Below, one piece after another: positions 1-64,000 of a stretch of 64,000 nt of DNA (position 1 is its first letter; each line of letters begins with the position of its first letter). Source of the stretch: Acidobacteriaceae bacterium (GTDB lineage Bacteria > Acidobacteriota > Terriglobia > Terriglobales > Acidobacteriaceae); contig DATEPN010000602.1 of assembly GCA_035273225.1 (NCBI GenBank), positions 1,050-65,049 on the forward strand, read 5' to 3'. Below the pieces are notes generated by a model. That model was not told the DNA's origin, made no database searches, and was given only the letters and a program-made list of their open reading frames with translations. A program made the translations under genes and the position numbers.

Positions 1-732
1 TTCGCGTTCGTGCCTTACGATGTCCGTCGCTTCCGAAATGCCGGAGAGTTGTCGTGACAGGGCAGAAGTCGAGATGGAGAGTTTTTCATCTGTTTTCCGT
101 CGGCACACTCGGTCCGGCAAGTTGACGAGAAACGGCCATGTCCGAGACATGAGCAGAAAATCGGTTGGGCCCTCCCATCGCATTGCGCAGCGCGCAGGGA
201 CGTCGCAGGGCAAACCAGCCCGGCACCTCTGGTTTCCTGGGATGTGACAAGGAGTATTTCGGAAACATTCGCGAACTGGCGATCGAGATTCCCAATCCGC
301 AAATCTCTGTGTTCAGAACGAAATTAGACGAACCCAAGCGGAAGATGGCGGCCGAGTGATCCTACGCATCTTGTTCCGGCCCACTTCGGTTCTCAGAATC
401 TACCCCAACGCTTCTCGACGCGAGGCAAAATGAATGTGTGAGAACGACCGAGATAAATTTATTTGCTTCAATGACTTGCAGAGGTCATCGCTCGGCTCCG
501 AAGCTCCTTGAGCATCTGAAAGTGGTTCCCGGCTGGTACTCGGAAATGCCCAGTTCTGCAACGACGGAGGGGCTGCAAGCATGTCCGGACGAGGCTTCAG
601 CAGCCGCCCGGTAAGGCTTTTGCTCGGGAGAACCAGCCGGGGACCAGTTATGGTGAATTTCGGCTCTGCAGCGATGTGTTCCGATGCACTTCGCGGTGCT
701 GGATTGCGCTCCAGCGGCGGTTTATGGGCCAA

Positions 733-776
733 CTTTCACGGCGATAACACGGGTTCAAATCCCGTCGGGGACGCCA
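733..776 (+). pseudogene. Orphan 3' half of tRNA-Glu(UUC), running from the anticodon loop to CCA; att-like remnant, not a functional tRNA
   Basis: ctttcacggcgataacacgggttcaaatcccgtcggggacgcca matches the 3' half of bacterial tRNA-Glu almost base for base (recalled consensus ...CTTTCACGGCGGTAACACGGGTTCGAATCCCGT...). It has T-stem ACGGG/CCCGT, T-loop TTCAAAT, acceptor 3' strand CGGGGAC, discriminator G and CCA. The 5 nt upstream (gccaa) cannot pair with the anticodon-stem 3' strand GGCGA. No D-arm or GTCCCCG acceptor 5' strand lies at cloverleaf distance. Confidence 0.7.
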
Positions 777-810
777 AATAATCCACTCCAGGGTTTTGGA
801 TCAAACGGAA

Positions 811-1596
811 CTACTGCGCGGTCCATGCTCCATCCATGGGAAAAGAGGCGCCGGTCATGTTTGAGGCGGCGGGCGAGCAGAGAAAGAGCGCCATCGCGGC
901 GATGTCGTCGATGGCGGTGAAGCGCTGCGAGGGCTCCTTTTCCTGGAGCATCTGACGGGTGGCTTCGTCTTCGGAGATGTGGCGCTCCGCTGCGCGGTCC
1001 TCGATTTGTTTTTGCACCAGCGGCGTGAGAACGAAGCCGGGGCAGATAGCGTTGCAGGTGATGCCGTGCGTTGCGTTTTCCAGAGCCACCACTTTGGTGA
1101 GGCCGATGATTCCGTGCTTCGCAGCCACGTAGGCGGCCTTATGAACCGACGCGACGAGGCCGTGGACCGAAGCGGTATTGATGATGCGTCCGAATGTGCG
1201 GCGCTGCATGCCGGGCAGGGCCGCGCGGATGGTGTGAAACGCGGACGACAGATTGACGGCGAGGATGGCGTTCCAGCGATCGACGGGAAAGCTCTCGGTG
1301 GGTGCGACGTGCTGGATGCCGGCGTTGTTGATGAGGATATCGATCGTGCCGAAGCGCTCTTCGGCATCGCGGATCAGCTGTGCGCATTGCTCGGGATCGG
1401 CAAGGTCGGCCGGGTGGAAGAAAACCTCGATGCTGTGCTGCTGGCGCAGACGCCGGGAGAGAGACTCGGCCTGTTCGGGCGTGGCGATGCCGTTGATGAC
1501 GAGACGGCATCCGGCGGCGGCAAAGGCTTCTGCCATGCCGAGGCCGATGCCCGACGTAGACCCGGTGATAACGGCGGTCGCATCGCGCAGGTTCAT
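811..1596 (-). CDS. bdhA: 3-hydroxybutyrate dehydrogenase (classical SDR)
   Basis: Rossmann motif TGSTSGIGLG, NNAG, and catalytic Ser...YVAAKHG. The long block NNAGIQHVAP..WNAI.AVNLSSAFHT..AALPGM...GRIINTASVHGLVAS..KAAYVAAKHG..GLTKV.ALE...GITCNAICPG is near-consensus BdhA. Start set at ATG 1596, which forms an ATGA overlap with the upstream hydrolase stop. Confidence 0.85.
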   Translation of the reverse strand: MNLRDATAVITGSTSGIGLGMAEAFAAAGCRLVINGIATPEQAESLSRRLRQQHSIEVFFHPADLADPEQCAQLIRDAEERFGTIDILINNAGIQHVAPTESFPVDRWNAILAVNLSSAFHTIRAALPGMQRRTFGRIINTASVHGLVASVHKAAYVAAKHGIIGLTKVVALENATHGITCNAICPGFVLTPLVQKQIEDRAAERHISEDEATRQMLQEKEPSQRFTAIDDIAAMALFLCSPAASNMTGASFPMDGAWTAQ

Positions 1597-2531
1597 GCGG
1601 GGCGCCCTCGCGCGGGCAGACACCGGGCGGCAAAGTCGTCGATGAGATTGGCGACGAGCGTAGCGCCGCGGTCACCCAGGATCATCGTGTAGTGCGTGCT
1701 GTCGGGGATCAGGTGTTCTTCCATCTGCGGGATGCAGGCGCGCATCTGCTCCACCATCGCATCGGAAAAGAGAGGCGGACTCCCTGGGACGAAGCCGGCC
1801 GACGCGCGGATCATGAGGACGGGAAGGCGGAGCTTTCGGCAGCGTCCGATGATGCGCTCACGGTCGAGGCCCTCCATGACATCGGTGCGGACGGCTTCTT
1901 CGGAGGCTCGTGGGCGCAGCGCGGGCGGCTCACCGTCAATCTCGTAGTCGAGGAAGGCTTCGATCCAGGGGCCCCAGGCCTCAGGAGGAAAGTGCGGCTG
2001 GGCGCGCCAGAACTGGCGGTAGGCTTCGCGCGTAGGATAGGTCTGGCGGAGCTGATTGATGCGAAGAGTGAGCGCCGCATCGAGGCTTGGCTGCGAGCCG
2101 GACGCGGCGATGATGGGCGCGTAACCGCCGTCGATGAGGACCAGGCCTGCGACGAGTTCCGGCGCCTGCTCGGCCAGTGCGGTCGCTACGAATCCGCCCA
2201 TGGAGTGGCCGAGGATAATGCTGGGACCAAGATCCATGCTGCGCATTGCGGCGGCCACGTCGGCTGCGTGCTGCGTCATGCCGTAGGGTGAGGGAGGCTT
2301 ATCGGAGCGGCCGCGTCCGCGCAGATCGAGAGCGAAGAGGGCGCGGCGACCAGCCAGGCGCTCGGCGATGCCCACGAAGGTGACGTAGGAAGCAGTGAGG
2401 CCGTGCAACGCCACGAGCGGCGAGCCGCGGCCCGGCCAGTAACCGAACGCCAGCTGAATGCCGTCGCCGGCAACATAGCCCTGCGCCTCGCGCGTCGTTC
2501 TCACATCTGCTCGATGTTGGTCAGCAGTCAT
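1593..2531 (-). CDS. alpha/beta-fold hydrolase
   Basis: Oxyanion HG (VALHGL), nucleophile elbow GHSMGG, and LIDGG. Translationally coupled to bdhA (ATGA). Start at ATG 2531; the ORF extends to a TTG at 2573. Confidence 0.75.
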   Translation of the reverse strand: MTADQHRADVRTTREAQGYVAGDGIQLAFGYWPGRGSPLVALHGLTASYVTFVGIAERLAGRRALFALDLRGRGRSDKPPSPYGMTQHAADVAAAMRSMDLGPSIILGHSMGGFVATALAEQAPELVAGLVLIDGGYAPIIAASGSQPSLDAALTLRINQLRQTYPTREAYRQFWRAQPHFPPEAWGPWIEAFLDYEIDGEPPALRPRASEEAVRTDVMEGLDRERIIGRCRKLRLPVLMIRASAGFVPGSPPLFSDAMVEQMRACIPQMEEHLIPDSTHYTMILGDRGATLVANLIDDFAARCLPARGRPA

Positions 2532-2612
2532 AAGCTTGCCTTGGCACGGGTGAACAGGTTCGACTTTGGACAATCAGGCGTCTCAGGTCGGTGACGGCCT
2601 GTTGCCCGCGGC

Positions 2613-3959
2613 TCACGATCCGTAGAGATTCCGGTTCAGAAATGCATTGCGAAACTTACCGCCGGCATCGTATTCCCGCGCCAGCCCTTCGAAGTCGGCG
2701 AGTCGCTCGTAACGGGCCTCCAGATACTCTGGCGACAGGGTGAAGAGTTTGCCCCAGTGCGGCCTCACGTTCAAGGGCTTCAGCTTCGCTTCGATCTGCG
2801 GCAGGATCTGCTTCACCGCCGGCCACTCCGGCTTCCAGGTGAAGTGCAGCGTCAGCGAACGGCGCCGGTGGGCTGTGCTCATCCAGAGTTCATCGGCATC
2901 GACGGTGCGGAACTCCGTCACGAACAGGTGCGGAGTGATGGCATCGCGCAGCTCCTCCACCGCGCGGATCGCCTCGTATCCCCGCTCCAGCGGCACGAAG
3001 TACTCCGTCTGCAGCTCCTGCCCACTCGACGGCGTAAAGTTCATCCGGAAGTGCGGCAGCCGCTCGTACCAGGGGCCGGGAATTCCCAGTTGTTCGGTGC
3101 AGGCCTCAGCGTCATGCCCTGCGATGGGGTGCATCTTCACTGTGGCCCGGCGCGCGCCGAAGAACTCCGCCCCGAGGGCGTGGCTGTCGGTGCGGTCGGT
3201 GCGGCGCTTGATCCACACCTGAGTGGCGCGGCCTTTCTGCCAGTCGGTGAAGAGGCTGACGCTGTAACCACTGGCGAAGACGTCTTCGAGATGACGCTCC
3301 AGGACCGCAAAGGGCAGGTCGAGGTACACCGTCTGCGCGACCTGGTACGTGGGCTGCACATCGAGCGTTATATGCGTCAGGATGCCCAGCGCTCCCAGAT
3401 GTACGACGGCTCCGCGGAACCTGTCGGCATCCTGTGCACGCGACAGGCGCACCACCACGCCGTTGGCTGACACCATCTCCAGGCCCGAAACTGCGGTCGC
3501 CAAATTGCCATTGTGCAGCCCCGAGCCGTGCGTCGCTGTGGCAATAGCTCCGGCCACCGAAATATGCGGCAGGGAAGCCAGGTTGTGCAGCGCGTATCCC
3601 TGCGCGTTGATTACCGGGGCCAGATCGCCATAGCGGATGCCTGCGCCGACTGTCACCGTCCGCGCGGCTGCATCCAGCTGCACCGTCTTCAGGCCCTGGA
3701 GCGAGACCTGGTTTTCCGTGCTGTCGGCAATGTTGTTGAACGAGTGGCGCGAGCCCAGTGCCTTCAGGTGCGGGCATTTCCTGACGAGAGCCTGCACCTC
3801 CTCCACCGATGCGGCCTGATACAGCCGATCGGTCGAGTAGGTCAAATTTCCCGACCAGTTGGTGCGTGGCTGCGGGTGTGTCTGTGCCGGCAGCAGACTG
3901 CTGAGAAAGCTACCCGAGAGAGCAGCGCCGGCGCCCTTCAGAAACTCGCGCTTGTCCAT
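2613..3959 (-). CDS. FAD-linked alditol (xylitol/sorbitol) oxidase, AldO-like, with a Tat-type signal
   Basis: TNWSGN.TY, LGSRHSFN, ASLPHISVAGA.ATATHGSG, SVSLFTDW, CTEQLG.PGPW.ERLPHF and RPHWGK align along the full length with my recollection of Streptomyces AldO and the ALO family. N-terminus MDKREFLKGAGAAL looks Tat-like. Start at ATG 3959. Confidence 0.8.
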   Translation of the reverse strand: MDKREFLKGAGAALSGSFLSSLLPAQTHPQPRTNWSGNLTYSTDRLYQAASVEEVQALVRKCPHLKALGSRHSFNNIADSTENQVSLQGLKTVQLDAAARTVTVGAGIRYGDLAPVINAQGYALHNLASLPHISVAGAIATATHGSGLHNGNLATAVSGLEMVSANGVVVRLSRAQDADRFRGAVVHLGALGILTHITLDVQPTYQVAQTVYLDLPFAVLERHLEDVFASGYSVSLFTDWQKGRATQVWIKRRTDRTDSHALGAEFFGARRATVKMHPIAGHDAEACTEQLGIPGPWYERLPHFRMNFTPSSGQELQTEYFVPLERGYEAIRAVEELRDAITPHLFVTEFRTVDADELWMSTAHRRRSLTLHFTWKPEWPAVKQILPQIEAKLKPLNVRPHWGKLFTLSPEYLEARYERLADFEGLAREYDAGGKFRNAFLNRNLYGS

Positions 3960-4091
3960 CAACCCGTTCCTTGAGCGGAAATCGGAAACCGTGCCTGTAT
4001 AGACGCCCGGCATGGCGTAGCGCAAGTGCCGCTGTCGCACGCGATGACATTGGCTGGAAAATCCCGTCGGGGAACAGCAGTCCGATGATCC

Positions 4092-4907
4092 CTAGCTGAA
4101 TCGCCGGCGCAGTCCTGCGAACTGCAAAGCGATGTGCCACAGGAATGCTGGGTGGGTGCGCAGGTAGCGGCCGGCCAGGCGCCCTGGATCCTGGGCGAGG
4201 CGATGCAGCCATTGCAGGCCGGCGCGCTTGATCCAGCGCGGGCTGTCCTGGATGCGGCCGGTGTGGTAGTCGAAGGCGGCTCCAACGCCCACGAGCAGGG
4301 GCACGTGCAGGCGATCGAGATACGCGGCCATGAATTTTTCCTGTTTTGGCGTGCTGAGTCCGGTCCAGAGAATGTCGGGCTGCGCGCGGTGGATTGCGGA
4401 GAAAAGCTCGTCTTCTTCGCGCGGTGTGAGCGCACGGAAGAGCGGTGTGGACGTGCCGACGATTTGGAGGCCCGGGAATCGCTGCACGAGTGTACGCTTC
4501 AGAGTTTCGGCGACGCCAGTCTGGCCACCATAGAGAAAATGACGGTAGCCATGCGCAACGGACACGCTGCACATCGCGCTCATGAAATCGGGTCCGAAGA
4601 CACGGTCCATCGCGCTGTGCCCCTGCCAGCGGCCTACCCAGGAGAGGGGCATGCCATCGGGGGCGTTGATGACGGCGGCGTTCAGAATGCGGCGGAAGCC
4701 GGCGTCACGATGCGCTTCCATGACGCCGTGAACGCCTGTGAGACAGATGTACCCGGGGCGGCTGAGGGCGATCCATTCTTCGGCGATCGCGACGGCTCTG
4801 CTCATATTCACGGCCGAAACTTTGACGCCGAGAACGTCAGCGCGCGGATGATCGATAGCCGTGCCGGAGAGGGGGGTCGTTGCTCCTGTGGCCGGAGCGG
4901 TGTTCAT
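4092..4907 (-). CDS. WecB/TagA/CpsF-family glycosyltransferase (GT26)
   Basis: Family hallmarks: V.AVNM..A, INAPDGMPL.W, FLYGG, P.F, PDILW.GLSTPKQEKF, VGAAFD. Start overlaps the upstream gene's stop by 4 nt. Confidence 0.85.
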   Translation of the reverse strand: MNTAPATGATTPLSGTAIDHPRADVLGVKVSAVNMSRAVAIAEEWIALSRPGYICLTGVHGVMEAHRDAGFRRILNAAVINAPDGMPLSWVGRWQGHSAMDRVFGPDFMSAMCSVSVAHGYRHFLYGGQTGVAETLKRTLVQRFPGLQIVGTSTPLFRALTPREEDELFSAIHRAQPDILWTGLSTPKQEKFMAAYLDRLHVPLLVGVGAAFDYHTGRIQDSPRWIKRAGLQWLHRLAQDPGRLAGRYLRTHPAFLWHIALQFAGLRRRFS

Positions 4908-6355
4908 ACGCCTCCGCGGATCGCGAAGAAAAGTGTGTGGACCAGAATAGCCCAGTCCATACAGAGCGTTCTGTTGCGGATGTAGTAGAGATCGTAGTGC
5001 GTATTTTCGTGGATGGGCAGCAGGCGGTCTGCGCTTAATTGCCAGAGCCCGGTGATGCCGGGAGTCACCTGGAGTCGCGGGCCATGCTGCTCACGATAGC
5101 GCTCGACGAGGAAGGGCATTTCGGGGCGGGGGCCCACGAGCGACATGTGGCCGAACAGGACGTTCAGCAACTGCGGCAGTTCGTCGAGCCCAGCGCGCCT
5201 GAGAAGTCTGCCGACGCGGGTGATCCGCGGATCACGCGGATGGATTGGGGAGGGCTGATACGCGGGGGCGGAGACGTGCATGGAGCGAAACTTGAGGATC
5301 GAGAACATCTGGCCGTTCCTGCCCACGCGCTCCTGGAGGAAGAGCACGGGGCCAGGGGAATCGAGCCAGATGAGCAGAGCGATCAGCAGCATCAGAGGCG
5401 CGAGCAGAATGAGCAGCGCGAGCGAGAGGACGATGTCGGTGAGGCGCTTGATGATCTCGAAATAACCAGTGCCAACGGGCTGCACGTTGGAGAGGAGACG
5501 AGCTCCGCCGATGTCCATGCAACCCGCCCACTCGCCGGGAGCCTGCAGCACCGCGATGGAGGTGTGGGCCTGGCCGGCGATATCGCGGAGTTCGCGTATC
5601 TGCTCCTCAGAAACGTGTGGTGCGGCAATAACGAGAAGATCACAGCGCAAGGAGTGCAGAAGAGGGGCAGAGAGCGCCTCACGGGTGATCTCGACGTGCT
5701 GGAGTCGCCGGCCGCCAACGCGGAACAGGGATTCGACGCCAGGGGCCACTTCGTCAATGACGAGCGCCACCGGATGGAGGCCCTGGCGCGGGGAACGGAT
5801 CAGCGTGGACGCAATCTGGCGGGCCGATCCGGTCTCTCCATAGATCACGACGCGGTCGGCGCCGCAGTCGCGCGCATACAGCGCGCGCAGCAGGGCGGAC
5901 CAGGCACGCCGCAGACCGATGAGAGAAACCGGAACGAGGACGACAGCGCAAGCGAGCGCGGCGCCGGAGTCGCGCAGTCCCGCGAGGATAGCGGCGAGCA
6001 GAAGAATCAGCGAGCACTGAACGGTCGCACGCAGGATGCGTTCTGTTTCCCAGATGGGAACCAGAGTGCAGGACCAGCGACGAGCGGGGGTATTCCGCAG
6101 CGAGACGGTGGTGGCGAGACCGGCAGCCATGCTGATGAGGAGAAGCTTCTGCAGTGAGCCAGAGCTGGCGATGGGGTGGATCTGCCACGAAAGAGCGATC
6201 AGAACGCAACCGGCGGTGACGAGAAAATCAAGAGAGACTTCGACCAGGACGGCGACGGTCCAGAAGAGTTCGCGGGACGCGGACTTCCGCCCGGTGATCG
6301 ATGCAGCCAGCGCATCGGCGTAGAGGTTGGATACACAGGAGTCAGAGGCTGCCAT
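4904..6355 (-). CDS. Polyprenyl-phosphate sugar phosphotransferase (EPS priming transferase, WbaP/EpsB-like)
   Basis: N-terminal TM bundle followed by the C-terminal Bac_transf domain: KRLTDIVLSL.LL.LLAPLML.IALLIWLDSPGPV.F.QERVG.NG..F...KFRSM...LDELPQL.NVL.G.MSLVGPRP. Confidence 0.85.
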   Translation of the reverse strand: MAASDSCVSNLYADALAASITGRKSASRELFWTVAVLVEVSLDFLVTAGCVLIALSWQIHPIASSGSLQKLLLISMAAGLATTVSLRNTPARRWSCTLVPIWETERILRATVQCSLILLLAAILAGLRDSGAALACAVVLVPVSLIGLRRAWSALLRALYARDCGADRVVIYGETGSARQIASTLIRSPRQGLHPVALVIDEVAPGVESLFRVGGRRLQHVEITREALSAPLLHSLRCDLLVIAAPHVSEEQIRELRDIAGQAHTSIAVLQAPGEWAGCMDIGGARLLSNVQPVGTGYFEIIKRLTDIVLSLALLILLAPLMLLIALLIWLDSPGPVLFLQERVGRNGQMFSILKFRSMHVSAPAYQPSPIHPRDPRITRVGRLLRRAGLDELPQLLNVLFGHMSLVGPRPEMPFLVERYREQHGPRLQVTPGITGLWQLSADRLLPIHENTHYDLYYIRNRTLCMDWAILVHTLFFAIRGGV

Positions 6356-7736
6356 CGTTCAGGGTCCTGTTCTGCCGGTCGGATCGGTTGATCTGCGTCG
6401 GAGCAACGGCGTATTCCGTTCGGCGGAAGTGGCTGGGAATCGGGGTTCCTGCGTTGGGAAGCAGATAACGTAACAGCGGAAGATACAAAAGCACGGCAAT
6501 GAGGGCGTAGAGGAGCCGGGCCAGCACAACCCCCTGGATGCCGCGAAACGGAGCCAGCGCGGTCATCGAGAAAAGCATCAGGGCGCTGGCAGCCAGACTG
6601 ATGGCAGCAACGACTTTGACCTGGCCCACGGCGAGCAGGACGTAGTACGGGGTCACGGTGAGGGCGAGCAGCGCTGTTCCGCAGAGGATGAGGGGGAGCA
6701 GGGGCGCGGCGGCGGCGGTGATCTGCGGGCCGCCGAGGAGGGCCAGCATCCAGCGCCCGCAGCCGGCCAGCAGCAGAGTTCCGCCGGCGACCAGTGCCGC
6801 GTTCGCCACCAGAGCGCGGGTGATGGGACGGCGCAGGGTGCCCGGCTCCGCAGTCGCTGCCTGCGAGGCAAGATGCGGAAACAGGAAATGCAGTCCGGAG
6901 GATGCGATTCCGTAGAGCGGCTGCGTGATCTGGACGCAGAGAGCATAGGCGGCGACGGCAGCCGCTCCCATCGCGGCCCCGGTGAAGAGCCGATCCGCCT
7001 GGCCCACGACGACGCTCGATGCCGCCTGAATCCAGCTGAAGACGCCAAAGGCGAGAAGGGCACGGAGGCAGTCGCGATTTACAACGGGACGCAGCGAATT
7101 TGTGTGGAGCAGAGCACGGAGGCTGCGGATTTGCAGAACGAGCGAGAGGGCCAGCAGGGCGGCGTTGGCGAGGAGGATGTCGGTAATGCTGCGATGGGCC
7201 CAGGCCAGCGCCGCGGCGGCGATCATCGCGGCGATACGGCCGGTGACGCTGAGGTAGAGGGCAGGGCCGTAGCGCTCGAAGCCGCGCTGCGTGCTGATGC
7301 AGACGGTCTCCATGGCTCGCGCCAGGATGATGAAGCTGGCGACGCGCAGAGCACCGAGGCAGTCGGCGCGCAGTGCGACATCGGCGGGAACGATGCGGGA
7401 GGCCAAAAGCGGCGCTGCGGCCCACGCGAGGGCGCCGAGCGCAGCGCCCAGGGTGAGGTGAATGCCCATCGAGGTGCGAACGGTTTCGATCAGCGCCGGG
7501 AGGTTCTTTTGGCCACGATGGGTGGCGACCTGCTGAATGTTCGCGTCGCCGAAGCCGGAGGCGAGGATCGCTCCGGCATTGATGGCGGCCATGGCTACGG
7601 CCCAGATGCCGAATCGCGCGACGCCGAGTTGGCGGAGGAGGATGGGGGCGAGCAGGAGGATGCCAATGGGCCAGGCCGCATAATCGAGCACGCCCCAAAG
7701 CGCGTTGGACAGGTTCCGTTGGATCGCGCGCCGCAT
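6342..7736 (-). CDS. Oligosaccharide/polysaccharide flippase (Wzx-like, MOP superfamily)
   Basis: 464 aa with about 12-14 hydrophobic spans. The N-terminus is typical of the polysaccharide biosynthesis protein family. Overlaps the downstream priming transferase by 14 nt. Confidence 0.7.
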   Translation of the reverse strand: MRRAIQRNLSNALWGVLDYAAWPIGILLLAPILLRQLGVARFGIWAVAMAAINAGAILASGFGDANIQQVATHRGQKNLPALIETVRTSMGIHLTLGAALGALAWAAAPLLASRIVPADVALRADCLGALRVASFIILARAMETVCISTQRGFERYGPALYLSVTGRIAAMIAAAALAWAHRSITDILLANAALLALSLVLQIRSLRALLHTNSLRPVVNRDCLRALLAFGVFSWIQAASSVVVGQADRLFTGAAMGAAAVAAYALCVQITQPLYGIASSGLHFLFPHLASQAATAEPGTLRRPITRALVANAALVAGGTLLLAGCGRWMLALLGGPQITAAAAPLLPLILCGTALLALTVTPYYVLLAVGQVKVVAAISLAASALMLFSMTALAPFRGIQGVVLARLLYALIAVLLYLPLLRYLLPNAGTPIPSHFRRTEYAVAPTQINRSDRQNRTLNDGSL

Positions 7737-7768
7737 TCACAGTGAAGGTAGCGGGACGCGGCGGCTGC

Positions 7769-7797
7769 CCTGTCAGGTAATTGTTATTGCTTTGTCA
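7769..7797 (-). promoter_or_regulatory. Phased direct repeats, site F (minus strand: TGACAAA-gcaa-TAACAAT-tacc-TGACAGG)
   Basis: Three heptamers at exact 11-bp spacing in an AT-rich patch, 33-61 nt upstream of the flippase ATG (7736). The site overlaps the last codons and stop of the nucleotidyltransferase gene. Confidence 0.4.
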
Positions 7798-9319
7798 TAC
7801 GTGGGGAATTGGTTTCGGCGGCGATGAATTGTCTCCACGAGCGCGTTTCGCGCAGGTAGCCGAGGCCGGCGACGAGATGAAAGCGGAGCCGCTGCAGAAC
7901 GAAGCGGCCCTGGACGCAGTGGCGGCGAATCCCGGCCCGGAGGCTCTCGTTGGCTACAGGATGCGCGATCGCCGGAGGCAGACGTCGAGGGAAGAGCGCT
8001 TGTCGCGCCGAACGCCGCGACCCGATGCCGAGCGCTTCCATTTGCTGCTGGAGAAGCAGGTAAACTTTGCTGCCGGGGAAGTTCATCACCGCAGAGCGGA
8101 CCCCGTACCGATCGACCCAGGCGCGCAGCGGCCGAGGCAGGCGATCGACCGTCCAGCGCCTGAAGGCATCCGGCGCGAACGGGCCCATGACCCGCTCGGT
8201 GAGCAGCGTCACGACTCCGAGCGCGAGCGAGGTGGCCAGGCTGCGCTCGCCACGTTCCATCACCTCATCCCAGAAATCGGCGTCGTCGCGGCGGGCGATG
8301 ACGTGCCGGCGGAACTCAAGGATGTGGGCGGGACGGTAAAACTCGCTGCAGAGGTGTTTGTAGAGATGCAGACCCTGACCGATGAACAGATCGGGCGCAC
8401 GGAGCACCGGCACGGAGATTCCGTGGAAGGGGACATGATGGAGGCGCTCCAGCAGCGACGAAGACGAGCTGGGCGATTCGAGGTGCAGTTCCAGGGAGCG
8501 ATGCGGGGAGGCGCAGTAGAGGTCCGCCAGGGACGAGGGCGGCGCGTCGGTTTTGAATTCCCAGCTGCGGCCGCTGATGGCCCGGAGCCGATAGCCGTGC
8601 CCTTCAAGGATCCGCTGCGCCGCAGGGGCATCGTACTCGGCGATCAGGTAGTCGAGGTCCAGCTGCGAGCGGAGTTCCAGCCGGGGCACCGAATGCGGCC
8701 ACAGCGAGCAGCCCTTCAGTACGGCGTAGTGCAGGCCGGAGTCCTGGAACTTCTGCTGGATGGCCATCGATTCAGCAAGCATGGAAGCCGTCCGTCGCGT
8801 ATTGTCGGCCAGATTCTGGCGCAGGCGATGAAGGACCGGCTTCGGCAGCATGGGCTCGAGCTGCTTCTCCTGAATCCGGGCCAGGAAATAGAGGGCCAGA
8901 CCGGAGACATCCAGCCAGTGAAGCGTCTGGTTCCATTCGCGGGAGCAAAGCAGCCACAGGCGAAGACATTCTCTCGGGATGGGATTCGAGAAGAGGAGCA
9001 ACACTGCCCGGCGTATCCGGAGGGCGCCGGAGAGCCTGGCGCTAGCCGGGCCGACCGTCGAGAAACGGGCGAAGGGATGAGCAAAATCGGCTGGCGGCTC
9101 GGGTGAGCGGCGGGCATGGTCGGTGTCGAGCTGAGGGAGCCTCTGCAGTTGCGCCGTGCTGTCGATACGGCCGGTGTGCAGCCGGGCTTGCATAAGACAA
9201 GCATATGGGGCGCGGCGGCGGGGCATGTCAGGCGCATGCAAGGAGATTGTCAGCGCATTATTGGCCTCGCGGAGAAGGCACGCCGGTGCGCACGGCCTTT
9301 CAGCGGACCGGCTCTGCAC
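7784..9319 (-). CDS. PF14907-type uncharacterised nucleotidyltransferase family protein
   Basis: YAVLKGCSLW...RSQLDLDYLI...A..IL...GY resembles the NTP_transf_5 core. The true start may be the internal ATG at 9193 (MQARLH...), which would give about 469 aa. Confidence 0.65.
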   Translation of the reverse strand: MQSRSAERPCAPACLLREANNALTISLHAPDMPRRRAPYACLMQARLHTGRIDSTAQLQRLPQLDTDHARRSPEPPADFAHPFARFSTVGPASARLSGALRIRRAVLLLFSNPIPRECLRLWLLCSREWNQTLHWLDVSGLALYFLARIQEKQLEPMLPKPVLHRLRQNLADNTRRTASMLAESMAIQQKFQDSGLHYAVLKGCSLWPHSVPRLELRSQLDLDYLIAEYDAPAAQRILEGHGYRLRAISGRSWEFKTDAPPSSLADLYCASPHRSLELHLESPSSSSSLLERLHHVPFHGISVPVLRAPDLFIGQGLHLYKHLCSEFYRPAHILEFRRHVIARRDDADFWDEVMERGERSLATSLALGVVTLLTERVMGPFAPDAFRRWTVDRLPRPLRAWVDRYGVRSAVMNFPGSKVYLLLQQQMEALGIGSRRSARQALFPRRLPPAIAHPVANESLRAGIRRHCVQGRFVLQRLRFHLVAGLGYLRETRSWRQFIAAETNSPRMTKQ

Positions 9320-9324
9320 GCGGA

Positions 9325-9342
9325 TGACAAACGTTTGACAAA
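9325..9342 (+). promoter_or_regulatory. Phased direct repeats, site A (TGACAAA-cgtt-TGACAAA)
   Basis: A perfect 7-mer duplicated at 11-bp spacing, 54-71 nt upstream of the OMP ATG (9396), in the divergent region shared with the nucleotidyltransferase gene. Confidence 0.4.
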
Positions 9343-9395
9343 GATCAGACCCTGCGGCAACACCTCGGCCGTAGAAAGCCGCTAAGTTTGCGGCT

Positions 9396-10445
9396 ATGTC
9401 AGCAAGTTTCTCTTTTTACACACGGACCCGGTGCTGGACGGCGAGGCTCCTGGCCTGCTGCACCGTCCTGCTGTTTGCCAGCGCACAGGCTCGCGCGCAG
9501 GATACTCCGCTTCTCTCCGGAGGCGTGGCGTTCCTGACCAGCACGCATGGCGGGAACACAACTTATCTGCCGATCATCGAGCCGTTGCTGGCGGCTCCCA
9601 TTGGCCAGCACGTGCTGGTGGAGTCGCGCGCCGCTCTGCTGGAGACGTATTTCCCGGGAGGCAACGGGTACAAGCACTCGCATTTTGTCGGCCTCACCTA
9701 TCTGCAGGGAGATTTCCTGGTGGGTCCGCATCTGAATGTGGTCGCGGGGAGCTATCTGCTTCCGTTCGGCACGTATAACGAGCGGCTGTCGCCGGTGTGG
9801 ATCAGCAATCTGCAGGACGGGCCGCTGATCGCGAACCTCGGGTTGCTGTCGACGGGGACGGGGGTAGGCGGACAACTGCGCGGATCGGCGGTGAGCACGC
9901 CCAATTTCTCGATCGACTACTCCGTGTGGTATTCGGCACACAGCGGCAACGAGCAGTTCAGCGCGAAGCGAGCAACGGGCGAACGCACGGACGTTTATCT
10001 CCCGAAGCAGCGGCTGGAGATCGGTCTGTCCTGGGATCGCCAGCTTGAGGGCACGCGGGAGAACTTCGTCGGCACTCATGTGTGGTGGGAACCTGCGGAT
10101 ACGGCGTTCCGGTTTCGCTCGGAGTTCGCGCGCGGCGCCCATGGGCAGGGGTACTGGACAGAAGCCGATTATCGGCTCGCGCGGTTTGGTGGCGCGGACA
10201 CCTTTGTGGGCCGGTTCGAGCCGGTCTTCCGGCTGCAACAGACGTTTCGGCGCAACAACCTGGCCAGCGATGGACTGCCCTCGGTGAACACGCAGAGGGC
10301 CGACTTCGGGCTGGACTATAACCTGCCGCACAGCGTCAGGATCCTGACGAGCTACTCGCGCCAGTTCTCAGCAACGCGCAACGAAAACATCTGGGAAACG
10401 GGCATCGTTTACCGCTTCCTGGTTCCCACCTGGAAAGGAAGATAG
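9396..10445 (+). CDS. Secreted outer-membrane beta-barrel (porin-like) protein, family unassigned
   Basis: Signal peptide (LLFASAQARAQ), alternating amphipathic beta-strand pattern, aromatic-rich C-terminal strand (GIVYRF). 2-nt gap to the next gene. Confidence 0.5.
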   Translation: MSASFSFYTRTRCWTARLLACCTVLLFASAQARAQDTPLLSGGVAFLTSTHGGNTTYLPIIEPLLAAPIGQHVLVESRAALLETYFPGGNGYKHSHFVGLTYLQGDFLVGPHLNVVAGSYLLPFGTYNERLSPVWISNLQDGPLIANLGLLSTGTGVGGQLRGSAVSTPNFSIDYSVWYSAHSGNEQFSAKRATGERTDVYLPKQRLEIGLSWDRQLEGTRENFVGTHVWWEPADTAFRFRSEFARGAHGQGYWTEADYRLARFGGADTFVGRFEPVFRLQQTFRRNNLASDGLPSVNTQRADFGLDYNLPHSVRILTSYSRQFSATRNENIWETGIVYRFLVPTWKGR

Positions 10446-10447
10446 GG

Positions 10448-10756
10448 ATGCGTTTGTCTCGTTTTGTGCCGTCGTTGTTTGTGGCCGGGGCTCTGGCCTG
10501 CGCCGCGCTTTCTGGTTCGGCAGAGCATCAGGCCGGCCAGCCCGCGGCCCGTCATGATTCCCAGGCTGGTTCTCAGGCGAACGACCAGCTCGCCGAAGAA
10601 GGTCAGCGCGTGTTTCAGCAGAACTGCTCACGGTGCCACAACGCTCCGGAGTCGTTTCCGCCGAGCATTACGGGCACGATCCTGCGTCACATGCGGGTGC
10701 GCGCGAACCTGAGCCGGCACCAGGAAAAGGCTCTGCTGGAGTTCCTCAATCGCTAG
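10448..10756 (+). CDS. Small periplasmic mono-haem c-type cytochrome
   Basis: Signal peptide, a single CxxCH (CSRCH) and a distal Met (RHM). 102 aa. Confidence 0.7.
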   Translation: MRLSRFVPSLFVAGALACAALSGSAEHQAGQPAARHDSQAGSQANDQLAEEGQRVFQQNCSRCHNAPESFPPSITGTILRHMRVRANLSRHQEKALLEFLNR

Positions 10757-12068
10757 CGGCGTCGGCCAGATGCGTTTGGGCGAGGGGAGGCGCGGCATTG
10801 GGCCGGGAGAGCAGGATCCGGGTGCTGACCGCCGCGGCTACGGCAAAAGCGGAGACTCCGGCGAGGACGGCCGTATATCCGAAGCGCACATAGAGGATGC
10901 CGGCGAAGGTCGTGGCAACGGATGCGGCGAGATTGTTGATGAACATGGTGAACCCCGCGGCGGTGCTGCGCTCCTCCTCCGGGGTTTCGTTCATGAGCAG
11001 GTTATAGAGCGCCGGGGAACTCATCCACTGCGCCGCGGAGAAGGCCAGATAGAAGGCGATCGCCAGGCCACGATGGCGGGCACCCGCCATGAGCAGAAGC
11101 AGCGCGGCGGTGACGAGCTCGGTGGCGAGAATTCCGTTCAGCATACCGGCGCGGCGGATCAGGATCGGCAGCAGGATGCCGGCGAGCACCTGTACGCCCT
11201 GCGCCAGCGAAAAGATGAGCCCGATGCTGGCGAGCGATACATGCAGATCGCGTGAGAGATAGACATTCGCGAATGGGGCGAACGCCGCAATCAGGGCCGA
11301 CCAGAGGCCCATGCACAGCAGGAAGCGGCGCAGAAACGGGCGCAGGCGGAATAGTGCCAACCAGTGCCTCTGCGCGGTCGCTCCCCCGGCGACATCGGCG
11401 GATTTCGCGGGTGTGGCTAAATGCAGGCGAAGGATCGCAGAGATGCCGGCCGCCGCCAGGATGCAGGATCCGACGAGGATGAGGCGCTTCACGGCGGCGG
11501 GCGAGAGGGCGAATCCAGCGAGGCGCAGCCAATCGGGGAGATAGCCGCAAATGGCGCCGCCGAGCGCGCTGGTGCCGACGCCGACGGAGAAGATCATGCT
11601 CATGCCGGCGGTGCGGTTCTTTTCGCTCGTGAGCGCAGCGACGACGGGCAGGAAGGAAACGGTCCAGAGGCACATCGCGATTCCGGCGATGAAAGCCAGG
11701 GCGATCTGGGCGGGCTGCCAGATCCAGACGGCGCGCAGCAGGCCGACGAAGGGTGCAGCGACAAAGCAGACCAGCAGCAGTGGCCGCATGCCGATACGGC
11801 GGCCGAGAACGCCCACGGGCACAGTACCCGCCATCATGCCGAGCGTGAAGGCGCCGTTGATGAAGCCGATGACTTTTTCGTCGAAGCGAAAATCGAGCAG
11901 ATAGAGATTGAAGAGGAAGAAGTAGACGGCAAAGCCGGCGTCGAAGAAGAAGGCAGCCGTGAAGAAGATCCAGTAGCCGCGGCTGAGCTGATGCTCGCGG
12001 AGCCAGGCGCGGGGCGATCTCCAGAACTGCGGCGGACGGGCGCCCAGGGTTTCCTGCGCCGGCTGCAT
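10746..12068 (-). CDS. MFS transporter
   Basis: 440 aa with about 12 TM spans and a GRRIGMRP-type loop between TM2 and TM3. ATGA-type overlap with the upstream kinase gene at 12068. Confidence 0.8.
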   Translation of the reverse strand: MQPAQETLGARPPQFWRSPRAWLREHQLSRGYWIFFTAAFFFDAGFAVYFFLFNLYLLDFRFDEKVIGFINGAFTLGMMAGTVPVGVLGRRIGMRPLLLVCFVAAPFVGLLRAVWIWQPAQIALAFIAGIAMCLWTVSFLPVVAALTSEKNRTAGMSMIFSVGVGTSALGGAICGYLPDWLRLAGFALSPAAVKRLILVGSCILAAAGISAILRLHLATPAKSADVAGGATAQRHWLALFRLRPFLRRFLLCMGLWSALIAAFAPFANVYLSRDLHVSLASIGLIFSLAQGVQVLAGILLPILIRRAGMLNGILATELVTAALLLLMAGARHRGLAIAFYLAFSAAQWMSSPALYNLLMNETPEEERSTAAGFTMFINNLAASVATTFAGILYVRFGYTAVLAGVSAFAVAAAVSTRILLSRPNAAPPLAQTHLADAASD

Positions 12069-13090
12069 CAGCGGCCCTCGGCGAGGATGCGAAGGTGCTC
12101 GACCGCCTGATCGAGAGTCTGGTAGCGGAGCTCCAGCACATCGGCTTCGAGGAGGCGCTCGACGTCGTCGTATTGACGCGCCAGCGACGCTCGACTGCCG
12201 AAAAGCTGCTGGCGCATGTAGCGGCGGGCGACATCGCGGGAGTAGGGGAAGAGGCCGGAGGTGCCGTGCACGCGCCGATTGAGGAAGACGATCGCGTTCA
12301 CATCGGCGCAGTGCTGACGGCGAACGTGGGGCAGGGATCCGGTTAGCAATTCAATGGACGGCTTGCCCTCTGCGCGCGGCGTGAGCGGCAGCCCGGCAAT
12401 CTCCGGGAAGAGATCGGCAGCGGTGGGGCGCAGCCGGACCTGGTGGCAGTTGCCGATGACCCTGCGCCCATGGAGAAGAAAGCAGGCGTCGTCGGAGACA
12501 TATCCCCACCCGGCCCGCGCACACGCGAAGGACAGAGAAGACTTGCCTGCGCCGGAATCGCCGCAGAGCAGAATGCCGCGGCCGTTCAGCGTGACGCAAC
12601 CCGCATGGACCGGCGTGGTGTGCCGGGTGGCGATGTGCACGCCGGCGCCACACTCGAGAAAAAAGTAGCGAAAATAGAGCGGATGCCGCAGCGCCGCCGA
12701 GGTGGCCACGATCTTCGTGCGGCTCAGGGAAATGTCTGCGATCGAGTAGTGATGCGGGTCGGCAATGGTAACGAGGAGCGGCTCAACGAATCGATATTGT
12801 GGCTGCGGCGGGCACTCCTGCTGCGGCGCGCCGTCCTGCTGCGTGCCTTCGACAACGTAGACTTCCGCGAGAATGGGCTCAGTGTCGAAACGCTGTTCGA
12901 AGTAGCCCCACTGCGTTCGGCATAGCGCGAGGATCTCTTCGGAATTCGTGCGGATCTCGAGCGGGAATCCCAGCGGGAAGAATTTGGCCTGGAAAGTCAG
13001 GGCCGGAGCGTCAACCGGGTGCGGGTCGGGCTCGGCAGCGGCCCGACCCGCGCAGGCGGATTCGATCTCTTCGATCGTCAGCAAGGTCAT
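12068..13090 (-). CDS. HprK-related P-loop kinase (HPr kinase C-terminal-like domain)
   Basis: GILLCGDSGAGKSSL....AG...VSDD parallels the HprK Walker-A/DD region (GxSGxGKSE...L.ADD). Start at ATG 13090, 4 nt after the TonB receptor stop. The upstream 94 codons of the tracked ORF overlap that receptor and are not credible. Confidence 0.75.
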   Translation of the reverse strand: MTLLTIEEIESACAGRAAAEPDPHPVDAPALTFQAKFFPLGFPLEIRTNSEEILALCRTQWGYFEQRFDTEPILAEVYVVEGTQQDGAPQQECPPQPQYRFVEPLLVTIADPHHYSIADISLSRTKIVATSAALRHPLYFRYFFLECGAGVHIATRHTTPVHAGCVTLNGRGILLCGDSGAGKSSLSFACARAGWGYVSDDACFLLHGRRVIGNCHQVRLRPTAADLFPEIAGLPLTPRAEGKPSIELLTGSLPHVRRQHCADVNAIVFLNRRVHGTSGLFPYSRDVARRYMRQQLFGSRASLARQYDDVERLLEADVLELRYQTLDQAVEHLRILAEGR

Positions 13091-13094
13091 CCTC

Positions 13095-16000
13095 TCAGAA
13101 CTGGTAACGCAGCGCGAACTGGATGATGCGGGGGTTGGCGTTGGTTGATGTGATTTTGCCGAAGGTCGGACTGGGTGACGGGTTTGGCAAGGTCGGATCG
13201 CTGTAGCCGAGGCTGGTGTTTGGATTCCCAAACTGCGGGGTGTTGGTGAGGTTGAAGAACTCCGCGCGCAGGCGAACGCTATTCGCTTCAGCAATCGGGA
13301 AGCTGCGCTCGACAGCAGCGTCGACGCTGTGCTGGCCGGGACCGCGCACGATGCCAACACCACTGTTGCCAAAGTCCTGATCGGCGAGGCTGGTGCCGTT
13401 CGGAGCTTCGGGTGCGCGGGTGAATGCGGACGCGTTGAGGTAGCCGTTCAGGACGCGCGAATAGAGCGATCCGCGCATGATCGGGCTGGGATTACCCGGT
13501 GCGCGCTGCGCGCGGACTTCGCCGGGAATGAGACCGTACACCGAGCCGGCGTTGTTGTCGAAGACGCTGAGCGCACTGCCGGACTGGACGACGCCGATGC
13601 CGGAGAACTGCCATCCGTTGAGCGTATGGCGCGCCAGAGCGGAGCCCAGATGCAAGGCGGGCGGCTGCCAGTGGAAGTTGGCCACGAAACGCTGCGAGCG
13701 GTCATCGCCGGCTGGGCCGTAGGAGGACTGACGCAGGTGATGCTGATCGTTGGTGGGAAGCTGTAGTTCGAAGACGTCCGTTCCGCCTTCGCCGTTCACT
13801 TCGTCGAGGTTCTTCGACCAGGTGTAGCTGGCTTCGATTGCGAATCCGTACTGCATCTGGCGTCGCAGGCTGGTCTGGAGGGAGTTGTAGTTGCCGATGA
13901 AAACTGAGTCGGTGTAGAGCGATCCCTGGCCGACACCCTGGATGGGCATGCGCGCGCTCACGTTCGCGACGGAGTTGGTGGTTTCGCCGTTGATGGGGTT
14001 ATCGGGGCTGGCGAGGGGCGCCTGATCGAACTCTATCTGGCCGGAGCGGTGATCCGAGTGCGTGCCGACATAGCCGACACCGAGCAGATAGCCTCGCCCG
14101 AGAGCGTACTCCACGTTCAGGTTGTATTCCTGGGTACGCCCGTCGAGCATGTGCGAGTTCGTGCTCTCGATGAACGGCGTCGAGTCGGGGGTGCGGGGCG
14201 TGAAAACCGGATAACTGGACTTTGGCTGGATGAGCGGCACAAACGGGCTCTGGAGGGACGCAGCGCCGTTCGGGGCTCCGCCCACGAACTGCAGGGTTGC
14301 GAAGGGCGGCTGGTTCACGGTTTGTCCTGCGAGGGTGGCGGAGTGGCGGTCGAAATAGATTCCGTAGCCGCCGCGCAGAATGAGGAGAGGATGCTGCGAG
14401 ACCTGCCAGGCAAAGCCGAGGCGGGGCGAAATGTCGCCGAGCGGCGTCTGGTACAGGCCGGCGAAGGGAGTGCGCACGACCCCATCAGGCAGTGTGCCTT
14501 TGAAGTTGGAGGGCAGGGTGAAGCCGCTGAACGTGCCGGTTGCGGAAAGCGGTCCCTGGGTTGCGGTCAGGGGATTGAAGTTCGAGAGCCTGCCCTTAAT
14601 TTCCGTCGGCGCGCCGAAGACTTCGTAGCGGACGCCTTCGTTCAGTGTCAGGCGCGGCGTGAGGCGGAAGTCGTCCTGCAGGAATCCGGCGAAGTCGTTG
14701 TAGCGTCCGTCGCGGCGGAAGATTCCTCCGCCGGCGATGCTGAGCAGGACATTGCTGAGGCCGAAGGGGCTGTTGTTCTGAGCGGCACTTTCGCCGAGCA
14801 GAAAATCATCGAAGGTGCCAATGATGAGCAGCCCATCGACCTGCTCCGGCGTGTCGATGTCGACCTGATGGCGCTTGAACTCGGCGCCGGCGCGGATGTT
14901 GTGGCGGCCGCGGGTGAGGGCGATCGTGTCCTGCCCGACGAAGGTGTTGGTGACCTGCCAGAGCGATGGGCTGCCGGCATCGCCAATGGTGAAGCCACCG
15001 ACGGAGAGGCTTGGAGCATGCGAGGTCGTGTCTGGCGCACCGGTGGGAGTCCCTTCGCCGAGGGGCTGAGCCAGCAGGGGATTTTCAATCCGCGCGAGGC
15101 CATCGAAGCGCACATAGCCGAGGCGCGCCATATTGACCAGCTTCGCGCTGAACACATGCGTGTCGGTGAGGACGAACATCGTGTTGCGGTTGAGCGCGTT
15201 CGTGCCCCAGCCGGGGACATTGGCGCTATTGGCGGAGAATGGCTCGTTCGTGAGTCCGCGTGAATAGAAGAAGCGGCCAGCCAGCGTATTGCTGGGGCGG
15301 AGAGCGTGATCCACATTCACGGAGAACTGATTTGCGCTGTAGTGTGCAGGGATCGCGAACGTCGATTGCCCGACCGGCATTTGATCGGAGGGATCGGGGC
15401 CGGAGGCGGGGAGAACTACCTGGGGGCTCGGGATCGCGAATTGTCCGTTCGGAAGCTTCGCGTTGAGAATGGCAAGCGCGACGGGGTTGATGTTGGAGCC
15501 GTCGCACGCCACCTGCGTTCCTCCCGCGATGGTCAGATATCCGCTGGCGGGCTGGCCGGAGGCGTTGAGGTGTCCGTCGGGGCAAAACTGCGCGCCCAGT
15601 GCGGCCGCGGTGCGATCCTGCGGCAGCACCGGGAGGATGGGATTCTGCTCGTCGCCGAGGCCGTTCACTTCGCGCAGGCCCTCATACGCGCCGAAAAAAA
15701 ATGTGCGGTCGTGGCGGATGGGCCCGCCGACTGCTGCGCCGAATTGATTCTGCTTCAGGTCAGGGCGGGGCTGCCCGTCCAGTTTCGAGAAGAAGTCGTT
15801 CGCATTGAAGATATTGTTGCGGACGAATTCCCATGCGCTGCCGTGGAACTGGTTGCTTCCGGAGCGGCTGACCAGGTCAACGTTGGCGCCTGAGCCGCGG
15901 CCGTAGGCAGCGTCGAAGTTGGCGGTCTGTACGCGAAATTCCTGAATGGTGTCGGGGGAGGGAATGGCCGTGCCCACCTCGAACCCGGTTGCCGTCGCCG

Positions 16001-16643
16001 CTGAATTCTCCGCGATGTTGTTCGCGTCGACGCCATTGAACTGGATGTTGTTGGCGGTTGGCGTGGCGCCATCGGAGGCAACGTTCTGCGTACCTGGTCC
16101 AAGCTGAGCAGCATTGGGCAGATCGACGACGACGCCCGGGGAGAGCGAGAGAATCTGCGTGTAATTGCGGCTGGAGAGAGGAAGAGCCTGGATGGCCTGC
16201 TGGTCCACCACACCGCCGCGCGTGGAACTCTGCAGGTCGACCGGCTCGGCATGAGTCGTTACCTGGACGGTGGTGTTGGCAGCGGCGATCGCCAGCACCA
16301 GGTCGAGCGAGCGCGTTTCACTCACGGTGACGTGGACGGCCTCGGTCTTCGCTTCTGCGAATCCATTCGCCTGGACGGTGATGGCGTAGTCACCCGGCTC
16401 GAGCAGTGGAAAGCGGAATTCGCCGTCGCTGTTGGTTGTGGCTGAGCGAGTGACGTGGGTCGCCTGGTTTTCAGCCCGCACGGCGGCGCCGACGACGGTG
16501 TGGTGCGCAGGATCGTAAATGGAACCGGCGATCGCTCCCGTTCCGGGTGCCTGGCCACGAGCGAAACAGGCCAGCAGCAGGAAGGCGACGGCGGTTGCGA
16601 AGAATCTCTCGATCAGGTGACGTGGGTTGCCGCTCTTGCGCAC
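13095..16643 (-). CDS. TonB-dependent receptor with an N-terminal carboxypeptidase-regulatory-like domain
   Basis: Signal peptide. CarboxypepD_reg block (GSIYDP....V.GA.V.A.N.AT...R.ATTN..G.F.F..L.PG.Y.I.V.A.GF), plug region, 1182 aa, terminal ...FALRYQF. GTG start with GAGAGG 8 nt upstream. Confidence 0.9.
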   Translation of the reverse strand: MRKSGNPRHLIERFFATAVAFLLLACFARGQAPGTGAIAGSIYDPAHHTVVGAAVRAENQATHVTRSATTNSDGEFRFPLLEPGDYAITVQANGFAEAKTEAVHVTVSETRSLDLVLAIAAANTTVQVTTHAEPVDLQSSTRGGVVDQQAIQALPLSSRNYTQILSLSPGVVVDLPNAAQLGPGTQNVASDGATPTANNIQFNGVDANNIAENSAATATGFEVGTAIPSPDTIQEFRVQTANFDAAYGRGSGANVDLVSRSGSNQFHGSAWEFVRNNIFNANDFFSKLDGQPRPDLKQNQFGAAVGGPIRHDRTFFFGAYEGLREVNGLGDEQNPILPVLPQDRTAAALGAQFCPDGHLNASGQPASGYLTIAGGTQVACDGSNINPVALAILNAKLPNGQFAIPSPQVVLPASGPDPSDQMPVGQSTFAIPAHYSANQFSVNVDHALRPSNTLAGRFFYSRGLTNEPFSANSANVPGWGTNALNRNTMFVLTDTHVFSAKLVNMARLGYVRFDGLARIENPLLAQPLGEGTPTGAPDTTSHAPSLSVGGFTIGDAGSPSLWQVTNTFVGQDTIALTRGRHNIRAGAEFKRHQVDIDTPEQVDGLLIIGTFDDFLLGESAAQNNSPFGLSNVLLSIAGGGIFRRDGRYNDFAGFLQDDFRLTPRLTLNEGVRYEVFGAPTEIKGRLSNFNPLTATQGPLSATGTFSGFTLPSNFKGTLPDGVVRTPFAGLYQTPLGDISPRLGFAWQVSQHPLLILRGGYGIYFDRHSATLAGQTVNQPPFATLQFVGGAPNGAASLQSPFVPLIQPKSSYPVFTPRTPDSTPFIESTNSHMLDGRTQEYNLNVEYALGRGYLLGVGYVGTHSDHRSGQIEFDQAPLASPDNPINGETTNSVANVSARMPIQGVGQGSLYTDSVFIGNYNSLQTSLRRQMQYGFAIEASYTWSKNLDEVNGEGGTDVFELQLPTNDQHHLRQSSYGPAGDDRSQRFVANFHWQPPALHLGSALARHTLNGWQFSGIGVVQSGSALSVFDNNAGSVYGLIPGEVRAQRAPGNPSPIMRGSLYSRVLNGYLNASAFTRAPEAPNGTSLADQDFGNSGVGIVRGPGQHSVDAAVERSFPIAEANSVRLRAEFFNLTNTPQFGNPNTSLGYSDPTLPNPSPSPTFGKITSTNANPRIIQFALRYQF

Positions 16644-16699
16644 GGTGGGCCTCTCTGTGAAGCAGGATGAGGCTGAGTATGCGGAGCGGACAGCGGGAG

Positions 16700-16728
16700 A
16701 TTGTTAGCCGTTTGTCACCTGATTGTAG
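16700..16728 (-). promoter_or_regulatory. Phased direct repeats, site E (minus strand: CTACAAT-cagg-TGACAAA-cggc-TAACAAT)
   Basis: Three heptamers at 11-bp spacing, 57-85 nt upstream of the TonB receptor GTG (16643). Shares the bipartite TGACAAA-N4-TAACAAT with site F. Confidence 0.35.
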
Positions 16729-16826
16729 GTTTGTTGCGCCGGGATGATAGAGATGGCGGAGAAATGAGGCGCGCTGCGCATGATGAGGAGCTTCGGCATT
16801 GCCCCGGGCAATCCGTGAAGGACCGG

Positions 16827-16854
16827 GCAGGACCTGCGGGGAGCAAGGTCCTGC
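16827..16854 (-). terminator. GC-rich hairpin downstream of the small secreted-protein gene (possible terminator, no U-tract)
   Basis: 8-bp stem GCAGGACC/GGTCCTGC with a 12-nt loop, 29 nt after stop 16883. Confidence 0.3.
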
Positions 16855-16882
16855 TTCGGCCCGGGGAACGGGGCAGCGCAGC

Positions 16883-17221
16883 TTATTCGAGCGTGACCGA
16901 TTTCACCTTCAGCGTGTCGCCCTGGACATCGCCGCTTACGTTGACGCGGAGATGATCCTTCTTGTCCGACGACTTGAGCTGAGAGAGGATCTGCTCGTTG
17001 CCTGTTTTGTCGAAGCGAAGGTAGCGGTTGTCGCTGGTGATGATGCCGAAGCCGCTGCCGGCGCACTTGAGGGCGCATTCGCGCGTGTGGCTGTCCGGCG
17101 CACTGGCGGCGCGCTTCGAGCAGTTGGTGTCCACGACGGGGACATTGTTGAAGGTCTCAGCGCCGGCGAATACCGGAACCAGCAGTGTTGCTGATAACAA
17201 CGCAAAGGTCAGCTTTCGCAT
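16883..17221 (-). CDS. Small secreted Cys-containing hypothetical protein (112 aa)
   Basis: The signal peptide MRKLTFALLSATLLVPVFAGA is verified to start at ATG 17221. Three Cys in the mature part. The rest of the tracked 249-aa ORF overlaps DoxX in another frame. Confidence 0.5.
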   Translation of the reverse strand: MRKLTFALLSATLLVPVFAGAETFNNVPVVDTNCSKRAASAPDSHTRECALKCAGSGFGIITSDNRYLRFDKTGNEQILSQLKSSDKKDHLRVNVSGDVQGDTLKVKSVTLE

Positions 17222-17255
17222 TTTTCCTCCAGATGAATAGGGTGAATTGAGGCTG

Positions 17256-17690
17256 TTATGACGCGGCGACGCCCGGCTCGACTGCGGTGAGCCGCGCAGC
17301 GTGCGCGACCGAAGTCTCGCGCACAACCGTAAGCCGGTTGAGCGCGAAGGCCCCGATCGCAATTTCGACGTCGCGGACAGCGAGGTCGTAGAACATACCG
17401 GTGGTGAGCAGATTGAGGGCAATGCAGACCAGCCAGAGCCCGACGATGATGCTGGCAATCTTCGTCCAGCGCGTGAGGACGAGAATACCGGCAACGATCT
17501 CGATAACGCCGACGACATGCATGAAGGTCGCGGGGCTGACCGGGACAACTTTGGTCGCCAGCGGGCTGAGATACATGGTCCAGTCGGCGAGTTTGTTGAA
17601 GTACTTGTCAATTCCGGCAACGATTGGCCCAACGCCGAGGCCGATGCGCAGAGCCCACCATGCAGGGTTCAGGCGGCTGAAGTCCTCCAT
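17256..17690 (-). CDS. DoxX-family membrane protein
   Basis: 144 aa with 4 TM spans. Pattern ...GP...G.DK......W..Y........F.H.VG..E...G.L.L is typical of DoxX-like proteins. Confidence 0.65.
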   Translation of the reverse strand: MEDFSRLNPAWWALRIGLGVGPIVAGIDKYFNKLADWTMYLSPLATKVVPVSPATFMHVVGVIEIVAGILVLTRWTKIASIIVGLWLVCIALNLLTTGMFYDLAVRDVEIAIGAFALNRLTVVRETSVAHAARLTAVEPGVAAS

Positions 17691-17729
17691 TTCACTCCTC
17701 CTGCTGCAACAGAGTGGCGAGCGAGCGGA

Positions 17730-17778
17730 AGGTTACAGATTGAATTTCTGCGGCGCGTCGGGGCAAACGGTGTAACCT
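17730..17778. repeat. Inverted repeat AGGTTACA-N33-TGTAACCT in the DoxX/ECF-sigma divergent intergenic region
   Basis: Perfect 8-bp arms at 17730-17737 and 17771-17778. Function unknown (operator or 5'-UTR stem). Confidence 0.4.
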
Positions 17779-17812
17779 TTGCGCTGATCGCGACTCTTTT
17801 GGTCAGGCAGCT

Positions 17813-18475
17813 ATGGAAGTTCTGGAAATTGCAAGGGCCAGCGCGTGGACGGACGAACAGGTCATCGAACGCGTTCTGGCCGGCGAAACCGCGCTCTACG
17901 AGATCATCATGCGTCGCTATAACCAGCGCCTGTACCGGGTTGTGCGCGCGATTCTGCGCGACGACAACGAAGCGGAAGATGTGATCCAGGACGCGTACGT
18001 GCGGGCGTATCAAAGCCTGGCGCAGTTCGAGAACCGATCGGCGTTTTCTACGTGGCTGATCCGGATTGCGATGCATGAGGCGCTGGCGCGGGTGCGGCGG
18101 CGGAACCGGTTCTCCGTGCTGGACGAGGAAGACGACAGCGCGGAGGGGCGCGCGCCCTCGCGCGAGCCCGATCCGGAGCAGACGCTGTCGCAGTCCGAAC
18201 TGCGGCGGGTTCTGGAGGACAGCATTCTGCAACTGCCGACACGCTATCGGACGGTGGTCATGCTGCGGGACATCGAAGAAATGAGCACAGCAGAGACCGC
18301 TGCGGCCCTCGGCATCAGCGAACAAAACGTGAAAGTTCGATTGCACCGCGCCCATGTCCTGGCGCGCAAAATGCTGCTGTCGCGAGTGGGGGCATGCGCG
18401 AAAACGGCGTTCCCGTTTATGAATGCCCGGTGTGACCGGGTAGTCGCAGGCGTCTTTGCCCGAGTAGGCCTCTGA
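17813..18475 (+). CDS. ECF-type RNA polymerase sigma-70 factor with a short C-terminal extension
   Basis: Region 2 (RRYNQRLYRV....L.D...AEDV.QDAY..A) and region 4 (YR.V..LRD.E..S..E.A..LGIS...VKVRL.RA). About 30 extra C-terminal residues contain two Cys. Confidence 0.85.
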   Translation: MEVLEIARASAWTDEQVIERVLAGETALYEIIMRRYNQRLYRVVRAILRDDNEAEDVIQDAYVRAYQSLAQFENRSAFSTWLIRIAMHEALARVRRRNRFSVLDEEDDSAEGRAPSREPDPEQTLSQSELRRVLEDSILQLPTRYRTVVMLRDIEEMSTAETAAALGISEQNVKVRLHRAHVLARKMLLSRVGACAKTAFPFMNARCDRVVAGVFARVGL

Positions 18476-18494
18476 CGGGGTGAACTGCCTGCGC

Positions 18495-18523
18495 TGACAA
18501 AGCGATGACATTGTTGTGACAAC
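18495..18523 (+). promoter_or_regulatory. Phased direct repeats, site B (TGACAAA-gcga-TGACATT-gttg-TGACAAC)
   Basis: Three TGACA heptamers at exactly 11/11-bp spacing, 70-98 nt upstream of the TIGR03118 ATG (18593). Confidence 0.45.
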
Positions 18524-18592
18524 CGTGGAGCCTGCGGTTGGCTATCGTGCGTCAGAAATGGCCGGGCTCTGCGCCCGTCCGGAAGGACGCCT

Positions 18593-19699
18593 ATGCATCA
18601 ATGTTTTCTACGCCTCAGCCTGCGAGCGTGCGGCGCGCTCGTTGCGGCGACCTGCGCTCTCCCCGCGCTGGCGCAACATTACAAGCAGACCAACCTTGTC
18701 TCGGATCAGTCCGGGGTGGCCGCGATACAGGACATGAACCTTGTGAATCCCTGGGGGCTCTCGCGCAGCTCCGGCAGCCCCTGGTGGGCGTCCGACAACG
18801 GCACCGGCCTCGCCACGCTCTATGCCGGAACGGGGACGCCTGCCGCACTGGTCGTTACAGTTCCCACCGGAGATCCCAACGCCAGCAGCACCGGAACGCC
18901 AACCGGAACGGTTTTCAACGGCAGTACCGGATTCGCGCTCGCGCCGGGAAAACCCGCGTTATTCATGTTTGTCACTGAGGATGGAACCATATCGGGATGG
19001 AATCCAGGCGTGAAGCCAACCACCGCGGTCATCGAGGTGAATACGAAAAGTGCCTCAGTGTTTAAGGGCGCGGCGCTGGCGACCGTTAACTTCCCCAACG
19101 GAGAAAGCGCGACCTTCCTCTACGTCGCCGATTTTCGCAAGGGACGCATTCAGGTGTACGACTCATCCTTCCACCATGTCACTTTGATGGAGGAGATGTT
19201 CCGCGATGAGCGTGTACCTCACGGATTCGCGCCGTTCAACATTCAGAACATCGGCGGGGATCTCTACGTCACCTTCGCGAAGCAGGACGACCAGAAACAC
19301 GATGAGGTGGACGGGGCGGGACTGGGCTATGTCAACGTCTATTCGCCGCTGGGATTTTTCGAACGGCGTCTGCAGCATGGATGGTGGCTCAACGCGCCGT
19401 GGGCCGTGGCGATGGCGCCGGGAGATTTCGGTATCTACAGCCACGATCTGCTGGTGGGGAATTTCGGGTCGGGCATGATCGACGTCTTCGATCCGGTGAC
19501 CGGCGAGTTCAAGGGGATGCTGAACGATGCGTCGAATCACCCGATCACCCTCGACGGTTTGTGGGCGCTTTCGTTCGGCAGCGGCGGCACCTCGGGATCT
19601 GCGACGGCACTGTATTTCAACGCCGGCAGCGACGGCGAGCAGCATGGGCTCTTCGGCACCATCACCCCGGTAGAAAACACGCTGGGCAACTCCCGGTAG
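18593..19699 (+). CDS. TIGR03118-family secreted beta-propeller protein
   Basis: Signal peptide, then Y.QTNLVSD..G.A...D.NLVNPWG......SPWW.SDNGTG..TLY, which matches my recollection of the TIGR03118 N-terminus. Followed by a strong hairpin terminator. Confidence 0.7.
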   Translation: MHQCFLRLSLRACGALVAATCALPALAQHYKQTNLVSDQSGVAAIQDMNLVNPWGLSRSSGSPWWASDNGTGLATLYAGTGTPAALVVTVPTGDPNASSTGTPTGTVFNGSTGFALAPGKPALFMFVTEDGTISGWNPGVKPTTAVIEVNTKSASVFKGAALATVNFPNGESATFLYVADFRKGRIQVYDSSFHHVTLMEEMFRDERVPHGFAPFNIQNIGGDLYVTFAKQDDQKHDEVDGAGLGYVNVYSPLGFFERRLQHGWWLNAPWAVAMAPGDFGIYSHDLLVGNFGSGMIDVFDPVTGEFKGMLNDASNHPITLDGLWALSFGSGGTSGSATALYFNAGSDGEQHGLFGTITPVENTLGNSR

Positions 19700-19711
19700 C
19701 GCGGCAACGGT

Positions 19712-19737
19712 GAAGCGCAGTCGCCCGACTGCGCTTC
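19712..19737 (+). terminator. Intrinsic-terminator-like hairpin after the TIGR03118 gene
   Basis: Perfect 12-nt arms GAAGCGCAGTCG / CGACTGCGCTTC starting 13 nt after the stop, followed by the T/C-rich gcttcttcctc. Confidence 0.6.
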
Positions 19738-19841
19738 GCTTCTTCCTCAGGCGTGGTTTTGCCAGGCCAATCCACGCTTTGGTCTGCCGGATGCTCGCGT
19801 GAGCGTACCGACGAGGGCATCCGGACTTCTTCCTTCCGCGC

Positions 19842-19870
19842 CAACAGAATCCTGACAATCACCTGACGCA
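19842..19870 (+). promoter_or_regulatory. Phased direct repeats, site C (CAACAGA-atcc-TGACAAT-cacc-TGACGCA), more degenerate
   Basis: 11-bp phasing, 58-86 nt upstream of the preferred cupredoxin start (19928). This is the weakest of the six sites. Confidence 0.25.
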
Positions 19871-19927
19871 CCCATGACACCCGCCCTGGGGGGCGACGCT
19901 AGTCTGTGCTCAGTTATGCGGAGAATC

Positions 19928-20293
19928 ATGAGACTGAAACGTGCATTGATCGCTGGAAGTATGTTCCTGATTGCCGTTGCGCCTGTGGTGTGTCGTCCAT
20001 CGCCGGCCGAGGTGCAGCCTCAAAAGGTTGAAGTCATTGCGAAGCGATTTGGCTTTGAACCGGCAGAGATCACGCTGAAGAAAGGTCAGCCGGTGGAACT
20101 GGAGCTCAGGAGCGTCGACGTTTCGCATGGGGTCCGGTTTCGCGAACTGGGCGTGAACGTCAAGGCGAAACAAGGGCAGACGGGCGAGGTGCAGTTCACG
20201 CCCGAGAAGACCGGGACTTTTGTAGGCCACTGCGATGTGTTCTGCGGTTCGGGGCACGGATCAATGAAGCTCACTGTTCACGTGGTGCAGTAG
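19928..20293 (+). CDS. Stand-alone CuA-type cupredoxin domain protein
   Basis: Exact CuA ligand spacing H-x34-C-x3-C-x3-H-x2-M (SHGV...GHCDVFCGSGHGSM). N-terminal signal/anchor. Start chosen at ATG 19928 (GGAGA 3 nt upstream); the ORF opens at 19874. Confidence 0.7.
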   Translation: MRLKRALIAGSMFLIAVAPVVCRPSPAEVQPQKVEVIAKRFGFEPAEITLKKGQPVELELRSVDVSHGVRFRELGVNVKAKQGQTGEVQFTPEKTGTFVGHCDVFCGSGHGSMKLTVHVVQ

Positions 20294-20295
20294 GG

Positions 20296-20775
20296 ATGCG
20301 GAGCATGCGCGTGGTGCGACAAACGGCGATCGCCACGATGTTAGTCAGCGTAAGCGGCTGCAAGGCGACCGCTCCGACGCCGCTCGAGACCCGCATCGTC
20401 ACGGTGGCGAAGCACGACGTTTTCGTCGGAGGCAAGAAGCAGAAGAATCCGTTGCCGGCGACGCCCGATGTGATTGCGGAAGGCAAAGACGCGTTCTCGC
20501 ATTACTGCGTTGCCTGCCACGGCATGGATGGACAGAACACAGGCGTGCCGTTTCTGGAGCATATGTCGCCGCCGGTGCCATCGCTGGCCTCACGCGAAGT
20601 GCAGAGCTACACCGACGGGCAGCTGAAGTGGGTGATCGAGAACGGCATCTGGCCGTCGGGCATGCCTGGTTCGAAAGGCACGCTCAGTGACGAGGAGATG
20701 TGGTCGATCGTGGTGTTCATCCGCCATCTGCCGCCGGCGGGAAGCCTGGGCGAGCCACCGATGTACAGCCAGTGA
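20296..20775 (+). CDS. Lipoprotein c-type cytochrome (mono-haem)
   Basis: Lipobox VSGC, CVACHG, distal GMPG. 2-nt gap after the cupredoxin gene. Confidence 0.8.
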   Translation: MRSMRVVRQTAIATMLVSVSGCKATAPTPLETRIVTVAKHDVFVGGKKQKNPLPATPDVIAEGKDAFSHYCVACHGMDGQNTGVPFLEHMSPPVPSLASREVQSYTDGQLKWVIENGIWPSGMPGSKGTLSDEEMWSIVVFIRHLPPAGSLGEPPMYSQ

Positions 20776-20782
20776 GAGGGCC

Positions 20783-23767
20783 ATGAGGCAACGGGACGAA
20801 AACTCGGAACTGCGGCGGAGTCCATGGGCGCTGCGGCTGCTCTCCGCCGGTGTGGTGGCCATGACTCTGTTCGGTGCGGCGCCGCTGAGCTTGCACGCGC
20901 AGGAAAACAGCATCGCCGCACCTCCTGCTTTGCAGACGGGCCCGGACGGGCTGGGTGCGCTCGATTCATCCGGATCGCGAGCAGGGCAGGCCAATGATGC
21001 CAGGGTCTTTGAGGGCTCGGCATCGGCGACGGACAGCGCAATCCAGCCGCTCACCGCGGCGCAGATCTTTGCCATCCTCGAGCAAAACCCGGAGGCGGTG
21101 ATCGAGGTGAAGTCGCTGTTGGCCGATAAGCTGGCGCAGCAGGGAATTCCTCTGGCCCCGGATGCGATCACCGACGACGTTCTGTATTCGCAGATCGGTC
21201 AGAACCGCGATGTGCGTGCTTCAATCACTCTGTTTTTGCGAGCGCGCGGGTATCTGACCGCGGCAGCGCTGCAGGCGCCTTCGTCCGGCGCCGCAGCGAT
21301 GGATGCGACGACCTCGATGATGCAGATGTCGTCGCTCTCCTCTCCGGACGAAAGCAGCCTCACGTCTCCCTTTGCAGGCAATTCCGGAGCAAGCCCGTAC
21401 GGGCCGGGAGCGTCGCCTTCCATGAACCGGGCAGCGGCGTCCCCCTCCACGACCGCAGCGCGGCAGGCCGGCATAACCGACCCGCCTGCCGTGTTGCGTG
21501 TTCCCACGCCCTACAACCTGCTTTCGCTGCGCGATCTGTACACGCAGGTGCCGGCCTCGACGGAGCATCTGAAACGCTTTGGATCCGACGTGTTTGTTGA
21601 TCGCAGCTTCGGCGCCGGCAGCAGGCTGGGAGCGGTTGGCGCCGCACCTGCGCTCGATGTCCCCGCAGGGCCGGATTACGTGGTGGGGCCGGGAGATGCG
21701 CTGATCGTGAACATGTGGGGCGGCGTTTCGCAGAGCCTGACGCGGGTCATCGACCGCGACGGCAAAGTGATGCTGCCTGAAGCAGGCGACGTGCATGTGG
21801 CCGGTATGCCGATGGAGCAGGCGCAGGCGGCCATCACGCATGCCCTGCAGCAGCAGTTTCGGAATGTGCAGGTCTCCGTCAGCCTGGCGCGGCTGCGCAG
21901 CATTCGGGTGTATGTGGTGGGCGACGTGCAGCGGCCTGGAGCGTACGACATCAGCTCGCTTTCGTCTCCGCTGAGCGCGCTGTATGCGGCGGGAGGGCCA
22001 ACGGCGACGGGGTCGCTCCGCACGCTGCGGCATTATCGCGGTCGGGAGCTCGTGGGCGAGGTGGATCTCTACGATTTTCTGCTGCATGGAATCCGCAGCG
22101 GCGACGATCGGCTGCAGGGCGGGGACACGCTGCTGGTGCCTCCGGCGGGAGCGCAGGTTGCGGTTGCCGGGGCAGTACGGCGTCCGGCGATTTACGAGCT
22201 GAAGGATGAGAAAACCCTGAGCCAGGTGCTCGGGGATGCCGGCGGAACAACGGTCGATGCCGCGCTGGGCCACATCACGGTGGAGCGCATTGACGCCCAT
22301 CAGCATCGCGAGACGACGACGCTGGACCTCGACCCTCCGGGCGATCCGCCGAATGATCCGCCGGGCGATCCGGTGGTCGCACACGCGGACCTGACACACT
22401 TCACGGTGCAGGATGGCGATCGCATCGAGGTCGCGCCCATCGTGCCGTGGAGCGAGCGCGTTGTGTATCTGGAAGGGCACGTGGTGCGGCCTGGGCGCAC
22501 CGCATTTCACGACGGGATGCACCTCAGCGACGTGCTGCACAGCTATCGGGACCTGCTGCCCGAGCCGGCCGACCGCGCCGAGATTGTGCGGCTGGTACCG
22601 CCGGATCTGCATCCGGAGGCGATCGAATTCGAGGTGCCGGATGCGCTGGTTGGGAACGAGAATCCCACGCTGCAGCCCTTCGACACCGTACGCATCTTCG
22701 GACGGTACGAAACGGATGCGCCGCAGGTGACAGTGAACGGGGAGGTGCTGCACCCCGGCGCGTATCCGCTGGGGGCCGGGATGACGGCTGCCGATCTGGT
22801 GCGCATGGCCGGCGGTTTTCGTCGGGATGCGGACCTGAATGATGCGGATCTGATGAGTTACCACGTTGAGAACGGAAAGCAGATCGCAGGATTGCGAGCG
22901 AGCATCCGGATTGGCGACGCGGTCACGAAGCGAGACCGCAACAGTGATGTTGCTCTGCATGCGGGTGATGTGCTGACGATTCACCAGATCACGGGCTGGG
23001 CGGATATCGGCGCGACGATCACGATCGAAGGCGAGGTTGGACATCCGGGGGTTTACGGATTTCGCGAGGGCGAACATCTGAGCGACTTGCTGCGGCGCGC
23101 GGGCGGATTGCGCGACACTGCGTATCCGGAGGGGGCGGTCCTGACCCGCGAAGAGGTACGCACGCTGGAGGAAAAGAGCCGCGCAGAGCTGATCCGGCAA
23201 ATCGAGACCAGTTCGGCAGCGGCGCGGCTGTCGCCGAGTGTGGGCGGCAAGGACGCGTCAGGAACACTGCAGCTGATTCAGGCACAGGAGACTCAGGTGC
23301 TCTCGGATTTGCGCAGCGAGCCGCCGAACGGCAGGATGGTCATCCACATCGGCGCCGATATCGCGAGCTGGGCCGGCACACCGGCGGACATCGAGGTGCG
23401 CAAAGGCGACGTGCTGCGGATCCCGAAGCGTCCCGGTTTCGTGCTGGTCAGCGGACAGGTTTACAACGCTTCGGCGATTACGTTTACGCCGGGCAAGTCC
23501 GCCGGATGGTATTTGACGCGCGCGGGCGGAGCGACCTCGGCGGCGAATCGCAGGGAGATTTTCATCATTCGCGCGAATGGGTCGGTGGTTGGGCGGGGCG
23601 GCGAGGCGTGGTATGGGCGCGGCGTGCTCGCCACGCAGCTGTATCCGGGGGACGTGATCGTGGTACCGCAAAAGATTATCGGCGCGTCGCTGTTCTGGCG
23701 CAATTTGCTTTCCGGCGCGCAAGTCGCGTCCTCCATTGCGGTCGCGGCCGCGGTGGCCACTCTGTAG
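20783..23767 (+). CDS. Polysaccharide export protein (Wza/KpsD-like, Poly_export plus multiple SLBB domains)
   Basis: Signal peptide from ATG 20783. An Ala/Ser/Pro-rich linker, then Y.VGPGD.L.V..WG and about 5 repeated SLBB-like units (V.V.G.V..PG.Y). Confidence 0.85.
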   Translation: MRQRDENSELRRSPWALRLLSAGVVAMTLFGAAPLSLHAQENSIAAPPALQTGPDGLGALDSSGSRAGQANDARVFEGSASATDSAIQPLTAAQIFAILEQNPEAVIEVKSLLADKLAQQGIPLAPDAITDDVLYSQIGQNRDVRASITLFLRARGYLTAAALQAPSSGAAAMDATTSMMQMSSLSSPDESSLTSPFAGNSGASPYGPGASPSMNRAAASPSTTAARQAGITDPPAVLRVPTPYNLLSLRDLYTQVPASTEHLKRFGSDVFVDRSFGAGSRLGAVGAAPALDVPAGPDYVVGPGDALIVNMWGGVSQSLTRVIDRDGKVMLPEAGDVHVAGMPMEQAQAAITHALQQQFRNVQVSVSLARLRSIRVYVVGDVQRPGAYDISSLSSPLSALYAAGGPTATGSLRTLRHYRGRELVGEVDLYDFLLHGIRSGDDRLQGGDTLLVPPAGAQVAVAGAVRRPAIYELKDEKTLSQVLGDAGGTTVDAALGHITVERIDAHQHRETTTLDLDPPGDPPNDPPGDPVVAHADLTHFTVQDGDRIEVAPIVPWSERVVYLEGHVVRPGRTAFHDGMHLSDVLHSYRDLLPEPADRAEIVRLVPPDLHPEAIEFEVPDALVGNENPTLQPFDTVRIFGRYETDAPQVTVNGEVLHPGAYPLGAGMTAADLVRMAGGFRRDADLNDADLMSYHVENGKQIAGLRASIRIGDAVTKRDRNSDVALHAGDVLTIHQITGWADIGATITIEGEVGHPGVYGFREGEHLSDLLRRAGGLRDTAYPEGAVLTREEVRTLEEKSRAELIRQIETSSAAARLSPSVGGKDASGTLQLIQAQETQVLSDLRSEPPNGRMVIHIGADIASWAGTPADIEVRKGDVLRIPKRPGFVLVSGQVYNASAITFTPGKSAGWYLTRAGGATSAANRREIFIIRANGSVVGRGGEAWYGRGVLATQLYPGDVIVVPQKIIGASLFWRNLLSGAQVASSIAVAAAVATL

Positions 23768-23774
23768 GTGAGCG

Positions 23775-25046
23775 ATGGCAACGCAGGTGCTCGAAGGAAA
23801 TCCCGCTGCAACCGCAGAGCCGCGCGCGGCGAACTGGGTAGGCAACGCCGAGGTTCTGTGGGCGGGGCGCAGGATGCTGCTGCGGGCCGCGCTGCTGGGG
23901 CTGCTTGCGGGGCTGGCGATTGCCTTTCTCATCCCGAAGCGATACACGTCGACCGCGCGCATTATGCCGCCGGACAATTCGGGATCGAGCATGGCGATGC
24001 TGGCGGCACTGACCGGGCACAACCTGGGCGACCTGGGAGCGCTGGGCAGTTTGGCGGGCGGACTGCTCGGCGGCCGAACCAGCAGCGCGCTTTTTGTCGA
24101 TCTGCTGCGCAGCGGCAACGTTAGTGGTGCGCTGATCGATCGTTTTCACCTGCAACAGGCCTGGCACAAGCGGTATCGGGTAGACACCGCGAAATACCTG
24201 GCCCACCACACCAGCATCGTGGACGACAAGCGGAGCGGGGTGATCACGATTGAAGTGCAGGATGGCGATCCGGCGCGCGCGCGCGATCTGGCGCAGGGAT
24301 ACCTGGACGAACTGAACCGGGTGGTGATGCAGACCAGCACTTCGTCGGCGCACCAGCAGCGCGTGTTCTTCGAGCGGCGGCTCGCTTCGGTTCAAAAGGA
24401 GCTGGAGCAGGCACAGCTCGCGCTCAGCGATTTCTCCGGCAAGCACTCGATGGTGGATGTAACGGAGCAGGCGCGCGCGATGGTCGACGCAGCGGCCCGT
24501 CTGCAGGCGCAGCAGATCGCCGGCCAGTCGGAGGTCGATTCGCTGCGGCAGATCTATGGAGACAGCAATGTGCGGGTGCGCGCGGCGCAGGCACGGGTGT
24601 CCGAACTCGGCCATCAGCTGCAGCGGATGAGCGGAAGCGCATCGGCTGGCTGGCAGACGAGCGACAGCCCGGACGCGTTGTATCCGCCGCTGCGGCAGCT
24701 TCCACGGCTCGGGGTCATGTATGTGGACCTGTATCGCCGCGTGCGTGTCGAGGAGCAGGTTTTCGAACTGCTGACGCAGCAGGACGAGATGGCGCGCATC
24801 GCCGAGGTACGCGACGTTCCGGTGATCAGCGTCATCGATGTACCGGGGATTCCTGAGAAGAAGTCGTTTCCGCCGCGACTGCTCGTGGCCTTGCTGATCC
24901 TGCTGCTGAGCGTCGGCTGCACCGCAGCGGCGCTGCTCGTGCGTGATCGCTGGAACCGGCTCACGGCTGCCGATCCGCGCAGACTGCTGGCGGAGGAAGT
25001 CGCACAGGCGATGCAGAGCAGGGTCCGCCAGTGGAGGAAGCACTGA
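23775..25046 (+). CDS. Wzz/GumC-type polysaccharide co-polymerase (chain-length determinant) with no tyrosine-kinase domain
   Basis: N-terminal TM plus Wzz motif (IPKRYTSTARIMPPD), a long coiled-coil periplasmic region and a C-terminal TM. It ends at 423 aa with no Walker A/B or Tyr cluster. Confidence 0.8.
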   Translation: MATQVLEGNPAATAEPRAANWVGNAEVLWAGRRMLLRAALLGLLAGLAIAFLIPKRYTSTARIMPPDNSGSSMAMLAALTGHNLGDLGALGSLAGGLLGGRTSSALFVDLLRSGNVSGALIDRFHLQQAWHKRYRVDTAKYLAHHTSIVDDKRSGVITIEVQDGDPARARDLAQGYLDELNRVVMQTSTSSAHQQRVFFERRLASVQKELEQAQLALSDFSGKHSMVDVTEQARAMVDAAARLQAQQIAGQSEVDSLRQIYGDSNVRVRAAQARVSELGHQLQRMSGSASAGWQTSDSPDALYPPLRQLPRLGVMYVDLYRRVRVEEQVFELLTQQDEMARIAEVRDVPVISVIDVPGIPEKKSFPPRLLVALLILLLSVGCTAAALLVRDRWNRLTAADPRRLLAEEVAQAMQSRVRQWRKH

Positions 25047-26293
25047 TGGAGCGGGCGATCAGTGTATCCGGATGGACGGGTTCCGCACGCGCCGATGCGG
25101 CGGATCGCGCCGGCGAAGCTTCGGTCGCCGGTCTGGTTGCCGGAGCGGTGGGGTTCTTCTTCGCATTTCGTGTCGCCATCGTGCTGGTGGCGGTGCGCGG
25201 GTTCCTCGCCGACGCACAGACGGGCGCAGCGATCAGTCTGGCGCTGAATTATCTGCTGGTGTTCGCAGCCGCTCTGGTTGCAGCAGGACCGGCGCGGATT
25301 CCGCTGGCGGCCATGGCGCGGGTTGCTCCTCTGCGCTGGGCGGGTGCTTTCCTGGCGTTGAGCGGCGTCAGCCTGTTGTGGAGTCAGACCGCTTCGCTGC
25401 CGGCCGCCGCTGCTTTCTGGATCGCAATGGCCTGCGATGTAGCCGTCATCCTTCTGCTGGTGCGTGGCTCCGGAGCCAGGGCTGTTGGTTTCGCGCTGAT
25501 GAAGGGGTACATCTGGGGAGCATGTGCGTTCGCGGCCCTCGCCTGGCTGCTTCCTGCACAGTCGGACCTGCGGCTTGGCGACGAAGAACTGCTCGGACCG
25601 AATCAGATTGGGTATGTCTGTGCGGTCGCGGTGTTTTTCGCGCAGTATCTCGTCCGGAACCGGGCGCGGGGCTGGACCGTGCCCGCGGCTTTCCTGGCGA
25701 TCACGCTGCTCAGAACGCTGAGCAAAACTTCGATCGCGGCGTTCGTTGCAGGGGAAGCGTTCATCCTGCTGCGCGACCGCGGCATGAAGCGTTCCGTGAA
25801 GATCGGGCTTGCGGTGCTCGCGGTCGTCGTGACGCTTGCGTTTCAGGGGCTCATCGCGTCGTATTACGAGATCTATTCCAACGCCGGGAATCAGGCGGAA
25901 ACGCTCAGCGGCCGTCTCGGCATCTGGGCTTACTTCTTCACCGCTTCGCTCGAGAGCCCCTGGATCGGCCATGGCTTCCATTCGGTGTGGAAGGTGGTTC
26001 CGCCGTTTGGCCCGTTTGAAGCCCGGCACGCGCACAACGAGTGGCTGCAGCAGTTCTACGCGTACGGGGCGACGGGTGTCGTCGTCGTTGCCGGATTCTA
26101 CGTCATCGTATTCCGGCACATTCGCCGCTGCGCCACGGGTGCGGACAAGACGCTCCTCCTCGGCCTGCTGGTGTTTTCCGTGGTGCGCGGGTTGGCCGAC
26201 ACAGAGGTGTTCGACGTGTCGCTTTGCCTTTGGCTGGCGACGCTGCTCAGCCTGATGCTGGCGGAGTCAGCCGCCGGAAAGAGTCAATCATGA
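25046..26293 (+). CDS. O-antigen ligase/polymerase-family membrane protein (Wzy_C domain)
   Basis: About 11 TM spans. The periplasmic loop ...GHGF......F..HAHNEWLQ....G is typical of Wzy_C. Its ATG overlaps the upstream TGA. Confidence 0.75.
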   Translation: MERAISVSGWTGSARADAADRAGEASVAGLVAGAVGFFFAFRVAIVLVAVRGFLADAQTGAAISLALNYLLVFAAALVAAGPARIPLAAMARVAPLRWAGAFLALSGVSLLWSQTASLPAAAAFWIAMACDVAVILLLVRGSGARAVGFALMKGYIWGACAFAALAWLLPAQSDLRLGDEELLGPNQIGYVCAVAVFFAQYLVRNRARGWTVPAAFLAITLLRTLSKTSIAAFVAGEAFILLRDRGMKRSVKIGLAVLAVVVTLAFQGLIASYYEIYSNAGNQAETLSGRLGIWAYFFTASLESPWIGHGFHSVWKVVPPFGPFEARHAHNEWLQQFYAYGATGVVVVAGFYVIVFRHIRRCATGADKTLLLGLLVFSVVRGLADTEVFDVSLCLWLATLLSLMLAESAAGKSQS

Positions 26294-27465
26294 AGGTGGC
26301 GCTCGTCGCAGTCTCGTCGAATACGCAGCTTTCCGGCATCACGCGCCATGCGGCCAACCTGGCTCGGTGCCTGCTGCTGCACACGGCGATCGAAGAGATT
26401 CACCTCATCGTCGCTCCCTGGGAACAGCAGATGCTGCGCAGCGCGATCGCATGCGAGCATCCGCGGCTCCAGATGCACAGCGTGTTCGTGGACCGGGCGA
26501 GCCTGGCACGCAACCTGTGGTTCTATACGGAGCTGCCGCTGGTTGTGGATCAACTTGGCGCGGACGTGGTGCATCTCTCGTATCCCGCACCGCTCAACCG
26601 GCGTCGCGTGCGATGTCCTGCGGTCGTCACGATCCACGATTTATATCCGCACGATGTGCCGGAAAACTGGGGATATCCCAAGGTGATCTTCAATCGCATG
26701 ATTCTGCGGCAGTGCGTTGGCGCCGCGGACGCGCTCGCCTGCGTCTCGGACGCGACCCTGGAGCGTGTGCAGCACCGTTTCCCGGAAGCGATTGCAGGGA
26801 AGGCGTACCGGATTTACAACAGTGTCGAACCGGCCAGGGTGCGGAGTTGCCGGGGCCCGCTGCCGGCGCTGCAGCACGCTCCCTTTCTGCTTTGTGTCGC
26901 CCAGCATCGACGCAACAAGAATATTTCTCTGGCGGTGAGCGCGTTTCAGCGCCTGCTCCGCCAGGGTGCACTACCGTCCGAGACGCTTCTGGTCGTCGTG
27001 GGCATGCCGGGTCCGGAAACAGCGGCCTTGCAGCACAGCGCGGAGGAAGCCGGCGTCTGCAACAACGTTTTGTTCCTCAGCGGGATTTCCGAGGCGGAGC
27101 TGCAATGGTGCTACCGGAACTGCGACGTGCTGGTTGCCCCTTCGCTCATCGAGGGGTTTGGGCTGCCCGTCGCCGAGGGGCTGCTGGCCGGCTGCCGCGT
27201 CGTCTGTTCGGACATTCCGGCATTTCGAGAATTAGCCGGCGATCACTGCCGATACTTCCAGCTTGGATCCGGGGAGGAAGACGCATTCGCGGCGCAAATC
27301 GTCGCGGCGATAGGCGAAAAACGGCCGCAGCCGCTCGCGCTGCCCCAGCTTGCTCCGGGGTGCATTGCTCGGGAGTACCTGGCCCTGTATGAAAAGCTGG
27401 CGCGACAGCACGAGAGCAGAACCACAGCTCTCCAGCCTGTCCCCAGTGTTCTGGCACAGCGTTAA
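26290..27465 (+). CDS. Glycosyltransferase family 4 (GT-B, Glycos_transf_1)
   Basis: MKVALV......SGI.RH N-terminus, and C-terminal EGFGLPV.EG...G..VV.SD E-x7-E region. ATGA overlap with the upstream gene. Confidence 0.85.
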   Translation: MKVALVAVSSNTQLSGITRHAANLARCLLLHTAIEEIHLIVAPWEQQMLRSAIACEHPRLQMHSVFVDRASLARNLWFYTELPLVVDQLGADVVHLSYPAPLNRRRVRCPAVVTIHDLYPHDVPENWGYPKVIFNRMILRQCVGAADALACVSDATLERVQHRFPEAIAGKAYRIYNSVEPARVRSCRGPLPALQHAPFLLCVAQHRRNKNISLAVSAFQRLLRQGALPSETLLVVVGMPGPETAALQHSAEEAGVCNNVLFLSGISEAELQWCYRNCDVLVAPSLIEGFGLPVAEGLLAGCRVVCSDIPAFRELAGDHCRYFQLGSGEEDAFAAQIVAAIGEKRPQPLALPQLAPGCIAREYLALYEKLARQHESRTTALQPVPSVLAQR

Positions 27466-27486
27466 CCCGCAAATGGAGCGGCGAAA

Positions 27487-27536
27487 AATGTCACTCCTTT
27501 GTCATTTCGTAAGTTTTTGTTGTCAAAAGTATGTCA
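27487..27536 (-). promoter_or_regulatory. Phased direct repeats, site D: four TGTCA cores on the plus strand (minus strand reads TGACATA, TGACAAC, TGACAAA, TGACATT)
   Basis: TGTCA at 27489, 27500, 27521 and 27532 (spacing 11/21/11) in an AT-rich stretch 23-72 nt upstream of the response-regulator ATG (27559). Read on the plus strand it resembles two pho-box-like units (TGTCAC-tcctt-TGTCAT; TGTCAA-aagta-TGTCAG). Confidence 0.45.
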
Positions 27537-27558
27537 GCGGAGGGCAGAATGTACACCT

Positions 27559-28299
27559 ATGGACACGGTGAAAGTGACTGAGACCTCAGGTACAGGGCCG
27601 GAACCCGGGCTTCTGTCGGAGCTGGGAACCATTCTGGTGATCGAAGACGATCCGCGCATGCAGAAGGTGCTGCGCCGGATGTTCATGGAAGAGAACTATT
27701 CCGTGCTGATTGCCGGAGACGGCCAGTCAGGGCTGGAGCTGTTCCGAACGCGGCGCCCGATTGCGGTCATCCTTGATCTGATTCTGCCCCAGATCTCGGG
27801 ACGCGAACTGTGCCAGAAATTCAAGAGCCTGCATCCCGATACGCCGGTCCTGGTGCTCAGCGCGATTACCGAAGTCGTGGACAAGGTGCTGCTGCTGGAA
27901 CTGGGGGCCGATGATTACGTGACGAAGCCATTCAGCCCGCGGGAGCTGATGGCGCGCGTTCAGGCTGCCATCCGCCGGCGGAACCGGCCGGCTACTTCCA
28001 CGGTCTATCAGTTCGGTGATTGCGAACTGGACTTTGAGAAGATGATCGCCCGGCGCGGCGGTGTGCAGGTGGTGCTCACGTCGCACGAGTTTAAGCTGAT
28101 GCGGTTCTTTACCGAAAATGCGGAGCGGGTGCTGACGCGCGACCGCCTGCTGAATGAGGTATGGGGCTATAACGCATATCCCACTACGCGCACCGTGGAT
28201 AACCAGATCCTCAAGCTGCGGCAGAAACTCGAGAACGATCCGGCGAATCCGAAGCACCTGCTCACGATCTACGGAGCAGGCTACAAGTTTGTCCCATAA
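27559..28299 (+). CDS. OmpR/PhoB-family response regulator (receiver plus winged helix)
   Basis: ILVIEDD, phospho-acceptor context VILDL.LP, GADDY.TKPFS..EL.AR, and C-terminal LT..EF.L...F......V..R..L...VWG.......RTVD..I..LR.K. Confidence 0.9.
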   Translation: MDTVKVTETSGTGPEPGLLSELGTILVIEDDPRMQKVLRRMFMEENYSVLIAGDGQSGLELFRTRRPIAVILDLILPQISGRELCQKFKSLHPDTPVLVLSAITEVVDKVLLLELGADDYVTKPFSPRELMARVQAAIRRRNRPATSTVYQFGDCELDFEKMIARRGGVQVVLTSHEFKLMRFFTENAERVLTRDRLLNEVWGYNAYPTTRTVDNQILKLRQKLENDPANPKHLLTIYGAGYKFVP

Positions 28300-28337
28300 G
28301 CGGGGCGGAGTCAGGGGCTCATACGGGAACAGCGCGC

Positions 28338-30140
28338 ATGCAGGGAAGCCGGGGTGTCCGCACGCGGGTACTGCTGATCGCCGCGGTGGTGTTGGTGATT
28401 GCCACCGCCAGTCTTGCCAGCCTGCTGCTGATCCGCCACCAACTGGGAAATGAAGTAACGGAGGCCTTTTCCCGGGACCTGCAGCGCTCCGTTCTGACGT
28501 TTCAGGATCTGCAGCGGCAGCGGCTGAATGCGCTGGACAGGGTAAACGCGCTGATCGCGGACGAACCCCGCCTGAAGGCGCTGATGACGACGCGCGACGC
28601 GGCGACTATCCGCAACGGGGCGGTCGAATTTCGCAACGTGAGCGGAAATGATCTGTTTGCGCTGGCTGATATGGAAGGCCACGTCGTTGCCGCGTACGCG
28701 GGCAGCTCCGTGCACGACGCTCAGCTTGCTCACGAACTGGACTCCTTTATCAGCGCGCCTTCGAAGATCTATCTCGTGAGCGACACGGGGCTCTTCGCCT
28801 GCTCCGTGCGCCCGCTCTACTTTGGCAGTGAGACGAATGGGACGCTGCTGGGGTACGTGATCAGCGGCTATGCCGTCGACCGCAGCGTGGTGGAGCAGAT
28901 CAGCGGCGCGACCATGGTCGAAGCCTCGTTCGTCAGCAATGACCGCACTCTGGTCAGCACGCTGCCGGCGCAAACGCAGGAAGCGCTGGTTCGGATGCCA
29001 CTGCCCGGCAGGGGGTCTGCGGCGCAGACGGTGCAGCTCGGGGACGAAAAATATCTGGCGATCACCACGGACCTGAGTTCCCATGCGTCCTCTCGACTGC
29101 ATCTGGTGGTGCTGAAGTCGTTCGAGCAGGCGAACCGGTCGATTCAGCAGATCGATCATCTGATCCTCATTGCGGGTGTTCTGGCGCTGGTGCTTGGCAC
29201 GGTGCTGATGCTTGCGCTGTCGCATGCGGTGACGCGTCCGCTGGAACAGCTGGCAGCCAGCGTGCGCGCTTTCGGCACTGGGGACAGCGGGCACCTGTTG
29301 CCGATGCGGGGAACGCGCGAGGTTCGCGACCTGAGCACATCGTTTTCGAGGATGCGCCAGGAGATCCAGCAAACCCATCGCGCTCTGCTGGAGTCGGAGC
29401 GTCTGGCCACGATTGGACGGATGGCCAGCTCCGTGTCACACGACCTCCGGCATTACCTGGCTGCCGTCTATGCGAATGCCGAATTTCTGGCCTCGGCGCG
29501 GCTCACGGAAGCGGAGCGTATTGAGATTCTGGAGGACATCCACGCTGCGGTGTACGGCACGACGGAGCTGATCGAGTCGATGCTCATTTTCAGCCGGACG
29601 GGGAATGCGATCCGCCGGTCGCCGGAGTTGATCGCCCCGATTCTGGAGCGCGCGATTGCTCTGGTCCATAAGCATCCCGATGGAGTCAATATCAGCATCG
29701 TTCCGGATTATGGAGAAGCCGCGAGGGCGGTGGCCGTCGTGGATGGAAAGCAGATGGAGCGGGCGATCTATAATCTGCTGCTGAATGCGTGCCAGTCGCG
29801 TGTAACCCCGGCGGAACCGGTGCACGTGACAGTCCGGCTGGAGATGCAGGACGACCAGATCCTGATCGAGGTGACGGATGACGGCGCAGGCGTGCCAGCA
29901 GATATTCGCACCAGCCTTTTCCAGCCGTTCGTCAGCCAGGGAAAGCAGAAAGGATCCGGGCTCGGTCTGACGCTCGCACACTGCATTGCGGCGGAGCATG
30001 GCGGATATCTGGTACTGGTGAGTAGTCGTCCAGGAGAAACTATTTTTCGGATGTGCATCGCTCGGGGCCCGGCTCCGGAATCGCCGGTCCCGCAGCAGTC
30101 TGCCAATTCCGAGGTAGCCAATGAGGCAAGGAGTTCCTGA
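28338..30140 (+). CDS. Sensor histidine kinase (TM, about 250-aa periplasmic sensor, TM, HAMP, HisKA, HATPase_c)
   Basis: H-box SSVSHDLRHYL, N-box LLLNACQS, G-boxes DDGAGV and GSGLGL. Two TM segments flank a Cache-like extracytoplasmic region. Confidence 0.85.
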   Translation: MQGSRGVRTRVLLIAAVVLVIATASLASLLLIRHQLGNEVTEAFSRDLQRSVLTFQDLQRQRLNALDRVNALIADEPRLKALMTTRDAATIRNGAVEFRNVSGNDLFALADMEGHVVAAYAGSSVHDAQLAHELDSFISAPSKIYLVSDTGLFACSVRPLYFGSETNGTLLGYVISGYAVDRSVVEQISGATMVEASFVSNDRTLVSTLPAQTQEALVRMPLPGRGSAAQTVQLGDEKYLAITTDLSSHASSRLHLVVLKSFEQANRSIQQIDHLILIAGVLALVLGTVLMLALSHAVTRPLEQLAASVRAFGTGDSGHLLPMRGTREVRDLSTSFSRMRQEIQQTHRALLESERLATIGRMASSVSHDLRHYLAAVYANAEFLASARLTEAERIEILEDIHAAVYGTTELIESMLIFSRTGNAIRRSPELIAPILERAIALVHKHPDGVNISIVPDYGEAARAVAVVDGKQMERAIYNLLLNACQSRVTPAEPVHVTVRLEMQDDQILIEVTDDGAGVPADIRTSLFQPFVSQGKQKGSGLGLTLAHCIAAEHGGYLVLVSSRPGETIFRMCIARGPAPESPVPQQSANSEVANEARSS

Positions 30141-30159
30141 ATTCGCGGGTGCACCAACG

Positions 30160-31656
30160 ATGAGCCGCCACCGCTCCGGCGCGCTCTGGGCGATCGCGGC
30201 ACTGCTCCTGGCAGTGGGGGCCCGTCCGCTTGGCGCGCAGGAAATGTCGCAGCAGGATCTGCAGGCGAGAGTGCAGACGCTCACGGAAGCCGTGAACCGG
30301 GCACAGCAGCAACTGGAGGAGTCGCAGCGGCAACTCGCCGATCTGCGACGCCAGCTTGCCGATCTTCGCCAGCAGATGGATCCGCCGGGTCAGGCGCAGG
30401 CAGAGACGGCGCAGCAAAGCCTGTCCGCGGAGGTGGAAGCGCTTAAAGAAGAGCAGGCGATGCATACGACCCAGATTGCGACGCACGATCAGGAAAAGGT
30501 AGAAACCGCGTCGAAATACCCGCTGAAGATGACCGGCCTGATCCTGCTGAGCGGGCTGGTCAATACGAACCGCGTGGACGTGCCCGCGGCGCCCACCCTG
30601 GCTCTCTCCGGCGCGGGCAGCACGGGGTTTTCGATGCGGCAAACACAGCTGGGGCTCGATGCGCGGGGGCCACACCTGTTCGGCGCTTCCAGCTTTGCCG
30701 ATGTGCGGGTCGATTTCTTCGGGCAGGCGGCGCAGAGCAGCTATGGCGGCGGCTATGACGCTGCCGGACTGCTGCGCCTCAGAACCGCGCATGCATTTCT
30801 CGAGTGGGAGCACACGCAGGCCTTCTTCTCGCTCGATCGGACCATTCTCTCTCCCAATGAGCCCACGTCGCTGACGGCAGTAGCGACTCCACCGCTAGCC
30901 TGGTCGGGCAATCTGTGGACGTGGAATCCCCAGGTCGGGGCGTCTCACGATTTCAGCTTGCCGGGAGGATATCGTTTTCGCACCGAAGCGGCGCTTATCG
31001 ATGCAGCGGATCCTTCGTACACCGCGAGCGCCGCGGGCTCGGTGCAGGCGCCCACGACTGTGGAACAAAGCCGATGGCCCGGCGCTGAGGGGCGGCTGGC
31101 CGTTGCCGGAGCGCAGGAGGAAAGTGGATTTCGCTTCGGAGTGGGAGGGTATTTTTCGCCTCACCGCACGCCTTATTACGGCAACCAGTTCGATTCCTGG
31201 GCGGGAACGCTGGATTATCGTCAACCCCTGCCGGCGCGGCTGCAGTTGAGCGGTAGCTTCTATCGTGGGCTCGGGCTGGGCGGTTTGGGCGGCGGCGCTT
31301 TCAAGGACTATGGTGTCCGCGAATCCTCGCTGTATCCATCGCTGTACTTCGTTTGGCCTCTGGATGCGGTGGGAGGCTGGGCCGAGTTGAAGGAGCGCGC
31401 GAGTGAACGGCTGCAATTCAACGCGGCCTTCGGCACGGATTCGGTAACCGCCCGAGAGGTACGCCGATATCCCGGGCCGGTTGCGAACATCTATCAGAAT
31501 CTCATCGGAAACCGGACCTATACCGGCAACGTCATCTACAGTCCCAGTGCCTGGCTGATGTTCTCGCTGGAGTACCGGCACCTGGAAAGCCGGTATGCGG
31601 ACAGCAGCGTGCCGTCCGGCAACGTGATTGGCGCAGCTGCGGGGTACAGATTTTGA
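30160..31656 (+). CDS. Outer-membrane beta-barrel (porin-like) protein with an N-terminal coiled coil
   Basis: Signal peptide, heptad-rich segment (QQLEESQRQLADLRRQLADLRQQ), then a beta-strand-rich region ending ...GAAAGYRF. Its stop overlaps the next gene's start. Confidence 0.5.
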   Translation: MSRHRSGALWAIAALLLAVGARPLGAQEMSQQDLQARVQTLTEAVNRAQQQLEESQRQLADLRRQLADLRQQMDPPGQAQAETAQQSLSAEVEALKEEQAMHTTQIATHDQEKVETASKYPLKMTGLILLSGLVNTNRVDVPAAPTLALSGAGSTGFSMRQTQLGLDARGPHLFGASSFADVRVDFFGQAAQSSYGGGYDAAGLLRLRTAHAFLEWEHTQAFFSLDRTILSPNEPTSLTAVATPPLAWSGNLWTWNPQVGASHDFSLPGGYRFRTEAALIDAADPSYTASAAGSVQAPTTVEQSRWPGAEGRLAVAGAQEESGFRFGVGGYFSPHRTPYYGNQFDSWAGTLDYRQPLPARLQLSGSFYRGLGLGGLGGGAFKDYGVRESSLYPSLYFVWPLDAVGGWAELKERASERLQFNAAFGTDSVTAREVRRYPGPVANIYQNLIGNRTYTGNVIYSPSAWLMFSLEYRHLESRYADSSVPSGNVIGAAAGYRF

Positions 31657-32366
31657 CCGTGCTGCTGCGCAAACTGGGGATCATCGCGCTCGCCTGCGCC
31701 GCTCCGCTCCGAGCCGCCCAATCCGACCAGCAACGGGCGCACGTGGATGTACGCCTGCATCTGGCGCTTCCGGCCCGGGATAAGAAAGCCGCCCCGCCGG
31801 CTGTTGCGTGGCTGAAGCCGCTCGAGCGTGATGCTACTCTTCAGTTTCTTCCGCACAAAACGTACACGCTGGCCCAGAAGAACCGGACGTTTCTTCCCCA
31901 CCTGCTGGTGGTACCTGTCGGTAGCCACGTTTTGTTTCCGAACGAGGACCCGTTTTATCACAACGTATTTTCCTTGTTTGACGGGAAGCGCTTCGATCTC
32001 GGCCTGTATGAGGCTGGCTCGACGCGCACGGTTACGTTTTCTCGCGAAGGCGTATCGTACATCTTCTGCAATATTCATCCCGAGATGAGCGCGGTTGTGA
32101 TCGCGCTGTCTACGCCGCTCTACGCGACGGCTGACGCGACCGGGGCGTTCACGATCCCAAACGTTCCGGAGGGCGATTACGAGCTGCATGCGTGGGTCGA
32201 AGGCGTATCCCAGACGACGCTGGACCACATCACGCGCCACCTTCACGTGCGTTCGGGAAAGGGCGATCTCGGGGCGCTGCAGATTCCCGCAGTTCCTTCC
32301 TCGACGGCTGGTCACCTGAACAAATTCGGCCAGCCGTACGGCAGGGATTCAAAGGACATTTACTAA
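31653..32366 (+). CDS. Type-1-copper (amicyanin-like) cupredoxin fused to a carboxypeptidase-regulatory-like domain
   Basis: Signal peptide. Ligand pattern H (FYHNV) ... C-x2-H-x2-M (FCNIHPEM), as in amicyanin. C-terminal G.F.IPNVPEGDYEL.AW. TTG start overlaps the upstream stop. Confidence 0.65.
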   Translation: MTVLLRKLGIIALACAAPLRAAQSDQQRAHVDVRLHLALPARDKKAAPPAVAWLKPLERDATLQFLPHKTYTLAQKNRTFLPHLLVVPVGSHVLFPNEDPFYHNVFSLFDGKRFDLGLYEAGSTRTVTFSREGVSYIFCNIHPEMSAVVIALSTPLYATADATGAFTIPNVPEGDYELHAWVEGVSQTTLDHITRHLHVRSGKGDLGALQIPAVPSSTAGHLNKFGQPYGRDSKDIY

Positions 32367-32480
32367 TTCCGCGACGGCCGCGTGCGCTGCGCGCAAAATA
32401 TCCGCTCTGAGGCAGAGCGTTGAGCACAGGAACGGTGAGCGGGCCGCAAGGCATCTGACCGGCGCCTCAGCGAATCCGCG

Positions 32481-32519
32481 ATGGAAAGAAAAAGGCCCGC
32501 GTCCTTTCGGAGCGGGCCT
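32481..32519 (-). terminator. Rho-independent terminator of the Big_2 gene (may also stop the convergent cupredoxin operon)
   Basis: Stem AGGCCCGC(g)TCC-tttc-GGAGCGGGCCT, 20 nt past stop 32540. On the minus strand it is followed by TTTTCTTTCC. Confidence 0.75.
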
Positions 32520-32539
32520 CTGTTAAGTAGTTTCGTTGA

Positions 32540-35233
32540 TTAGTTGACGGTCAGCGTCGCCGATCCAGATACTCCCTGGAAGGTCGCCTTAATATTCGTG
32601 GTGCCCTGGGTGACGGAACTGGCAAGCGCCGTCTGATTCACGAGGGCTACGCTCGGGTCCGAAGAGCTCCACGTGCAAAGCCCTGTGATGTCCTGCGTGG
32701 AACCGTCGCTGAAGGTGCCCGTTGCTGCGTATAGCTGAACACCTCCCAAAACCACGGTCTGTGCAGCAGGCGTGACGGCGATGCTCTGGAGCGTGGCATT
32801 GCTGACGGTCAGCGTTGTTGTCGCCGGAGTCAGGCCTCCATAGCTCGCGGTGATGGTTACCGTGCCACTCGCGAGCCCCGTTGCGAGGCCGGAACGACTG
32901 ATCACGGCGTCCGCGAAGTTCGAGGTCTGCCAACGCGCCGAACTGGTGAGATCCACCGTCGTCACGCCGTCGCTGAAGGTGCCGAGCAGCTGGAACTGCT
33001 GCGTCGTGCCTGTAGCGATGGTCGGGTCAGCCGGCGTAATCACCAGCGTGTTCAGCGTCATCGAGGTGATGGTGATGGAGGTCTGGCCGACGATACCGTT
33101 CAGCCTCGCATGCACCGCGACCGTCTTGAAAGTCTTCTTAGTGAAGACCACTCCGGAACCGGAGACGGATGCATAGCGGCCACTGTCTGTGTACCAGGTC
33201 ACTCCAGACAGCGGCACCGTGGTTCCGTCGCTGAAGGTTCCCATGGCGGTCATCTGGATTCGGGTGTGCGGCGGCACAATCGGATTGGCCGGGGTCACCG
33301 CGATCGAAACCAGCGTGGCATTGCTCACGGTGAGCGTGGCCGATCCGCTGACGCCCTGCTCAGTGGCGGTGATGGTCGCTGTGCCGTTTGCGAGCGCACT
33401 CGCCAGCCCCGTGTTGCTGATCAGGGCGATGGTGGCGTCCGATGAAGTCCACGTCACCTGCGACGTGACGTCCTGCGTGCTGTTATCCGTGAAGATGCCC
33501 GTTGCGGTGAATTGCATGGTGCCGTTGATGCCAACGGCCGGCGCCGGTGGCGTGACGACGATCTGTTTCAGCGTAGCCGCAGTGACGGTGAGCGTTGCGG
33601 AAGCGGTCATGGAACCGTACGTGGCCGTGATCGTGGCGTTTCCAGCAGATGCGCCCGTCGCGAGCCCGGCATTGCTGATGCTCGCAACCGACGGTGCCGA
33701 CGAACTCCAGGAAAGGCCTGCCGTGAGCGGCTGGATGCTGCCATCACTGAAGATGCCGTTCACCGTGAACTGCTGCGTGGTCCCGCTGGCGATGGAAGCA
33801 GTCACGGGGGTGATCGTGATGGACTCAGCGATTGCCGAGGTCACGAAGATGGTGGTTGTACTCGTGAGACCGCCGGCCTGTGCAGTGATCGTCACCGCGT
33901 TGCCCGCGCTGTCCGCCACGCCCGTGACCAGGCCGGTGGGGTCAACCGATGCAAGCGTGGAGTCAGAGGAAGACCAGGTGCCGGTGGTGAGGGTCTGGGT
34001 GGTGCCATCGCTGTAGGTGCCGGTCAGCGTTAGCTGGTCCTGGCCGCCAACAGGGATGGAGTCGCCGTCCGGCGAGATGTCGATCGAGGTCAGCGTTGCT
34101 GCCGTGACGGTCAGCGAGGCAGATCCGCTGATCGTGCCCGAAGTAGCTGTAATCGAAGCCGAGCCGGTGGCAAGACCTGTGGCCAAACCCGTCGCATCGA
34201 CTGCAGCGACAGTGCTCGCGCTCGAACTCCACGTCACGCTCTTCGTGATGTCGGTGGAGCTGCCGTCGGTGAAGATTGCGTGTGCTGCAAAGGCTTGCGT
34301 CTCGCCCATGGCGACGGAGGCGGTGGACGGCGTCACGGTGATCGATTTCAGCGTGGCTGCGGTCACCGTCGCATTGACGGTACCGCTGAGGCTGCCCACG
34401 GTCGCCGTGATGATCGCCGAACCCTGGGAAGCGGCCTTTGCAAGGCCAGCGGCATCAACCGACACCACGGTGGAGGCGCTCGAACTCCAGGTAGCCTGCG
34501 AGGTCACGTCCTGGATGGAACCGTCCGTGTAGACGGCATTGGCGGTCAGCTGCGTGCTGTTTCCGGCAGCCATGGAGATGGGTGAAGGGCTGATGTGAAT
34601 CGAGGCGGCAACGGGGCTCGTCACCGTGATCGGCAGGTTGCCCACAAGCCCGCCAACGGTGGCGGTCACAGTGACAGAACCGATCTTCTGCGCGGTCAGT
34701 AACCCGGCAGCGGTGATGGTGGCAACCGTGCTATCCGAGGTATGCCAGCTCACCTGCGAGCTCAGCGTCTGCGTGGTCTTGTCGGAGTAGGTTCCCTGAG
34801 CGGTGAACTGTTGGGTCGCGCCCAGCCCCAGGGACGAAGGTCCGGTGACGCTGACTGACGTCAAGACGCCCTGCCCAACGGTGACGGAGGCGTTGCCTGT
34901 AACCGTACCCATGGTGGCCGTTACGCTGACCGAACCCGCTTTCAGTGCGGTGAGCAGACCGGAAGCGCTGATCGAGGCAATCGAGGGGTCGGAAGTCTTC
35001 CATGTCACCTGTGAGCTGATGTTCGAGCTCGTGCCGTCGCTGTACCCGCCCGTCGCCGAGAGTTGCAGCGTCATGCCCGCGGCTACGGCATTGCCGCCGG
35101 CCACGGTAAGGGAGGTCAGGGTACTGGAACTGCCTTTCGTGTTCGAGGAGGAGGACGTGCCTCGGCCGCCGCATCCTGCGACGACGAAGCAAACAAACAG
35201 GGCTAGTGCAGCCAGATGGCCGATCTTTTTCAT
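32540..35233 (-). CDS. Surface/periplasmic lipoprotein made of about 10 tandem bacterial Ig-like group 2 (Big_2) domains
   Basis: Lipobox VAGC from ATG 35233. About 85-aa units recur with Q..A.G.YSDG...D.T..V.W.SS....A.....GL......G...ITAT..G.....LTV. Confidence 0.85.
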   Translation of the reverse strand: MKKIGHLAALALFVCFVVAGCGGRGTSSSSNTKGSSSTLTSLTVAGGNAVAAGMTLQLSATGGYSDGTSSNISSQVTWKTSDPSIASISASGLLTALKAGSVSVTATMGTVTGNASVTVGQGVLTSVSVTGPSSLGLGATQQFTAQGTYSDKTTQTLSSQVSWHTSDSTVATITAAGLLTAQKIGSVTVTATVGGLVGNLPITVTSPVAASIHISPSPISMAAGNSTQLTANAVYTDGSIQDVTSQATWSSSASTVVSVDAAGLAKAASQGSAIITATVGSLSGTVNATVTAATLKSITVTPSTASVAMGETQAFAAHAIFTDGSSTDITKSVTWSSSASTVAAVDATGLATGLATGSASITATSGTISGSASLTVTAATLTSIDISPDGDSIPVGGQDQLTLTGTYSDGTTQTLTTGTWSSSDSTLASVDPTGLVTGVADSAGNAVTITAQAGGLTSTTTIFVTSAIAESITITPVTASIASGTTQQFTVNGIFSDGSIQPLTAGLSWSSSAPSVASISNAGLATGASAGNATITATYGSMTASATLTVTAATLKQIVVTPPAPAVGINGTMQFTATGIFTDNSTQDVTSQVTWTSSDATIALISNTGLASALANGTATITATEQGVSGSATLTVSNATLVSIAVTPANPIVPPHTRIQMTAMGTFSDGTTVPLSGVTWYTDSGRYASVSGSGVVFTKKTFKTVAVHARLNGIVGQTSITITSMTLNTLVITPADPTIATGTTQQFQLLGTFSDGVTTVDLTSSARWQTSNFADAVISRSGLATGLASGTVTITASYGGLTPATTTLTVSNATLQSIAVTPAAQTVVLGGVQLYAATGTFSDGSTQDITGLCTWSSSDPSVALVNQTALASSVTQGTTNIKATFQGVSGSATLTVN

Positions 35234-35287
35234 ATTCAGGGTCACGCTTCCGGGGGAGGAGGTGTGGTCTTCAATCCGGCTTCTACT

Positions 35288-35301
35288 TTGCATGCATGCA
35301 A
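35288..35301. promoter_or_regulatory. Perfect 14-bp palindrome TTGCATGCATGCAA upstream of the Big_2 lipoprotein gene
   Basis: The sequence is its own reverse complement. It lies 55-68 nt upstream of ATG 35233 in a 283-bp intergenic region. Candidate dimeric-regulator operator. Confidence 0.3.
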
Positions 35302-35516
35302 TGCCGCGGCTCAATACAACGTTCGCGCTATCAGCCCGGATATTCGTAGCAGTGATGGTGACGAAAGTGAGTCACGGCAGTGGGAGTGGTCCTCTTTCGT
35401 CCGGGAACGCGGGCGGTCCCGGAGAGGGACGCGGTACCGGGGTCACCTGATTCAGAACCGCGGTGCATGCGACAACGTGACTAAAGCGGTAGCCGGGGCT
35501 GCCGATAACCAGCAGC

Positions 35517-36011
35517 GTGAGACATCGCATCGTCTGTCGGACCGCAGCAGGCAGTCGCCCAACGCGAAAGAAGCAAGCGTGGCACATCAGGATCAGCCTG
35601 ATACTCCTGCTGTTTTGTGGCGCGCTCCCGCTCCCTGGGGCGCAGGTCCCGGATGCGCCGCAACCGCGGTTGCCGCTGACGGACAAAATCCTGCTGGGAG
35701 TGGTCGCTGCCGGGCGAGCAGGCGACGCCGTCAGCACGCATCAATTCCTGGTGGCCGGGCAGGAAGAAGGCAGTCTCCCCAACTGGGTGGCGTGCCGGCA
35801 GCCGAACATGTGGACCTACTCCATGACCGTGGCCGCCGGGCAAGTCCAGCTCTCGAGGCTCCTGATTCGTTATAAGCACCGCCGGATCGCGCGGACGATC
35901 GAGATGATTCATGCTGCCGTGATCTGGGAGGCGGTGATTCACAACGAGCGCATCCTGCCCGGCCCAAAAATCAGGGCGCAGTTCCAGCCGAATCCCTGCC
36001 TCTCTCGATAG
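35517..36011 (+). CDS. Hypothetical secreted/membrane protein
   Basis: High third-position GC in this frame, and a hydrophobic N-terminal segment (ISLILLLFCGALPLPGAQ). No recognisable domain. GTG start is uncertain. Confidence 0.35.
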   Translation: MRHRIVCRTAAGSRPTRKKQAWHIRISLILLLFCGALPLPGAQVPDAPQPRLPLTDKILLGVVAAGRAGDAVSTHQFLVAGQEEGSLPNWVACRQPNMWTYSMTVAAGQVQLSRLLIRYKHRRIARTIEMIHAAVIWEAVIHNERILPGPKIRAQFQPNPCLSR

Positions 36012-36044
36012 GAGCAGCTCTGGCCGGTTACCTGGACGGGATCG

Positions 36045-37832
36045 TCAGCCCTTTGTGAAATAGGTCGAGTAAGCCTCGTTACGCACCCAATAGAGGGGAG
36101 CATACACACGTGCTCGACCACTGTTTGCGGCGGAGTAGAGGCCGGAGGCGCCTAGGGTGGGGTGTAGCGTATCCGGTCGCGGCAGGAGGGAGTCGCCGGC
36201 GGCGGGGTTGATCTCGACATAGACCAGCGGGCCACGCAACAGGGCCACGGTGTCCGGATGCAGATCGTCGATGGATTCGGTCCTGGAATTCTGCGGGAAT
36301 TCGAGACGCACGGTGTCCCCTGTGGTCCAGCGCCGGCGGATCACGGCAAATCCGCGGCTGGTCTCGGCGACGGCAGGCTGGCCATTGACCAGCACCGTCG
36401 GGCGCTGATCGAGCCAGCCGGGCACGCGCAGCTTCAGAGCAAATGTCACCGGCGCTGAGCTGTCGAAGTGCAGGGTCGTGCTGTCGGCGAGGGGATATTC
36501 CGTTTGCTGGGTCACCGTGACAATTGCGGCGCCTTCGCTCCAGCGCACCTGCGACGGGGTGTAGAGGACAACCGCAAGTCCGTCGGTCGTGCGGAAGTAG
36601 ATGTTTCGGACGTAGTCGGAGACGCCCTGCACGAGGGTACCGGAGCAGCAGGGCCACTTCTGCGGGTAATAGCGTTTGCGGGCTGCAGAGTTATAGCTCG
36701 AATAATAAGGATAGTCGCCGTCCGAGTCGGGCTCTTTCACCGCGAGGAGCGCGTTGAGGACGACGCGTTCCAGTCCATCGCCGTAGCGTGCGTCGCCCGT
36801 CGCGCAGAGCAGGTAACGGGCGAGCTTCGTCGCCGCGTAACTGCCGCATGGCGTCTCGAAGTGATCTTCGGTGGTGCGCAGGCTTTCATAGAGGTGTCCT
36901 TTGTGGGGCTCGACGAAAGTTTCGTTCGGTCCCCAGCCCCCGGTTGCGTACTGCTGGCGGCTGCGCAGAAACTCCCAGGCGTTCTTCATCGCATCGAGGT
37001 ACTTCGGTTGGCCGAGGACGATCCGCGCTTTGCCTGCCGAACTGAGCGCCATGGCGTGGCTGTACGCGTGGCGGCCGGGCAATACGTCCTGATTGCGGGC
37101 GAGCGGATCGAAGTACTCGCGGTCGAGCAGGTAAGCGGTTGCACGGTTATAGAAAGCGCGGTCTCCCGTCAGCTGCCACGCGGCAAAGAGGTTCTCCGGC
37201 ATGATGTAGGGCTCGTCATAGGGCGGATCCTTCTTGCCAATGCGGTCATGCCCGTGCTCGGGAATGAAAGGAAGCGCGCCGTGGAGCACGCGCGGCAGAA
37301 GCTCGCGGGCTTCTGCGACTTCGCTCAGCTGATACGCATCGAGCAGGCCGGCGAAGTGCTTATCAAGGATGTAGCAGGGCCAGACCTTCTCCGCGTTGGG
37401 CGCGGCGAAGACCTGATCGTGGGGACCCATGGTGGCAGCGTATCCCTCGACGAGAGCGCGTACTTTCTGATGACAGGCTGAGTCGCCGGTTGTGCGCCCG
37501 ATGCGCGCAAGCCCGGAGATGTACTGGCCGAGGGAGTGCCCGGGGACAAAGCCGTCCGGACCATACCAGCCGGCCATCGGCGCGCCGGGAGCCGGGAGGC
37601 CGGCGCGCTCTCGGTATACCTTCAGGAGCCGATCGTTATCAAGGGCCAGGTAGGAGGCGTGCACGCGATCGTATTGTTGTTTGAGCGGGCCACCTGTTAA
37701 CTGGACCGTGCCGTAGTCAAATTCCTGCAGCTTGGTTGCGGCACTGGCGGACGCGGCGCCCGCGGGTAGCGCGGTCGAAGCCGCCGCTGCCGCGGCGCCG
37801 GCCAGAAATTGCCTGCGTGAGAGGGAATGCAT
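36045..37832 (-). CDS. GH127 beta-L-arabinofuranosidase-family protein (DUF1680)
   Basis: Tat signal (SRRQFLAGAAAAA). ETPCGSY and the WPCCSGT Cys-Cys motif correspond to the Glu/Cys zinc and nucleophile site of GH127. Confidence 0.8.
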   Translation of the reverse strand: MHSLSRRQFLAGAAAAAASTALPAGAASASAATKLQEFDYGTVQLTGGPLKQQYDRVHASYLALDNDRLLKVYRERAGLPAPGAPMAGWYGPDGFVPGHSLGQYISGLARIGRTTGDSACHQKVRALVEGYAATMGPHDQVFAAPNAEKVWPCYILDKHFAGLLDAYQLSEVAEARELLPRVLHGALPFIPEHGHDRIGKKDPPYDEPYIMPENLFAAWQLTGDRAFYNRATAYLLDREYFDPLARNQDVLPGRHAYSHAMALSSAGKARIVLGQPKYLDAMKNAWEFLRSRQQYATGGWGPNETFVEPHKGHLYESLRTTEDHFETPCGSYAATKLARYLLCATGDARYGDGLERVVLNALLAVKEPDSDGDYPYYSSYNSAARKRYYPQKWPCCSGTLVQGVSDYVRNIYFRTTDGLAVVLYTPSQVRWSEGAAIVTVTQQTEYPLADSTTLHFDSSAPVTFALKLRVPGWLDQRPTVLVNGQPAVAETSRGFAVIRRRWTTGDTVRLEFPQNSRTESIDDLHPDTVALLRGPLVYVEINPAAGDSLLPRPDTLHPTLGASGLYSAANSGRARVYAPLYWVRNEAYSTYFTKG

Positions 37833-37844
37833 GGCCGTTGGTTG

Positions 37845-40394
37845 CTACTGCGCTTTCAGTTCGTAATGGCCGGGGCTGTCCAGATCGATGGCCACTCGTG
37901 TGCCGTTTTCGCTGAGCGCGCCCTGACGGGGAGAGCCATTGACCAGAACGTGTTCGGATCCGCTCGCGACGGGGAAGAGGACCGTGGCGTGCACGTCGGG
38001 GGGCACATCGATGGTGGCCTCCAGGACTGTCTGCTGCTTCCGGAGCGCCACCTTCAGCAGGCCGTGAGGCGTGGGCTCCTGACCACGCGCCCACGCGAGA
38101 TCGATCAGATCGGGGCGAATGATGGTTTTGCTGAACCCTGGCGCGGTGGGGCGGATGCCGAGCACCTGCTCCATGAGCCAATAGGTGGGCCCTGCGGACC
38201 AGCCGTGGCACAGGCTGACGAAGTATCCGGCGCGACCGTCAGCCTGTAGGTCCACGTGCGGATTGTCTTTCGGCCAGGAGGGGTCGTAGGCTTCCCAGAA
38301 CGTGGTTGCGCCTTCGGCGATCATGCCGCCCCAGTACGCACGAATCCATTTCATCGCGTCGGCGCGGCGGTCCATCTTCGCCATCGCATCCAGAACGTAC
38401 GCGCCGTAGTAGGGGGTGATGATGTCCGGGCGGAAGGTGGGCTGACCCACGCGCGACAAAACATTTTTCCAGATGTCGGCATACTGGCCGGGATCGGCAA
38501 CGTTGGCGAGCACCGCCATGGCATTGGTCTGTGTGCGCGGGCCGAACTGCCCTTCGCCAGCCGACCAGAGATACTGCTGCAGGCTCTTCTTTATCTCGGA
38601 TGCTCGGGACGCGAAGTGGTCTGCGTTCGCTGTGTCGCCCAGTTGCCGCAGGAGATCTGCTCCGGCCTGGTACGCGCGATAGTATTCGACGGCGGTGGCA
38701 GGGCGCGTCTCCGGCGTATCGCCGTTCAGGTCGAGAGCCCAGTCGACAAAGAGCCACTCGTGCGTACGGTTCGTGAAGTGGTTCTGGGCATCGAATTCCT
38801 GGTCCATGAACTGCAGCAACTGGACTAGCTGCGGACGCACCTGCTGGAGATACGCCCGGTCGCCGGTGTGGCGCTCGTAGTCCTCGAGCGCGGTGAACCA
38901 GAATGAGGAGTATCCGGGGATGCCGTTCACATGCAGCCGGATGGGAGGCTCGCCCACGAGTCGCGTGAGCGTGTCTTTGACGAGGAACTGGTCGGCGAAG
39001 ACGGCGTCGCTCACATGCCCGCTGACGTCCGTGTCACCCATCCAGCGGCCGCGGTCGCGCTTGGGGGCGTCCCAGATGTCGTCCTGCATGCAGAGGTGGA
39101 CGGTGTACGCGCCTGTCTCCCAGATGCGGTTCAGCAGCGGGTCCGAGGATTCAAACGAGCCCTGGTAGTGGACGGGATAGTAGATGTCCTCCAGATGAAT
39201 GGTTTTGAACTTCAGATGGGGCCCGCCGGAGAGGAACGAGATGCGCGCGTAACGGAAGGCGGTTTTGGGCCCGTGGCCAGTCTGGTGCGGTCCAAGGCGC
39301 AGCACGTTGGTGCCGAGATAAGGATGGTCGTCCAGTTCGCCTTTGGATTCGCCATAGCGAATGGAAACAGCGGCTTCGCTGTCTGAGTCGGAGACGAGTT
39401 CGACGCGGCCGGTGACCTCGCGTCCGAAATCGAGCGTGATCCCTGGGGCGAACTCCTCGCCGGGAGCCGGACTGCTGAGGTGGACCGCGAACTCTGCTTG
39501 CGGATTGGCCGCGGTGAGCGCGTCGAGATTTTCGAACTGGCTGCGGCCCTGCACGACGTCTTCAACCTTCGTGGCCGGCAGATACATGTGTGCGAGGAAT
39601 GGGGAGGCGCCCTCATAGCCGGGCCAGTCGTACAGGCCGGCGTCGGCATTCCACTGAAAAAGATCGATCGAGCCTTCGATCGGGATCAGCGCCTCGACCT
39701 TCGGCCAGGAGGCATCGTCGAAGCCGGGCTGCTCCCAGCCTGCGGACGTGTGCAGCGTCGCCTTCCACTGGGGTCCGCTGATCAGGATCGGCGGAGCGTT
39801 GACGCCTCCCGCGGCGGGCACGATCTTCGCCACAAGCACTTCGCCCTGAAGCAGCTGCATGGTGATCGGGTCGTTGAGAAAGCCGGAGGCTCCGTGACCG
39901 CGGACGACCCGCAGTGCGAGAACATTGTGGCCGGGTTTGAGGAGGCGCGTAACGTCGACCTCGAAAACATGCATATCGAGGGGATTGAGGATGTTGCTGT
40001 GCACCTCTTCGGCCAGCGTGCCGTTGACGTAAACGACTGCGGAGCGCGGGCCGGCGATGTACAGCGTTGCATGCGGCGGGAGCTGCTGTACGTCAAATCC
40101 GGCACGGAAATAATGGGGTTCGATCTGCTCATGGATGCCCACGCGCTCGTAGTGAATGTCGCCGGTCTGGGCGGCAACGGAGTCTTCGCGTGTCCAGATG
40201 TACTGCTCCGGGAGCGGCTTGTGAAACGAGGAGAACAATTGCGGTTCCGTGACGGTGCGGGTGGGATCGAGCTGGCCGGCAGGAATGGTCGACTCGTGAT
40301 CCTGGGCAAGGCAGAGCGTGGCGAGGCAGAAAAAGGGGAGTACTCGGAAGACCGCTTTCAGCACGCAGCTTCTCCAATCCAAAAATAATTTCAC
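37845..40394 (-). CDS. GH78-like alpha-L-rhamnosidase (six-hairpin glycosidase with N-terminal beta-sandwich domains)
   Basis: Signal peptide. D.PKRDRG.WMGDT resembles the GH78 DCP.RDERLGWTGD motif. Start probably GTG 40394 (AGGAGA 7 nt upstream); the ORF opens at TTG 40400. Confidence 0.65.
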   Translation of the reverse strand: MKLFLDWRSCVLKAVFRVLPFFCLATLCLAQDHESTIPAGQLDPTRTVTEPQLFSSFHKPLPEQYIWTREDSVAAQTGDIHYERVGIHEQIEPHYFRAGFDVQQLPPHATLYIAGPRSAVVYVNGTLAEEVHSNILNPLDMHVFEVDVTRLLKPGHNVLALRVVRGHGASGFLNDPITMQLLQGEVLVAKIVPAAGGVNAPPILISGPQWKATLHTSAGWEQPGFDDASWPKVEALIPIEGSIDLFQWNADAGLYDWPGYEGASPFLAHMYLPATKVEDVVQGRSQFENLDALTAANPQAEFAVHLSSPAPGEEFAPGITLDFGREVTGRVELVSDSDSEAAVSIRYGESKGELDDHPYLGTNVLRLGPHQTGHGPKTAFRYARISFLSGGPHLKFKTIHLEDIYYPVHYQGSFESSDPLLNRIWETGAYTVHLCMQDDIWDAPKRDRGRWMGDTDVSGHVSDAVFADQFLVKDTLTRLVGEPPIRLHVNGIPGYSSFWFTALEDYERHTGDRAYLQQVRPQLVQLLQFMDQEFDAQNHFTNRTHEWLFVDWALDLNGDTPETRPATAVEYYRAYQAGADLLRQLGDTANADHFASRASEIKKSLQQYLWSAGEGQFGPRTQTNAMAVLANVADPGQYADIWKNVLSRVGQPTFRPDIITPYYGAYVLDAMAKMDRRADAMKWIRAYWGGMIAEGATTFWEAYDPSWPKDNPHVDLQADGRAGYFVSLCHGWSAGPTYWLMEQVLGIRPTAPGFSKTIIRPDLIDLAWARGQEPTPHGLLKVALRKQQTVLEATIDVPPDVHATVLFPVASGSEHVLVNGSPRQGALSENGTRVAIDLDSPGHYELKAQ

Positions 40395-40486
40395 CAGCAA
40401 AATCTCCTGGCGGCAGCGGGTTTGTCAACGCGATGGCGCTGTTGTGCAGCGGTGAGCGCAAATGCAGCGACGACGAAACGCGCGCA

Positions 40487-41581
40487 TCATTTCCAGGGAC
40501 GCGAGCGAGCAACGGAGATGCCGCGAATGTCGTGCGGATACTTGCCGGAAACCGCAGTGTAAAAGTGGTAGAAGATTCCGTCGGACGCGATGACGGAAGG
40601 CTTGTGCGCATAATCGTCATCGACCGAACCCGGAGGGCCGGCGTCGACCAGGATGCTGTTGGCTTTGGTGAGACGATCCGGCGACTTGCCGAGCGCCAGC
40701 AGATCGCGCGCCTTGCCGTCGCGAGAACTCAGGCCGTAGTAGAAGACCGCCCACTCGTTGCGCCAGCGCACAACGCATGGATCGCTCGCAAAACGATCGT
40801 CCCAGCTGCCGGGCGGACCATTTTGGACGATTGGGTTCAGGGGGGATCGGGTCCAGTGGTGCAGATCTTTTGATGTAGCGAGGCCGGTCTGCTCGTGCCA
40901 GCCGCCGCCCTGGCTCTTCGGCAGCGGTTCGGTCTTCGCGTTGTAGAAGAGGTAGAAGGTGCCCTCGTATTCGACGAGGCAGGGTTTATACAGGCCGCCC
41001 TGTTCCCATGGCTTGGCATCGGGATCGTCGGGGCGGAGACATGGCGCCTCCAGATCCCAATGGAGCAGGTCGTCGCTCCAGCAGAGACCAATGACAGCGG
41101 GGCCGGCTTCCATGCCGGGGTTGGGGTAGGCATGCCACGCGCCGAGATATCGTCCGCGCACCTTCTTCAGATTGCCAGGGCTGAGCGCATCGTTCTCACG
41201 AACGATCCACATCATGGCAATGTTGTAACGAAACACTGGCTCACTCGGCCGGCGGCGGAGGATGCAGTCGACACGGGACCACTGCACGAGATCGGACGAG
41301 CGGGCCAGTCCGGTTTGATAACCGGTTCCGTCGAAGCCGATGTAGGTCATGCGGAACTCATCGCCGTGGCGAAAGACGAACGGGCAGTCGACGAACTGCT
41401 CATCGAAATCGCCGGCGGCTCCGGAGCCGCGGAGTACCAGGCGATTCAGCTTGAACGGGGTTTCGAGCGCGTGCGGCACGGAGACACCGCCAGCGGAGGC
41501 ATGAACGGCGGATGTGAGTGCGCCTGATGCCAGAGCGGCTCCAGCGTTGTGGAGAAATTGGCGGCGACTGAAGGATGGCAT
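40487..41581 (-). CDS. Five-bladed beta-propeller glycosidase-like protein (GH43/GH130/GH137-like fold, family unassigned)
   Basis: Tat signal (SRRQFLHNAGAAL). Repeated blade-like segments of the W..Y.G.D / F.L.Y type. Confidence 0.45.
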   Translation of the reverse strand: MPSFSRRQFLHNAGAALASGALTSAVHASAGGVSVPHALETPFKLNRLVLRGSGAAGDFDEQFVDCPFVFRHGDEFRMTYIGFDGTGYQTGLARSSDLVQWSRVDCILRRRPSEPVFRYNIAMMWIVRENDALSPGNLKKVRGRYLGAWHAYPNPGMEAGPAVIGLCWSDDLLHWDLEAPCLRPDDPDAKPWEQGGLYKPCLVEYEGTFYLFYNAKTEPLPKSQGGGWHEQTGLATSKDLHHWTRSPLNPIVQNGPPGSWDDRFASDPCVVRWRNEWAVFYYGLSSRDGKARDLLALGKSPDRLTKANSILVDAGPPGSVDDDYAHKPSVIASDGIFYHFYTAVSGKYPHDIRGISVARSRPWK

Positions 41582-41610
41582 GGCACCTCCCCTTTCGACC
41601 CTTTGCCCAC

Positions 41611-44250
41611 TCAGTTCTCGAAAAGCCAGTCAAGATTCGCGTTGGCGCCCGTGGCGCCGAGCGCAACATGCGGCTGAATCTGAACGTTCTGCGGCGCGAA
41701 GCCGAGCACCACGCCTGCATTCCTGCCCAGATCGAGATCGTTGTCGCCGGCCGGGAGCGGCTTCGCCCAGACGGTGAGCGGAGCGGTCCTGGTTGCGGTG
41801 ACAGCATTGAAGAGTACCGGATTCCAGCTCTCCGCATCCGTGTTGCCCGGTCCGGAGCTACCGCCGTGTTCGAACCAGGCGACGAGAACCTGCGCCGGTG
41901 CTGACAGCGTGAAATGAATCGGCGCATTCTGCGAAGCAGAGAGGCGAATGCCCTCCATGCCTTCGAGTTCGGGAGCTGCAGCAGTGACGACGAACGGTTT
42001 GTCATCCCCGATCACCAGATTTTCTCCGTCGTGGAGAGAGAAGCGTTGGGCTCTGGAATCGCCCGGCAAGGTGAACGGCACTTGCGGCAGCCTTTCGGCG
42101 TGGGAGCCGGCGGCGGCCGTTACATCATGCAAGTGGCTGAGGCGGCCGCGGAAGACGGCAAGTTCTTTTTCATAGACCGGCAGCAGATCGCGCCAGCGGT
42201 CTGTGTCGGGCCCGCCGCGCACGGGAATCCTGCGTTGTGAGGTCTGGAGTCCCGCGGCATCGCGATAGGTCTTGTCGGTAAGCGTGGTGAGTTCGCGAAA
42301 ATCGGCGACACTTTGTTCCAGCAGAGGAAGGGCGCGATGCAGATGAGCTTCATCGCGATCGCGGCCGTAGAGCATCACCTGTTCGGCAGCATGGGTCTTC
42401 GCCTGGTAGAAGAGCATCAGCAGGTGAATGGCACGCATGTCGCTCACGATGCGCTCATACTCGACGAGATTCTTTGTAATTCCGGGAGCAGCAGCTTCGG
42501 CCGCAGCCAGAGCGTCCGCAGAGGCCTGTGCCACCTCATCGGCAACGGCGATGGGAGTTTCCCCTTCGTGCGGGAGACCTTGTGCTTCTCTGGCGACATA
42601 ATCGTCGAGGCGTTCTCCGGGGGGCGCGTCGCCGGTCCAGAGAGTTTGCGCAGGACCATAGCGAGCGGCGTCGATCAATTCGGGCATGGTCATGCCGAGC
42701 GCAAAAGCCTGGCGATTGCCCTCAGTAATGCCGATGCGCGGCAGCAGCCGAGGCTGGCAGGGTCCGGCGAGCGTATAGGCGCGAAGCAGGTCCTGTCCGG
42801 CCTGGAGTGTGCCAAAGCGGTGGGCAAACTGCGCTGACCAATACGTGCGCTCTTTCTCCGGATCTCGATTGGGATTCCAGGCATAGCGTCCCCAGGCGTC
42901 AAACCAGATCCAGTCGCGGTCAATCTGCTGCAGCGGCGGGGTCGTTTTATCGGCGGAGATGGGCCAGTCCCAGTAACGCAGCGGATAGACATGAACGCCG
43001 CGAATGCCGATGCGCTGAAACCGCAGCACGGTCTCGCGGATGAAGTCCGGGTCGCCCCAGCGGAAAGGCTCCAGATTCGAGAGCAGGTGAACATTGGCAA
43101 CGGTGATGTTCGAGTGCTGCACCAGGTCTTTGAAGCGGGCGAGGACCGGACCGCGGACATTCGTCCAGGTCAGCGATTCGCCGTTCCACTTAAACATGGT
43201 GTCGATGTTGCCGTAGAGGGGCGATGCAGCCGCAAGATCATCATCGATGTCGGTTGCGTGCGCGCGCACGACGATGGGGGGCTCCGTCGTGGAGTGGATC
43301 TCGGCGAGCCCGTCCTTCACACCGGGAATAATTGCCTGCGTGAGCCACTCAGCGCCGTGATGCGGCGAGAGAGCCTCGCCCAGGGTCATCATGAGGCCGA
43401 CGTGCGGATACTGGCGGATAAACTCGGAGATCGCGTAGCGCGTGTATGCGACGGCCAGCGGATTGGGCGCGGACAGATGATACGGCAGATGATGCGCGCG
43501 CGCGAAGGCATGGGAGAGATGAATGTTGTAGAAGCCCTGCAGAATCCAGATGCCGCGACGGTCGGCTTCCGATGTAAGCCAGCGGAACATCGCGATGTTC
43601 TGGTCCAGTTGAGCATCGGAGAGTTCCTGGGCTTCCGGATAGCGCGGCAGTTTCAGCAGCGATGTGAAGGGATGGCCGTTCCACAGATACAGGGTATTGA
43701 CGCGCTCCTCAGCGAGCATGTCGAGATAGCGCGTCCATTCGGCCTTGTCGTAGAAGAAGGGAAAGTTTTGCGGCGTGTAGGGGTAGTCGTATTCGGCGCC
43801 TTCGTACGTGATCTCCGGCTTCTGCAAACCGATGCAGAAGCCGCGCAGCAGCAGCGATGGGTGATCTTCGTAGTCGAGAGTCGCGGGTAATGCGTGCGCG
43901 GTTCTGATGCGGCCCGCGAGTTCGAGCGCCCCGTAGAGCACACCGGACGCGTCGTAGCCCGCGACGACAATCGTGGAACCGAATCGATGCAGGACGAATG
44001 CCTCCTGCGCGTTGGGCCAGAAGGTTTCCAGCTGCCGGTCGAAGTGCGCGAGCAGAAGCGACGAGCGCTGCGCCACCAGGATCGTCGCGTTCCCCGGCAC
44101 ACCGCGCAGGGTGGCCCTGAGCTGCTCGGCGCCGTAGATCTCGCGCGCTGTGGCATCCGGCGCGGTGCGAACACGGACCATAGCCGAGGAGGGGAACGCG
44201 CTGAGCGCAAGAAAGGCTGCGGCGGCAAGCATAATGCTCGGTTTCCTCAT
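41611..44250 (-). CDS. Putative glycoside hydrolase, 879 aa: GH20b/GH67N-like N-terminal domain plus TIM barrel plus C-terminal domains, family unassigned
   Basis: Signal peptide. The N-domain pattern A.EL...L...........EAF.L......I.V.G.D..G.LYG..EL is typical of hexosaminidase/alpha-glucuronidase N-domains. This is followed by LRGF.....E....YDYPY....FPFF....W..YLD.L...R.N.L.LW. Confidence 0.45.
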   Translation of the reverse strand: MRKPSIMLAAAAFLALSAFPSSAMVRVRTAPDATAREIYGAEQLRATLRGVPGNATILVAQRSSLLLAHFDRQLETFWPNAQEAFVLHRFGSTIVVAGYDASGVLYGALELAGRIRTAHALPATLDYEDHPSLLLRGFCIGLQKPEITYEGAEYDYPYTPQNFPFFYDKAEWTRYLDMLAEERVNTLYLWNGHPFTSLLKLPRYPEAQELSDAQLDQNIAMFRWLTSEADRRGIWILQGFYNIHLSHAFARAHHLPYHLSAPNPLAVAYTRYAISEFIRQYPHVGLMMTLGEALSPHHGAEWLTQAIIPGVKDGLAEIHSTTEPPIVVRAHATDIDDDLAAASPLYGNIDTMFKWNGESLTWTNVRGPVLARFKDLVQHSNITVANVHLLSNLEPFRWGDPDFIRETVLRFQRIGIRGVHVYPLRYWDWPISADKTTPPLQQIDRDWIWFDAWGRYAWNPNRDPEKERTYWSAQFAHRFGTLQAGQDLLRAYTLAGPCQPRLLPRIGITEGNRQAFALGMTMPELIDAARYGPAQTLWTGDAPPGERLDDYVAREAQGLPHEGETPIAVADEVAQASADALAAAEAAAPGITKNLVEYERIVSDMRAIHLLMLFYQAKTHAAEQVMLYGRDRDEAHLHRALPLLEQSVADFRELTTLTDKTYRDAAGLQTSQRRIPVRGGPDTDRWRDLLPVYEKELAVFRGRLSHLHDVTAAAGSHAERLPQVPFTLPGDSRAQRFSLHDGENLVIGDDKPFVVTAAAPELEGMEGIRLSASQNAPIHFTLSAPAQVLVAWFEHGGSSGPGNTDAESWNPVLFNAVTATRTAPLTVWAKPLPAGDNDLDLGRNAGVVLGFAPQNVQIQPHVALGATGANANLDWLFEN

Positions 44251-44280
44251 GAACTCTCTTTCGTCTCTCCGGGCGCGTTC

Positions 44281-46800
44281 TCAAACGAAGCGCAGGTGGT
44301 AAGTTTCTCCGCGTCGCACGCGGATGCGGAATTGGCCCTCACCCGCGGGGCTGATGAATCCGGAATGCGTGCCGGGAGCGGCCTCGATGCGCTGGCCGCG
44401 CGGCGCTGCGAGCACGTGTTCTCCGTCGCGCAGGGCGTGCAGCGTGGCGTTTTCTGCTTTGCCCTCTCGCCAGGCAAGATCAACGGCAAGACCGCCGCGG
44501 GCGCGCAGGCCGGCAAAGCGTCCATCTGGCCAGGCAGACGGCAGGGCGGCCAGCAGGCGGATGATCCCGCGGTGGCTCTGCAGCAGCATCTCAGCCATGC
44601 CGGCGGGCGCGCCGAGATTGCCGTCGATCTGGTAGTACGAGTTCTGCTTGATGCCACAGACGTCGAACAGATTTTCGCGCGTGGAGAGGCGAAGCAACTC
44701 GGTCAGCTGCTGGTGGCAGCGGTCACCATCTTCGAGCCGGGCAAAGCAGTTAATGACCCAGGCGCGGCTCCAGCCGGTGCTGCCGCCGCCGTGTTCCAGC
44801 CTGCGATCGAGTGCGACACGGCATGCCTGTGCCAGCTTCGGTGCGTCGCGCAGCGTGATCTGGTCGTCGGGATACAGTGCCCAGAGATGGGAGATGTGGC
44901 GATGCCCGGGCTCGACCTCGTCATAGTCTTCCTGCCACTCCTGCAGGTTGCCGTAACGTCCGATTTTGTACGAGGGCAACCGCGATGCAGCGGCGGCCAT
45001 TTGTGTGCGCAATGCTTCGTCCACGCCGAGGATCTGCGCGGCATGGCTCGCCTTGTCGAAGATGGCCCGCGTGATCTCGATATCCATCGTCGGCGCCATG
45101 CATAGATTGGCGCGCGAACCATCCGGAAGGCGGTAGGCGTTTTCCGGCGAACAGGACGGGCCAGTCACAAGATGGCCCTCGGGCGAAGGCGTCAGGTAAT
45201 CGAGCAGAAAAATGGCGACCTCGCGCAGCCGCGGATACGCGCGGTCGCGGAGAAACTCCCGGTCGCCGGTGTAGAGGTAGTGATCCCAAAGCTGGGTGGA
45301 CATCCAGGCGGCGCCCATCGGCCAGATACCACCACCTAAGCCGTCGATCGGGCCGGCATCGCCCCAGATGTCTGTGTTGTGGTGCACGACGACGCCGCGC
45401 GCCTTGTAATAGCTCTTTGCCACGCGCGATCCGGCGGCTCGCGTGCTGTCGAGGAGGTCGAAGAACGGCGTGTGCAGATCGCCTAAAGCAGTGCGGTCGG
45501 CGATCCAGTAATTCATCTCTGCATTGATGTTGATGGTGTACTTCGAGCCCCAGGGTGGATCGACCGACTCGTTCCAGATGCCCTGAAGATTCGCGGCCAG
45601 CGTGCCCGGGCGCGAACTGGAGATGAGCAGATAGCGGCCGAACTGAAAATAAACCGGGAAGAGTCCGAGGTCCGTGCCACCCTCTTTGACGCGACGGAGA
45701 CGGACATCGGTGGGAAGCTTCTGGTTGGCGTCTTCGCGGGCGTCGATCTCAATGCTGGCACGGCGAAAGTACGCGCGATAGTCGGAGATGTGGCGCGTGC
45801 GCAGTTCGGCGTAGGGCCTTCTTGCGGCCGCGTGCAAATTGCGCTGAACCGCAGCGGCCATCGCCTGCTCACCGGCGGGATAGCGGAAGCTCGTGGCGCA
45901 ATCCATATATAACGTAGCGGTGTTTGCCCCCGTTACCTGCAGTTGCGCAGGATGCTCGCGATTGCCGGGCGCGACGGTGACCGAGCCGCCTTCGGCGTGA
46001 ACACGCATCCGTGCATGAAAGCGAATGCCGGTCTGCCGCTCTTTCACCGGCAGTCCCGGATTGTCATGCACCGGGAGCGCTTCTCCGGTGAGCACCAGTC
46101 CGTCTGATCCGATGACGTCCGTCGAGTGGTCGCCAGGGCGGTCGAGATGAGCGACGAAGGCGAGCGCACCGGGTTTTGAAACGGAGAGGCGGACCACGAT
46201 GACCTGATCGGGCGCAGAAGAGAAGACCTCGCGCGTGTGGCGCATCCCCGCGCGGGTAAAGGAGGTTGTGACAATAGCGCGATCGAGGTCGAGTTCCAGC
46301 GTGTAGTCAGTGACGTCGGTCGGGAGCGACGCACCAGCGCTCTGCGCCAGACCCGAGGGAGTGAAGTCGAGATAAAGATCCCCGAGCGTCTGATAGCACG
46401 GCATGCGACGCGGAATGGAAAGCATGTCGCTGACGGCCATCGCTTCCGCCTCATGCACCTTGCCCTCGAACAGCAGGCGGCGGATTTCCGGCACGGCGGC
46501 GGAGGCGCGCGGATTGTCACGATCGCGCCGTTCTCCGTCCCAGATGGACTCTTCGTTCAGTTGCACGCGCTCCAGTGAGGGACTGCCAAAGACCATCGCA
46601 CCGAGGCGGCCATTGCCCACCGGCAGAGCATCGGGCCACGATGGCGCGGGCCTCTGAAACCACAAGCGAAATTGGTTCCAGTCAGGCTCGACGATTGCGG
46701 TGCGTGGCTCTGAAGCTGATGCGAAGCGCGGCACGGTCGCCAGGAAAGCTCCGCCGAGAGCGGCATCGCGAAGAAATCGGCGGCGGCTGATCCTGGGCAT
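44281..46800 (-). CDS. GH95 alpha-L-fucosidase/alpha-L-galactosidase family protein
   Basis: Tat signal. The canonical GH95 N-terminus LW...PA..W.DALP.GNGRLGAMVFG....E..QLNE.S.W, and LQGIWN. Confidence 0.85.
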   Translation of the reverse strand: MPRISRRRFLRDAALGGAFLATVPRFASASEPRTAIVEPDWNQFRLWFQRPAPSWPDALPVGNGRLGAMVFGSPSLERVQLNEESIWDGERRDRDNPRASAAVPEIRRLLFEGKVHEAEAMAVSDMLSIPRRMPCYQTLGDLYLDFTPSGLAQSAGASLPTDVTDYTLELDLDRAIVTTSFTRAGMRHTREVFSSAPDQVIVVRLSVSKPGALAFVAHLDRPGDHSTDVIGSDGLVLTGEALPVHDNPGLPVKERQTGIRFHARMRVHAEGGSVTVAPGNREHPAQLQVTGANTATLYMDCATSFRYPAGEQAMAAAVQRNLHAAARRPYAELRTRHISDYRAYFRRASIEIDAREDANQKLPTDVRLRRVKEGGTDLGLFPVYFQFGRYLLISSSRPGTLAANLQGIWNESVDPPWGSKYTININAEMNYWIADRTALGDLHTPFFDLLDSTRAAGSRVAKSYYKARGVVVHHNTDIWGDAGPIDGLGGGIWPMGAAWMSTQLWDHYLYTGDREFLRDRAYPRLREVAIFLLDYLTPSPEGHLVTGPSCSPENAYRLPDGSRANLCMAPTMDIEITRAIFDKASHAAQILGVDEALRTQMAAAASRLPSYKIGRYGNLQEWQEDYDEVEPGHRHISHLWALYPDDQITLRDAPKLAQACRVALDRRLEHGGGSTGWSRAWVINCFARLEDGDRCHQQLTELLRLSTRENLFDVCGIKQNSYYQIDGNLGAPAGMAEMLLQSHRGIIRLLAALPSAWPDGRFAGLRARGGLAVDLAWREGKAENATLHALRDGEHVLAAPRGQRIEAAPGTHSGFISPAGEGQFRIRVRRGETYHLRFV

Positions 46801-46857
46801 GGGAGACTCCTCTTTCAGGCGAATCGAATTCGGCGCGCGAGCGGTTGCGCCTCGTTT

Positions 46858-48315
46858 TCAGTGGCTGGTGAGCAGCAGAGCGCTGTGCGGCGCAAGCTGC
46901 AGGGATTCGCGAGGGCGGCTCGGCTCGACGTGTCGAAACGCAATGCCGGTTTTAGCGTCGAGCGATGGCGCGCCCAGCGTCATCGCGATCCAGCGCGCGC
47001 CTTTGGCAAAAGGGCCGGTGAACCGGATAGTGGCGGGCGTAGTAGTTTTGTTCACAAGGGCCACAAGCTTTTCGGTGCGGCCATTGCGCATCCGGCGCGC
47101 CGCCCACGCGGATACGCGATCGCTGTTGCACTGCAGGTCAGCACGCAGCAGCATCGTTTGCGCAAAATGTTGGGCAAACTGGATCCCGAAGAACTCCGGC
47201 CGGCGCGTAAAACCGGCGGAGGGACTCCCCACGATGGGCGAGTACCATCCGTTGCCGCCGCCGTGAAGGTTCACTCCGGCAATGCCAAGCGAGGCGAAGT
47301 GAAGCATCATGTCGATGCACCACAGGGCGGATGCGAAGACGTCCGAGACGCCGGGCATGCCGCCATTCCAGCAGGAGTTCGCCTCGGAGATGCGGCAGGG
47401 GAGGTGGGCCGTCCGCATCGCGTCCTGCACGATGTCGACCTTCTCCCACTTCATCGTGGTCAGCTTCGGATCCGGGCTGAGAAGATTGTCCATCGTAGCG
47501 AGCGGATTGCCGGCTGGTCCCATCGCATAGTAATGGACGGTGAGCAGAACGATGTCCGGATGATGCGGCGCCTCCTGCGCGAATGCACTGAGATACGCAA
47601 GTTTGTTGGAGATGTCGGGGCCGGCGAAGCGGGCATCGGGGACGCGGGCAATAATCGCGGCATGGAAATCGAGCCACTCGCGGATGTATTGCTCGGGGCC
47701 ATACCCTTTGCCGCGAAAACGGCTGAAGGAGTCCGGCTCGTTCCCGATCTGCAGAGCCAGCAGGCGCGGACCGAGGATGCGATGCGCAGCCTCCGCTTCC
47801 GCCGCGGCGTTCTCCTTGCTTCCCTGGCCGAGGTTAAGTCCATAAAGGCAGGTCCACCCGGTTCCATCGAGGAACGCACGCAGATTGCGCAGTGCGAGCG
47901 CTGAAGTGACGGTGCCGGTCTTGACGGTTTTGCTGGTGTCGGGGCCGAAGATCTCGAAGGGCGGCGGTGCCGCCGGCTTCTCGGAGAAGGTGGTGTATTC
48001 GGAAGATCCTCCGCCGAGCCGCAGAACACCAGCGGGGCTGAGCTCGCGGAACATTGCGATGAGCCGTTTGTTGGACGCCGAGAAGAATGCCGGGTTAGCC
48101 AGTTGCGCGGATTCGTAGCTGAGCCCGGTGAAATCCCGCGGCACTACGTAAAGCTCCGCTGTGGGATCGACCGCGAGCGTGCCCTGAATCGTTCCGGCGT
48201 CCTCGTCTTCAGCGAGAGCGCAGCGTGAGAACCGAATCGCTGCTACACCTGCGGCAAGCGAGAGAAAGCGGCGTCGCGTGAGATCATTCACAGCGGCTTC
48301 TCCGCGCCGCCACAT
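46858..48315 (-). CDS. GH79-like (clan GH-A) glycoside hydrolase, putative beta-glucuronidase
   Basis: Tat signal (LTRRRFLSLAAG). LRLGG.S..., acid/base LQIGNEPD, and a C-terminal beta-sandwich. Start at ATG 48315. Confidence 0.55.
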   Translation of the reverse strand: MWRRGEAAVNDLTRRRFLSLAAGVAAIRFSRCALAEDEDAGTIQGTLAVDPTAELYVVPRDFTGLSYESAQLANPAFFSASNKRLIAMFRELSPAGVLRLGGGSSEYTTFSEKPAAPPPFEIFGPDTSKTVKTGTVTSALALRNLRAFLDGTGWTCLYGLNLGQGSKENAAAEAEAAHRILGPRLLALQIGNEPDSFSRFRGKGYGPEQYIREWLDFHAAIIARVPDARFAGPDISNKLAYLSAFAQEAPHHPDIVLLTVHYYAMGPAGNPLATMDNLLSPDPKLTTMKWEKVDIVQDAMRTAHLPCRISEANSCWNGGMPGVSDVFASALWCIDMMLHFASLGIAGVNLHGGGNGWYSPIVGSPSAGFTRRPEFFGIQFAQHFAQTMLLRADLQCNSDRVSAWAARRMRNGRTEKLVALVNKTTTPATIRFTGPFAKGARWIAMTLGAPSLDAKTGIAFRHVEPSRPRESLQLAPHSALLLTSH

Positions 48316-48657
48316 CCGCCCGCCGCGCTTACGCCCGGCGCATTTACAAGCTGACAAGGAATGATTGAGATCTCAGGCGGGCACGGGACCCATGGCAACG
48401 AACTTGCAGGCATGCTGAACAGCGGAACGACCCTTCGGCAGTAGTCTGGCTTTTATGCAAAACGGTAGCCGTCCGCGATGTCAAGCGAAACGGGCTTCGT
48501 GCGGCAAGTTTCTTCATCGCTGCAAAAATATGCGGCGCGACATGTCAGCCACGACGAGTGGTGGCTCGGCTCTTCGATGCGAGAGAGGGTGCTATGTTCG
48601 GTGAGGTGCCCGGACCGTGCGAGCGCGGAAATTCCTGGGCTGACTCTGGAGAAACGA

Positions 48658-49530
48658 TTGAAACCGCTGTTGCGTCATGTTGCGAATCTGTGGACGCTCA
48701 TGGGTTATCCGTCACGTGAAAACGAGTGGACGCTGGAGCGAAAACTCAAGGCCATTCGTGAGGCGGGCTTCGATGGAGTGTGCTGGGCGCCGAGTCCAGA
48801 GTTGCACCAGGGAGTGCGGCGGCACGGACTGATCTTCGTCGGCGGCATGGCACCGCGATCAGCCGCGGAGTTCCCGCCGCTGCTGGCGGAGTTGCAGCGC
48901 TGCGGTGCACACCATGTGAACGTGCAACTTGGTACGCATGACACTCCGACGAACGAGGCCCTTTCGATGATCCTGACTCTGATGGAGCAGGCGCGGCGCT
49001 TCGGGCTGGCTCCGGCCGTTGAGTCGCATCGCGGCACCTGCACGGAGACTCCCGAGAAGACGTATGCTCTCGCAGATGCGTATCAGCAGGTGACGGGCGA
49101 ATTGCTTCCCATCGCGTGGGACTTCTCGCACTTTGCGGTCGTGAAGCATCTGATGCCGGGTGAGTTCATCGCGAGATTGCTGGAGAGACCGGACCTGATT
49201 GCCAACGCGCAGCAGTTTCATTTCCGGCCATTCAATGGACACCACGTCCAGGTTCCGATCACGGATAGTAGAGGTCAGCTGACTGCAGAAATGCAGGACT
49301 GGCTGCCGTTCGCGGAGGCGGTACTGCGTTCGTGGCTGGAACAAAGCGGCGACAGCGGACGTGAGATTTTCATTTGCCCGGAACTGGGCCCGATCGAAGG
49401 CGGATATGCGCTCTCCACATTTCCCGATTCGTGGGAAGATGCAAAAATCCTGCGCGAGCAGATCGATCGCCTATGGGCGCGTGTGACATCGGGAGTGGAT
49501 GCCGATCAGGCCGTCTCGCGCCGGCGATAG
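48658..49530 (+). CDS. Xylose-isomerase-like TIM-barrel protein (sugar phosphate isomerase/epimerase family)
   Basis: NLWTL......EW.LE.KL.AI.EAGFDGV. Length of about 290 aa fits the family if the TTG at 48658 (GGAGA 5 nt upstream) is the start. The tracked ORF opens at 48478. Confidence 0.55.
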   Translation: MKPLLRHVANLWTLMGYPSRENEWTLERKLKAIREAGFDGVCWAPSPELHQGVRRHGLIFVGGMAPRSAAEFPPLLAELQRCGAHHVNVQLGTHDTPTNEALSMILTLMEQARRFGLAPAVESHRGTCTETPEKTYALADAYQQVTGELLPIAWDFSHFAVVKHLMPGEFIARLLERPDLIANAQQFHFRPFNGHHVQVPITDSRGQLTAEMQDWLPFAEAVLRSWLEQSGDSGREIFICPELGPIEGGYALSTFPDSWEDAKILREQIDRLWARVTSGVDADQAVSRRR

Positions 49531-50339
49531 TGTCCCGGAGAGCAACCGAGGACCTTTCTGAAAACGCGGTGGAATTGTGCATAGCTGCCGAAGCCCGCTT
49601 CGAGAGCGGCAGCGAGCATGGTGCGACGCTGCCCGGCGCCGTAGAGTTCGAGGAAATGCTCGATGCGCCGGCGATTTCTGAACTCAGCGATCGTAAGGCC
49701 GGTCTGTTCGTGAAAAAGACGGCTCAGGCGGGCGGCACTGAGCCCTGCCCGGCGCGCGAGCTTCTCGAGAGAGAGATTTTGATTGCCTTCCCGGATGAGA
49801 CGCGAGGCGCGCTCAACCGCCGGATGGAGGTCGCGCACGGGAACATCCGCCGCGCTCTGGAACGCTTGCCACGCTCGCAGCAAAGCATATCCGAGGCCTG
49901 CGTTCACGACTCCGGCCTGGTCTCCGGATGCAATCTCGGCGAGCAGCGCATCGAGCCGCTGTAATTCGTGCTGGGAAAGGCGTCGGCAGGTTTCGCCGCG
50001 GAACTCTCGTCTCTGCAGCGCGCGGGCGGATGCATCCGTCGCAATACGCCGGATCACGCGGCGGCGAAAGACAGCGATCCACATGCGGAAGTCGGGCGTC
50101 TGTTCGATGAGCACGTGATCCTGCGCGGGGAAGAGCCAAAGCAGGTCGCCTCGACGGATTTGGTAGCGGCGGTGGCCCAGGAGATAGACGCCCAGGCCGC
50201 GGGTGACGAGGTTCAGTTCGAGTTCGTCGTGCGTGTGGCGCCGATTGGCGGAGGCGACATGATCATACTGCCACACGCTGCCCTGCAGATCGGCCGGCAA
50301 GTGGAGGCGCTGGCGCATGACGACAAAAAACGATAACAA
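49506..50339 (-). CDS. AraC-family transcriptional regulator (cupin sensor plus 2x HTH)
   Basis: N-terminal cupin-like H.H.ELE.N.V. C-terminal LS.LA...GLS...LSRLF....G.T..EF....R.......L, and GF.S...F.R.F....G.SP..YRR. Confidence 0.85.
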   Translation of the reverse strand: MLSFFVVMRQRLHLPADLQGSVWQYDHVASANRRHTHDELELNLVTRGLGVYLLGHRRYQIRRGDLLWLFPAQDHVLIEQTPDFRMWIAVFRRRVIRRIATDASARALQRREFRGETCRRLSQHELQRLDALLAEIASGDQAGVVNAGLGYALLRAWQAFQSAADVPVRDLHPAVERASRLIREGNQNLSLEKLARRAGLSAARLSRLFHEQTGLTIAEFRNRRRIEHFLELYGAGQRRTMLAAALEAGFGSYAQFHRVFRKVLGCSPGHYRRRETA

Positions 50340-50393
50340 GTCGCCGGGAAAATGAGAAGCCGGGTGTTATTTTCGTCATCTACAGTGCGGAGC

Positions 50394-51212
50394 ATGGTCA
50401 TCACGGACGAGCAGCGCGAACTCTATCGCAACGAAGGCTACATGATTCTCCCGGGAGCGATCCCGCAGGAAATGCTCAGCATGCTGCGCGAGGAGTGCTC
50501 TTATTATCTGGGGTATTTCGATTCCATCATGGACGCCAAAGGTGTGCAGACGGAGAACATCAGCCACCGCGGCAAGCGCTACTTCATCAACAATCGCTAC
50601 CGCCTGAGCAATCGGCTGTGGAGGTTCATCTTCAGCGATCTGATGGCCGAGGTGGTGCGCGCGACCCTCGGGCCGGAGGCGTATCTCTTCCATGAGCAGT
50701 GGGTGGTCAAGGGAGCAGAGCAGGGGATGAAATTCGCGTGGCACCAGGACAGCGGGTACGTGAAATGGTATGACCCGAGCACGAAGCATCGGCCGTATGT
50801 AACCTGCTGGTGCACCCTGGACGACGTGAGCGAGGAGAACGGCACGGTCTACCTGCTACCGCACTCGCGCGGCGGCACAAAGCAAAGCATCATCGATCAC
50901 GTGCAGGAAGCGGGGACGAACGACCTGGTCGGTTATACCGGCAGCGACCCGGGCGATGCGGTGATCGTGCCGGCGGGCAGCATCGTGGCGTTCGACAGCT
51001 TTGTCTTCCATCGCAGCGGCCCGAATAAGACGGAGCGGATGCGCCGCATTTATCTGCCGCAGTACAGCGCGGCTCCAATCCTGCGCCCCGATGGAAAACC
51101 GTGGGCGATGGCTACGCCGTTTCTGAAGGATGGACGAAACATCTACGATCATGCTCGGGACACCGCAGAGGTGAATGGTCCGTTCCCGGCCATGGCCGAA
51201 CAGCCGGCGTAA
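50394..51212 (+). CDS. Phytanoyl-CoA dioxygenase (PhyH) family Fe(II)/2-oxoglutarate oxygenase
   Basis: LT-like start ITDEQRELYRNEGY. Facial triad context WHQDSGY ... and distal H (FHRSGPN). No signal peptide. Start 50394 or 50352. Confidence 0.75.
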   Translation: MVITDEQRELYRNEGYMILPGAIPQEMLSMLREECSYYLGYFDSIMDAKGVQTENISHRGKRYFINNRYRLSNRLWRFIFSDLMAEVVRATLGPEAYLFHEQWVVKGAEQGMKFAWHQDSGYVKWYDPSTKHRPYVTCWCTLDDVSEENGTVYLLPHSRGGTKQSIIDHVQEAGTNDLVGYTGSDPGDAVIVPAGSIVAFDSFVFHRSGPNKTERMRRIYLPQYSAAPILRPDGKPWAMATPFLKDGRNIYDHARDTAEVNGPFPAMAEQPA

Positions 51213-51313
51213 TGGGAGCGGAGCGGTCTGCTCGCGCACGTGAGGCGAAAGGGGAATCGCGATCCAGCGCTGTCGCGGAGGAGCGGAAAGGGTCCGGCGA
51301 AGTTCGGCCTCGT

Positions 51314-52675
51314 ATGAAACATGCGGCACTCACGACGCGGCTCAGTTATGCCACTCCGGAAGTGGGCGGCCAACTTGTCTTCTGCGTCATCTCGTTTTAC
51401 CTGCTGAAGTTCTATACGGACGTGTATGGGCTGCCGGTGGCCGCCGCGGGCTCGATTCTTCTGTTCGCGCGCTGCGTGGACGCGGTGGACGCGCCCGTGT
51501 GGGGCATCGTCTTCGATAAGACGAAGAGCCGCTGGGGCAAGAGCCGTCCCTGGTTTCTGTGGCTGTGCCTGCCCTTCGCCATCTTCGGCATTCTCACGTT
51601 TCACACGCCGGATATCGGACGAAGCGGCAAGATTGCGTACGCGGCGTGCACGTATGTGGTTTGCAGCGTTCTCTACACGGGCATCAACACCCCGGTCACC
51701 TCGATACTGGCCGGACTGACGCGGGATGGAGGCGAGCGGGTGACGCTGACGACCTTCCGGATGTTCGGATCGAAGGCGGGCGTGCTGCTCGTGAATCTGA
51801 CGCTGCTCCGAATGGTCGCTTCGCTGGGACATGGCGATGAGCGGCGTGGATTTCTGCTGACGATGTGCGTTTATGCATGCGGGACGGTGCTCCTGTTCCT
51901 GATCGCATTTCGCAACCTGGAAGAGACTGTCGAGGATGATCGGCGCCGGCTGTCCGTTCGAGAGAGCGTACGCGCCCTGAAGGGCAATGGCCCCTGGCTG
52001 ATCACGTTTGCCAGCAGCCTCTTGTTCTGGATCGCCTTCATTGCGCGGATTTCAACCGCGCCTTATTTTTTCGAGTATCTGCTGCATCGCAAAGATCTGG
52101 TCTCGATTGCCAATAGTCTGGACGTGGTGTCGCTGGGCAGCATCTTTTTCCTCCCTTTTTTTTGCCGGGTGACCTCGAAGCGAAATGTCTGGGTGCTGGG
52201 GCTGATCGGTTCGGCGCTCGCTCAGGCGGTGGTGTACGGCGGGGTCAGGACAGAGTCGGTCGCTCTGGTGATGGCGGGATGGACGCTTGGATTTCTCGCC
52301 AGCGGCGTGGCGATGGCGATGCCATTTTCGATACTGGCGACCAGCGTGGATTATGGCGAGTGGAAGAGCGGGATTCGCGCCGCCGGTTTGCTGACGGCGA
52401 TCGGCGCCGCGTTCTGCCTCAAGGCGGGCAGCGGCCTTGGCGGTGCGCTGCCTGCCTGGATCATGGACCACTATGCCTACATTCCCAACGTGGTCCAGAG
52501 CGCGCGCTCGCTCAGCGGGATTGAGCTGAGCTGTGTCTGGTTGCCTGCGGCCGCGTATGCGCTGGCGGCGCTCCCGGTCTTCTTCTATTCGCGTTATGAG
52601 CGGGACGAGCCGAGGATGAGGACCGAACTGGACCAGCGGCGGCGGCTGCTGACCGAGGCGATGACGCAGATATGA
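51314..52675 (+). CDS. Glycoside-pentoside-hexuronide (GPH):cation symporter family MFS transporter
   Basis: KLSY..PE.G......V.SFYLL.FYTDV.GL..A.AG.I.L.AR..DA..AP..G...D.T.SRWGK.RPW is the GPH signature region. 12 TM spans. Start at ATG 51314. Confidence 0.8.
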   Translation: MKHAALTTRLSYATPEVGGQLVFCVISFYLLKFYTDVYGLPVAAAGSILLFARCVDAVDAPVWGIVFDKTKSRWGKSRPWFLWLCLPFAIFGILTFHTPDIGRSGKIAYAACTYVVCSVLYTGINTPVTSILAGLTRDGGERVTLTTFRMFGSKAGVLLVNLTLLRMVASLGHGDERRGFLLTMCVYACGTVLLFLIAFRNLEETVEDDRRRLSVRESVRALKGNGPWLITFASSLLFWIAFIARISTAPYFFEYLLHRKDLVSIANSLDVVSLGSIFFLPFFCRVTSKRNVWVLGLIGSALAQAVVYGGVRTESVALVMAGWTLGFLASGVAMAMPFSILATSVDYGEWKSGIRAAGLLTAIGAAFCLKAGSGLGGALPAWIMDHYAYIPNVVQSARSLSGIELSCVWLPAAAYALAALPVFFYSRYERDEPRMRTELDQRRRLLTEAMTQI

Positions 52676-55158
52676 TCGCCGCGCAACCGGGAGAATTCAT
52701 TCTGACAAGTTCGAGCGGCGCTGCTGTCCTCGAATGCGGAGAACGGCGGCTGCGCATTGGGTTCGTTAGCCCCTCTTGTGTTCGCGTGACGTATACGGAA
52801 GGCAAGCCGTTCCAGGATCGTCCCAGCCGCATTGTTACTGCGCGAAGGGACACGTATGTGCAGCCGAATGTGCAGGAGGATCAGGAATCCTTTGCTCTCT
52901 CCACTTCGGCTCTGCGGCTGAGAGTGCAGAAGAGCACCGGGGCGCTCAGCTACTGGAATGCTGCCGGAAAGCTGCTGACGCGCGAGCCGCACTGCGGAGG
53001 CAAGTGGCTTACGCCGAAACAGATCTTTCGCAATGTATTCACAGGGGAGCCGGATGTCGCTATCGCAGAGAGTATCGACGGGGCGCGCGCCGCAGCTCGC
53101 GAACATCAGACGGTTTTCGACCGCATGGCCTTTGAGGCGAAACTGGAGTTCGTCTTTGCGGAGGGAGAAGCGCTGTTCGGGCTGGGCTCTCACGAGGAAG
53201 GCTACGGCAATCTTCGCGGCCGGGCGCGAGAACTTTACCAGCACAATTTGAAGGCGGTGGTACCTTATTTGGTTTCGACGCGCGGATATGGCGTGCTGCT
53301 GGACTGTTGCTCCCTGATGACCTTCCATGACGATGCGTGCGGCTCGTACTGGTGGGCCGATGCGGTGGAGGAGCTTGATTATTACCTGATTCAGGGCGAC
53401 AACTTCGACGAGGTAACCCATGGGTATTATGAGCTGACGGGGAAGCCCCCGCTGCTCCCAAAGTGGGCCTTCGGCTACATCCAGTCGAAGGAACGGTACG
53501 TGACCGCGCGGGAAATGATCGAGGTGGTGCGGGAGTATCGGCGCCGGCTCGTGCCGCTGGACGGCATTGTGCTGGACTGGAAGTCGTGGCCCGACGGCGG
53601 GGGGTGGGGGCAGAAGAGCCTCGACCCGGAACGCTTTCCCGATCCGGAGGGATTCGTCGAGGAGTTGCACGGCCTGGGCGCTCACCTGATGGTTTCGGTT
53701 TGGCCGACGATGACCGGCGGATGCGCCGACCGACAGGAACTGCTGGAGCGGAACCTCATGCTGGGGAATCAGTCCACGTATAACGCCTTCATTCCCGAGG
53801 CAAGAGCGTGCTATTGGGAGCAGGCGCGGCGCGGCCTCTTCTCGACAGGGGTGGATGCGTGGTGGTGCGATTGCCCCGAACCCTTCGAAGCGGACTGGAA
53901 AGGCGCCGTTAAACCGGAGCCGCACGCGAGGCTGCTGTTGAATACCGAGGAATCGAAGCGGTACCTGGATCCTGCGGATATCAACGCGTACTCCTTAGTG
54001 CACGCGCAGGGAATTTACGAAGGCCAGCGTGGCGTGACGGACGCGAAGCGCGTGGTGAATCTGACGCGGTCGTCGTATGCGGGGCAGCATCGCTACGGCA
54101 CCATCACCTGGAGCGGCGATATCTGCGGCACATGGGAGGCGCTGCGACGATCCATTCCGGAAGGAGTGAACTTCTGCGCAGCCGGCGAGCCGTGGTGGAC
54201 GGTGGACATTGGCGGATTCTTCATCGCGCATGATCCAAAACTGTGGTTCTGGCGTGGCGAGTATTCCGACGGCTGCCGCGGTCTGACGGACATGCACGCC
54301 CTGGGCCCCGATCCGCACGATAGCGGCTGCCGCGATTTGGGCTACCGGGAGCTGTACGCGCGCTGGGTGCAGTACGCGGCCTTTCTGCCGATGTTTCGCT
54401 CGCACGGAACCGACGCGGCGCGGGAGATATGGCGCTTCGGCGAGAAGGGCACGCCCTTCTACGATACGATTGAGCGTTTCATCCGCCTCCGCTATCAGCT
54501 GATGCCGTACATCTATTCGCTGGCCGCGCAGGTGACGCTGCGCGGGTGTGCCATGCTGCGCGGTGTTGCGCTGGATTTTCCGGAGGATCACAGGACGCAT
54601 GACCTGACGGATCAGTTTCTCTTCGGCCCATCACTGCTGGTCTGCCCGGTTACGGATCCGATGTATTACGAGAGTGACTCGCGCAGGCTCGAAGGTGTGC
54701 CGCGATCACGAAGCGTTTATCTCCCCGCCGGCTGCGAATGGTATGACTTCTGGACAGGTTCGCTGTGTGCCGGCGGACAGCAGATTACAGCCGATGCGCC
54801 GCTCGACATTCTGCCCCTGTTTGTCCGCGCGGGCTCCATCCTCCCGATGACAGAAGCGATGCAGTACGTCGATGAACATCCGGAAGGCGGGTATGAGATA
54901 CGCGTCTACACCGGCGCTGACGCGGACTTCGCTTTGTATGAAGATGCGGGCGACGGCTTCGAATACGAGCACGGTGCGTTTGCGCTGATCAGGATGACCT
55001 GGAGGGAACGCGCCGGAGTGCTGACCATCGCCGCACGCGAGGGCGGGTTTCCGGAGATGGCGCATGAACGCGAATGTCGCGTCATCTTTTTCTCCGACTT
55101 GGGTGCCACCGTGCGCACGGTAGTTTATTGGGGAGAGGAACTGCAGATTGCGAACTGA
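52672..55158 (+). CDS. GH31 glycoside hydrolase (alpha-xylosidase/alpha-glucosidase-like), cytoplasmic
   Basis: KWAFGY.QSKERY, DGIVLDW, WWCD..EP, RS.YAG.HRYG..TWSGD, RSHG. No signal peptide. ATGA overlap with the GPH stop. Confidence 0.85.
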   Translation: MIAAQPGEFILTSSSGAAVLECGERRLRIGFVSPSCVRVTYTEGKPFQDRPSRIVTARRDTYVQPNVQEDQESFALSTSALRLRVQKSTGALSYWNAAGKLLTREPHCGGKWLTPKQIFRNVFTGEPDVAIAESIDGARAAAREHQTVFDRMAFEAKLEFVFAEGEALFGLGSHEEGYGNLRGRARELYQHNLKAVVPYLVSTRGYGVLLDCCSLMTFHDDACGSYWWADAVEELDYYLIQGDNFDEVTHGYYELTGKPPLLPKWAFGYIQSKERYVTAREMIEVVREYRRRLVPLDGIVLDWKSWPDGGGWGQKSLDPERFPDPEGFVEELHGLGAHLMVSVWPTMTGGCADRQELLERNLMLGNQSTYNAFIPEARACYWEQARRGLFSTGVDAWWCDCPEPFEADWKGAVKPEPHARLLLNTEESKRYLDPADINAYSLVHAQGIYEGQRGVTDAKRVVNLTRSSYAGQHRYGTITWSGDICGTWEALRRSIPEGVNFCAAGEPWWTVDIGGFFIAHDPKLWFWRGEYSDGCRGLTDMHALGPDPHDSGCRDLGYRELYARWVQYAAFLPMFRSHGTDAAREIWRFGEKGTPFYDTIERFIRLRYQLMPYIYSLAAQVTLRGCAMLRGVALDFPEDHRTHDLTDQFLFGPSLLVCPVTDPMYYESDSRRLEGVPRSRSVYLPAGCEWYDFWTGSLCAGGQQITADAPLDILPLFVRAGSILPMTEAMQYVDEHPEGGYEIRVYTGADADFALYEDAGDGFEYEHGAFALIRMTWRERAGVLTIAAREGGFPEMAHERECRVIFFSDLGATVRTVVYWGEELQIAN

Positions 55159-57223
55159 CGGCTGCCCGCGGAAGCTATGTTGGGATTTTGGCAAGACAAT
55201 CGGTGCCGTTATCACCTGCGCGCTGCTGCTGTGCCCGCTGCTCATCGCACACGCCTTTCCGCATTGCCGCGAAGGAATCACGATCGCAGTCTCCCTTTCT
55301 GGCGACGACGATGCGGCAGGAACGCCTGATCATCCATTCCGTACGCTCGAACGTGCGCAGCAGGCGGTTCGGCTTGCGAATGAAACGAACGACGTCACGG
55401 TGCAACTGGCGGATGGCGAGTATCGCCTCACGCGTCCGCTCGTCTTCCATGCGGAGGACGGGGGGCGGAACGGACATCGGGTGCTCTGGACCGCCGCGCC
55501 TGATGCGCATCCGGTGATCTCCGGCGCGATCCCGGTGACTGGATGGAAGCTCTTCGACAAGAAACGACAAATCTACGTTGCGGACACGCCCCTGCATCTC
55601 GACAGCCGGCAACTATGGGTGAACGATCAGCTCGCGAGTGTCGCTGCCATTGAGATCCCGCGAGGGTCGGTCGAATTTACGATGGAGGGCCTGGTTCTCA
55701 AAGACCCTAAATATGAGTACCTCGCCGATCTGCCGGAGCAGGGCAGGCTGGAGGTGCGCGGGACTGGGTTCTTTACCATGCGCATCTCTCCGGTCGAGCG
55801 CGTATCCGGCTCCACGCTGCTCATGCAGCAGCCGGCGTGGGACAACAATCTTTGGGGATATGACACGCTGGACACGCCCTACCATCCGGAACTGGCGCAT
55901 CTGTACTTTGCGAACTCACTGGCGTTTTTGACTGAGCCGGGCCAGTGGTATCTCGATCCGGAGAAGGGCAAGTTGTACCTGCGGCCGCCCGCCGGCGCCG
56001 ATCTGCAGCACCTGGATGTGGCACTGCCGCGGATGCCGGTGCTGGTTTCAATCGGCAATAGCCTGGATGCGCCGGTTCAGGATCTGGAGTTTCGCGGCAT
56101 CCGCTTTTCGCATACAAGTTGGCTGGGTCCCTCGAGGAACGAGGGCTATGCCAGCCAGCAGAGCGGGTCGTATCTGACCGGGCATGCGGCCGCGTATCCG
56201 CCGGATCCGCTGGTGAGCTGCACGCATGGTTGCCGCGCGTTTGAGAGCATGCGCAACGAGTGGAACCAGATGCCCGCCGCGGTTCAGGTTTCGGCGGCGC
56301 GGCGCATCACCTTCGACCACGACGTGTTCGCGCATCTCGGACAATATGCGCTCGGAATTGGGAATGACTCCGACGCAACACTCTCCGGAACAGGCCTTGG
56401 GACCAGCGACATCACCGTTACGGCCAGCGTCTTTACCGATGATGCCGGCGGCGCGATTCTGGCCGGAGGAGTGCGGCGGGATGCGCATCATCCGCGCGAT
56501 CCTCGGCAGATTAACCGGCAGCTGGTGATTCGCGACAATCGCATTCGCGCCGTGAGCAAAGATTATCTGGATAACAGCGCGATCCTGATCACTTACGTGC
56601 AGGGCGCGATCATTCTGCACAACGACATCTCGGACGTGCCCTACGATGCAATCGATATCGGCTACGGATGGGGCATTCAGGATCCGGGCGGGAATCCGAA
56701 TTATCGCGTGTACATGCACGGCTACGATTTTCCGCAGAACCTGGTCTACAGCACGCCAACAACCTATCGGGATACCGTGGTTGCGAGCAACCGCATCCAC
56801 GACGCCAAGCGCCTGTTTCAGGACGGCGGAGCGATTTACAATCTGTCCGCCAGCCCGGGGACACTCATCACCGAGAACTACATTTTCGACAACCACAGTC
56901 GAATCGCGCTGTATCTGGACGAGGGCTCGCGTTACATCACAGTGAGAAGAAACGTGGTGCAGGATCCAGGCGGCGAGTGGCTCAACATCAACACGGTGCA
57001 TCATGCCTATCCCCTCCGCATTTCGCCGGATAATACGGCAGTGGACAACTGGCATGACAGCAGCAAGGTTGGTGGGATGTGGACGAATTACGAGAACGAC
57101 CTCATTCTTGACGATCACCTGATCAGCGACGGCAAATGGCCGCAGGAAGCGCAGGAGATCATGAAGAACGCCGGGATCGAGCCATCGGCCGGGCCGGTGG
57201 CGTACGCGAATGCGCAGCCCTGA
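55148..57223 (+). CDS. Secreted right-handed parallel beta-helix repeat protein (possible GH141-like glycosidase or lyase)
   Basis: Hydrophobic N-terminus, then G.D...GT.D.PF.TL..A. Repeated about 22-aa coils with N/D-I/V..N ladders (e.g. IRDNRI, ILHNDI, ASNRIHD, TENYIFDN, VRRNVV). Confidence 0.6.
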   Translation: MRTDGCPRKLCWDFGKTIGAVITCALLLCPLLIAHAFPHCREGITIAVSLSGDDDAAGTPDHPFRTLERAQQAVRLANETNDVTVQLADGEYRLTRPLVFHAEDGGRNGHRVLWTAAPDAHPVISGAIPVTGWKLFDKKRQIYVADTPLHLDSRQLWVNDQLASVAAIEIPRGSVEFTMEGLVLKDPKYEYLADLPEQGRLEVRGTGFFTMRISPVERVSGSTLLMQQPAWDNNLWGYDTLDTPYHPELAHLYFANSLAFLTEPGQWYLDPEKGKLYLRPPAGADLQHLDVALPRMPVLVSIGNSLDAPVQDLEFRGIRFSHTSWLGPSRNEGYASQQSGSYLTGHAAAYPPDPLVSCTHGCRAFESMRNEWNQMPAAVQVSAARRITFDHDVFAHLGQYALGIGNDSDATLSGTGLGTSDITVTASVFTDDAGGAILAGGVRRDAHHPRDPRQINRQLVIRDNRIRAVSKDYLDNSAILITYVQGAIILHNDISDVPYDAIDIGYGWGIQDPGGNPNYRVYMHGYDFPQNLVYSTPTTYRDTVVASNRIHDAKRLFQDGGAIYNLSASPGTLITENYIFDNHSRIALYLDEGSRYITVRRNVVQDPGGEWLNINTVHHAYPLRISPDNTAVDNWHDSSKVGGMWTNYENDLILDDHLISDGKWPQEAQEIMKNAGIEPSAGPVAYANAQP

Positions 57224-57249
57224 AGAATGAATGCCGTTGGACGCGAAAG

Positions 57250-58581
57250 TTAGCGCTTCGCCTCCGCGTCCGCAATCGCCTGGCGTGCCCAGTGCGAGTA
57301 GACGAATTCCTCCTTGCGCTGTTGCCACTCATCGAGCGGCACGACCGTAAGCTGTTCGACGGTGAGCCGTGGGACGCCGGCGCTGATGGCCTCGAGTCCC
57401 GCATCGCGATCGGGTCGCATGGCGCTGCGGTTCAGAGGCACGCCGCTGGCCGCTGCCCAGTCGCCGATGCTGACCACCGGCAGCGATTTCACCTTGCGCT
57501 CGGACCAGTTGGGAAAGTGCAGATTCGTCGCCAGCCAGGCTGCGGCGACTTTCAGCACCCAGGCAGGACGATGGCTCGCGCCGGGATCGAACCATGTCTG
57601 AAACACATTCTTCGACGACCCGTTCATCGCAATCGTGCGGCGGTGGAGATCGTCGAAGAACTTCGGCCCGTGCTCGGGGATGGCCACGACCGTGTCGTTG
57701 GTTCCGTTCATGATGAAGGTGGGGCCCCGACGCGCATTGAGCGTAAAAATTGCAGCGGGACGATCACCGAGGAAACTGAGCGCGTGCCACGGACCGGCCT
57801 GACACATGACGGCGTGGCTCGAATCCCAGTAGCCGCCGGGGCCGTCGAGGTCGCCTCCTCCGGTGAGGAGTAGCGCGTGAATCCGCGGGTCGACCGCGCC
57901 GGTGAGCGCGCTGACGAAGGATCCCATCGAGAAGCCAAGGACCGCAATGCGGTGCGGGTCCACCTGGGGCAGGCTGTGCAGATACGAGACCGCCTGCATC
58001 ACGTCGGTGATCATCAGGCCGCCCATGCGCTGCGGTACGCCGGGAATGTCGATGACTTTGTCATGCTCTCCGGTGGCATCGCGGTGGTCATCGTTGCGTT
58101 CGCCCTCGCCAACTGGGTCGTAGGTGACGACAACAGCGCCGGCACGCGCGTACAGCACGCCCGTGTACCAGGAGTACCAACTGGTCTTGTCGGCACCGTG
58201 CCCGTTGACCACTACGATGCCGGGTACTTTGCCGGAGACCGAAGACGGACGATACACGATGGCGGGAATCAGCATGCCGTATTCCGTCCTGTAGGTCACT
58301 CGATCGGCCATGATGCCTGGCGCCGGTGAAAACGTGCTCCACACCCTGGTTTGCAGCGCAGGCAGCGGTTCGGGAATAAACAGCGCATTCCGGATCTCTG
58401 TGCGCCATTTGCTGATCTGGCTCTGGGAAACTGCAGCCGAACAAGGTATGACCACCAGCGCCAGCATTGCCATCGACGCAATCATCCGTGCGCAGAGACG
58501 CGATACACGGCTGAGGGGACTTCTGAGCGATCGACGTGCAGGAAATCGAGAGCAGGAGCGGGTGAGACGGAGCTGAATCAT
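57250..58581 (-). CDS. Secreted alpha/beta hydrolase (carbohydrate esterase/dienelactone-hydrolase-like)
   Basis: Nucleophile elbow GFSMGS, HG-type oxyanion (VVNGHG), signal peptide MLALVVIPCSAA. Start uncertain (ATG 58581 or 58485; the ORF opens at 58668). Confidence 0.65.
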   Translation of the reverse strand: MIQLRLTRSCSRFPARRSLRSPLSRVSRLCARMIASMAMLALVVIPCSAAVSQSQISKWRTEIRNALFIPEPLPALQTRVWSTFSPAPGIMADRVTYRTEYGMLIPAIVYRPSSVSGKVPGIVVVNGHGADKTSWYSWYTGVLYARAGAVVVTYDPVGEGERNDDHRDATGEHDKVIDIPGVPQRMGGLMITDVMQAVSYLHSLPQVDPHRIAVLGFSMGSFVSALTGAVDPRIHALLLTGGGDLDGPGGYWDSSHAVMCQAGPWHALSFLGDRPAAIFTLNARRGPTFIMNGTNDTVVAIPEHGPKFFDDLHRRTIAMNGSSKNVFQTWFDPGASHRPAWVLKVAAAWLATNLHFPNWSERKVKSLPVVSIGDWAAASGVPLNRSAMRPDRDAGLEAISAGVPRLTVEQLTVVPLDEWQQRKEEFVYSHWARQAIADAEAKR

Positions 58582-58679
58582 CGGGGGAAGGAACTCTGCT
58601 GCGATGATATGCTCGCAATCCGGGGGGCTGTAAAGGTCAGACCTCCGGCAGGCAAATTTATGCAGCAATCAGGAGATGA

Positions 58680-59984
58680 ATGAGGCTCGAGAAGCACGAA
58701 GGCAGGCACACATCGCGCAGCAGCACGAAAATATTGCGGTGCATGACGGCATTGGGAGTGCTCACGTTTGGAGCGGCTGCGGCGGCTTGTGCGACGACCA
58801 TTTGCGATGTCACCGCCTACGGCGCGAAGGCCGACGGTCACACCAAAAACACAGCGGCCATCCAGAGTGCGATCGACGCATGCGAGACAAAGGGTGGCGG
58901 CATCGTTCGCCTGACCAAAGGCGTGTTCCTGACCGGCCCCATCGTGCTGAAGAGCCACATCACCCTGGAGATCGATCGCGATGCGACGCTGCTGGGCAGC
59001 CAGGACAAGTCGGATTATCCGGAGATGCAGGAACTGCGTGAAGATGCGGTGCAGCCGCTGATCAGCGCGACGAATGCGGAGAACATCACGATTCGCGGCG
59101 GCGGCACCATCGACGGCAACGGCAAGCCCTGGTGGGATGACGTGTACGCGCATCGGCACAGTCCGGACTTTCCGGCCTCAAAGCGGCCGCGCCTTCTGCT
59201 GCTGGACCATTGCCAGCACGTGCTGATCGAGGGCATGACGATCCAGAACTCGGCGTCGTGGCAGGTGGTGCCGTATTACTGCGACGACGTGACCATTCGC
59301 AACGGGAAAATTCTGGCGCCGGCGCGCTCGCCGAATACCGATGGCGTCGATCCTTTTTCTTCGCGTCACGTCACGATTTCCCACATGACGATCGACGTGG
59401 GAGACGATAACGTGGCCATCAAATCCGGGCAGCCAGGATCGCCCGGCCCGGATGATCCGAGCACGGACATTACCGTCACAGACTGCACGTTTCTGCATGG
59501 GCACGGCATGTCCGTCGGGAGCGAGATTTCCGGCGGAGTGCAGAATGTCCGTGTGGCGCGCGTGCATTTTGAGCACACCAGCCACGGCGTCCGGATCAAG
59601 TCCAACCGCGACCGCGGAGGAGACATCGGCAACTTTGATTTTCGGGATCTGACAATGAACGATGTGGGAGAGGCGATTCTGGTCACGGAGTATTATCCGA
59701 AGGTCACGCCGCACGACACGGCGCAGCCGCTCACCAGGCTCACTCCGCGCTTCCACGACATCCACATCAGCAACGTGAAGGTCACCGGAGCCAAAGAGGC
59801 GGGCGTCATCATCGGTCTCCCGGAATCGCCGATCACCACGATCGTTCTCGACAACGTGCATATCAGTGCGGAGAACGGAATGACCATCAGCAATGCGACG
59901 GTGACGGCCCACGATTTTAATGTCCAAACGAGCCAGGGGCAGTCGTTTCGCATGCTCGAGAACGCGAAACTCAACCAGAAATGA
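58680..59984 (+). CDS. GH28 polygalacturonase-family glycoside hydrolase
   Basis: All four GH28 signature blocks are present: NTDGVD, GDDNVAIKSG, HGHGMSVGSE, RIKS. Signal peptide. An alternative ATG lies at 58743. Confidence 0.9.
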   Translation: MRLEKHEGRHTSRSSTKILRCMTALGVLTFGAAAAACATTICDVTAYGAKADGHTKNTAAIQSAIDACETKGGGIVRLTKGVFLTGPIVLKSHITLEIDRDATLLGSQDKSDYPEMQELREDAVQPLISATNAENITIRGGGTIDGNGKPWWDDVYAHRHSPDFPASKRPRLLLLDHCQHVLIEGMTIQNSASWQVVPYYCDDVTIRNGKILAPARSPNTDGVDPFSSRHVTISHMTIDVGDDNVAIKSGQPGSPGPDDPSTDITVTDCTFLHGHGMSVGSEISGGVQNVRVARVHFEHTSHGVRIKSNRDRGGDIGNFDFRDLTMNDVGEAILVTEYYPKVTPHDTAQPLTRLTPRFHDIHISNVKVTGAKEAGVIIGLPESPITTIVLDNVHISAENGMTISNATVTAHDFNVQTSQGQSFRMLENAKLNQK

Positions 59985-60151
59985 AGCCGGCACGGCCGGG
60001 AAGGTGTCAATCGCTCCGGCCATAAATATGCAGCATTGCATGGCGAGTGATTTTGCCGGATGATCATGCATGGTTCATGAGTTTTCTCCCTCAATTTCCA
60101 TTTTCGCCATCTGCATTTGATTGTTTTCGCGGCATCCGTAGGAAGCCGGCG

Positions 60152-62098
60152 ATGAGCCGTACCAGCCAATCGCTTTTCCGATCCTTCGCACAGACGGCCA
60201 CCCAGGCGCTTCTTACGTGTGCTCTTTTATGTTCGGGATGTGTTCTCGCGCCGGCGCAGACTGCTGTGGCTCTGCCGAGTGTGCCCCCGAGTGTTCCCGC
60301 TGGGGCGCAGCATTTTCAGTTCATCTCTGACGGACCGACGGGTTCCGGCTGGGATCGCACCGACCGCATCGCGCGCTTCTATGCCAACGAGTGGCTGCCG
60401 GCCTTCTTTTCGCGAACCATCGTGCTGGATGGCGATATTCCGCGCAGGACGACTCTCTCCTGGATCTTCACCGGTCCGCATGCTGGATTCACGGTGCAAC
60501 TGGATGCGGCACAGGTTCGTGTTTTCCAGCGGTACTACGACTCGTATGGACTGTACGGCAGCGGCACTCCGCAGCAGGCCTATCCGGAGCGCATTGTCGC
60601 GGACACACACGTACCGTATACGGGTCATCTCCGCGACGTCACTGTCGTTCTGGATGCGCATCTGGCGCTGCAGGTCTGGCTGAACGGCATCAAAGTGGCG
60701 GAGCAGCCGTGCCTCTTCGATGTGCAGCGCCACCAGATGGAGTACAACGCACCGCGCAGCGAACATGATGTGGTCGCGGGCGACCTTTTTCCGGAGACGA
60801 CTGCGAATGCGAATGTCACCGTCGATCCCTCCCAGGCGCACCAGACGATAATCGGCTTCGGCGGAAGCCCCAGCATCCCCGCGTACGCGATGCTGAGCCC
60901 GCGCGGCAAGGAAAAGTACTGGGCCATCCTGCGCAGCTACAACCTGCTGATCGATCGCGAATATCCGATGGGAACCCGACTGAAGCCGGACATGTCCAAC
61001 CTCGACAATTTGGCCGATGCGAGCCCGCACTATTACGGCGACAACTTTCCCAATGGAGAGGTTTCGAACTTCGATTACAACCGTCACGTGCAGGAGATGG
61101 GTGGCAGCGTGATCTACGAGATGTGGGATTTGCCGCCGTGGGCCACAACGGGAGCGACGATGGCAGGTCATCACGGAGTTGCCGACCCGGAGGCCTACGC
61201 ACGCGCCATGGTGACCTACTGCCGCATGGCGCAGGAACGCACCGGCCGCCCGCCGGAGATGGTCGGCGTGCAGAACGAAGTGGAAGAGCCGACAGCAGTG
61301 GCTCTTGACATGGTGCGCGCGCTTCGCCGGCATCTGGATGAGGCGGGCTTTACAACGGTGAAGATCCATATGGCCGATGCGCCGTTCACCTGGCAGGGAG
61401 TCAAGCGCGCAGAGGCGCTGAAGAAGGATGCGGAGGTGTGGCGCTCGATCGACTATGCCGCGGTCCATGAGTACGACTATCAGGACTTCTTCAGCAATCC
61501 GGATCTATTCGACGCATACTTGACCGCGATGCACGAGGCAACTGCGGACAAGCCGTTCCTCGCCACGGAAATCTGCCTGAACAAGCCTTCGCTGCAGACC
61601 GGGTCGTACCGCGTGGCCTTCAACGTGGGGCAGCTCTATCAGAAAGATCTGACGCTGATGGATGCAGTCGGACTGCTGTACTGCTGGGTGATTCTCGATG
61701 TGGAACAGCCGAATTTCGCCGCATCGCGGTCGCTTCTGGTTCCCGATCGCGCCAACGGCAATGTGCCAGTGGCGTCGAGTTTTCAGTTGCGCGTGCTGGG
61801 GGCCTTCAGCCGCCACCTCCATCGTGGCATGCAGCGCGTTAATGTGCAGACTTCGAATCCGAATCTGCTGGCGACTGCTTTCCGCGGAGCGAACGGCGAG
61901 GCTACGGTCATCCTGCTGAACAGGTCCGACGAACCGCAGCACGTCAACGTGAACTGGAGCGGCATCGGCTGGAAAGAGATGGAGCGTGTCAGCCCGTATT
62001 TAGCCAACTCCGTGTCGGAAGTTCCAGCGCAGATCGTGATCGAGCCGGGAGAAATTATGACGCTGAGCACGGTTGTCGATGGGCCTGCGGCGCTCTGA
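60152..62098 (+). CDS. Clan GH-A glycoside hydrolase, GH30-like, with an N-terminal accessory domain
   Basis: Signal peptide from ATG 60152. IIGFGGS, acid/base VGVQNEVEEP, nucleophile LATEIC, C-terminal beta-sandwich. Confidence 0.55.
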   Translation: MSRTSQSLFRSFAQTATQALLTCALLCSGCVLAPAQTAVALPSVPPSVPAGAQHFQFISDGPTGSGWDRTDRIARFYANEWLPAFFSRTIVLDGDIPRRTTLSWIFTGPHAGFTVQLDAAQVRVFQRYYDSYGLYGSGTPQQAYPERIVADTHVPYTGHLRDVTVVLDAHLALQVWLNGIKVAEQPCLFDVQRHQMEYNAPRSEHDVVAGDLFPETTANANVTVDPSQAHQTIIGFGGSPSIPAYAMLSPRGKEKYWAILRSYNLLIDREYPMGTRLKPDMSNLDNLADASPHYYGDNFPNGEVSNFDYNRHVQEMGGSVIYEMWDLPPWATTGATMAGHHGVADPEAYARAMVTYCRMAQERTGRPPEMVGVQNEVEEPTAVALDMVRALRRHLDEAGFTTVKIHMADAPFTWQGVKRAEALKKDAEVWRSIDYAAVHEYDYQDFFSNPDLFDAYLTAMHEATADKPFLATEICLNKPSLQTGSYRVAFNVGQLYQKDLTLMDAVGLLYCWVILDVEQPNFAASRSLLVPDRANGNVPVASSFQLRVLGAFSRHLHRGMQRVNVQTSNPNLLATAFRGANGEATVILLNRSDEPQHVNVNWSGIGWKEMERVSPYLANSVSEVPAQIVIEPGEIMTLSTVVDGPAAL

Positions 62099-62111
62099 GA
62101 GAAAGAGGAAG

Positions 62112-63623
62112 ATGAATCGTCGGGAACTGATCAAGCTGGGCGCTGGTGCGGCTGTGGGATTGCCGTCTGCGCTTTCAGGGCTGGCAGCCGAGGAGCCTCA
62201 CGCATCCACAGTGGAGCAATGGGGCGTGTTCGAGGCATCGTTCGCCGGGCCCTCGAGCGGTAATCCTTTTCTTGAGACGCGTCTGACCGCGCGCTTCACG
62301 CTCCAGCATCGCACCGTTGAGGTCGCCGGCTTCTACGATGGCGAAGGCGTGTACCGGGTGCGGTTCATGCCGGACATGCAGGGAAAGTGGGAATGGGAGA
62401 CGGACGGCAACGCGCCGGAACTCCGCGGCAAACGTGGTACTTTTACCTGCATCGCGCCCTTGGCCGGCAATCACGGACTGGTAGAAGTGGCGCACCAGTA
62501 TCACTTCCAGTACGCGGACGGAACCCCCTATTTCCCCTTTGGCACCACCTGTTATTCGCTGGCGTTCCTGGGCGAGGAACTCGAGAACGAGACGCTGAAG
62601 ACGCTGGCGTCCGCTCCTTTCAATAAAGTCCGAATGTGCCTCCTGCCGAAGGGGGTCGCACACACGGAACTGTTCGCTTATCCGTTCGAACGAGACGCGA
62701 GCGGCAGGAACGATTTCCTGCGCCCGGTTCCCGCATACTTCCGCCACATTGAGCAGCGCATTCTCGAACTGCAGAAGCTTGGCATCGAGGCCGATGTGAT
62801 CCTCTTTCATCCTTACGACTCGTGGGGGTACAAAGCCATGCCGGCGGAGGCGGACGACCATTACCTGCGATACGCCATTGCGCGGCTTTCGGCATTTCGT
62901 AATGTGTGGTGGTCGATTGCGAACGAGTACGATCTGGTGAAGACCAAGACTCCTGCCGACTGGGACCGCTTCTTCCGCATCGTCGTTGCTTCCGATCCTT
63001 ATTCGCATCTGCGATCGATTCACTACAGCCGCGTCCTGTACGACTACTCAAAATCCTGGGTAACGCACGCCAGCCTGCAAAACTATGCGTTTGACAAGGC
63101 GGCGGAGTGGCGCGCTGCCTGGAACAAGCCGATCGTCTATGACGAGATTCAATATGAAGGAAACATCGCGCGGAGATGGGGCAATCTTTCGCCTGAGGAG
63201 ATGACCCGGCGCTTCTGGCTGGCGACAGTGGCCGGCGCTTATGCTACGCACGGCGAGACGTATATCAGCACGGACGGCAAGCCTGTGTGGTCAGACGGCG
63301 GGACGCTGCATGGCACAAGCCCGGCGCGCATCGGCTTCCTGCGCAGGCTGATCGAGGAGAGCACGCGCACCGGCGTGAACGAATTCGAAGGCTCGTACTA
63401 TCTCTCGGCGGGAACTCCGAATGAGTTGTATCTCTGGTACTTTGACTATCACCAGCCCGCGGAGTACGAATTTCCGCTTCCGGAGAAGGATCAGTTCCAG
63501 GCAGACCTGATCGATCCGTGGGACATGAAAGTGACACCGCTGAGCGGAACATTTTCCGGAAAGTCGAAGCTGCAACTGCCGGGGAAGCCGTATCAGGCGG
63601 TCCGCTTCCGCAAGGTCAGCTGA
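62112..63623 (+). CDS. DUF5060/DUF4038-like/DUF5605 putative glycoside hydrolase (GH140-related TIM barrel)
   Basis: Tat-like signal (NRRELIKLGAGAAVG). VEQWGVFE..F.G...GNPF.......A.F......V.V.GFYDG.G.Y.VRFMP...G.W.WET is the DUF5060 N-domain as I remember it. GAGGAAG RBS before ATG 62112. Confidence 0.65.
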   Translation: MNRRELIKLGAGAAVGLPSALSGLAAEEPHASTVEQWGVFEASFAGPSSGNPFLETRLTARFTLQHRTVEVAGFYDGEGVYRVRFMPDMQGKWEWETDGNAPELRGKRGTFTCIAPLAGNHGLVEVAHQYHFQYADGTPYFPFGTTCYSLAFLGEELENETLKTLASAPFNKVRMCLLPKGVAHTELFAYPFERDASGRNDFLRPVPAYFRHIEQRILELQKLGIEADVILFHPYDSWGYKAMPAEADDHYLRYAIARLSAFRNVWWSIANEYDLVKTKTPADWDRFFRIVVASDPYSHLRSIHYSRVLYDYSKSWVTHASLQNYAFDKAAEWRAAWNKPIVYDEIQYEGNIARRWGNLSPEEMTRRFWLATVAGAYATHGETYISTDGKPVWSDGGTLHGTSPARIGFLRRLIEESTRTGVNEFEGSYYLSAGTPNELYLWYFDYHQPAEYEFPLPEKDQFQADLIDPWDMKVTPLSGTFSGKSKLQLPGKPYQAVRFRKVS

Positions 63624-63647
63624 AACGGGAGAGCTGGAGCTGCGCTC

Positions 63648-64000
63648 CTATGGCGCGGGCGAATGCCACGCCTGAAGATGCCGCGCTTCTTCGGGGGTGA
63701 CTTCGAAGAAGCTGCCGTGCTTGCAGTGGTCGGGCAGGCTCATGCGATCGTCGATGGATTCCCAGTGACGCCAGTCGGTGCTCTCGACACCTTCGTAGCG
63801 AGCAGGCGCGCGATAGTGATCGTAATAGACGATGAACTCGTTTCCGACATGCAGCACCGACGGGCCCTCTGACCACGATTCGGTGAGCGGCGGCGCTATG
63901 TGTTCCCACGGGCCTTCCACCGTCGGCGCAGTAGCATAGCGAACTTGATACCGCAGCGGGTCCGGCGTCTGATCCTTGAATACGAGGTACCAGTTCTTCG
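63648..64000 (-). CDS. GH43-like beta-propeller glycoside hydrolase, C-terminal fragment (gene continues beyond the window)
   Basis: The frame stays open to the window edge: ...KNWYLVFKDQ..DPLRYQVRYATAPTVEGPWEH......SWSEGPSVLHVGNEF.VYYDHY, which is typical of the last blades of GH43-type propellers. Confidence 0.55.
   Translation of the reverse strand, partial: KNWYLVFKDQTPDPLRYQVRYATAPTVEGPWEHIAPPLTESWSEGPSVLHVGNEFIVYYDHYRAPARYEGVESTDWRHWESIDDRMSLPDHCKHGSFFEVTPEEARHLQAWHSPAP

Follow-up and report, generated by a model that had tools for sequence, protein, structure and literature searches.

Acidobacteriaceae are among the most abundant bacteria of soil and peat, and to our knowledge almost nothing is known about how they regulate transcription. 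Our literature search found no paper on the TGACA motif, the regulator, or the gene cluster described here, or on regulons of Acidobacteria. The locus we analyzed, a window of 64,000 nucleotides from an Acidobacteriaceae contig, raises the question of what recognizes a family of short repeats that recur in its promoter regions. The original prediction was that these heptamers, repeated in the same orientation every 11 bp at six sites, define a regulon of the OmpR-family two-component system encoded in the window. We asked whether the repeats are real, whether they are conserved and placed as promoter elements, and which protein is the best candidate to bind them.

Phased TGACA heptamers in the window

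All six predicted sites (A–F) are present in the sequence, each at its predicted place and with its predicted heptamers, and a recount returned the same tallies (TGACAAA six times; TGACATT, TGACAAC, and TAACAAT twice each). The 11/21/11 spacing of site D is likewise present. The predicted absence of phased pairs from 36–64 kb holds, and the site-free stretch runs from 28 to 64 kb. We carried out the comparison with shuffled sequence that the original prediction had proposed: exact same-strand TGACA pairs at a distance of 11 bp occur five times in the window, compared with a mean of 0.10 and a maximum of 1 in 100 dinucleotide shuffles, and pairs at 22 bp occur four times compared with 0.07 expected. 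At the remaining spacings from 5 to 35 bp, the window holds no TGACA pairs besides one at 21 bp and two at 32 bp, all of which lie within site D. TGACA ranks first among the pentamers of the window for self-pairs at 11 bp, and of all pentamers compared only TGACA and the words that overlap it show an excess at this distance. The proposed comparison of intergenic with coding DNA in the window found TGACAA/TTGTCA to be 10.7-fold commoner in intergenic DNA (10 per 3.7 kb versus 14 per 60 kb of coding DNA) and TGACAAA to be enriched 19-fold. We conclude that the phased TGACA repeats are real and far from chance.

The forward sites each consist of four 11-bp units, and we compared their PWM scores with a random maximum of 10.6. 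Site C (19842–19881, plus strand; CAACAGA/TGACAAT/TGACGCA/TGACACC; score 41.8), to which we add a fourth phased unit, TGACACC at 19875, lies upstream of an operon encoding cupredoxin, cytochrome c, Wza, Wzz, Wzy, and GT4 (19928–27465), and a −10-like hexamer, TAGTCT (19900–19905, plus strand), follows at +25 from unit 4. Site F (7769–7811, minus strand; a degenerate unit 1, then TGACAAA/TAACAAT/TGACAGG; score 28.2) is upstream of the minus-strand flippase, Bac_transf, and WecG operon (4092–7736). Its −10-like TACCTT (7745–7750, minus strand) begins 25 nt beyond the T of unit 4, and the ATG at 7736 follows 8 nt after the end of this hexamer, so that the operon mRNA is predicted to be leaderless. 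A seventh site, G, which the original prediction did not contain, reads toward the NTP_transf_5 gene (9224–9266, minus strand; CAATAAT/TGACAAT/TTGCATG/TGACATG, spaced as TGACAAT-ctcc-TTGCATG-cgcc-TGACATG; score 27.9). Its −10-like TATGCT (9200–9205, minus strand), at +25 from unit 4, stands 6 nt before an ATG at 9193 that is the probable true start of the gene (7784–9193); with transcription predicted to begin 6–8 nt beyond each TAnnnT, this mRNA too would be leaderless.

The other forward sites score lower. Site B (18484–18523, plus strand; a degenerate unit 1, then TGACAAA/TGACATT/TGACAAC; score 18.4) sits directly 3′ of an ECF sigma gene and upstream of a TIGR03118 gene (18593–19699), with TATCGT (18543–18548, plus strand) as its −10-like hexamer at +26 from unit 4. 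Site A (9325–9364, plus strand; TGACAAA/TGACAAA/AGACCCT/CAACACC; score 17.9), extended here by two degenerate units (AGACCCT at 9347 and CAACACC at 9358), is upstream of an outer membrane protein and cytochrome c pair (9396–10756); its −10-like TAAGTT (9383–9388, plus strand) lies at +25 from unit 4 and 7 nt before the ATG at 9396, again predicting a leaderless mRNA. The weakest site, E (16700–16742, minus strand; GCGCAAC/CTACAAT/TGACAAA/TAACAAT), still exceeds the random maximum with a score of 15.7 and is upstream of the minus-strand operon for a TonB-type receptor, an HprK-like kinase, and an MFS protein (10746–16643). It has no clean TAnnnT, and TACTCA is found at +27 (16674–16679); locus L029 matches this layout, TACTCA included.

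Conservation and promoter geometry of the arrays

We next consider 80 species-level Acidobacteriaceae loci that were retrieved via the regulator, with sequence extending 10 kb to each side of the match; the regulator is therefore present in these loci by construction. TGACA self-pairs number 193, 166, and 44 at 11, 22, and 33 bp, compared with about 2 at other spacings, and TGACA heads the pentamer ranking at 11 bp by a very wide margin (193 versus 2.0). The loci contain 313 arrays, most of them upstream of the same orthologous genes, and in 78 of the 80 arrays are present around the regulator. Among loci that have the gene in question, a PWM site stands upstream of the orthologues of the outer membrane protein in 42/47, cupredoxin in 47/63, TIGR03118 in 7/7, the TonB receptor in 7/11, and NTP_transf_5 in 16/30; for the flippase, the count is 20/33 loci. 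High information content is confined to the units and the −10, with unconserved flanks. Units 1–3 keep their 11-bp register, and about 80 species share specific bases in the units but differ in the spacers. Thus, conservation at orthologous promoters, a check named in the original prediction, extends to both the phasing and the sites.

The arrays also hold a fixed position relative to a promoter element. Of 173 forward arrays, 150 have a −10-like hexamer, TAnnnT, that begins at +25 or +26 counted from the last unit, and this is the only position where it recurs. Because this distance is fixed, we take the arrays to be parts of promoters, and because it is 25–26 nt, the last unit overlaps the −35 region. 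With the conserved TAnnnT set as −12 to −7, the units of A, B, C, E, F, and G fall at about −70, −59, −48, and −37, all reading toward the gene, and a properly spaced −35 hexamer is absent from these promoters. We rejected TGACA as an ordinary sigma-70 −35 element: the spacer would be 20 nt, a scan of 7.6–27.6 kb for the canonical sigma-70 promoter consensus returned 0 matches versus 2.9 expected, and isolated TGACA showed no preferred distance to TAnnnT, which also counts against this reading. An RNA element was rejected as well, with no Rfam match in the window.

The fixed distance from TGACA to TAnnnT, which resembles that of a two-block promoter, could instead mean that the last TGACA and TAnnnT form the promoter of an alternative sigma factor, with the upstream copies incidental or UP-like. 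The ECF sigma encoded immediately upstream of site B (17813–18475) would be one candidate, but we consider this reading very unlikely. We reject ECF sigma-dependent promoters because the sigma gene is not co-conserved, being present in only 7/88 loci versus arrays in 78/80. Moreover, four phased units are conserved, and a sigma factor does not require units 1–3 in 11-bp register; TAnnnT is a −10 of the primary-sigma type; and no −10 follows the regulator's own site in the direction in which that site reads.

That site, D (27488–27537, minus strand), reads on the plus strand as ATGTCAC/TTGTCAT, 21 bp, and TTGTCAA/ATGTCAG. The original prediction placed it in inverted orientation relative to the regulator gene, which is borne out, and an inverted two-unit site is kept in 76/80 species, with TGTCA-N6-TGT[C/A]A as the conserved form of the first pair. 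The regulator promoter has a −10-like element, [C/A]A[G/A]AAT, in 61/80 species, and in 56 of these 61 the second unit of the pair starts 43–45 nt upstream of it. Both units of the pair, whose orientation is opposite to that of the forward sites, are centred near −60. In the window, this conserved element is CAGAAT (27545–27550, plus strand), 8 nt before the ATG at 27559, so that the regulator mRNA is also predicted to be leaderless, and an additional second pair lies over −37 and −26. The inverted layout at this promoter implies autoregulation, which may be positive or negative.

It could be argued that no specific protein is involved and that the repeats are phased bends or a compositional by-product of AT-rich intergenic DNA. 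The sites do lie in the AT-richer patches of a genome of 63% GC, and intrinsic curvature would also fit an 11-bp period. This explanation is nevertheless scarcely credible given the five pairs observed versus about 0.1 in shuffles, the restriction of the excess to TGACA and overlapping words, and the conservation of specific bases between variable spacers in about 80 species. The strict orientation toward the gene and the 25-nt rule further favor recognition by a protein.

A candidate regulator and its proposed mechanism

The proposed binder is the OmpR/PhoB-family response regulator encoded at 27559–28299 (plus strand), which combines a receiver (Pfam Response_reg, E = 1.4e-26) with a winged-helix DNA-binding domain (Pfam Trans_reg_C, E = 3.6e-24). 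Alignment with PhoB reveals the EDD, LDL (Asp), LSA, and KPF motifs, each at least 98% conserved, and the acidic pocket, phospho-acceptor Asp, and conserved Lys of a receiver are all present. Its best solved relatives are MtrA, RegX3, and KdpE. The recognition helix is at least 98% invariant among 121 orthologues, and the regulator is the most conserved of the widely shared cluster proteins (median identity 79% versus 47–68%; DoxX reaches 86%, but in only 3 loci) and the sole DNA-binding protein conserved in the cluster. The gene for the cognate sensor histidine kinase (28338–30140, plus strand) begins 39 nt downstream and is adjacent in 86/88 loci; it encodes a periplasmic dCache_3-like domain of about 250 aa followed by HAMP, HisKA, and HATPase domains. 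Two further conserved genes lie 3′ of the kinase (30121–32366, plus strand) and may encode accessory envelope components: p511 (83/88 loci) combines a signal peptide and a coiled coil with a barrel-like C-terminus, and p237 (79/88 loci) has a copper-like Cys-x2-His-x2-Met motif and a CarboxypepD_reg domain.

The loci above were collected through the regulator, and we also scanned metagenomes with the motif as anchor, independently of the regulator, which yielded 120 loci. Cluster genes are carried by 73 of these. Among the remaining 47, eight have an OmpR-type regulator (38–54% identity) no more than a few kb away; the helix could be aligned for seven of these regulators, and in five it reads TRT(V/L)D(N/Q)xxxKLRQK. 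Related arrays in other lineages adjoin distant regulators with the same recognition-helix motif. A second regulator in locus L152, not adjacent to the array, does not have this helix.

On this evidence, the TGACA heptamers are likely the operators of the regulator at 27559–28299, partnered with the kinase at 28338–30140. The original prediction of a local OmpR-family regulon is in this respect supported, as all the computational tests that were run agree with it; from sequence, we infer binding and link the regulator to the arrays by guilt by association.

The strongest competing explanation is that the arrays are bound by another winged-helix regulator encoded elsewhere, either a global OmpR/PhoB-type regulator such as the true PhoB or a SARP-like protein, and that the local system is simply one of its targets. 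The TGTCA core and 11-bp period match proteobacterial Pho boxes, the regulator gene has a site as any target would, some metagenome arrays lie in DNA of Acidobacteriaceae-like GC with no cluster gene nearby, and the loci examined span 10 kb on each side of the match, beyond which further sites or another regulator gene may lie. We nonetheless judge this explanation unlikely. No pst, phoU, or phosphatase genes were found downstream of the arrays in the 80 species loci and 120 metagenome loci, and the arrays are concentrated around the local regulator in 78/80 species loci. Independent arrays elsewhere adjoin regulators with the same helix, which the non-adjacent regulator of L152 does not have, and the extreme conservation of the helix in the local regulator matches the invariance of TGACA.

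For the local regulator as binder, the expected sequence of events would be as follows. The kinase would phosphorylate the regulator, which would then bind the units head to tail; two dimers would probably sit in tandem along the same face of the helix. The bound regulator would in turn recruit RNA polymerase in the manner of PhoB at its Pho boxes (class II-type activation). Here, we infer both the dimer stoichiometry and activation rather than repression. We only assume an activator-dependent promoter geometry at the forward sites, because they are oriented oppositely to the Pho boxes of E. coli and because their proximal unit is about 9 bp more distant from the −10.

We further suggest, as a tentative possibility that we would not yet bet on, that the regulator represents an undescribed and widespread OmpR-type subfamily, of which the hallmarks are the TRT(V/L)D(N/Q)xxxKLRQK helix and a four-unit TGACA operator located 25 nt ahead of the −10. 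If so, it would activate a dedicated envelope module in Acidobacteriaceae, comprising a Wzx/Wzy polysaccharide pathway, two outer membrane barrels, a TonB-type receptor, small periplasmic proteins with copper (CuA-type and type-1-like) or haem c, and often riboflavin synthesis (ribBA). This module could be an uncharacterized extracellular redox or metal-handling system of abundant soil bacteria. The repeats point to a physiological module of Acidobacteriaceae, with operators and promoters whose architecture is precisely defined. The candidate regulator is about 80% identical between genera, and the conserved target set ties polysaccharide export to copper/haem proteins and riboflavin synthesis. 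The repeats make a concrete regulon directly testable and, for a group in which genetic tools are scarce, supply promoters that may prove inducible.

Comparison with known systems

Direct repeats of heptamers that recur every 11 bp and extend over the −35 region are a hallmark of OmpR-type winged-helix proteins (PhoB, ArcA, and SARPs), and a TGTCA core with this period is the core of proteobacterial Pho boxes. The original prediction drew parallels to Pho boxes and to CusR boxes. These stand as analogies but not as identity, because the regulator misses both family cut-offs and the orientation and geometry of the sites differ.

PhoB of Escherichia coli and other Proteobacteria is similar in its membership of the OmpR family, its 11-bp direct repeats with a TGTCA core, its tandem head-to-tail binding (which we propose here by extension), the replacement of a missing −35 by the site, and the targeting of its own operon. 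Identity with PhoB is ruled out on four counts: the family score, the type of kinase, the target genes, and the geometry of the sites. The regulator scores 185.7 bits compared with the PhoB equivalog cut-off of 296.2 (TIGR02154) and 132 against 471 for NF007546, and the kinase departs from the PhoR layout in its large periplasmic domain and its HAMP domain. In Pho boxes, it is CTGTCAT that reads toward the gene, whereas here it is TGACA; the proximal unit starts about 16 nt before the −10 there and 25 nt here; and a Pho box ends about 10 bp before the −10, whereas here the −10-like hexamer follows 25–26 nt after the start of the last unit. The sites described here also have four units of alternating strength.

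ArcA operators of E. coli similarly contain two to five direct repeats phased at 11 bp, with variable repeat number, but these are of the TGTTA type and act mostly in repression by promoter occlusion, whereas the fixed, −35-overlapping position found here suggests activation. SARPs (AfsR and ActII-ORF4) and Streptomyces GlnR share the OmpR-type winged helix and 11-bp heptamers over the −35, and in the four-unit sites of GlnR strong and weak units alternate, as they do here. However, their sequences are different and their hosts actinobacterial; SARPs do not belong to the phosphorylated response regulators, and about 8 bp separate their last repeat from the −10. Compared with both PhoB and SARP promoters, the proximal unit here is about 9 bp further from the −10.

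Identity with MtrA is ruled out by scores of 187.1 versus 300 for the regulator (NF040689) and 93.6 against 450 for the kinase compared with MtrB. A manganese proteome study of Granulicella reports an up-regulated MtrA-like regulator; we found nothing that links it to the gene described here.

Finally, CusR, CopR, and HprR also belong to the OmpR family, the CusR box contains TGACAA and TTGTCA, and the targets in the window include several copper or haem proteins. Unlike the CusR box, which is an inverted repeat, the sites here are direct repeats, and CusR/CopR identity is ruled out by the heavy-metal subfamily cut-offs (regulator 154 versus 279.2, TIGR01387; kinase 69.3 versus 292.55, TIGR01386). 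We conclude that the proposed mechanism is conventional for the OmpR/PhoB family and that the regulon itself is neither that of PhoB nor that of CusR.

Phased TGACA arrays in the window

The original prediction described six promoter regions carrying TGACA repeats phased at 11 bp, and the sequences of all six sites match as written. On a gene map of the window (GC ~63%) built from codon bias and Pfam, every site falls in a small gap between genes: F lies between the flippase and NTP_transf_5 genes; A, in the divergent region separating NTP_transf_5 from an outer membrane protein gene without a Pfam match; E, 5' of the gene for a TonB-type barrel; B, between an ECF sigma factor gene (17813-18475), which had gone unmentioned, and the TIGR03118 gene; C, upstream of an operon encoding cupredoxin, cytochrome c, Wza, Wzz, Wzy, and GT4; and D, directly upstream of the OmpR-family response regulator gene (27559-28299, plus strand), which is followed by the histidine kinase gene (28338-30140, plus strand). 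When one mismatch was allowed, a seventh site emerged, G (9224-9266, minus strand), that reads toward the NTP_transf_5 gene, as did a fourth phased unit of site C at 19875. At 19737-19753, between site C and the TIGR03118 gene, lies a hairpin followed by a T-run, which is consistent with C acting as a promoter in its own right and not being served by read-through.

Intergenic DNA of the window is enriched 10.7-fold for TGACAA/TTGTCA and 19-fold for TGACAAA. With 100 dinucleotide-preserving shuffles as the null for pair spacing, exact same-strand TGACA pairs numbered 5 at 11 bp (shuffle mean 0.10) and 4 at 22 bp (shuffle mean 0.07); at other spacings from 5 to 35 bp the window holds none, save one 21-bp and two 32-bp pairs in site D. 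A four-unit matrix recovered exactly A, B, C, E, F, and G across the 64 kb, with scores of 15.7-41.8 against a random-sequence maximum of 10.6. It found no site in 28-64 kb, in agreement with the original remark that no phased pairs were seen in intergenic regions of 36-64 kb. The observation of phased repeats is thus confirmed and extended.

Conservation in related species

Related loci were gathered through relatives of the regulator protein, more than 120 of which share 77-99% identity. Genes spread over 4-32 kb of the window make one contiguous cluster in these relatives, in the order cupredoxin, cytochrome c, Wza, Wzz, Wzy, GT4, regulator, kinase, ~500-aa protein, ~230-aa protein, flippase/WecG, NTP_transf_5, outer membrane protein, small cytochrome c, and MFS, and phased TGACA sites were found at orthologous positions within it. 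Set against two such loci (L004 and L007), the window cluster (4092-32366) is split and rearranged, with the TonB receptor/HprK-like kinase/MFS operon, DoxX, ECF sigma, and TIGR03118 genes inserted between its halves.

Taking one genome per species gave 80 Acidobacteriaceae loci (1.46 Mb; regulator identity 71-91%) that include Occallatibacter, Terracidiphilus, Granulicella, Edaphobacter, and Silvibacterium. TGACA self-pairs in this set numbered 193 at 11 bp, 166 at 22 bp, and 44 at 33 bp, compared with 0-13 (mostly 1-4) at each remaining spacing from 5 to 45 bp. When all pentamers were ranked, the 11-bp excess was limited to TGACA and overlapping words. At least one array was present in 78 of the 80 loci, and among the 313 arrays in total, the gene faced was cupredoxin for 57, the outer membrane protein for 42, the flippase for 24, and NTP_transf_5 for 20; a further 54 were inverted upstream of the regulator. 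We scored sites upstream of orthologues with a position weight matrix, using as denominator the loci that have the gene: outer membrane protein 42/47, cupredoxin 47/63, TIGR03118 7/7, TonB-type receptor 7/11, flippase 20/33, and NTP_transf_5 16/30. Thus, all six forward sites of the window are conserved at orthologous promoters.

Additional arrays in other species precede genes for an ABC transporter, RibBA, a PhyH-like dioxygenase, an NAD epimerase, a Rieske protein, and methyltransferases. Arrays of three or four units stand upstream of ribB or ribBA (riboflavin synthesis), directly 3' of the two-component operon, in 13 species (L076 14993-15019, L059 14948-14974, and 11 further loci); the window lacks this target. 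Same-strand self-pairs of CCTTC/GAAGG at 11 bp were also in excess in the 80 loci (L009-L088; 33 versus 5.8 at neighbouring spacings).

Array anatomy and promoter geometry

In alignments anchored on the last unit, information was confined to the units and one further element, and the flanks were unconserved. Forward sites comprise four units of 11 bp each, namely nnACAA, TGACAA(T/A), TGAC (or AGAC or TnAC), and TGACA(C/A), of which units 2 and 4 are usually the strongest. Among 173 forward arrays, TAnnnT starts 25 nt downstream of the T of unit 4 in 125 and 26 nt downstream in 25, and at essentially no other distance; isolated TGACA pentamers have no preferred distance to TAnnnT. The window hexamers are TAAGTT for A (9383-9388), TATCGT for B (18543-18548), TAGTCT for C (19900-19905), TACCTT for F (7745-7750, minus), TATGCT for G (9200-9205, minus), and a poorer match, TACTCA, for E (16674-16679, minus).

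With the hexamer taken as the -10 element, the units lie at about -70, -59, -48, and -37, so that unit 4 overlaps the -35 region. The spacer implied between a TTGACA-like hexamer and the -10 would be 20 nt, and a consensus scan of 7.6-27.6 kb for canonical sigma-70 promoters returned 0 matches, versus 2.9 in shuffles; together these indicate promoters without a usable -35, with the phased array in its place. Such an arrangement is that of promoters which depend on an activator. Only 6-8 nt separate the end of the -10-like hexamer from the start codons of the flippase (7736-7750), NTP_transf_5 (9193-9205), outer membrane protein (9383-9398), and response regulator (27545-27561) genes, and leaderless mRNAs are therefore predicted for these four; in the case of the outer membrane protein, 38 species keep this spacing. 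For NTP_transf_5, the probable start is the ATG at 9193 and not the GTG farther upstream, at 9319.

The regulator's own promoter is arranged differently. Upstream of the regulator, 76 of 80 species carry TGTCA-N6-TGT(C/A)A in an orientation opposite to that of the other sites, and in 56 of 61 cases its second unit begins 43-45 nt upstream of the conserved element (C/A)A(G/A)AAT; in the direction in which the array itself reads, no TAnnnT follows. The -10-like element of the window is CAGAAT (27545-27550), with 8 nt between its end and the ATG at 27559, and the extra pair of site D (27520-27537) covers about -37 and -26. This fixed yet different geometry would fit autoregulation of either sign.

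The candidate regulator, its proposed targets, and known systems

Conservation, promoter geometry, and linkage found independently all support the proposal that the arrays serve the local OmpR-family two-component system, and we infer that the local regulator binds them. The protein has receiver and Trans_reg_C domains with conserved phosphorylation motifs and is the most conserved in the cluster (median identity 79%, versus 47-68% for other widely shared proteins; DoxX reaches 86%, but in just 3 loci). Its recognition helix, YPTTRTVDNQILKLRQKLE, shows at least 98% invariance among 121 orthologues, matching that of TGACA. The related loci encode no second conserved DNA-binding protein in the cluster; the ECF sigma gene beside site B occurs in 7 of 88 and hence lies outside the conserved module.

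As a regulator-independent test, metagenome contigs were scanned for the promoter architecture alone (19 specified bases). Homologues of cluster or regulon genes were carried by 73 of the 120 returned loci, and all of these 73 have a GC of 51-60%. The remaining 47 include four trivial 11-bp tandem repeats and eight loci in which an OmpR-type regulator (38-54% identity) is encoded no more than a few kb from the array. Of the seven alignable helices, five (L171, L155, L121, L152a, and L108) have TRT(V/L)D(N/Q)xxxKLRQK(L/I)E or a close variant, while those of L166 and L100 diverge; the second regulator of L152, which does not adjoin the array, is without this helix. The association of motif and regulator thus recurs in unrelated genomic contexts. 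Outside Acidobacteriaceae, the four-unit architecture has two conserved variants, TTTGACAAACTCCGCAC-N6-CTGACAC and TTAACAAACTTTTGACAAACTCTTAACAGCTTCCTGACAACTT, in loci of high GC (L121, L127, L152, L155, L090, and L117; 0.60-0.66), where it precedes kinase-regulator operons or VWA-domain genes, and of low GC (L109, L125, L174, and L191; 0.37-0.46).

Alongside a polysaccharide pathway of Wzx/Wzy type, the conserved targets include outer membrane barrels, a TonB-type receptor operon, and small redox proteins, namely a CuA-motif cupredoxin and two monohaem cytochromes c; a Rieske protein joins them elsewhere, and ribBA is a further target in many species. Copper, iron, or redox as the inducing signal are guesses only. 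The cupredoxin (19928-20293; 121 aa) has a complete CuA-type motif, HCDVFCGSGHGSM, has no oxidase subunits nearby, and invariably stands with a monohaem cytochrome c as the leading pair of the Wza-Wzz-Wzy operon. Two genes 3' of the kinase (30121-32366), kept in ~80 of 88 loci, may be accessory parts of the sensing system: the first encodes a signal peptide, a coiled coil, and an outer-membrane-barrel-like C-terminus ending in YRF; the other, FCNIHPEM (Cys-x2-His-x2-Met, a type-1-copper-like motif) and a CarboxypepD_reg domain. At 10746-13372 and 7784-9193, an HprK-related kinase A-like protein (TIGR04352, below cut-off), the NTP_transf_5 nucleotidyltransferase, and an MFS transporter co-occur with the TonB-type receptor.

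No account of this motif or regulon turned up in the literature searched, and Rfam matched no RNA family in the window. Direct heptamer repeats of 11-bp period overlapping the -35 are a hallmark of OmpR-type winged-helix proteins such as PhoB, ArcA, SARPs, and GlnR. The closest solved relatives of the regulator, MtrA, RegX3, and KdpE, are generic family members. Assignment as MtrA fails the MtrA cut-off; a heavy-metal CusR/CopR type fails the family cut-offs, and the sites are direct, not inverted, repeats. PhoB itself is rejected (score 185.7 versus a cut-off of 296.2). The Pho box has the same TGTCA core, but the units here face the other way, the -10 is ~9 bp farther off than in Pho promoters, the kinase has a large periplasmic domain and HAMP, and the targets seen in the 80 species loci and 120 metagenome loci include no phosphate genes. 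We conclude that the arrays most likely mark an OmpR/PhoB-type regulon whose operator is well defined, in a family that is ecologically dominant but poorly studied.
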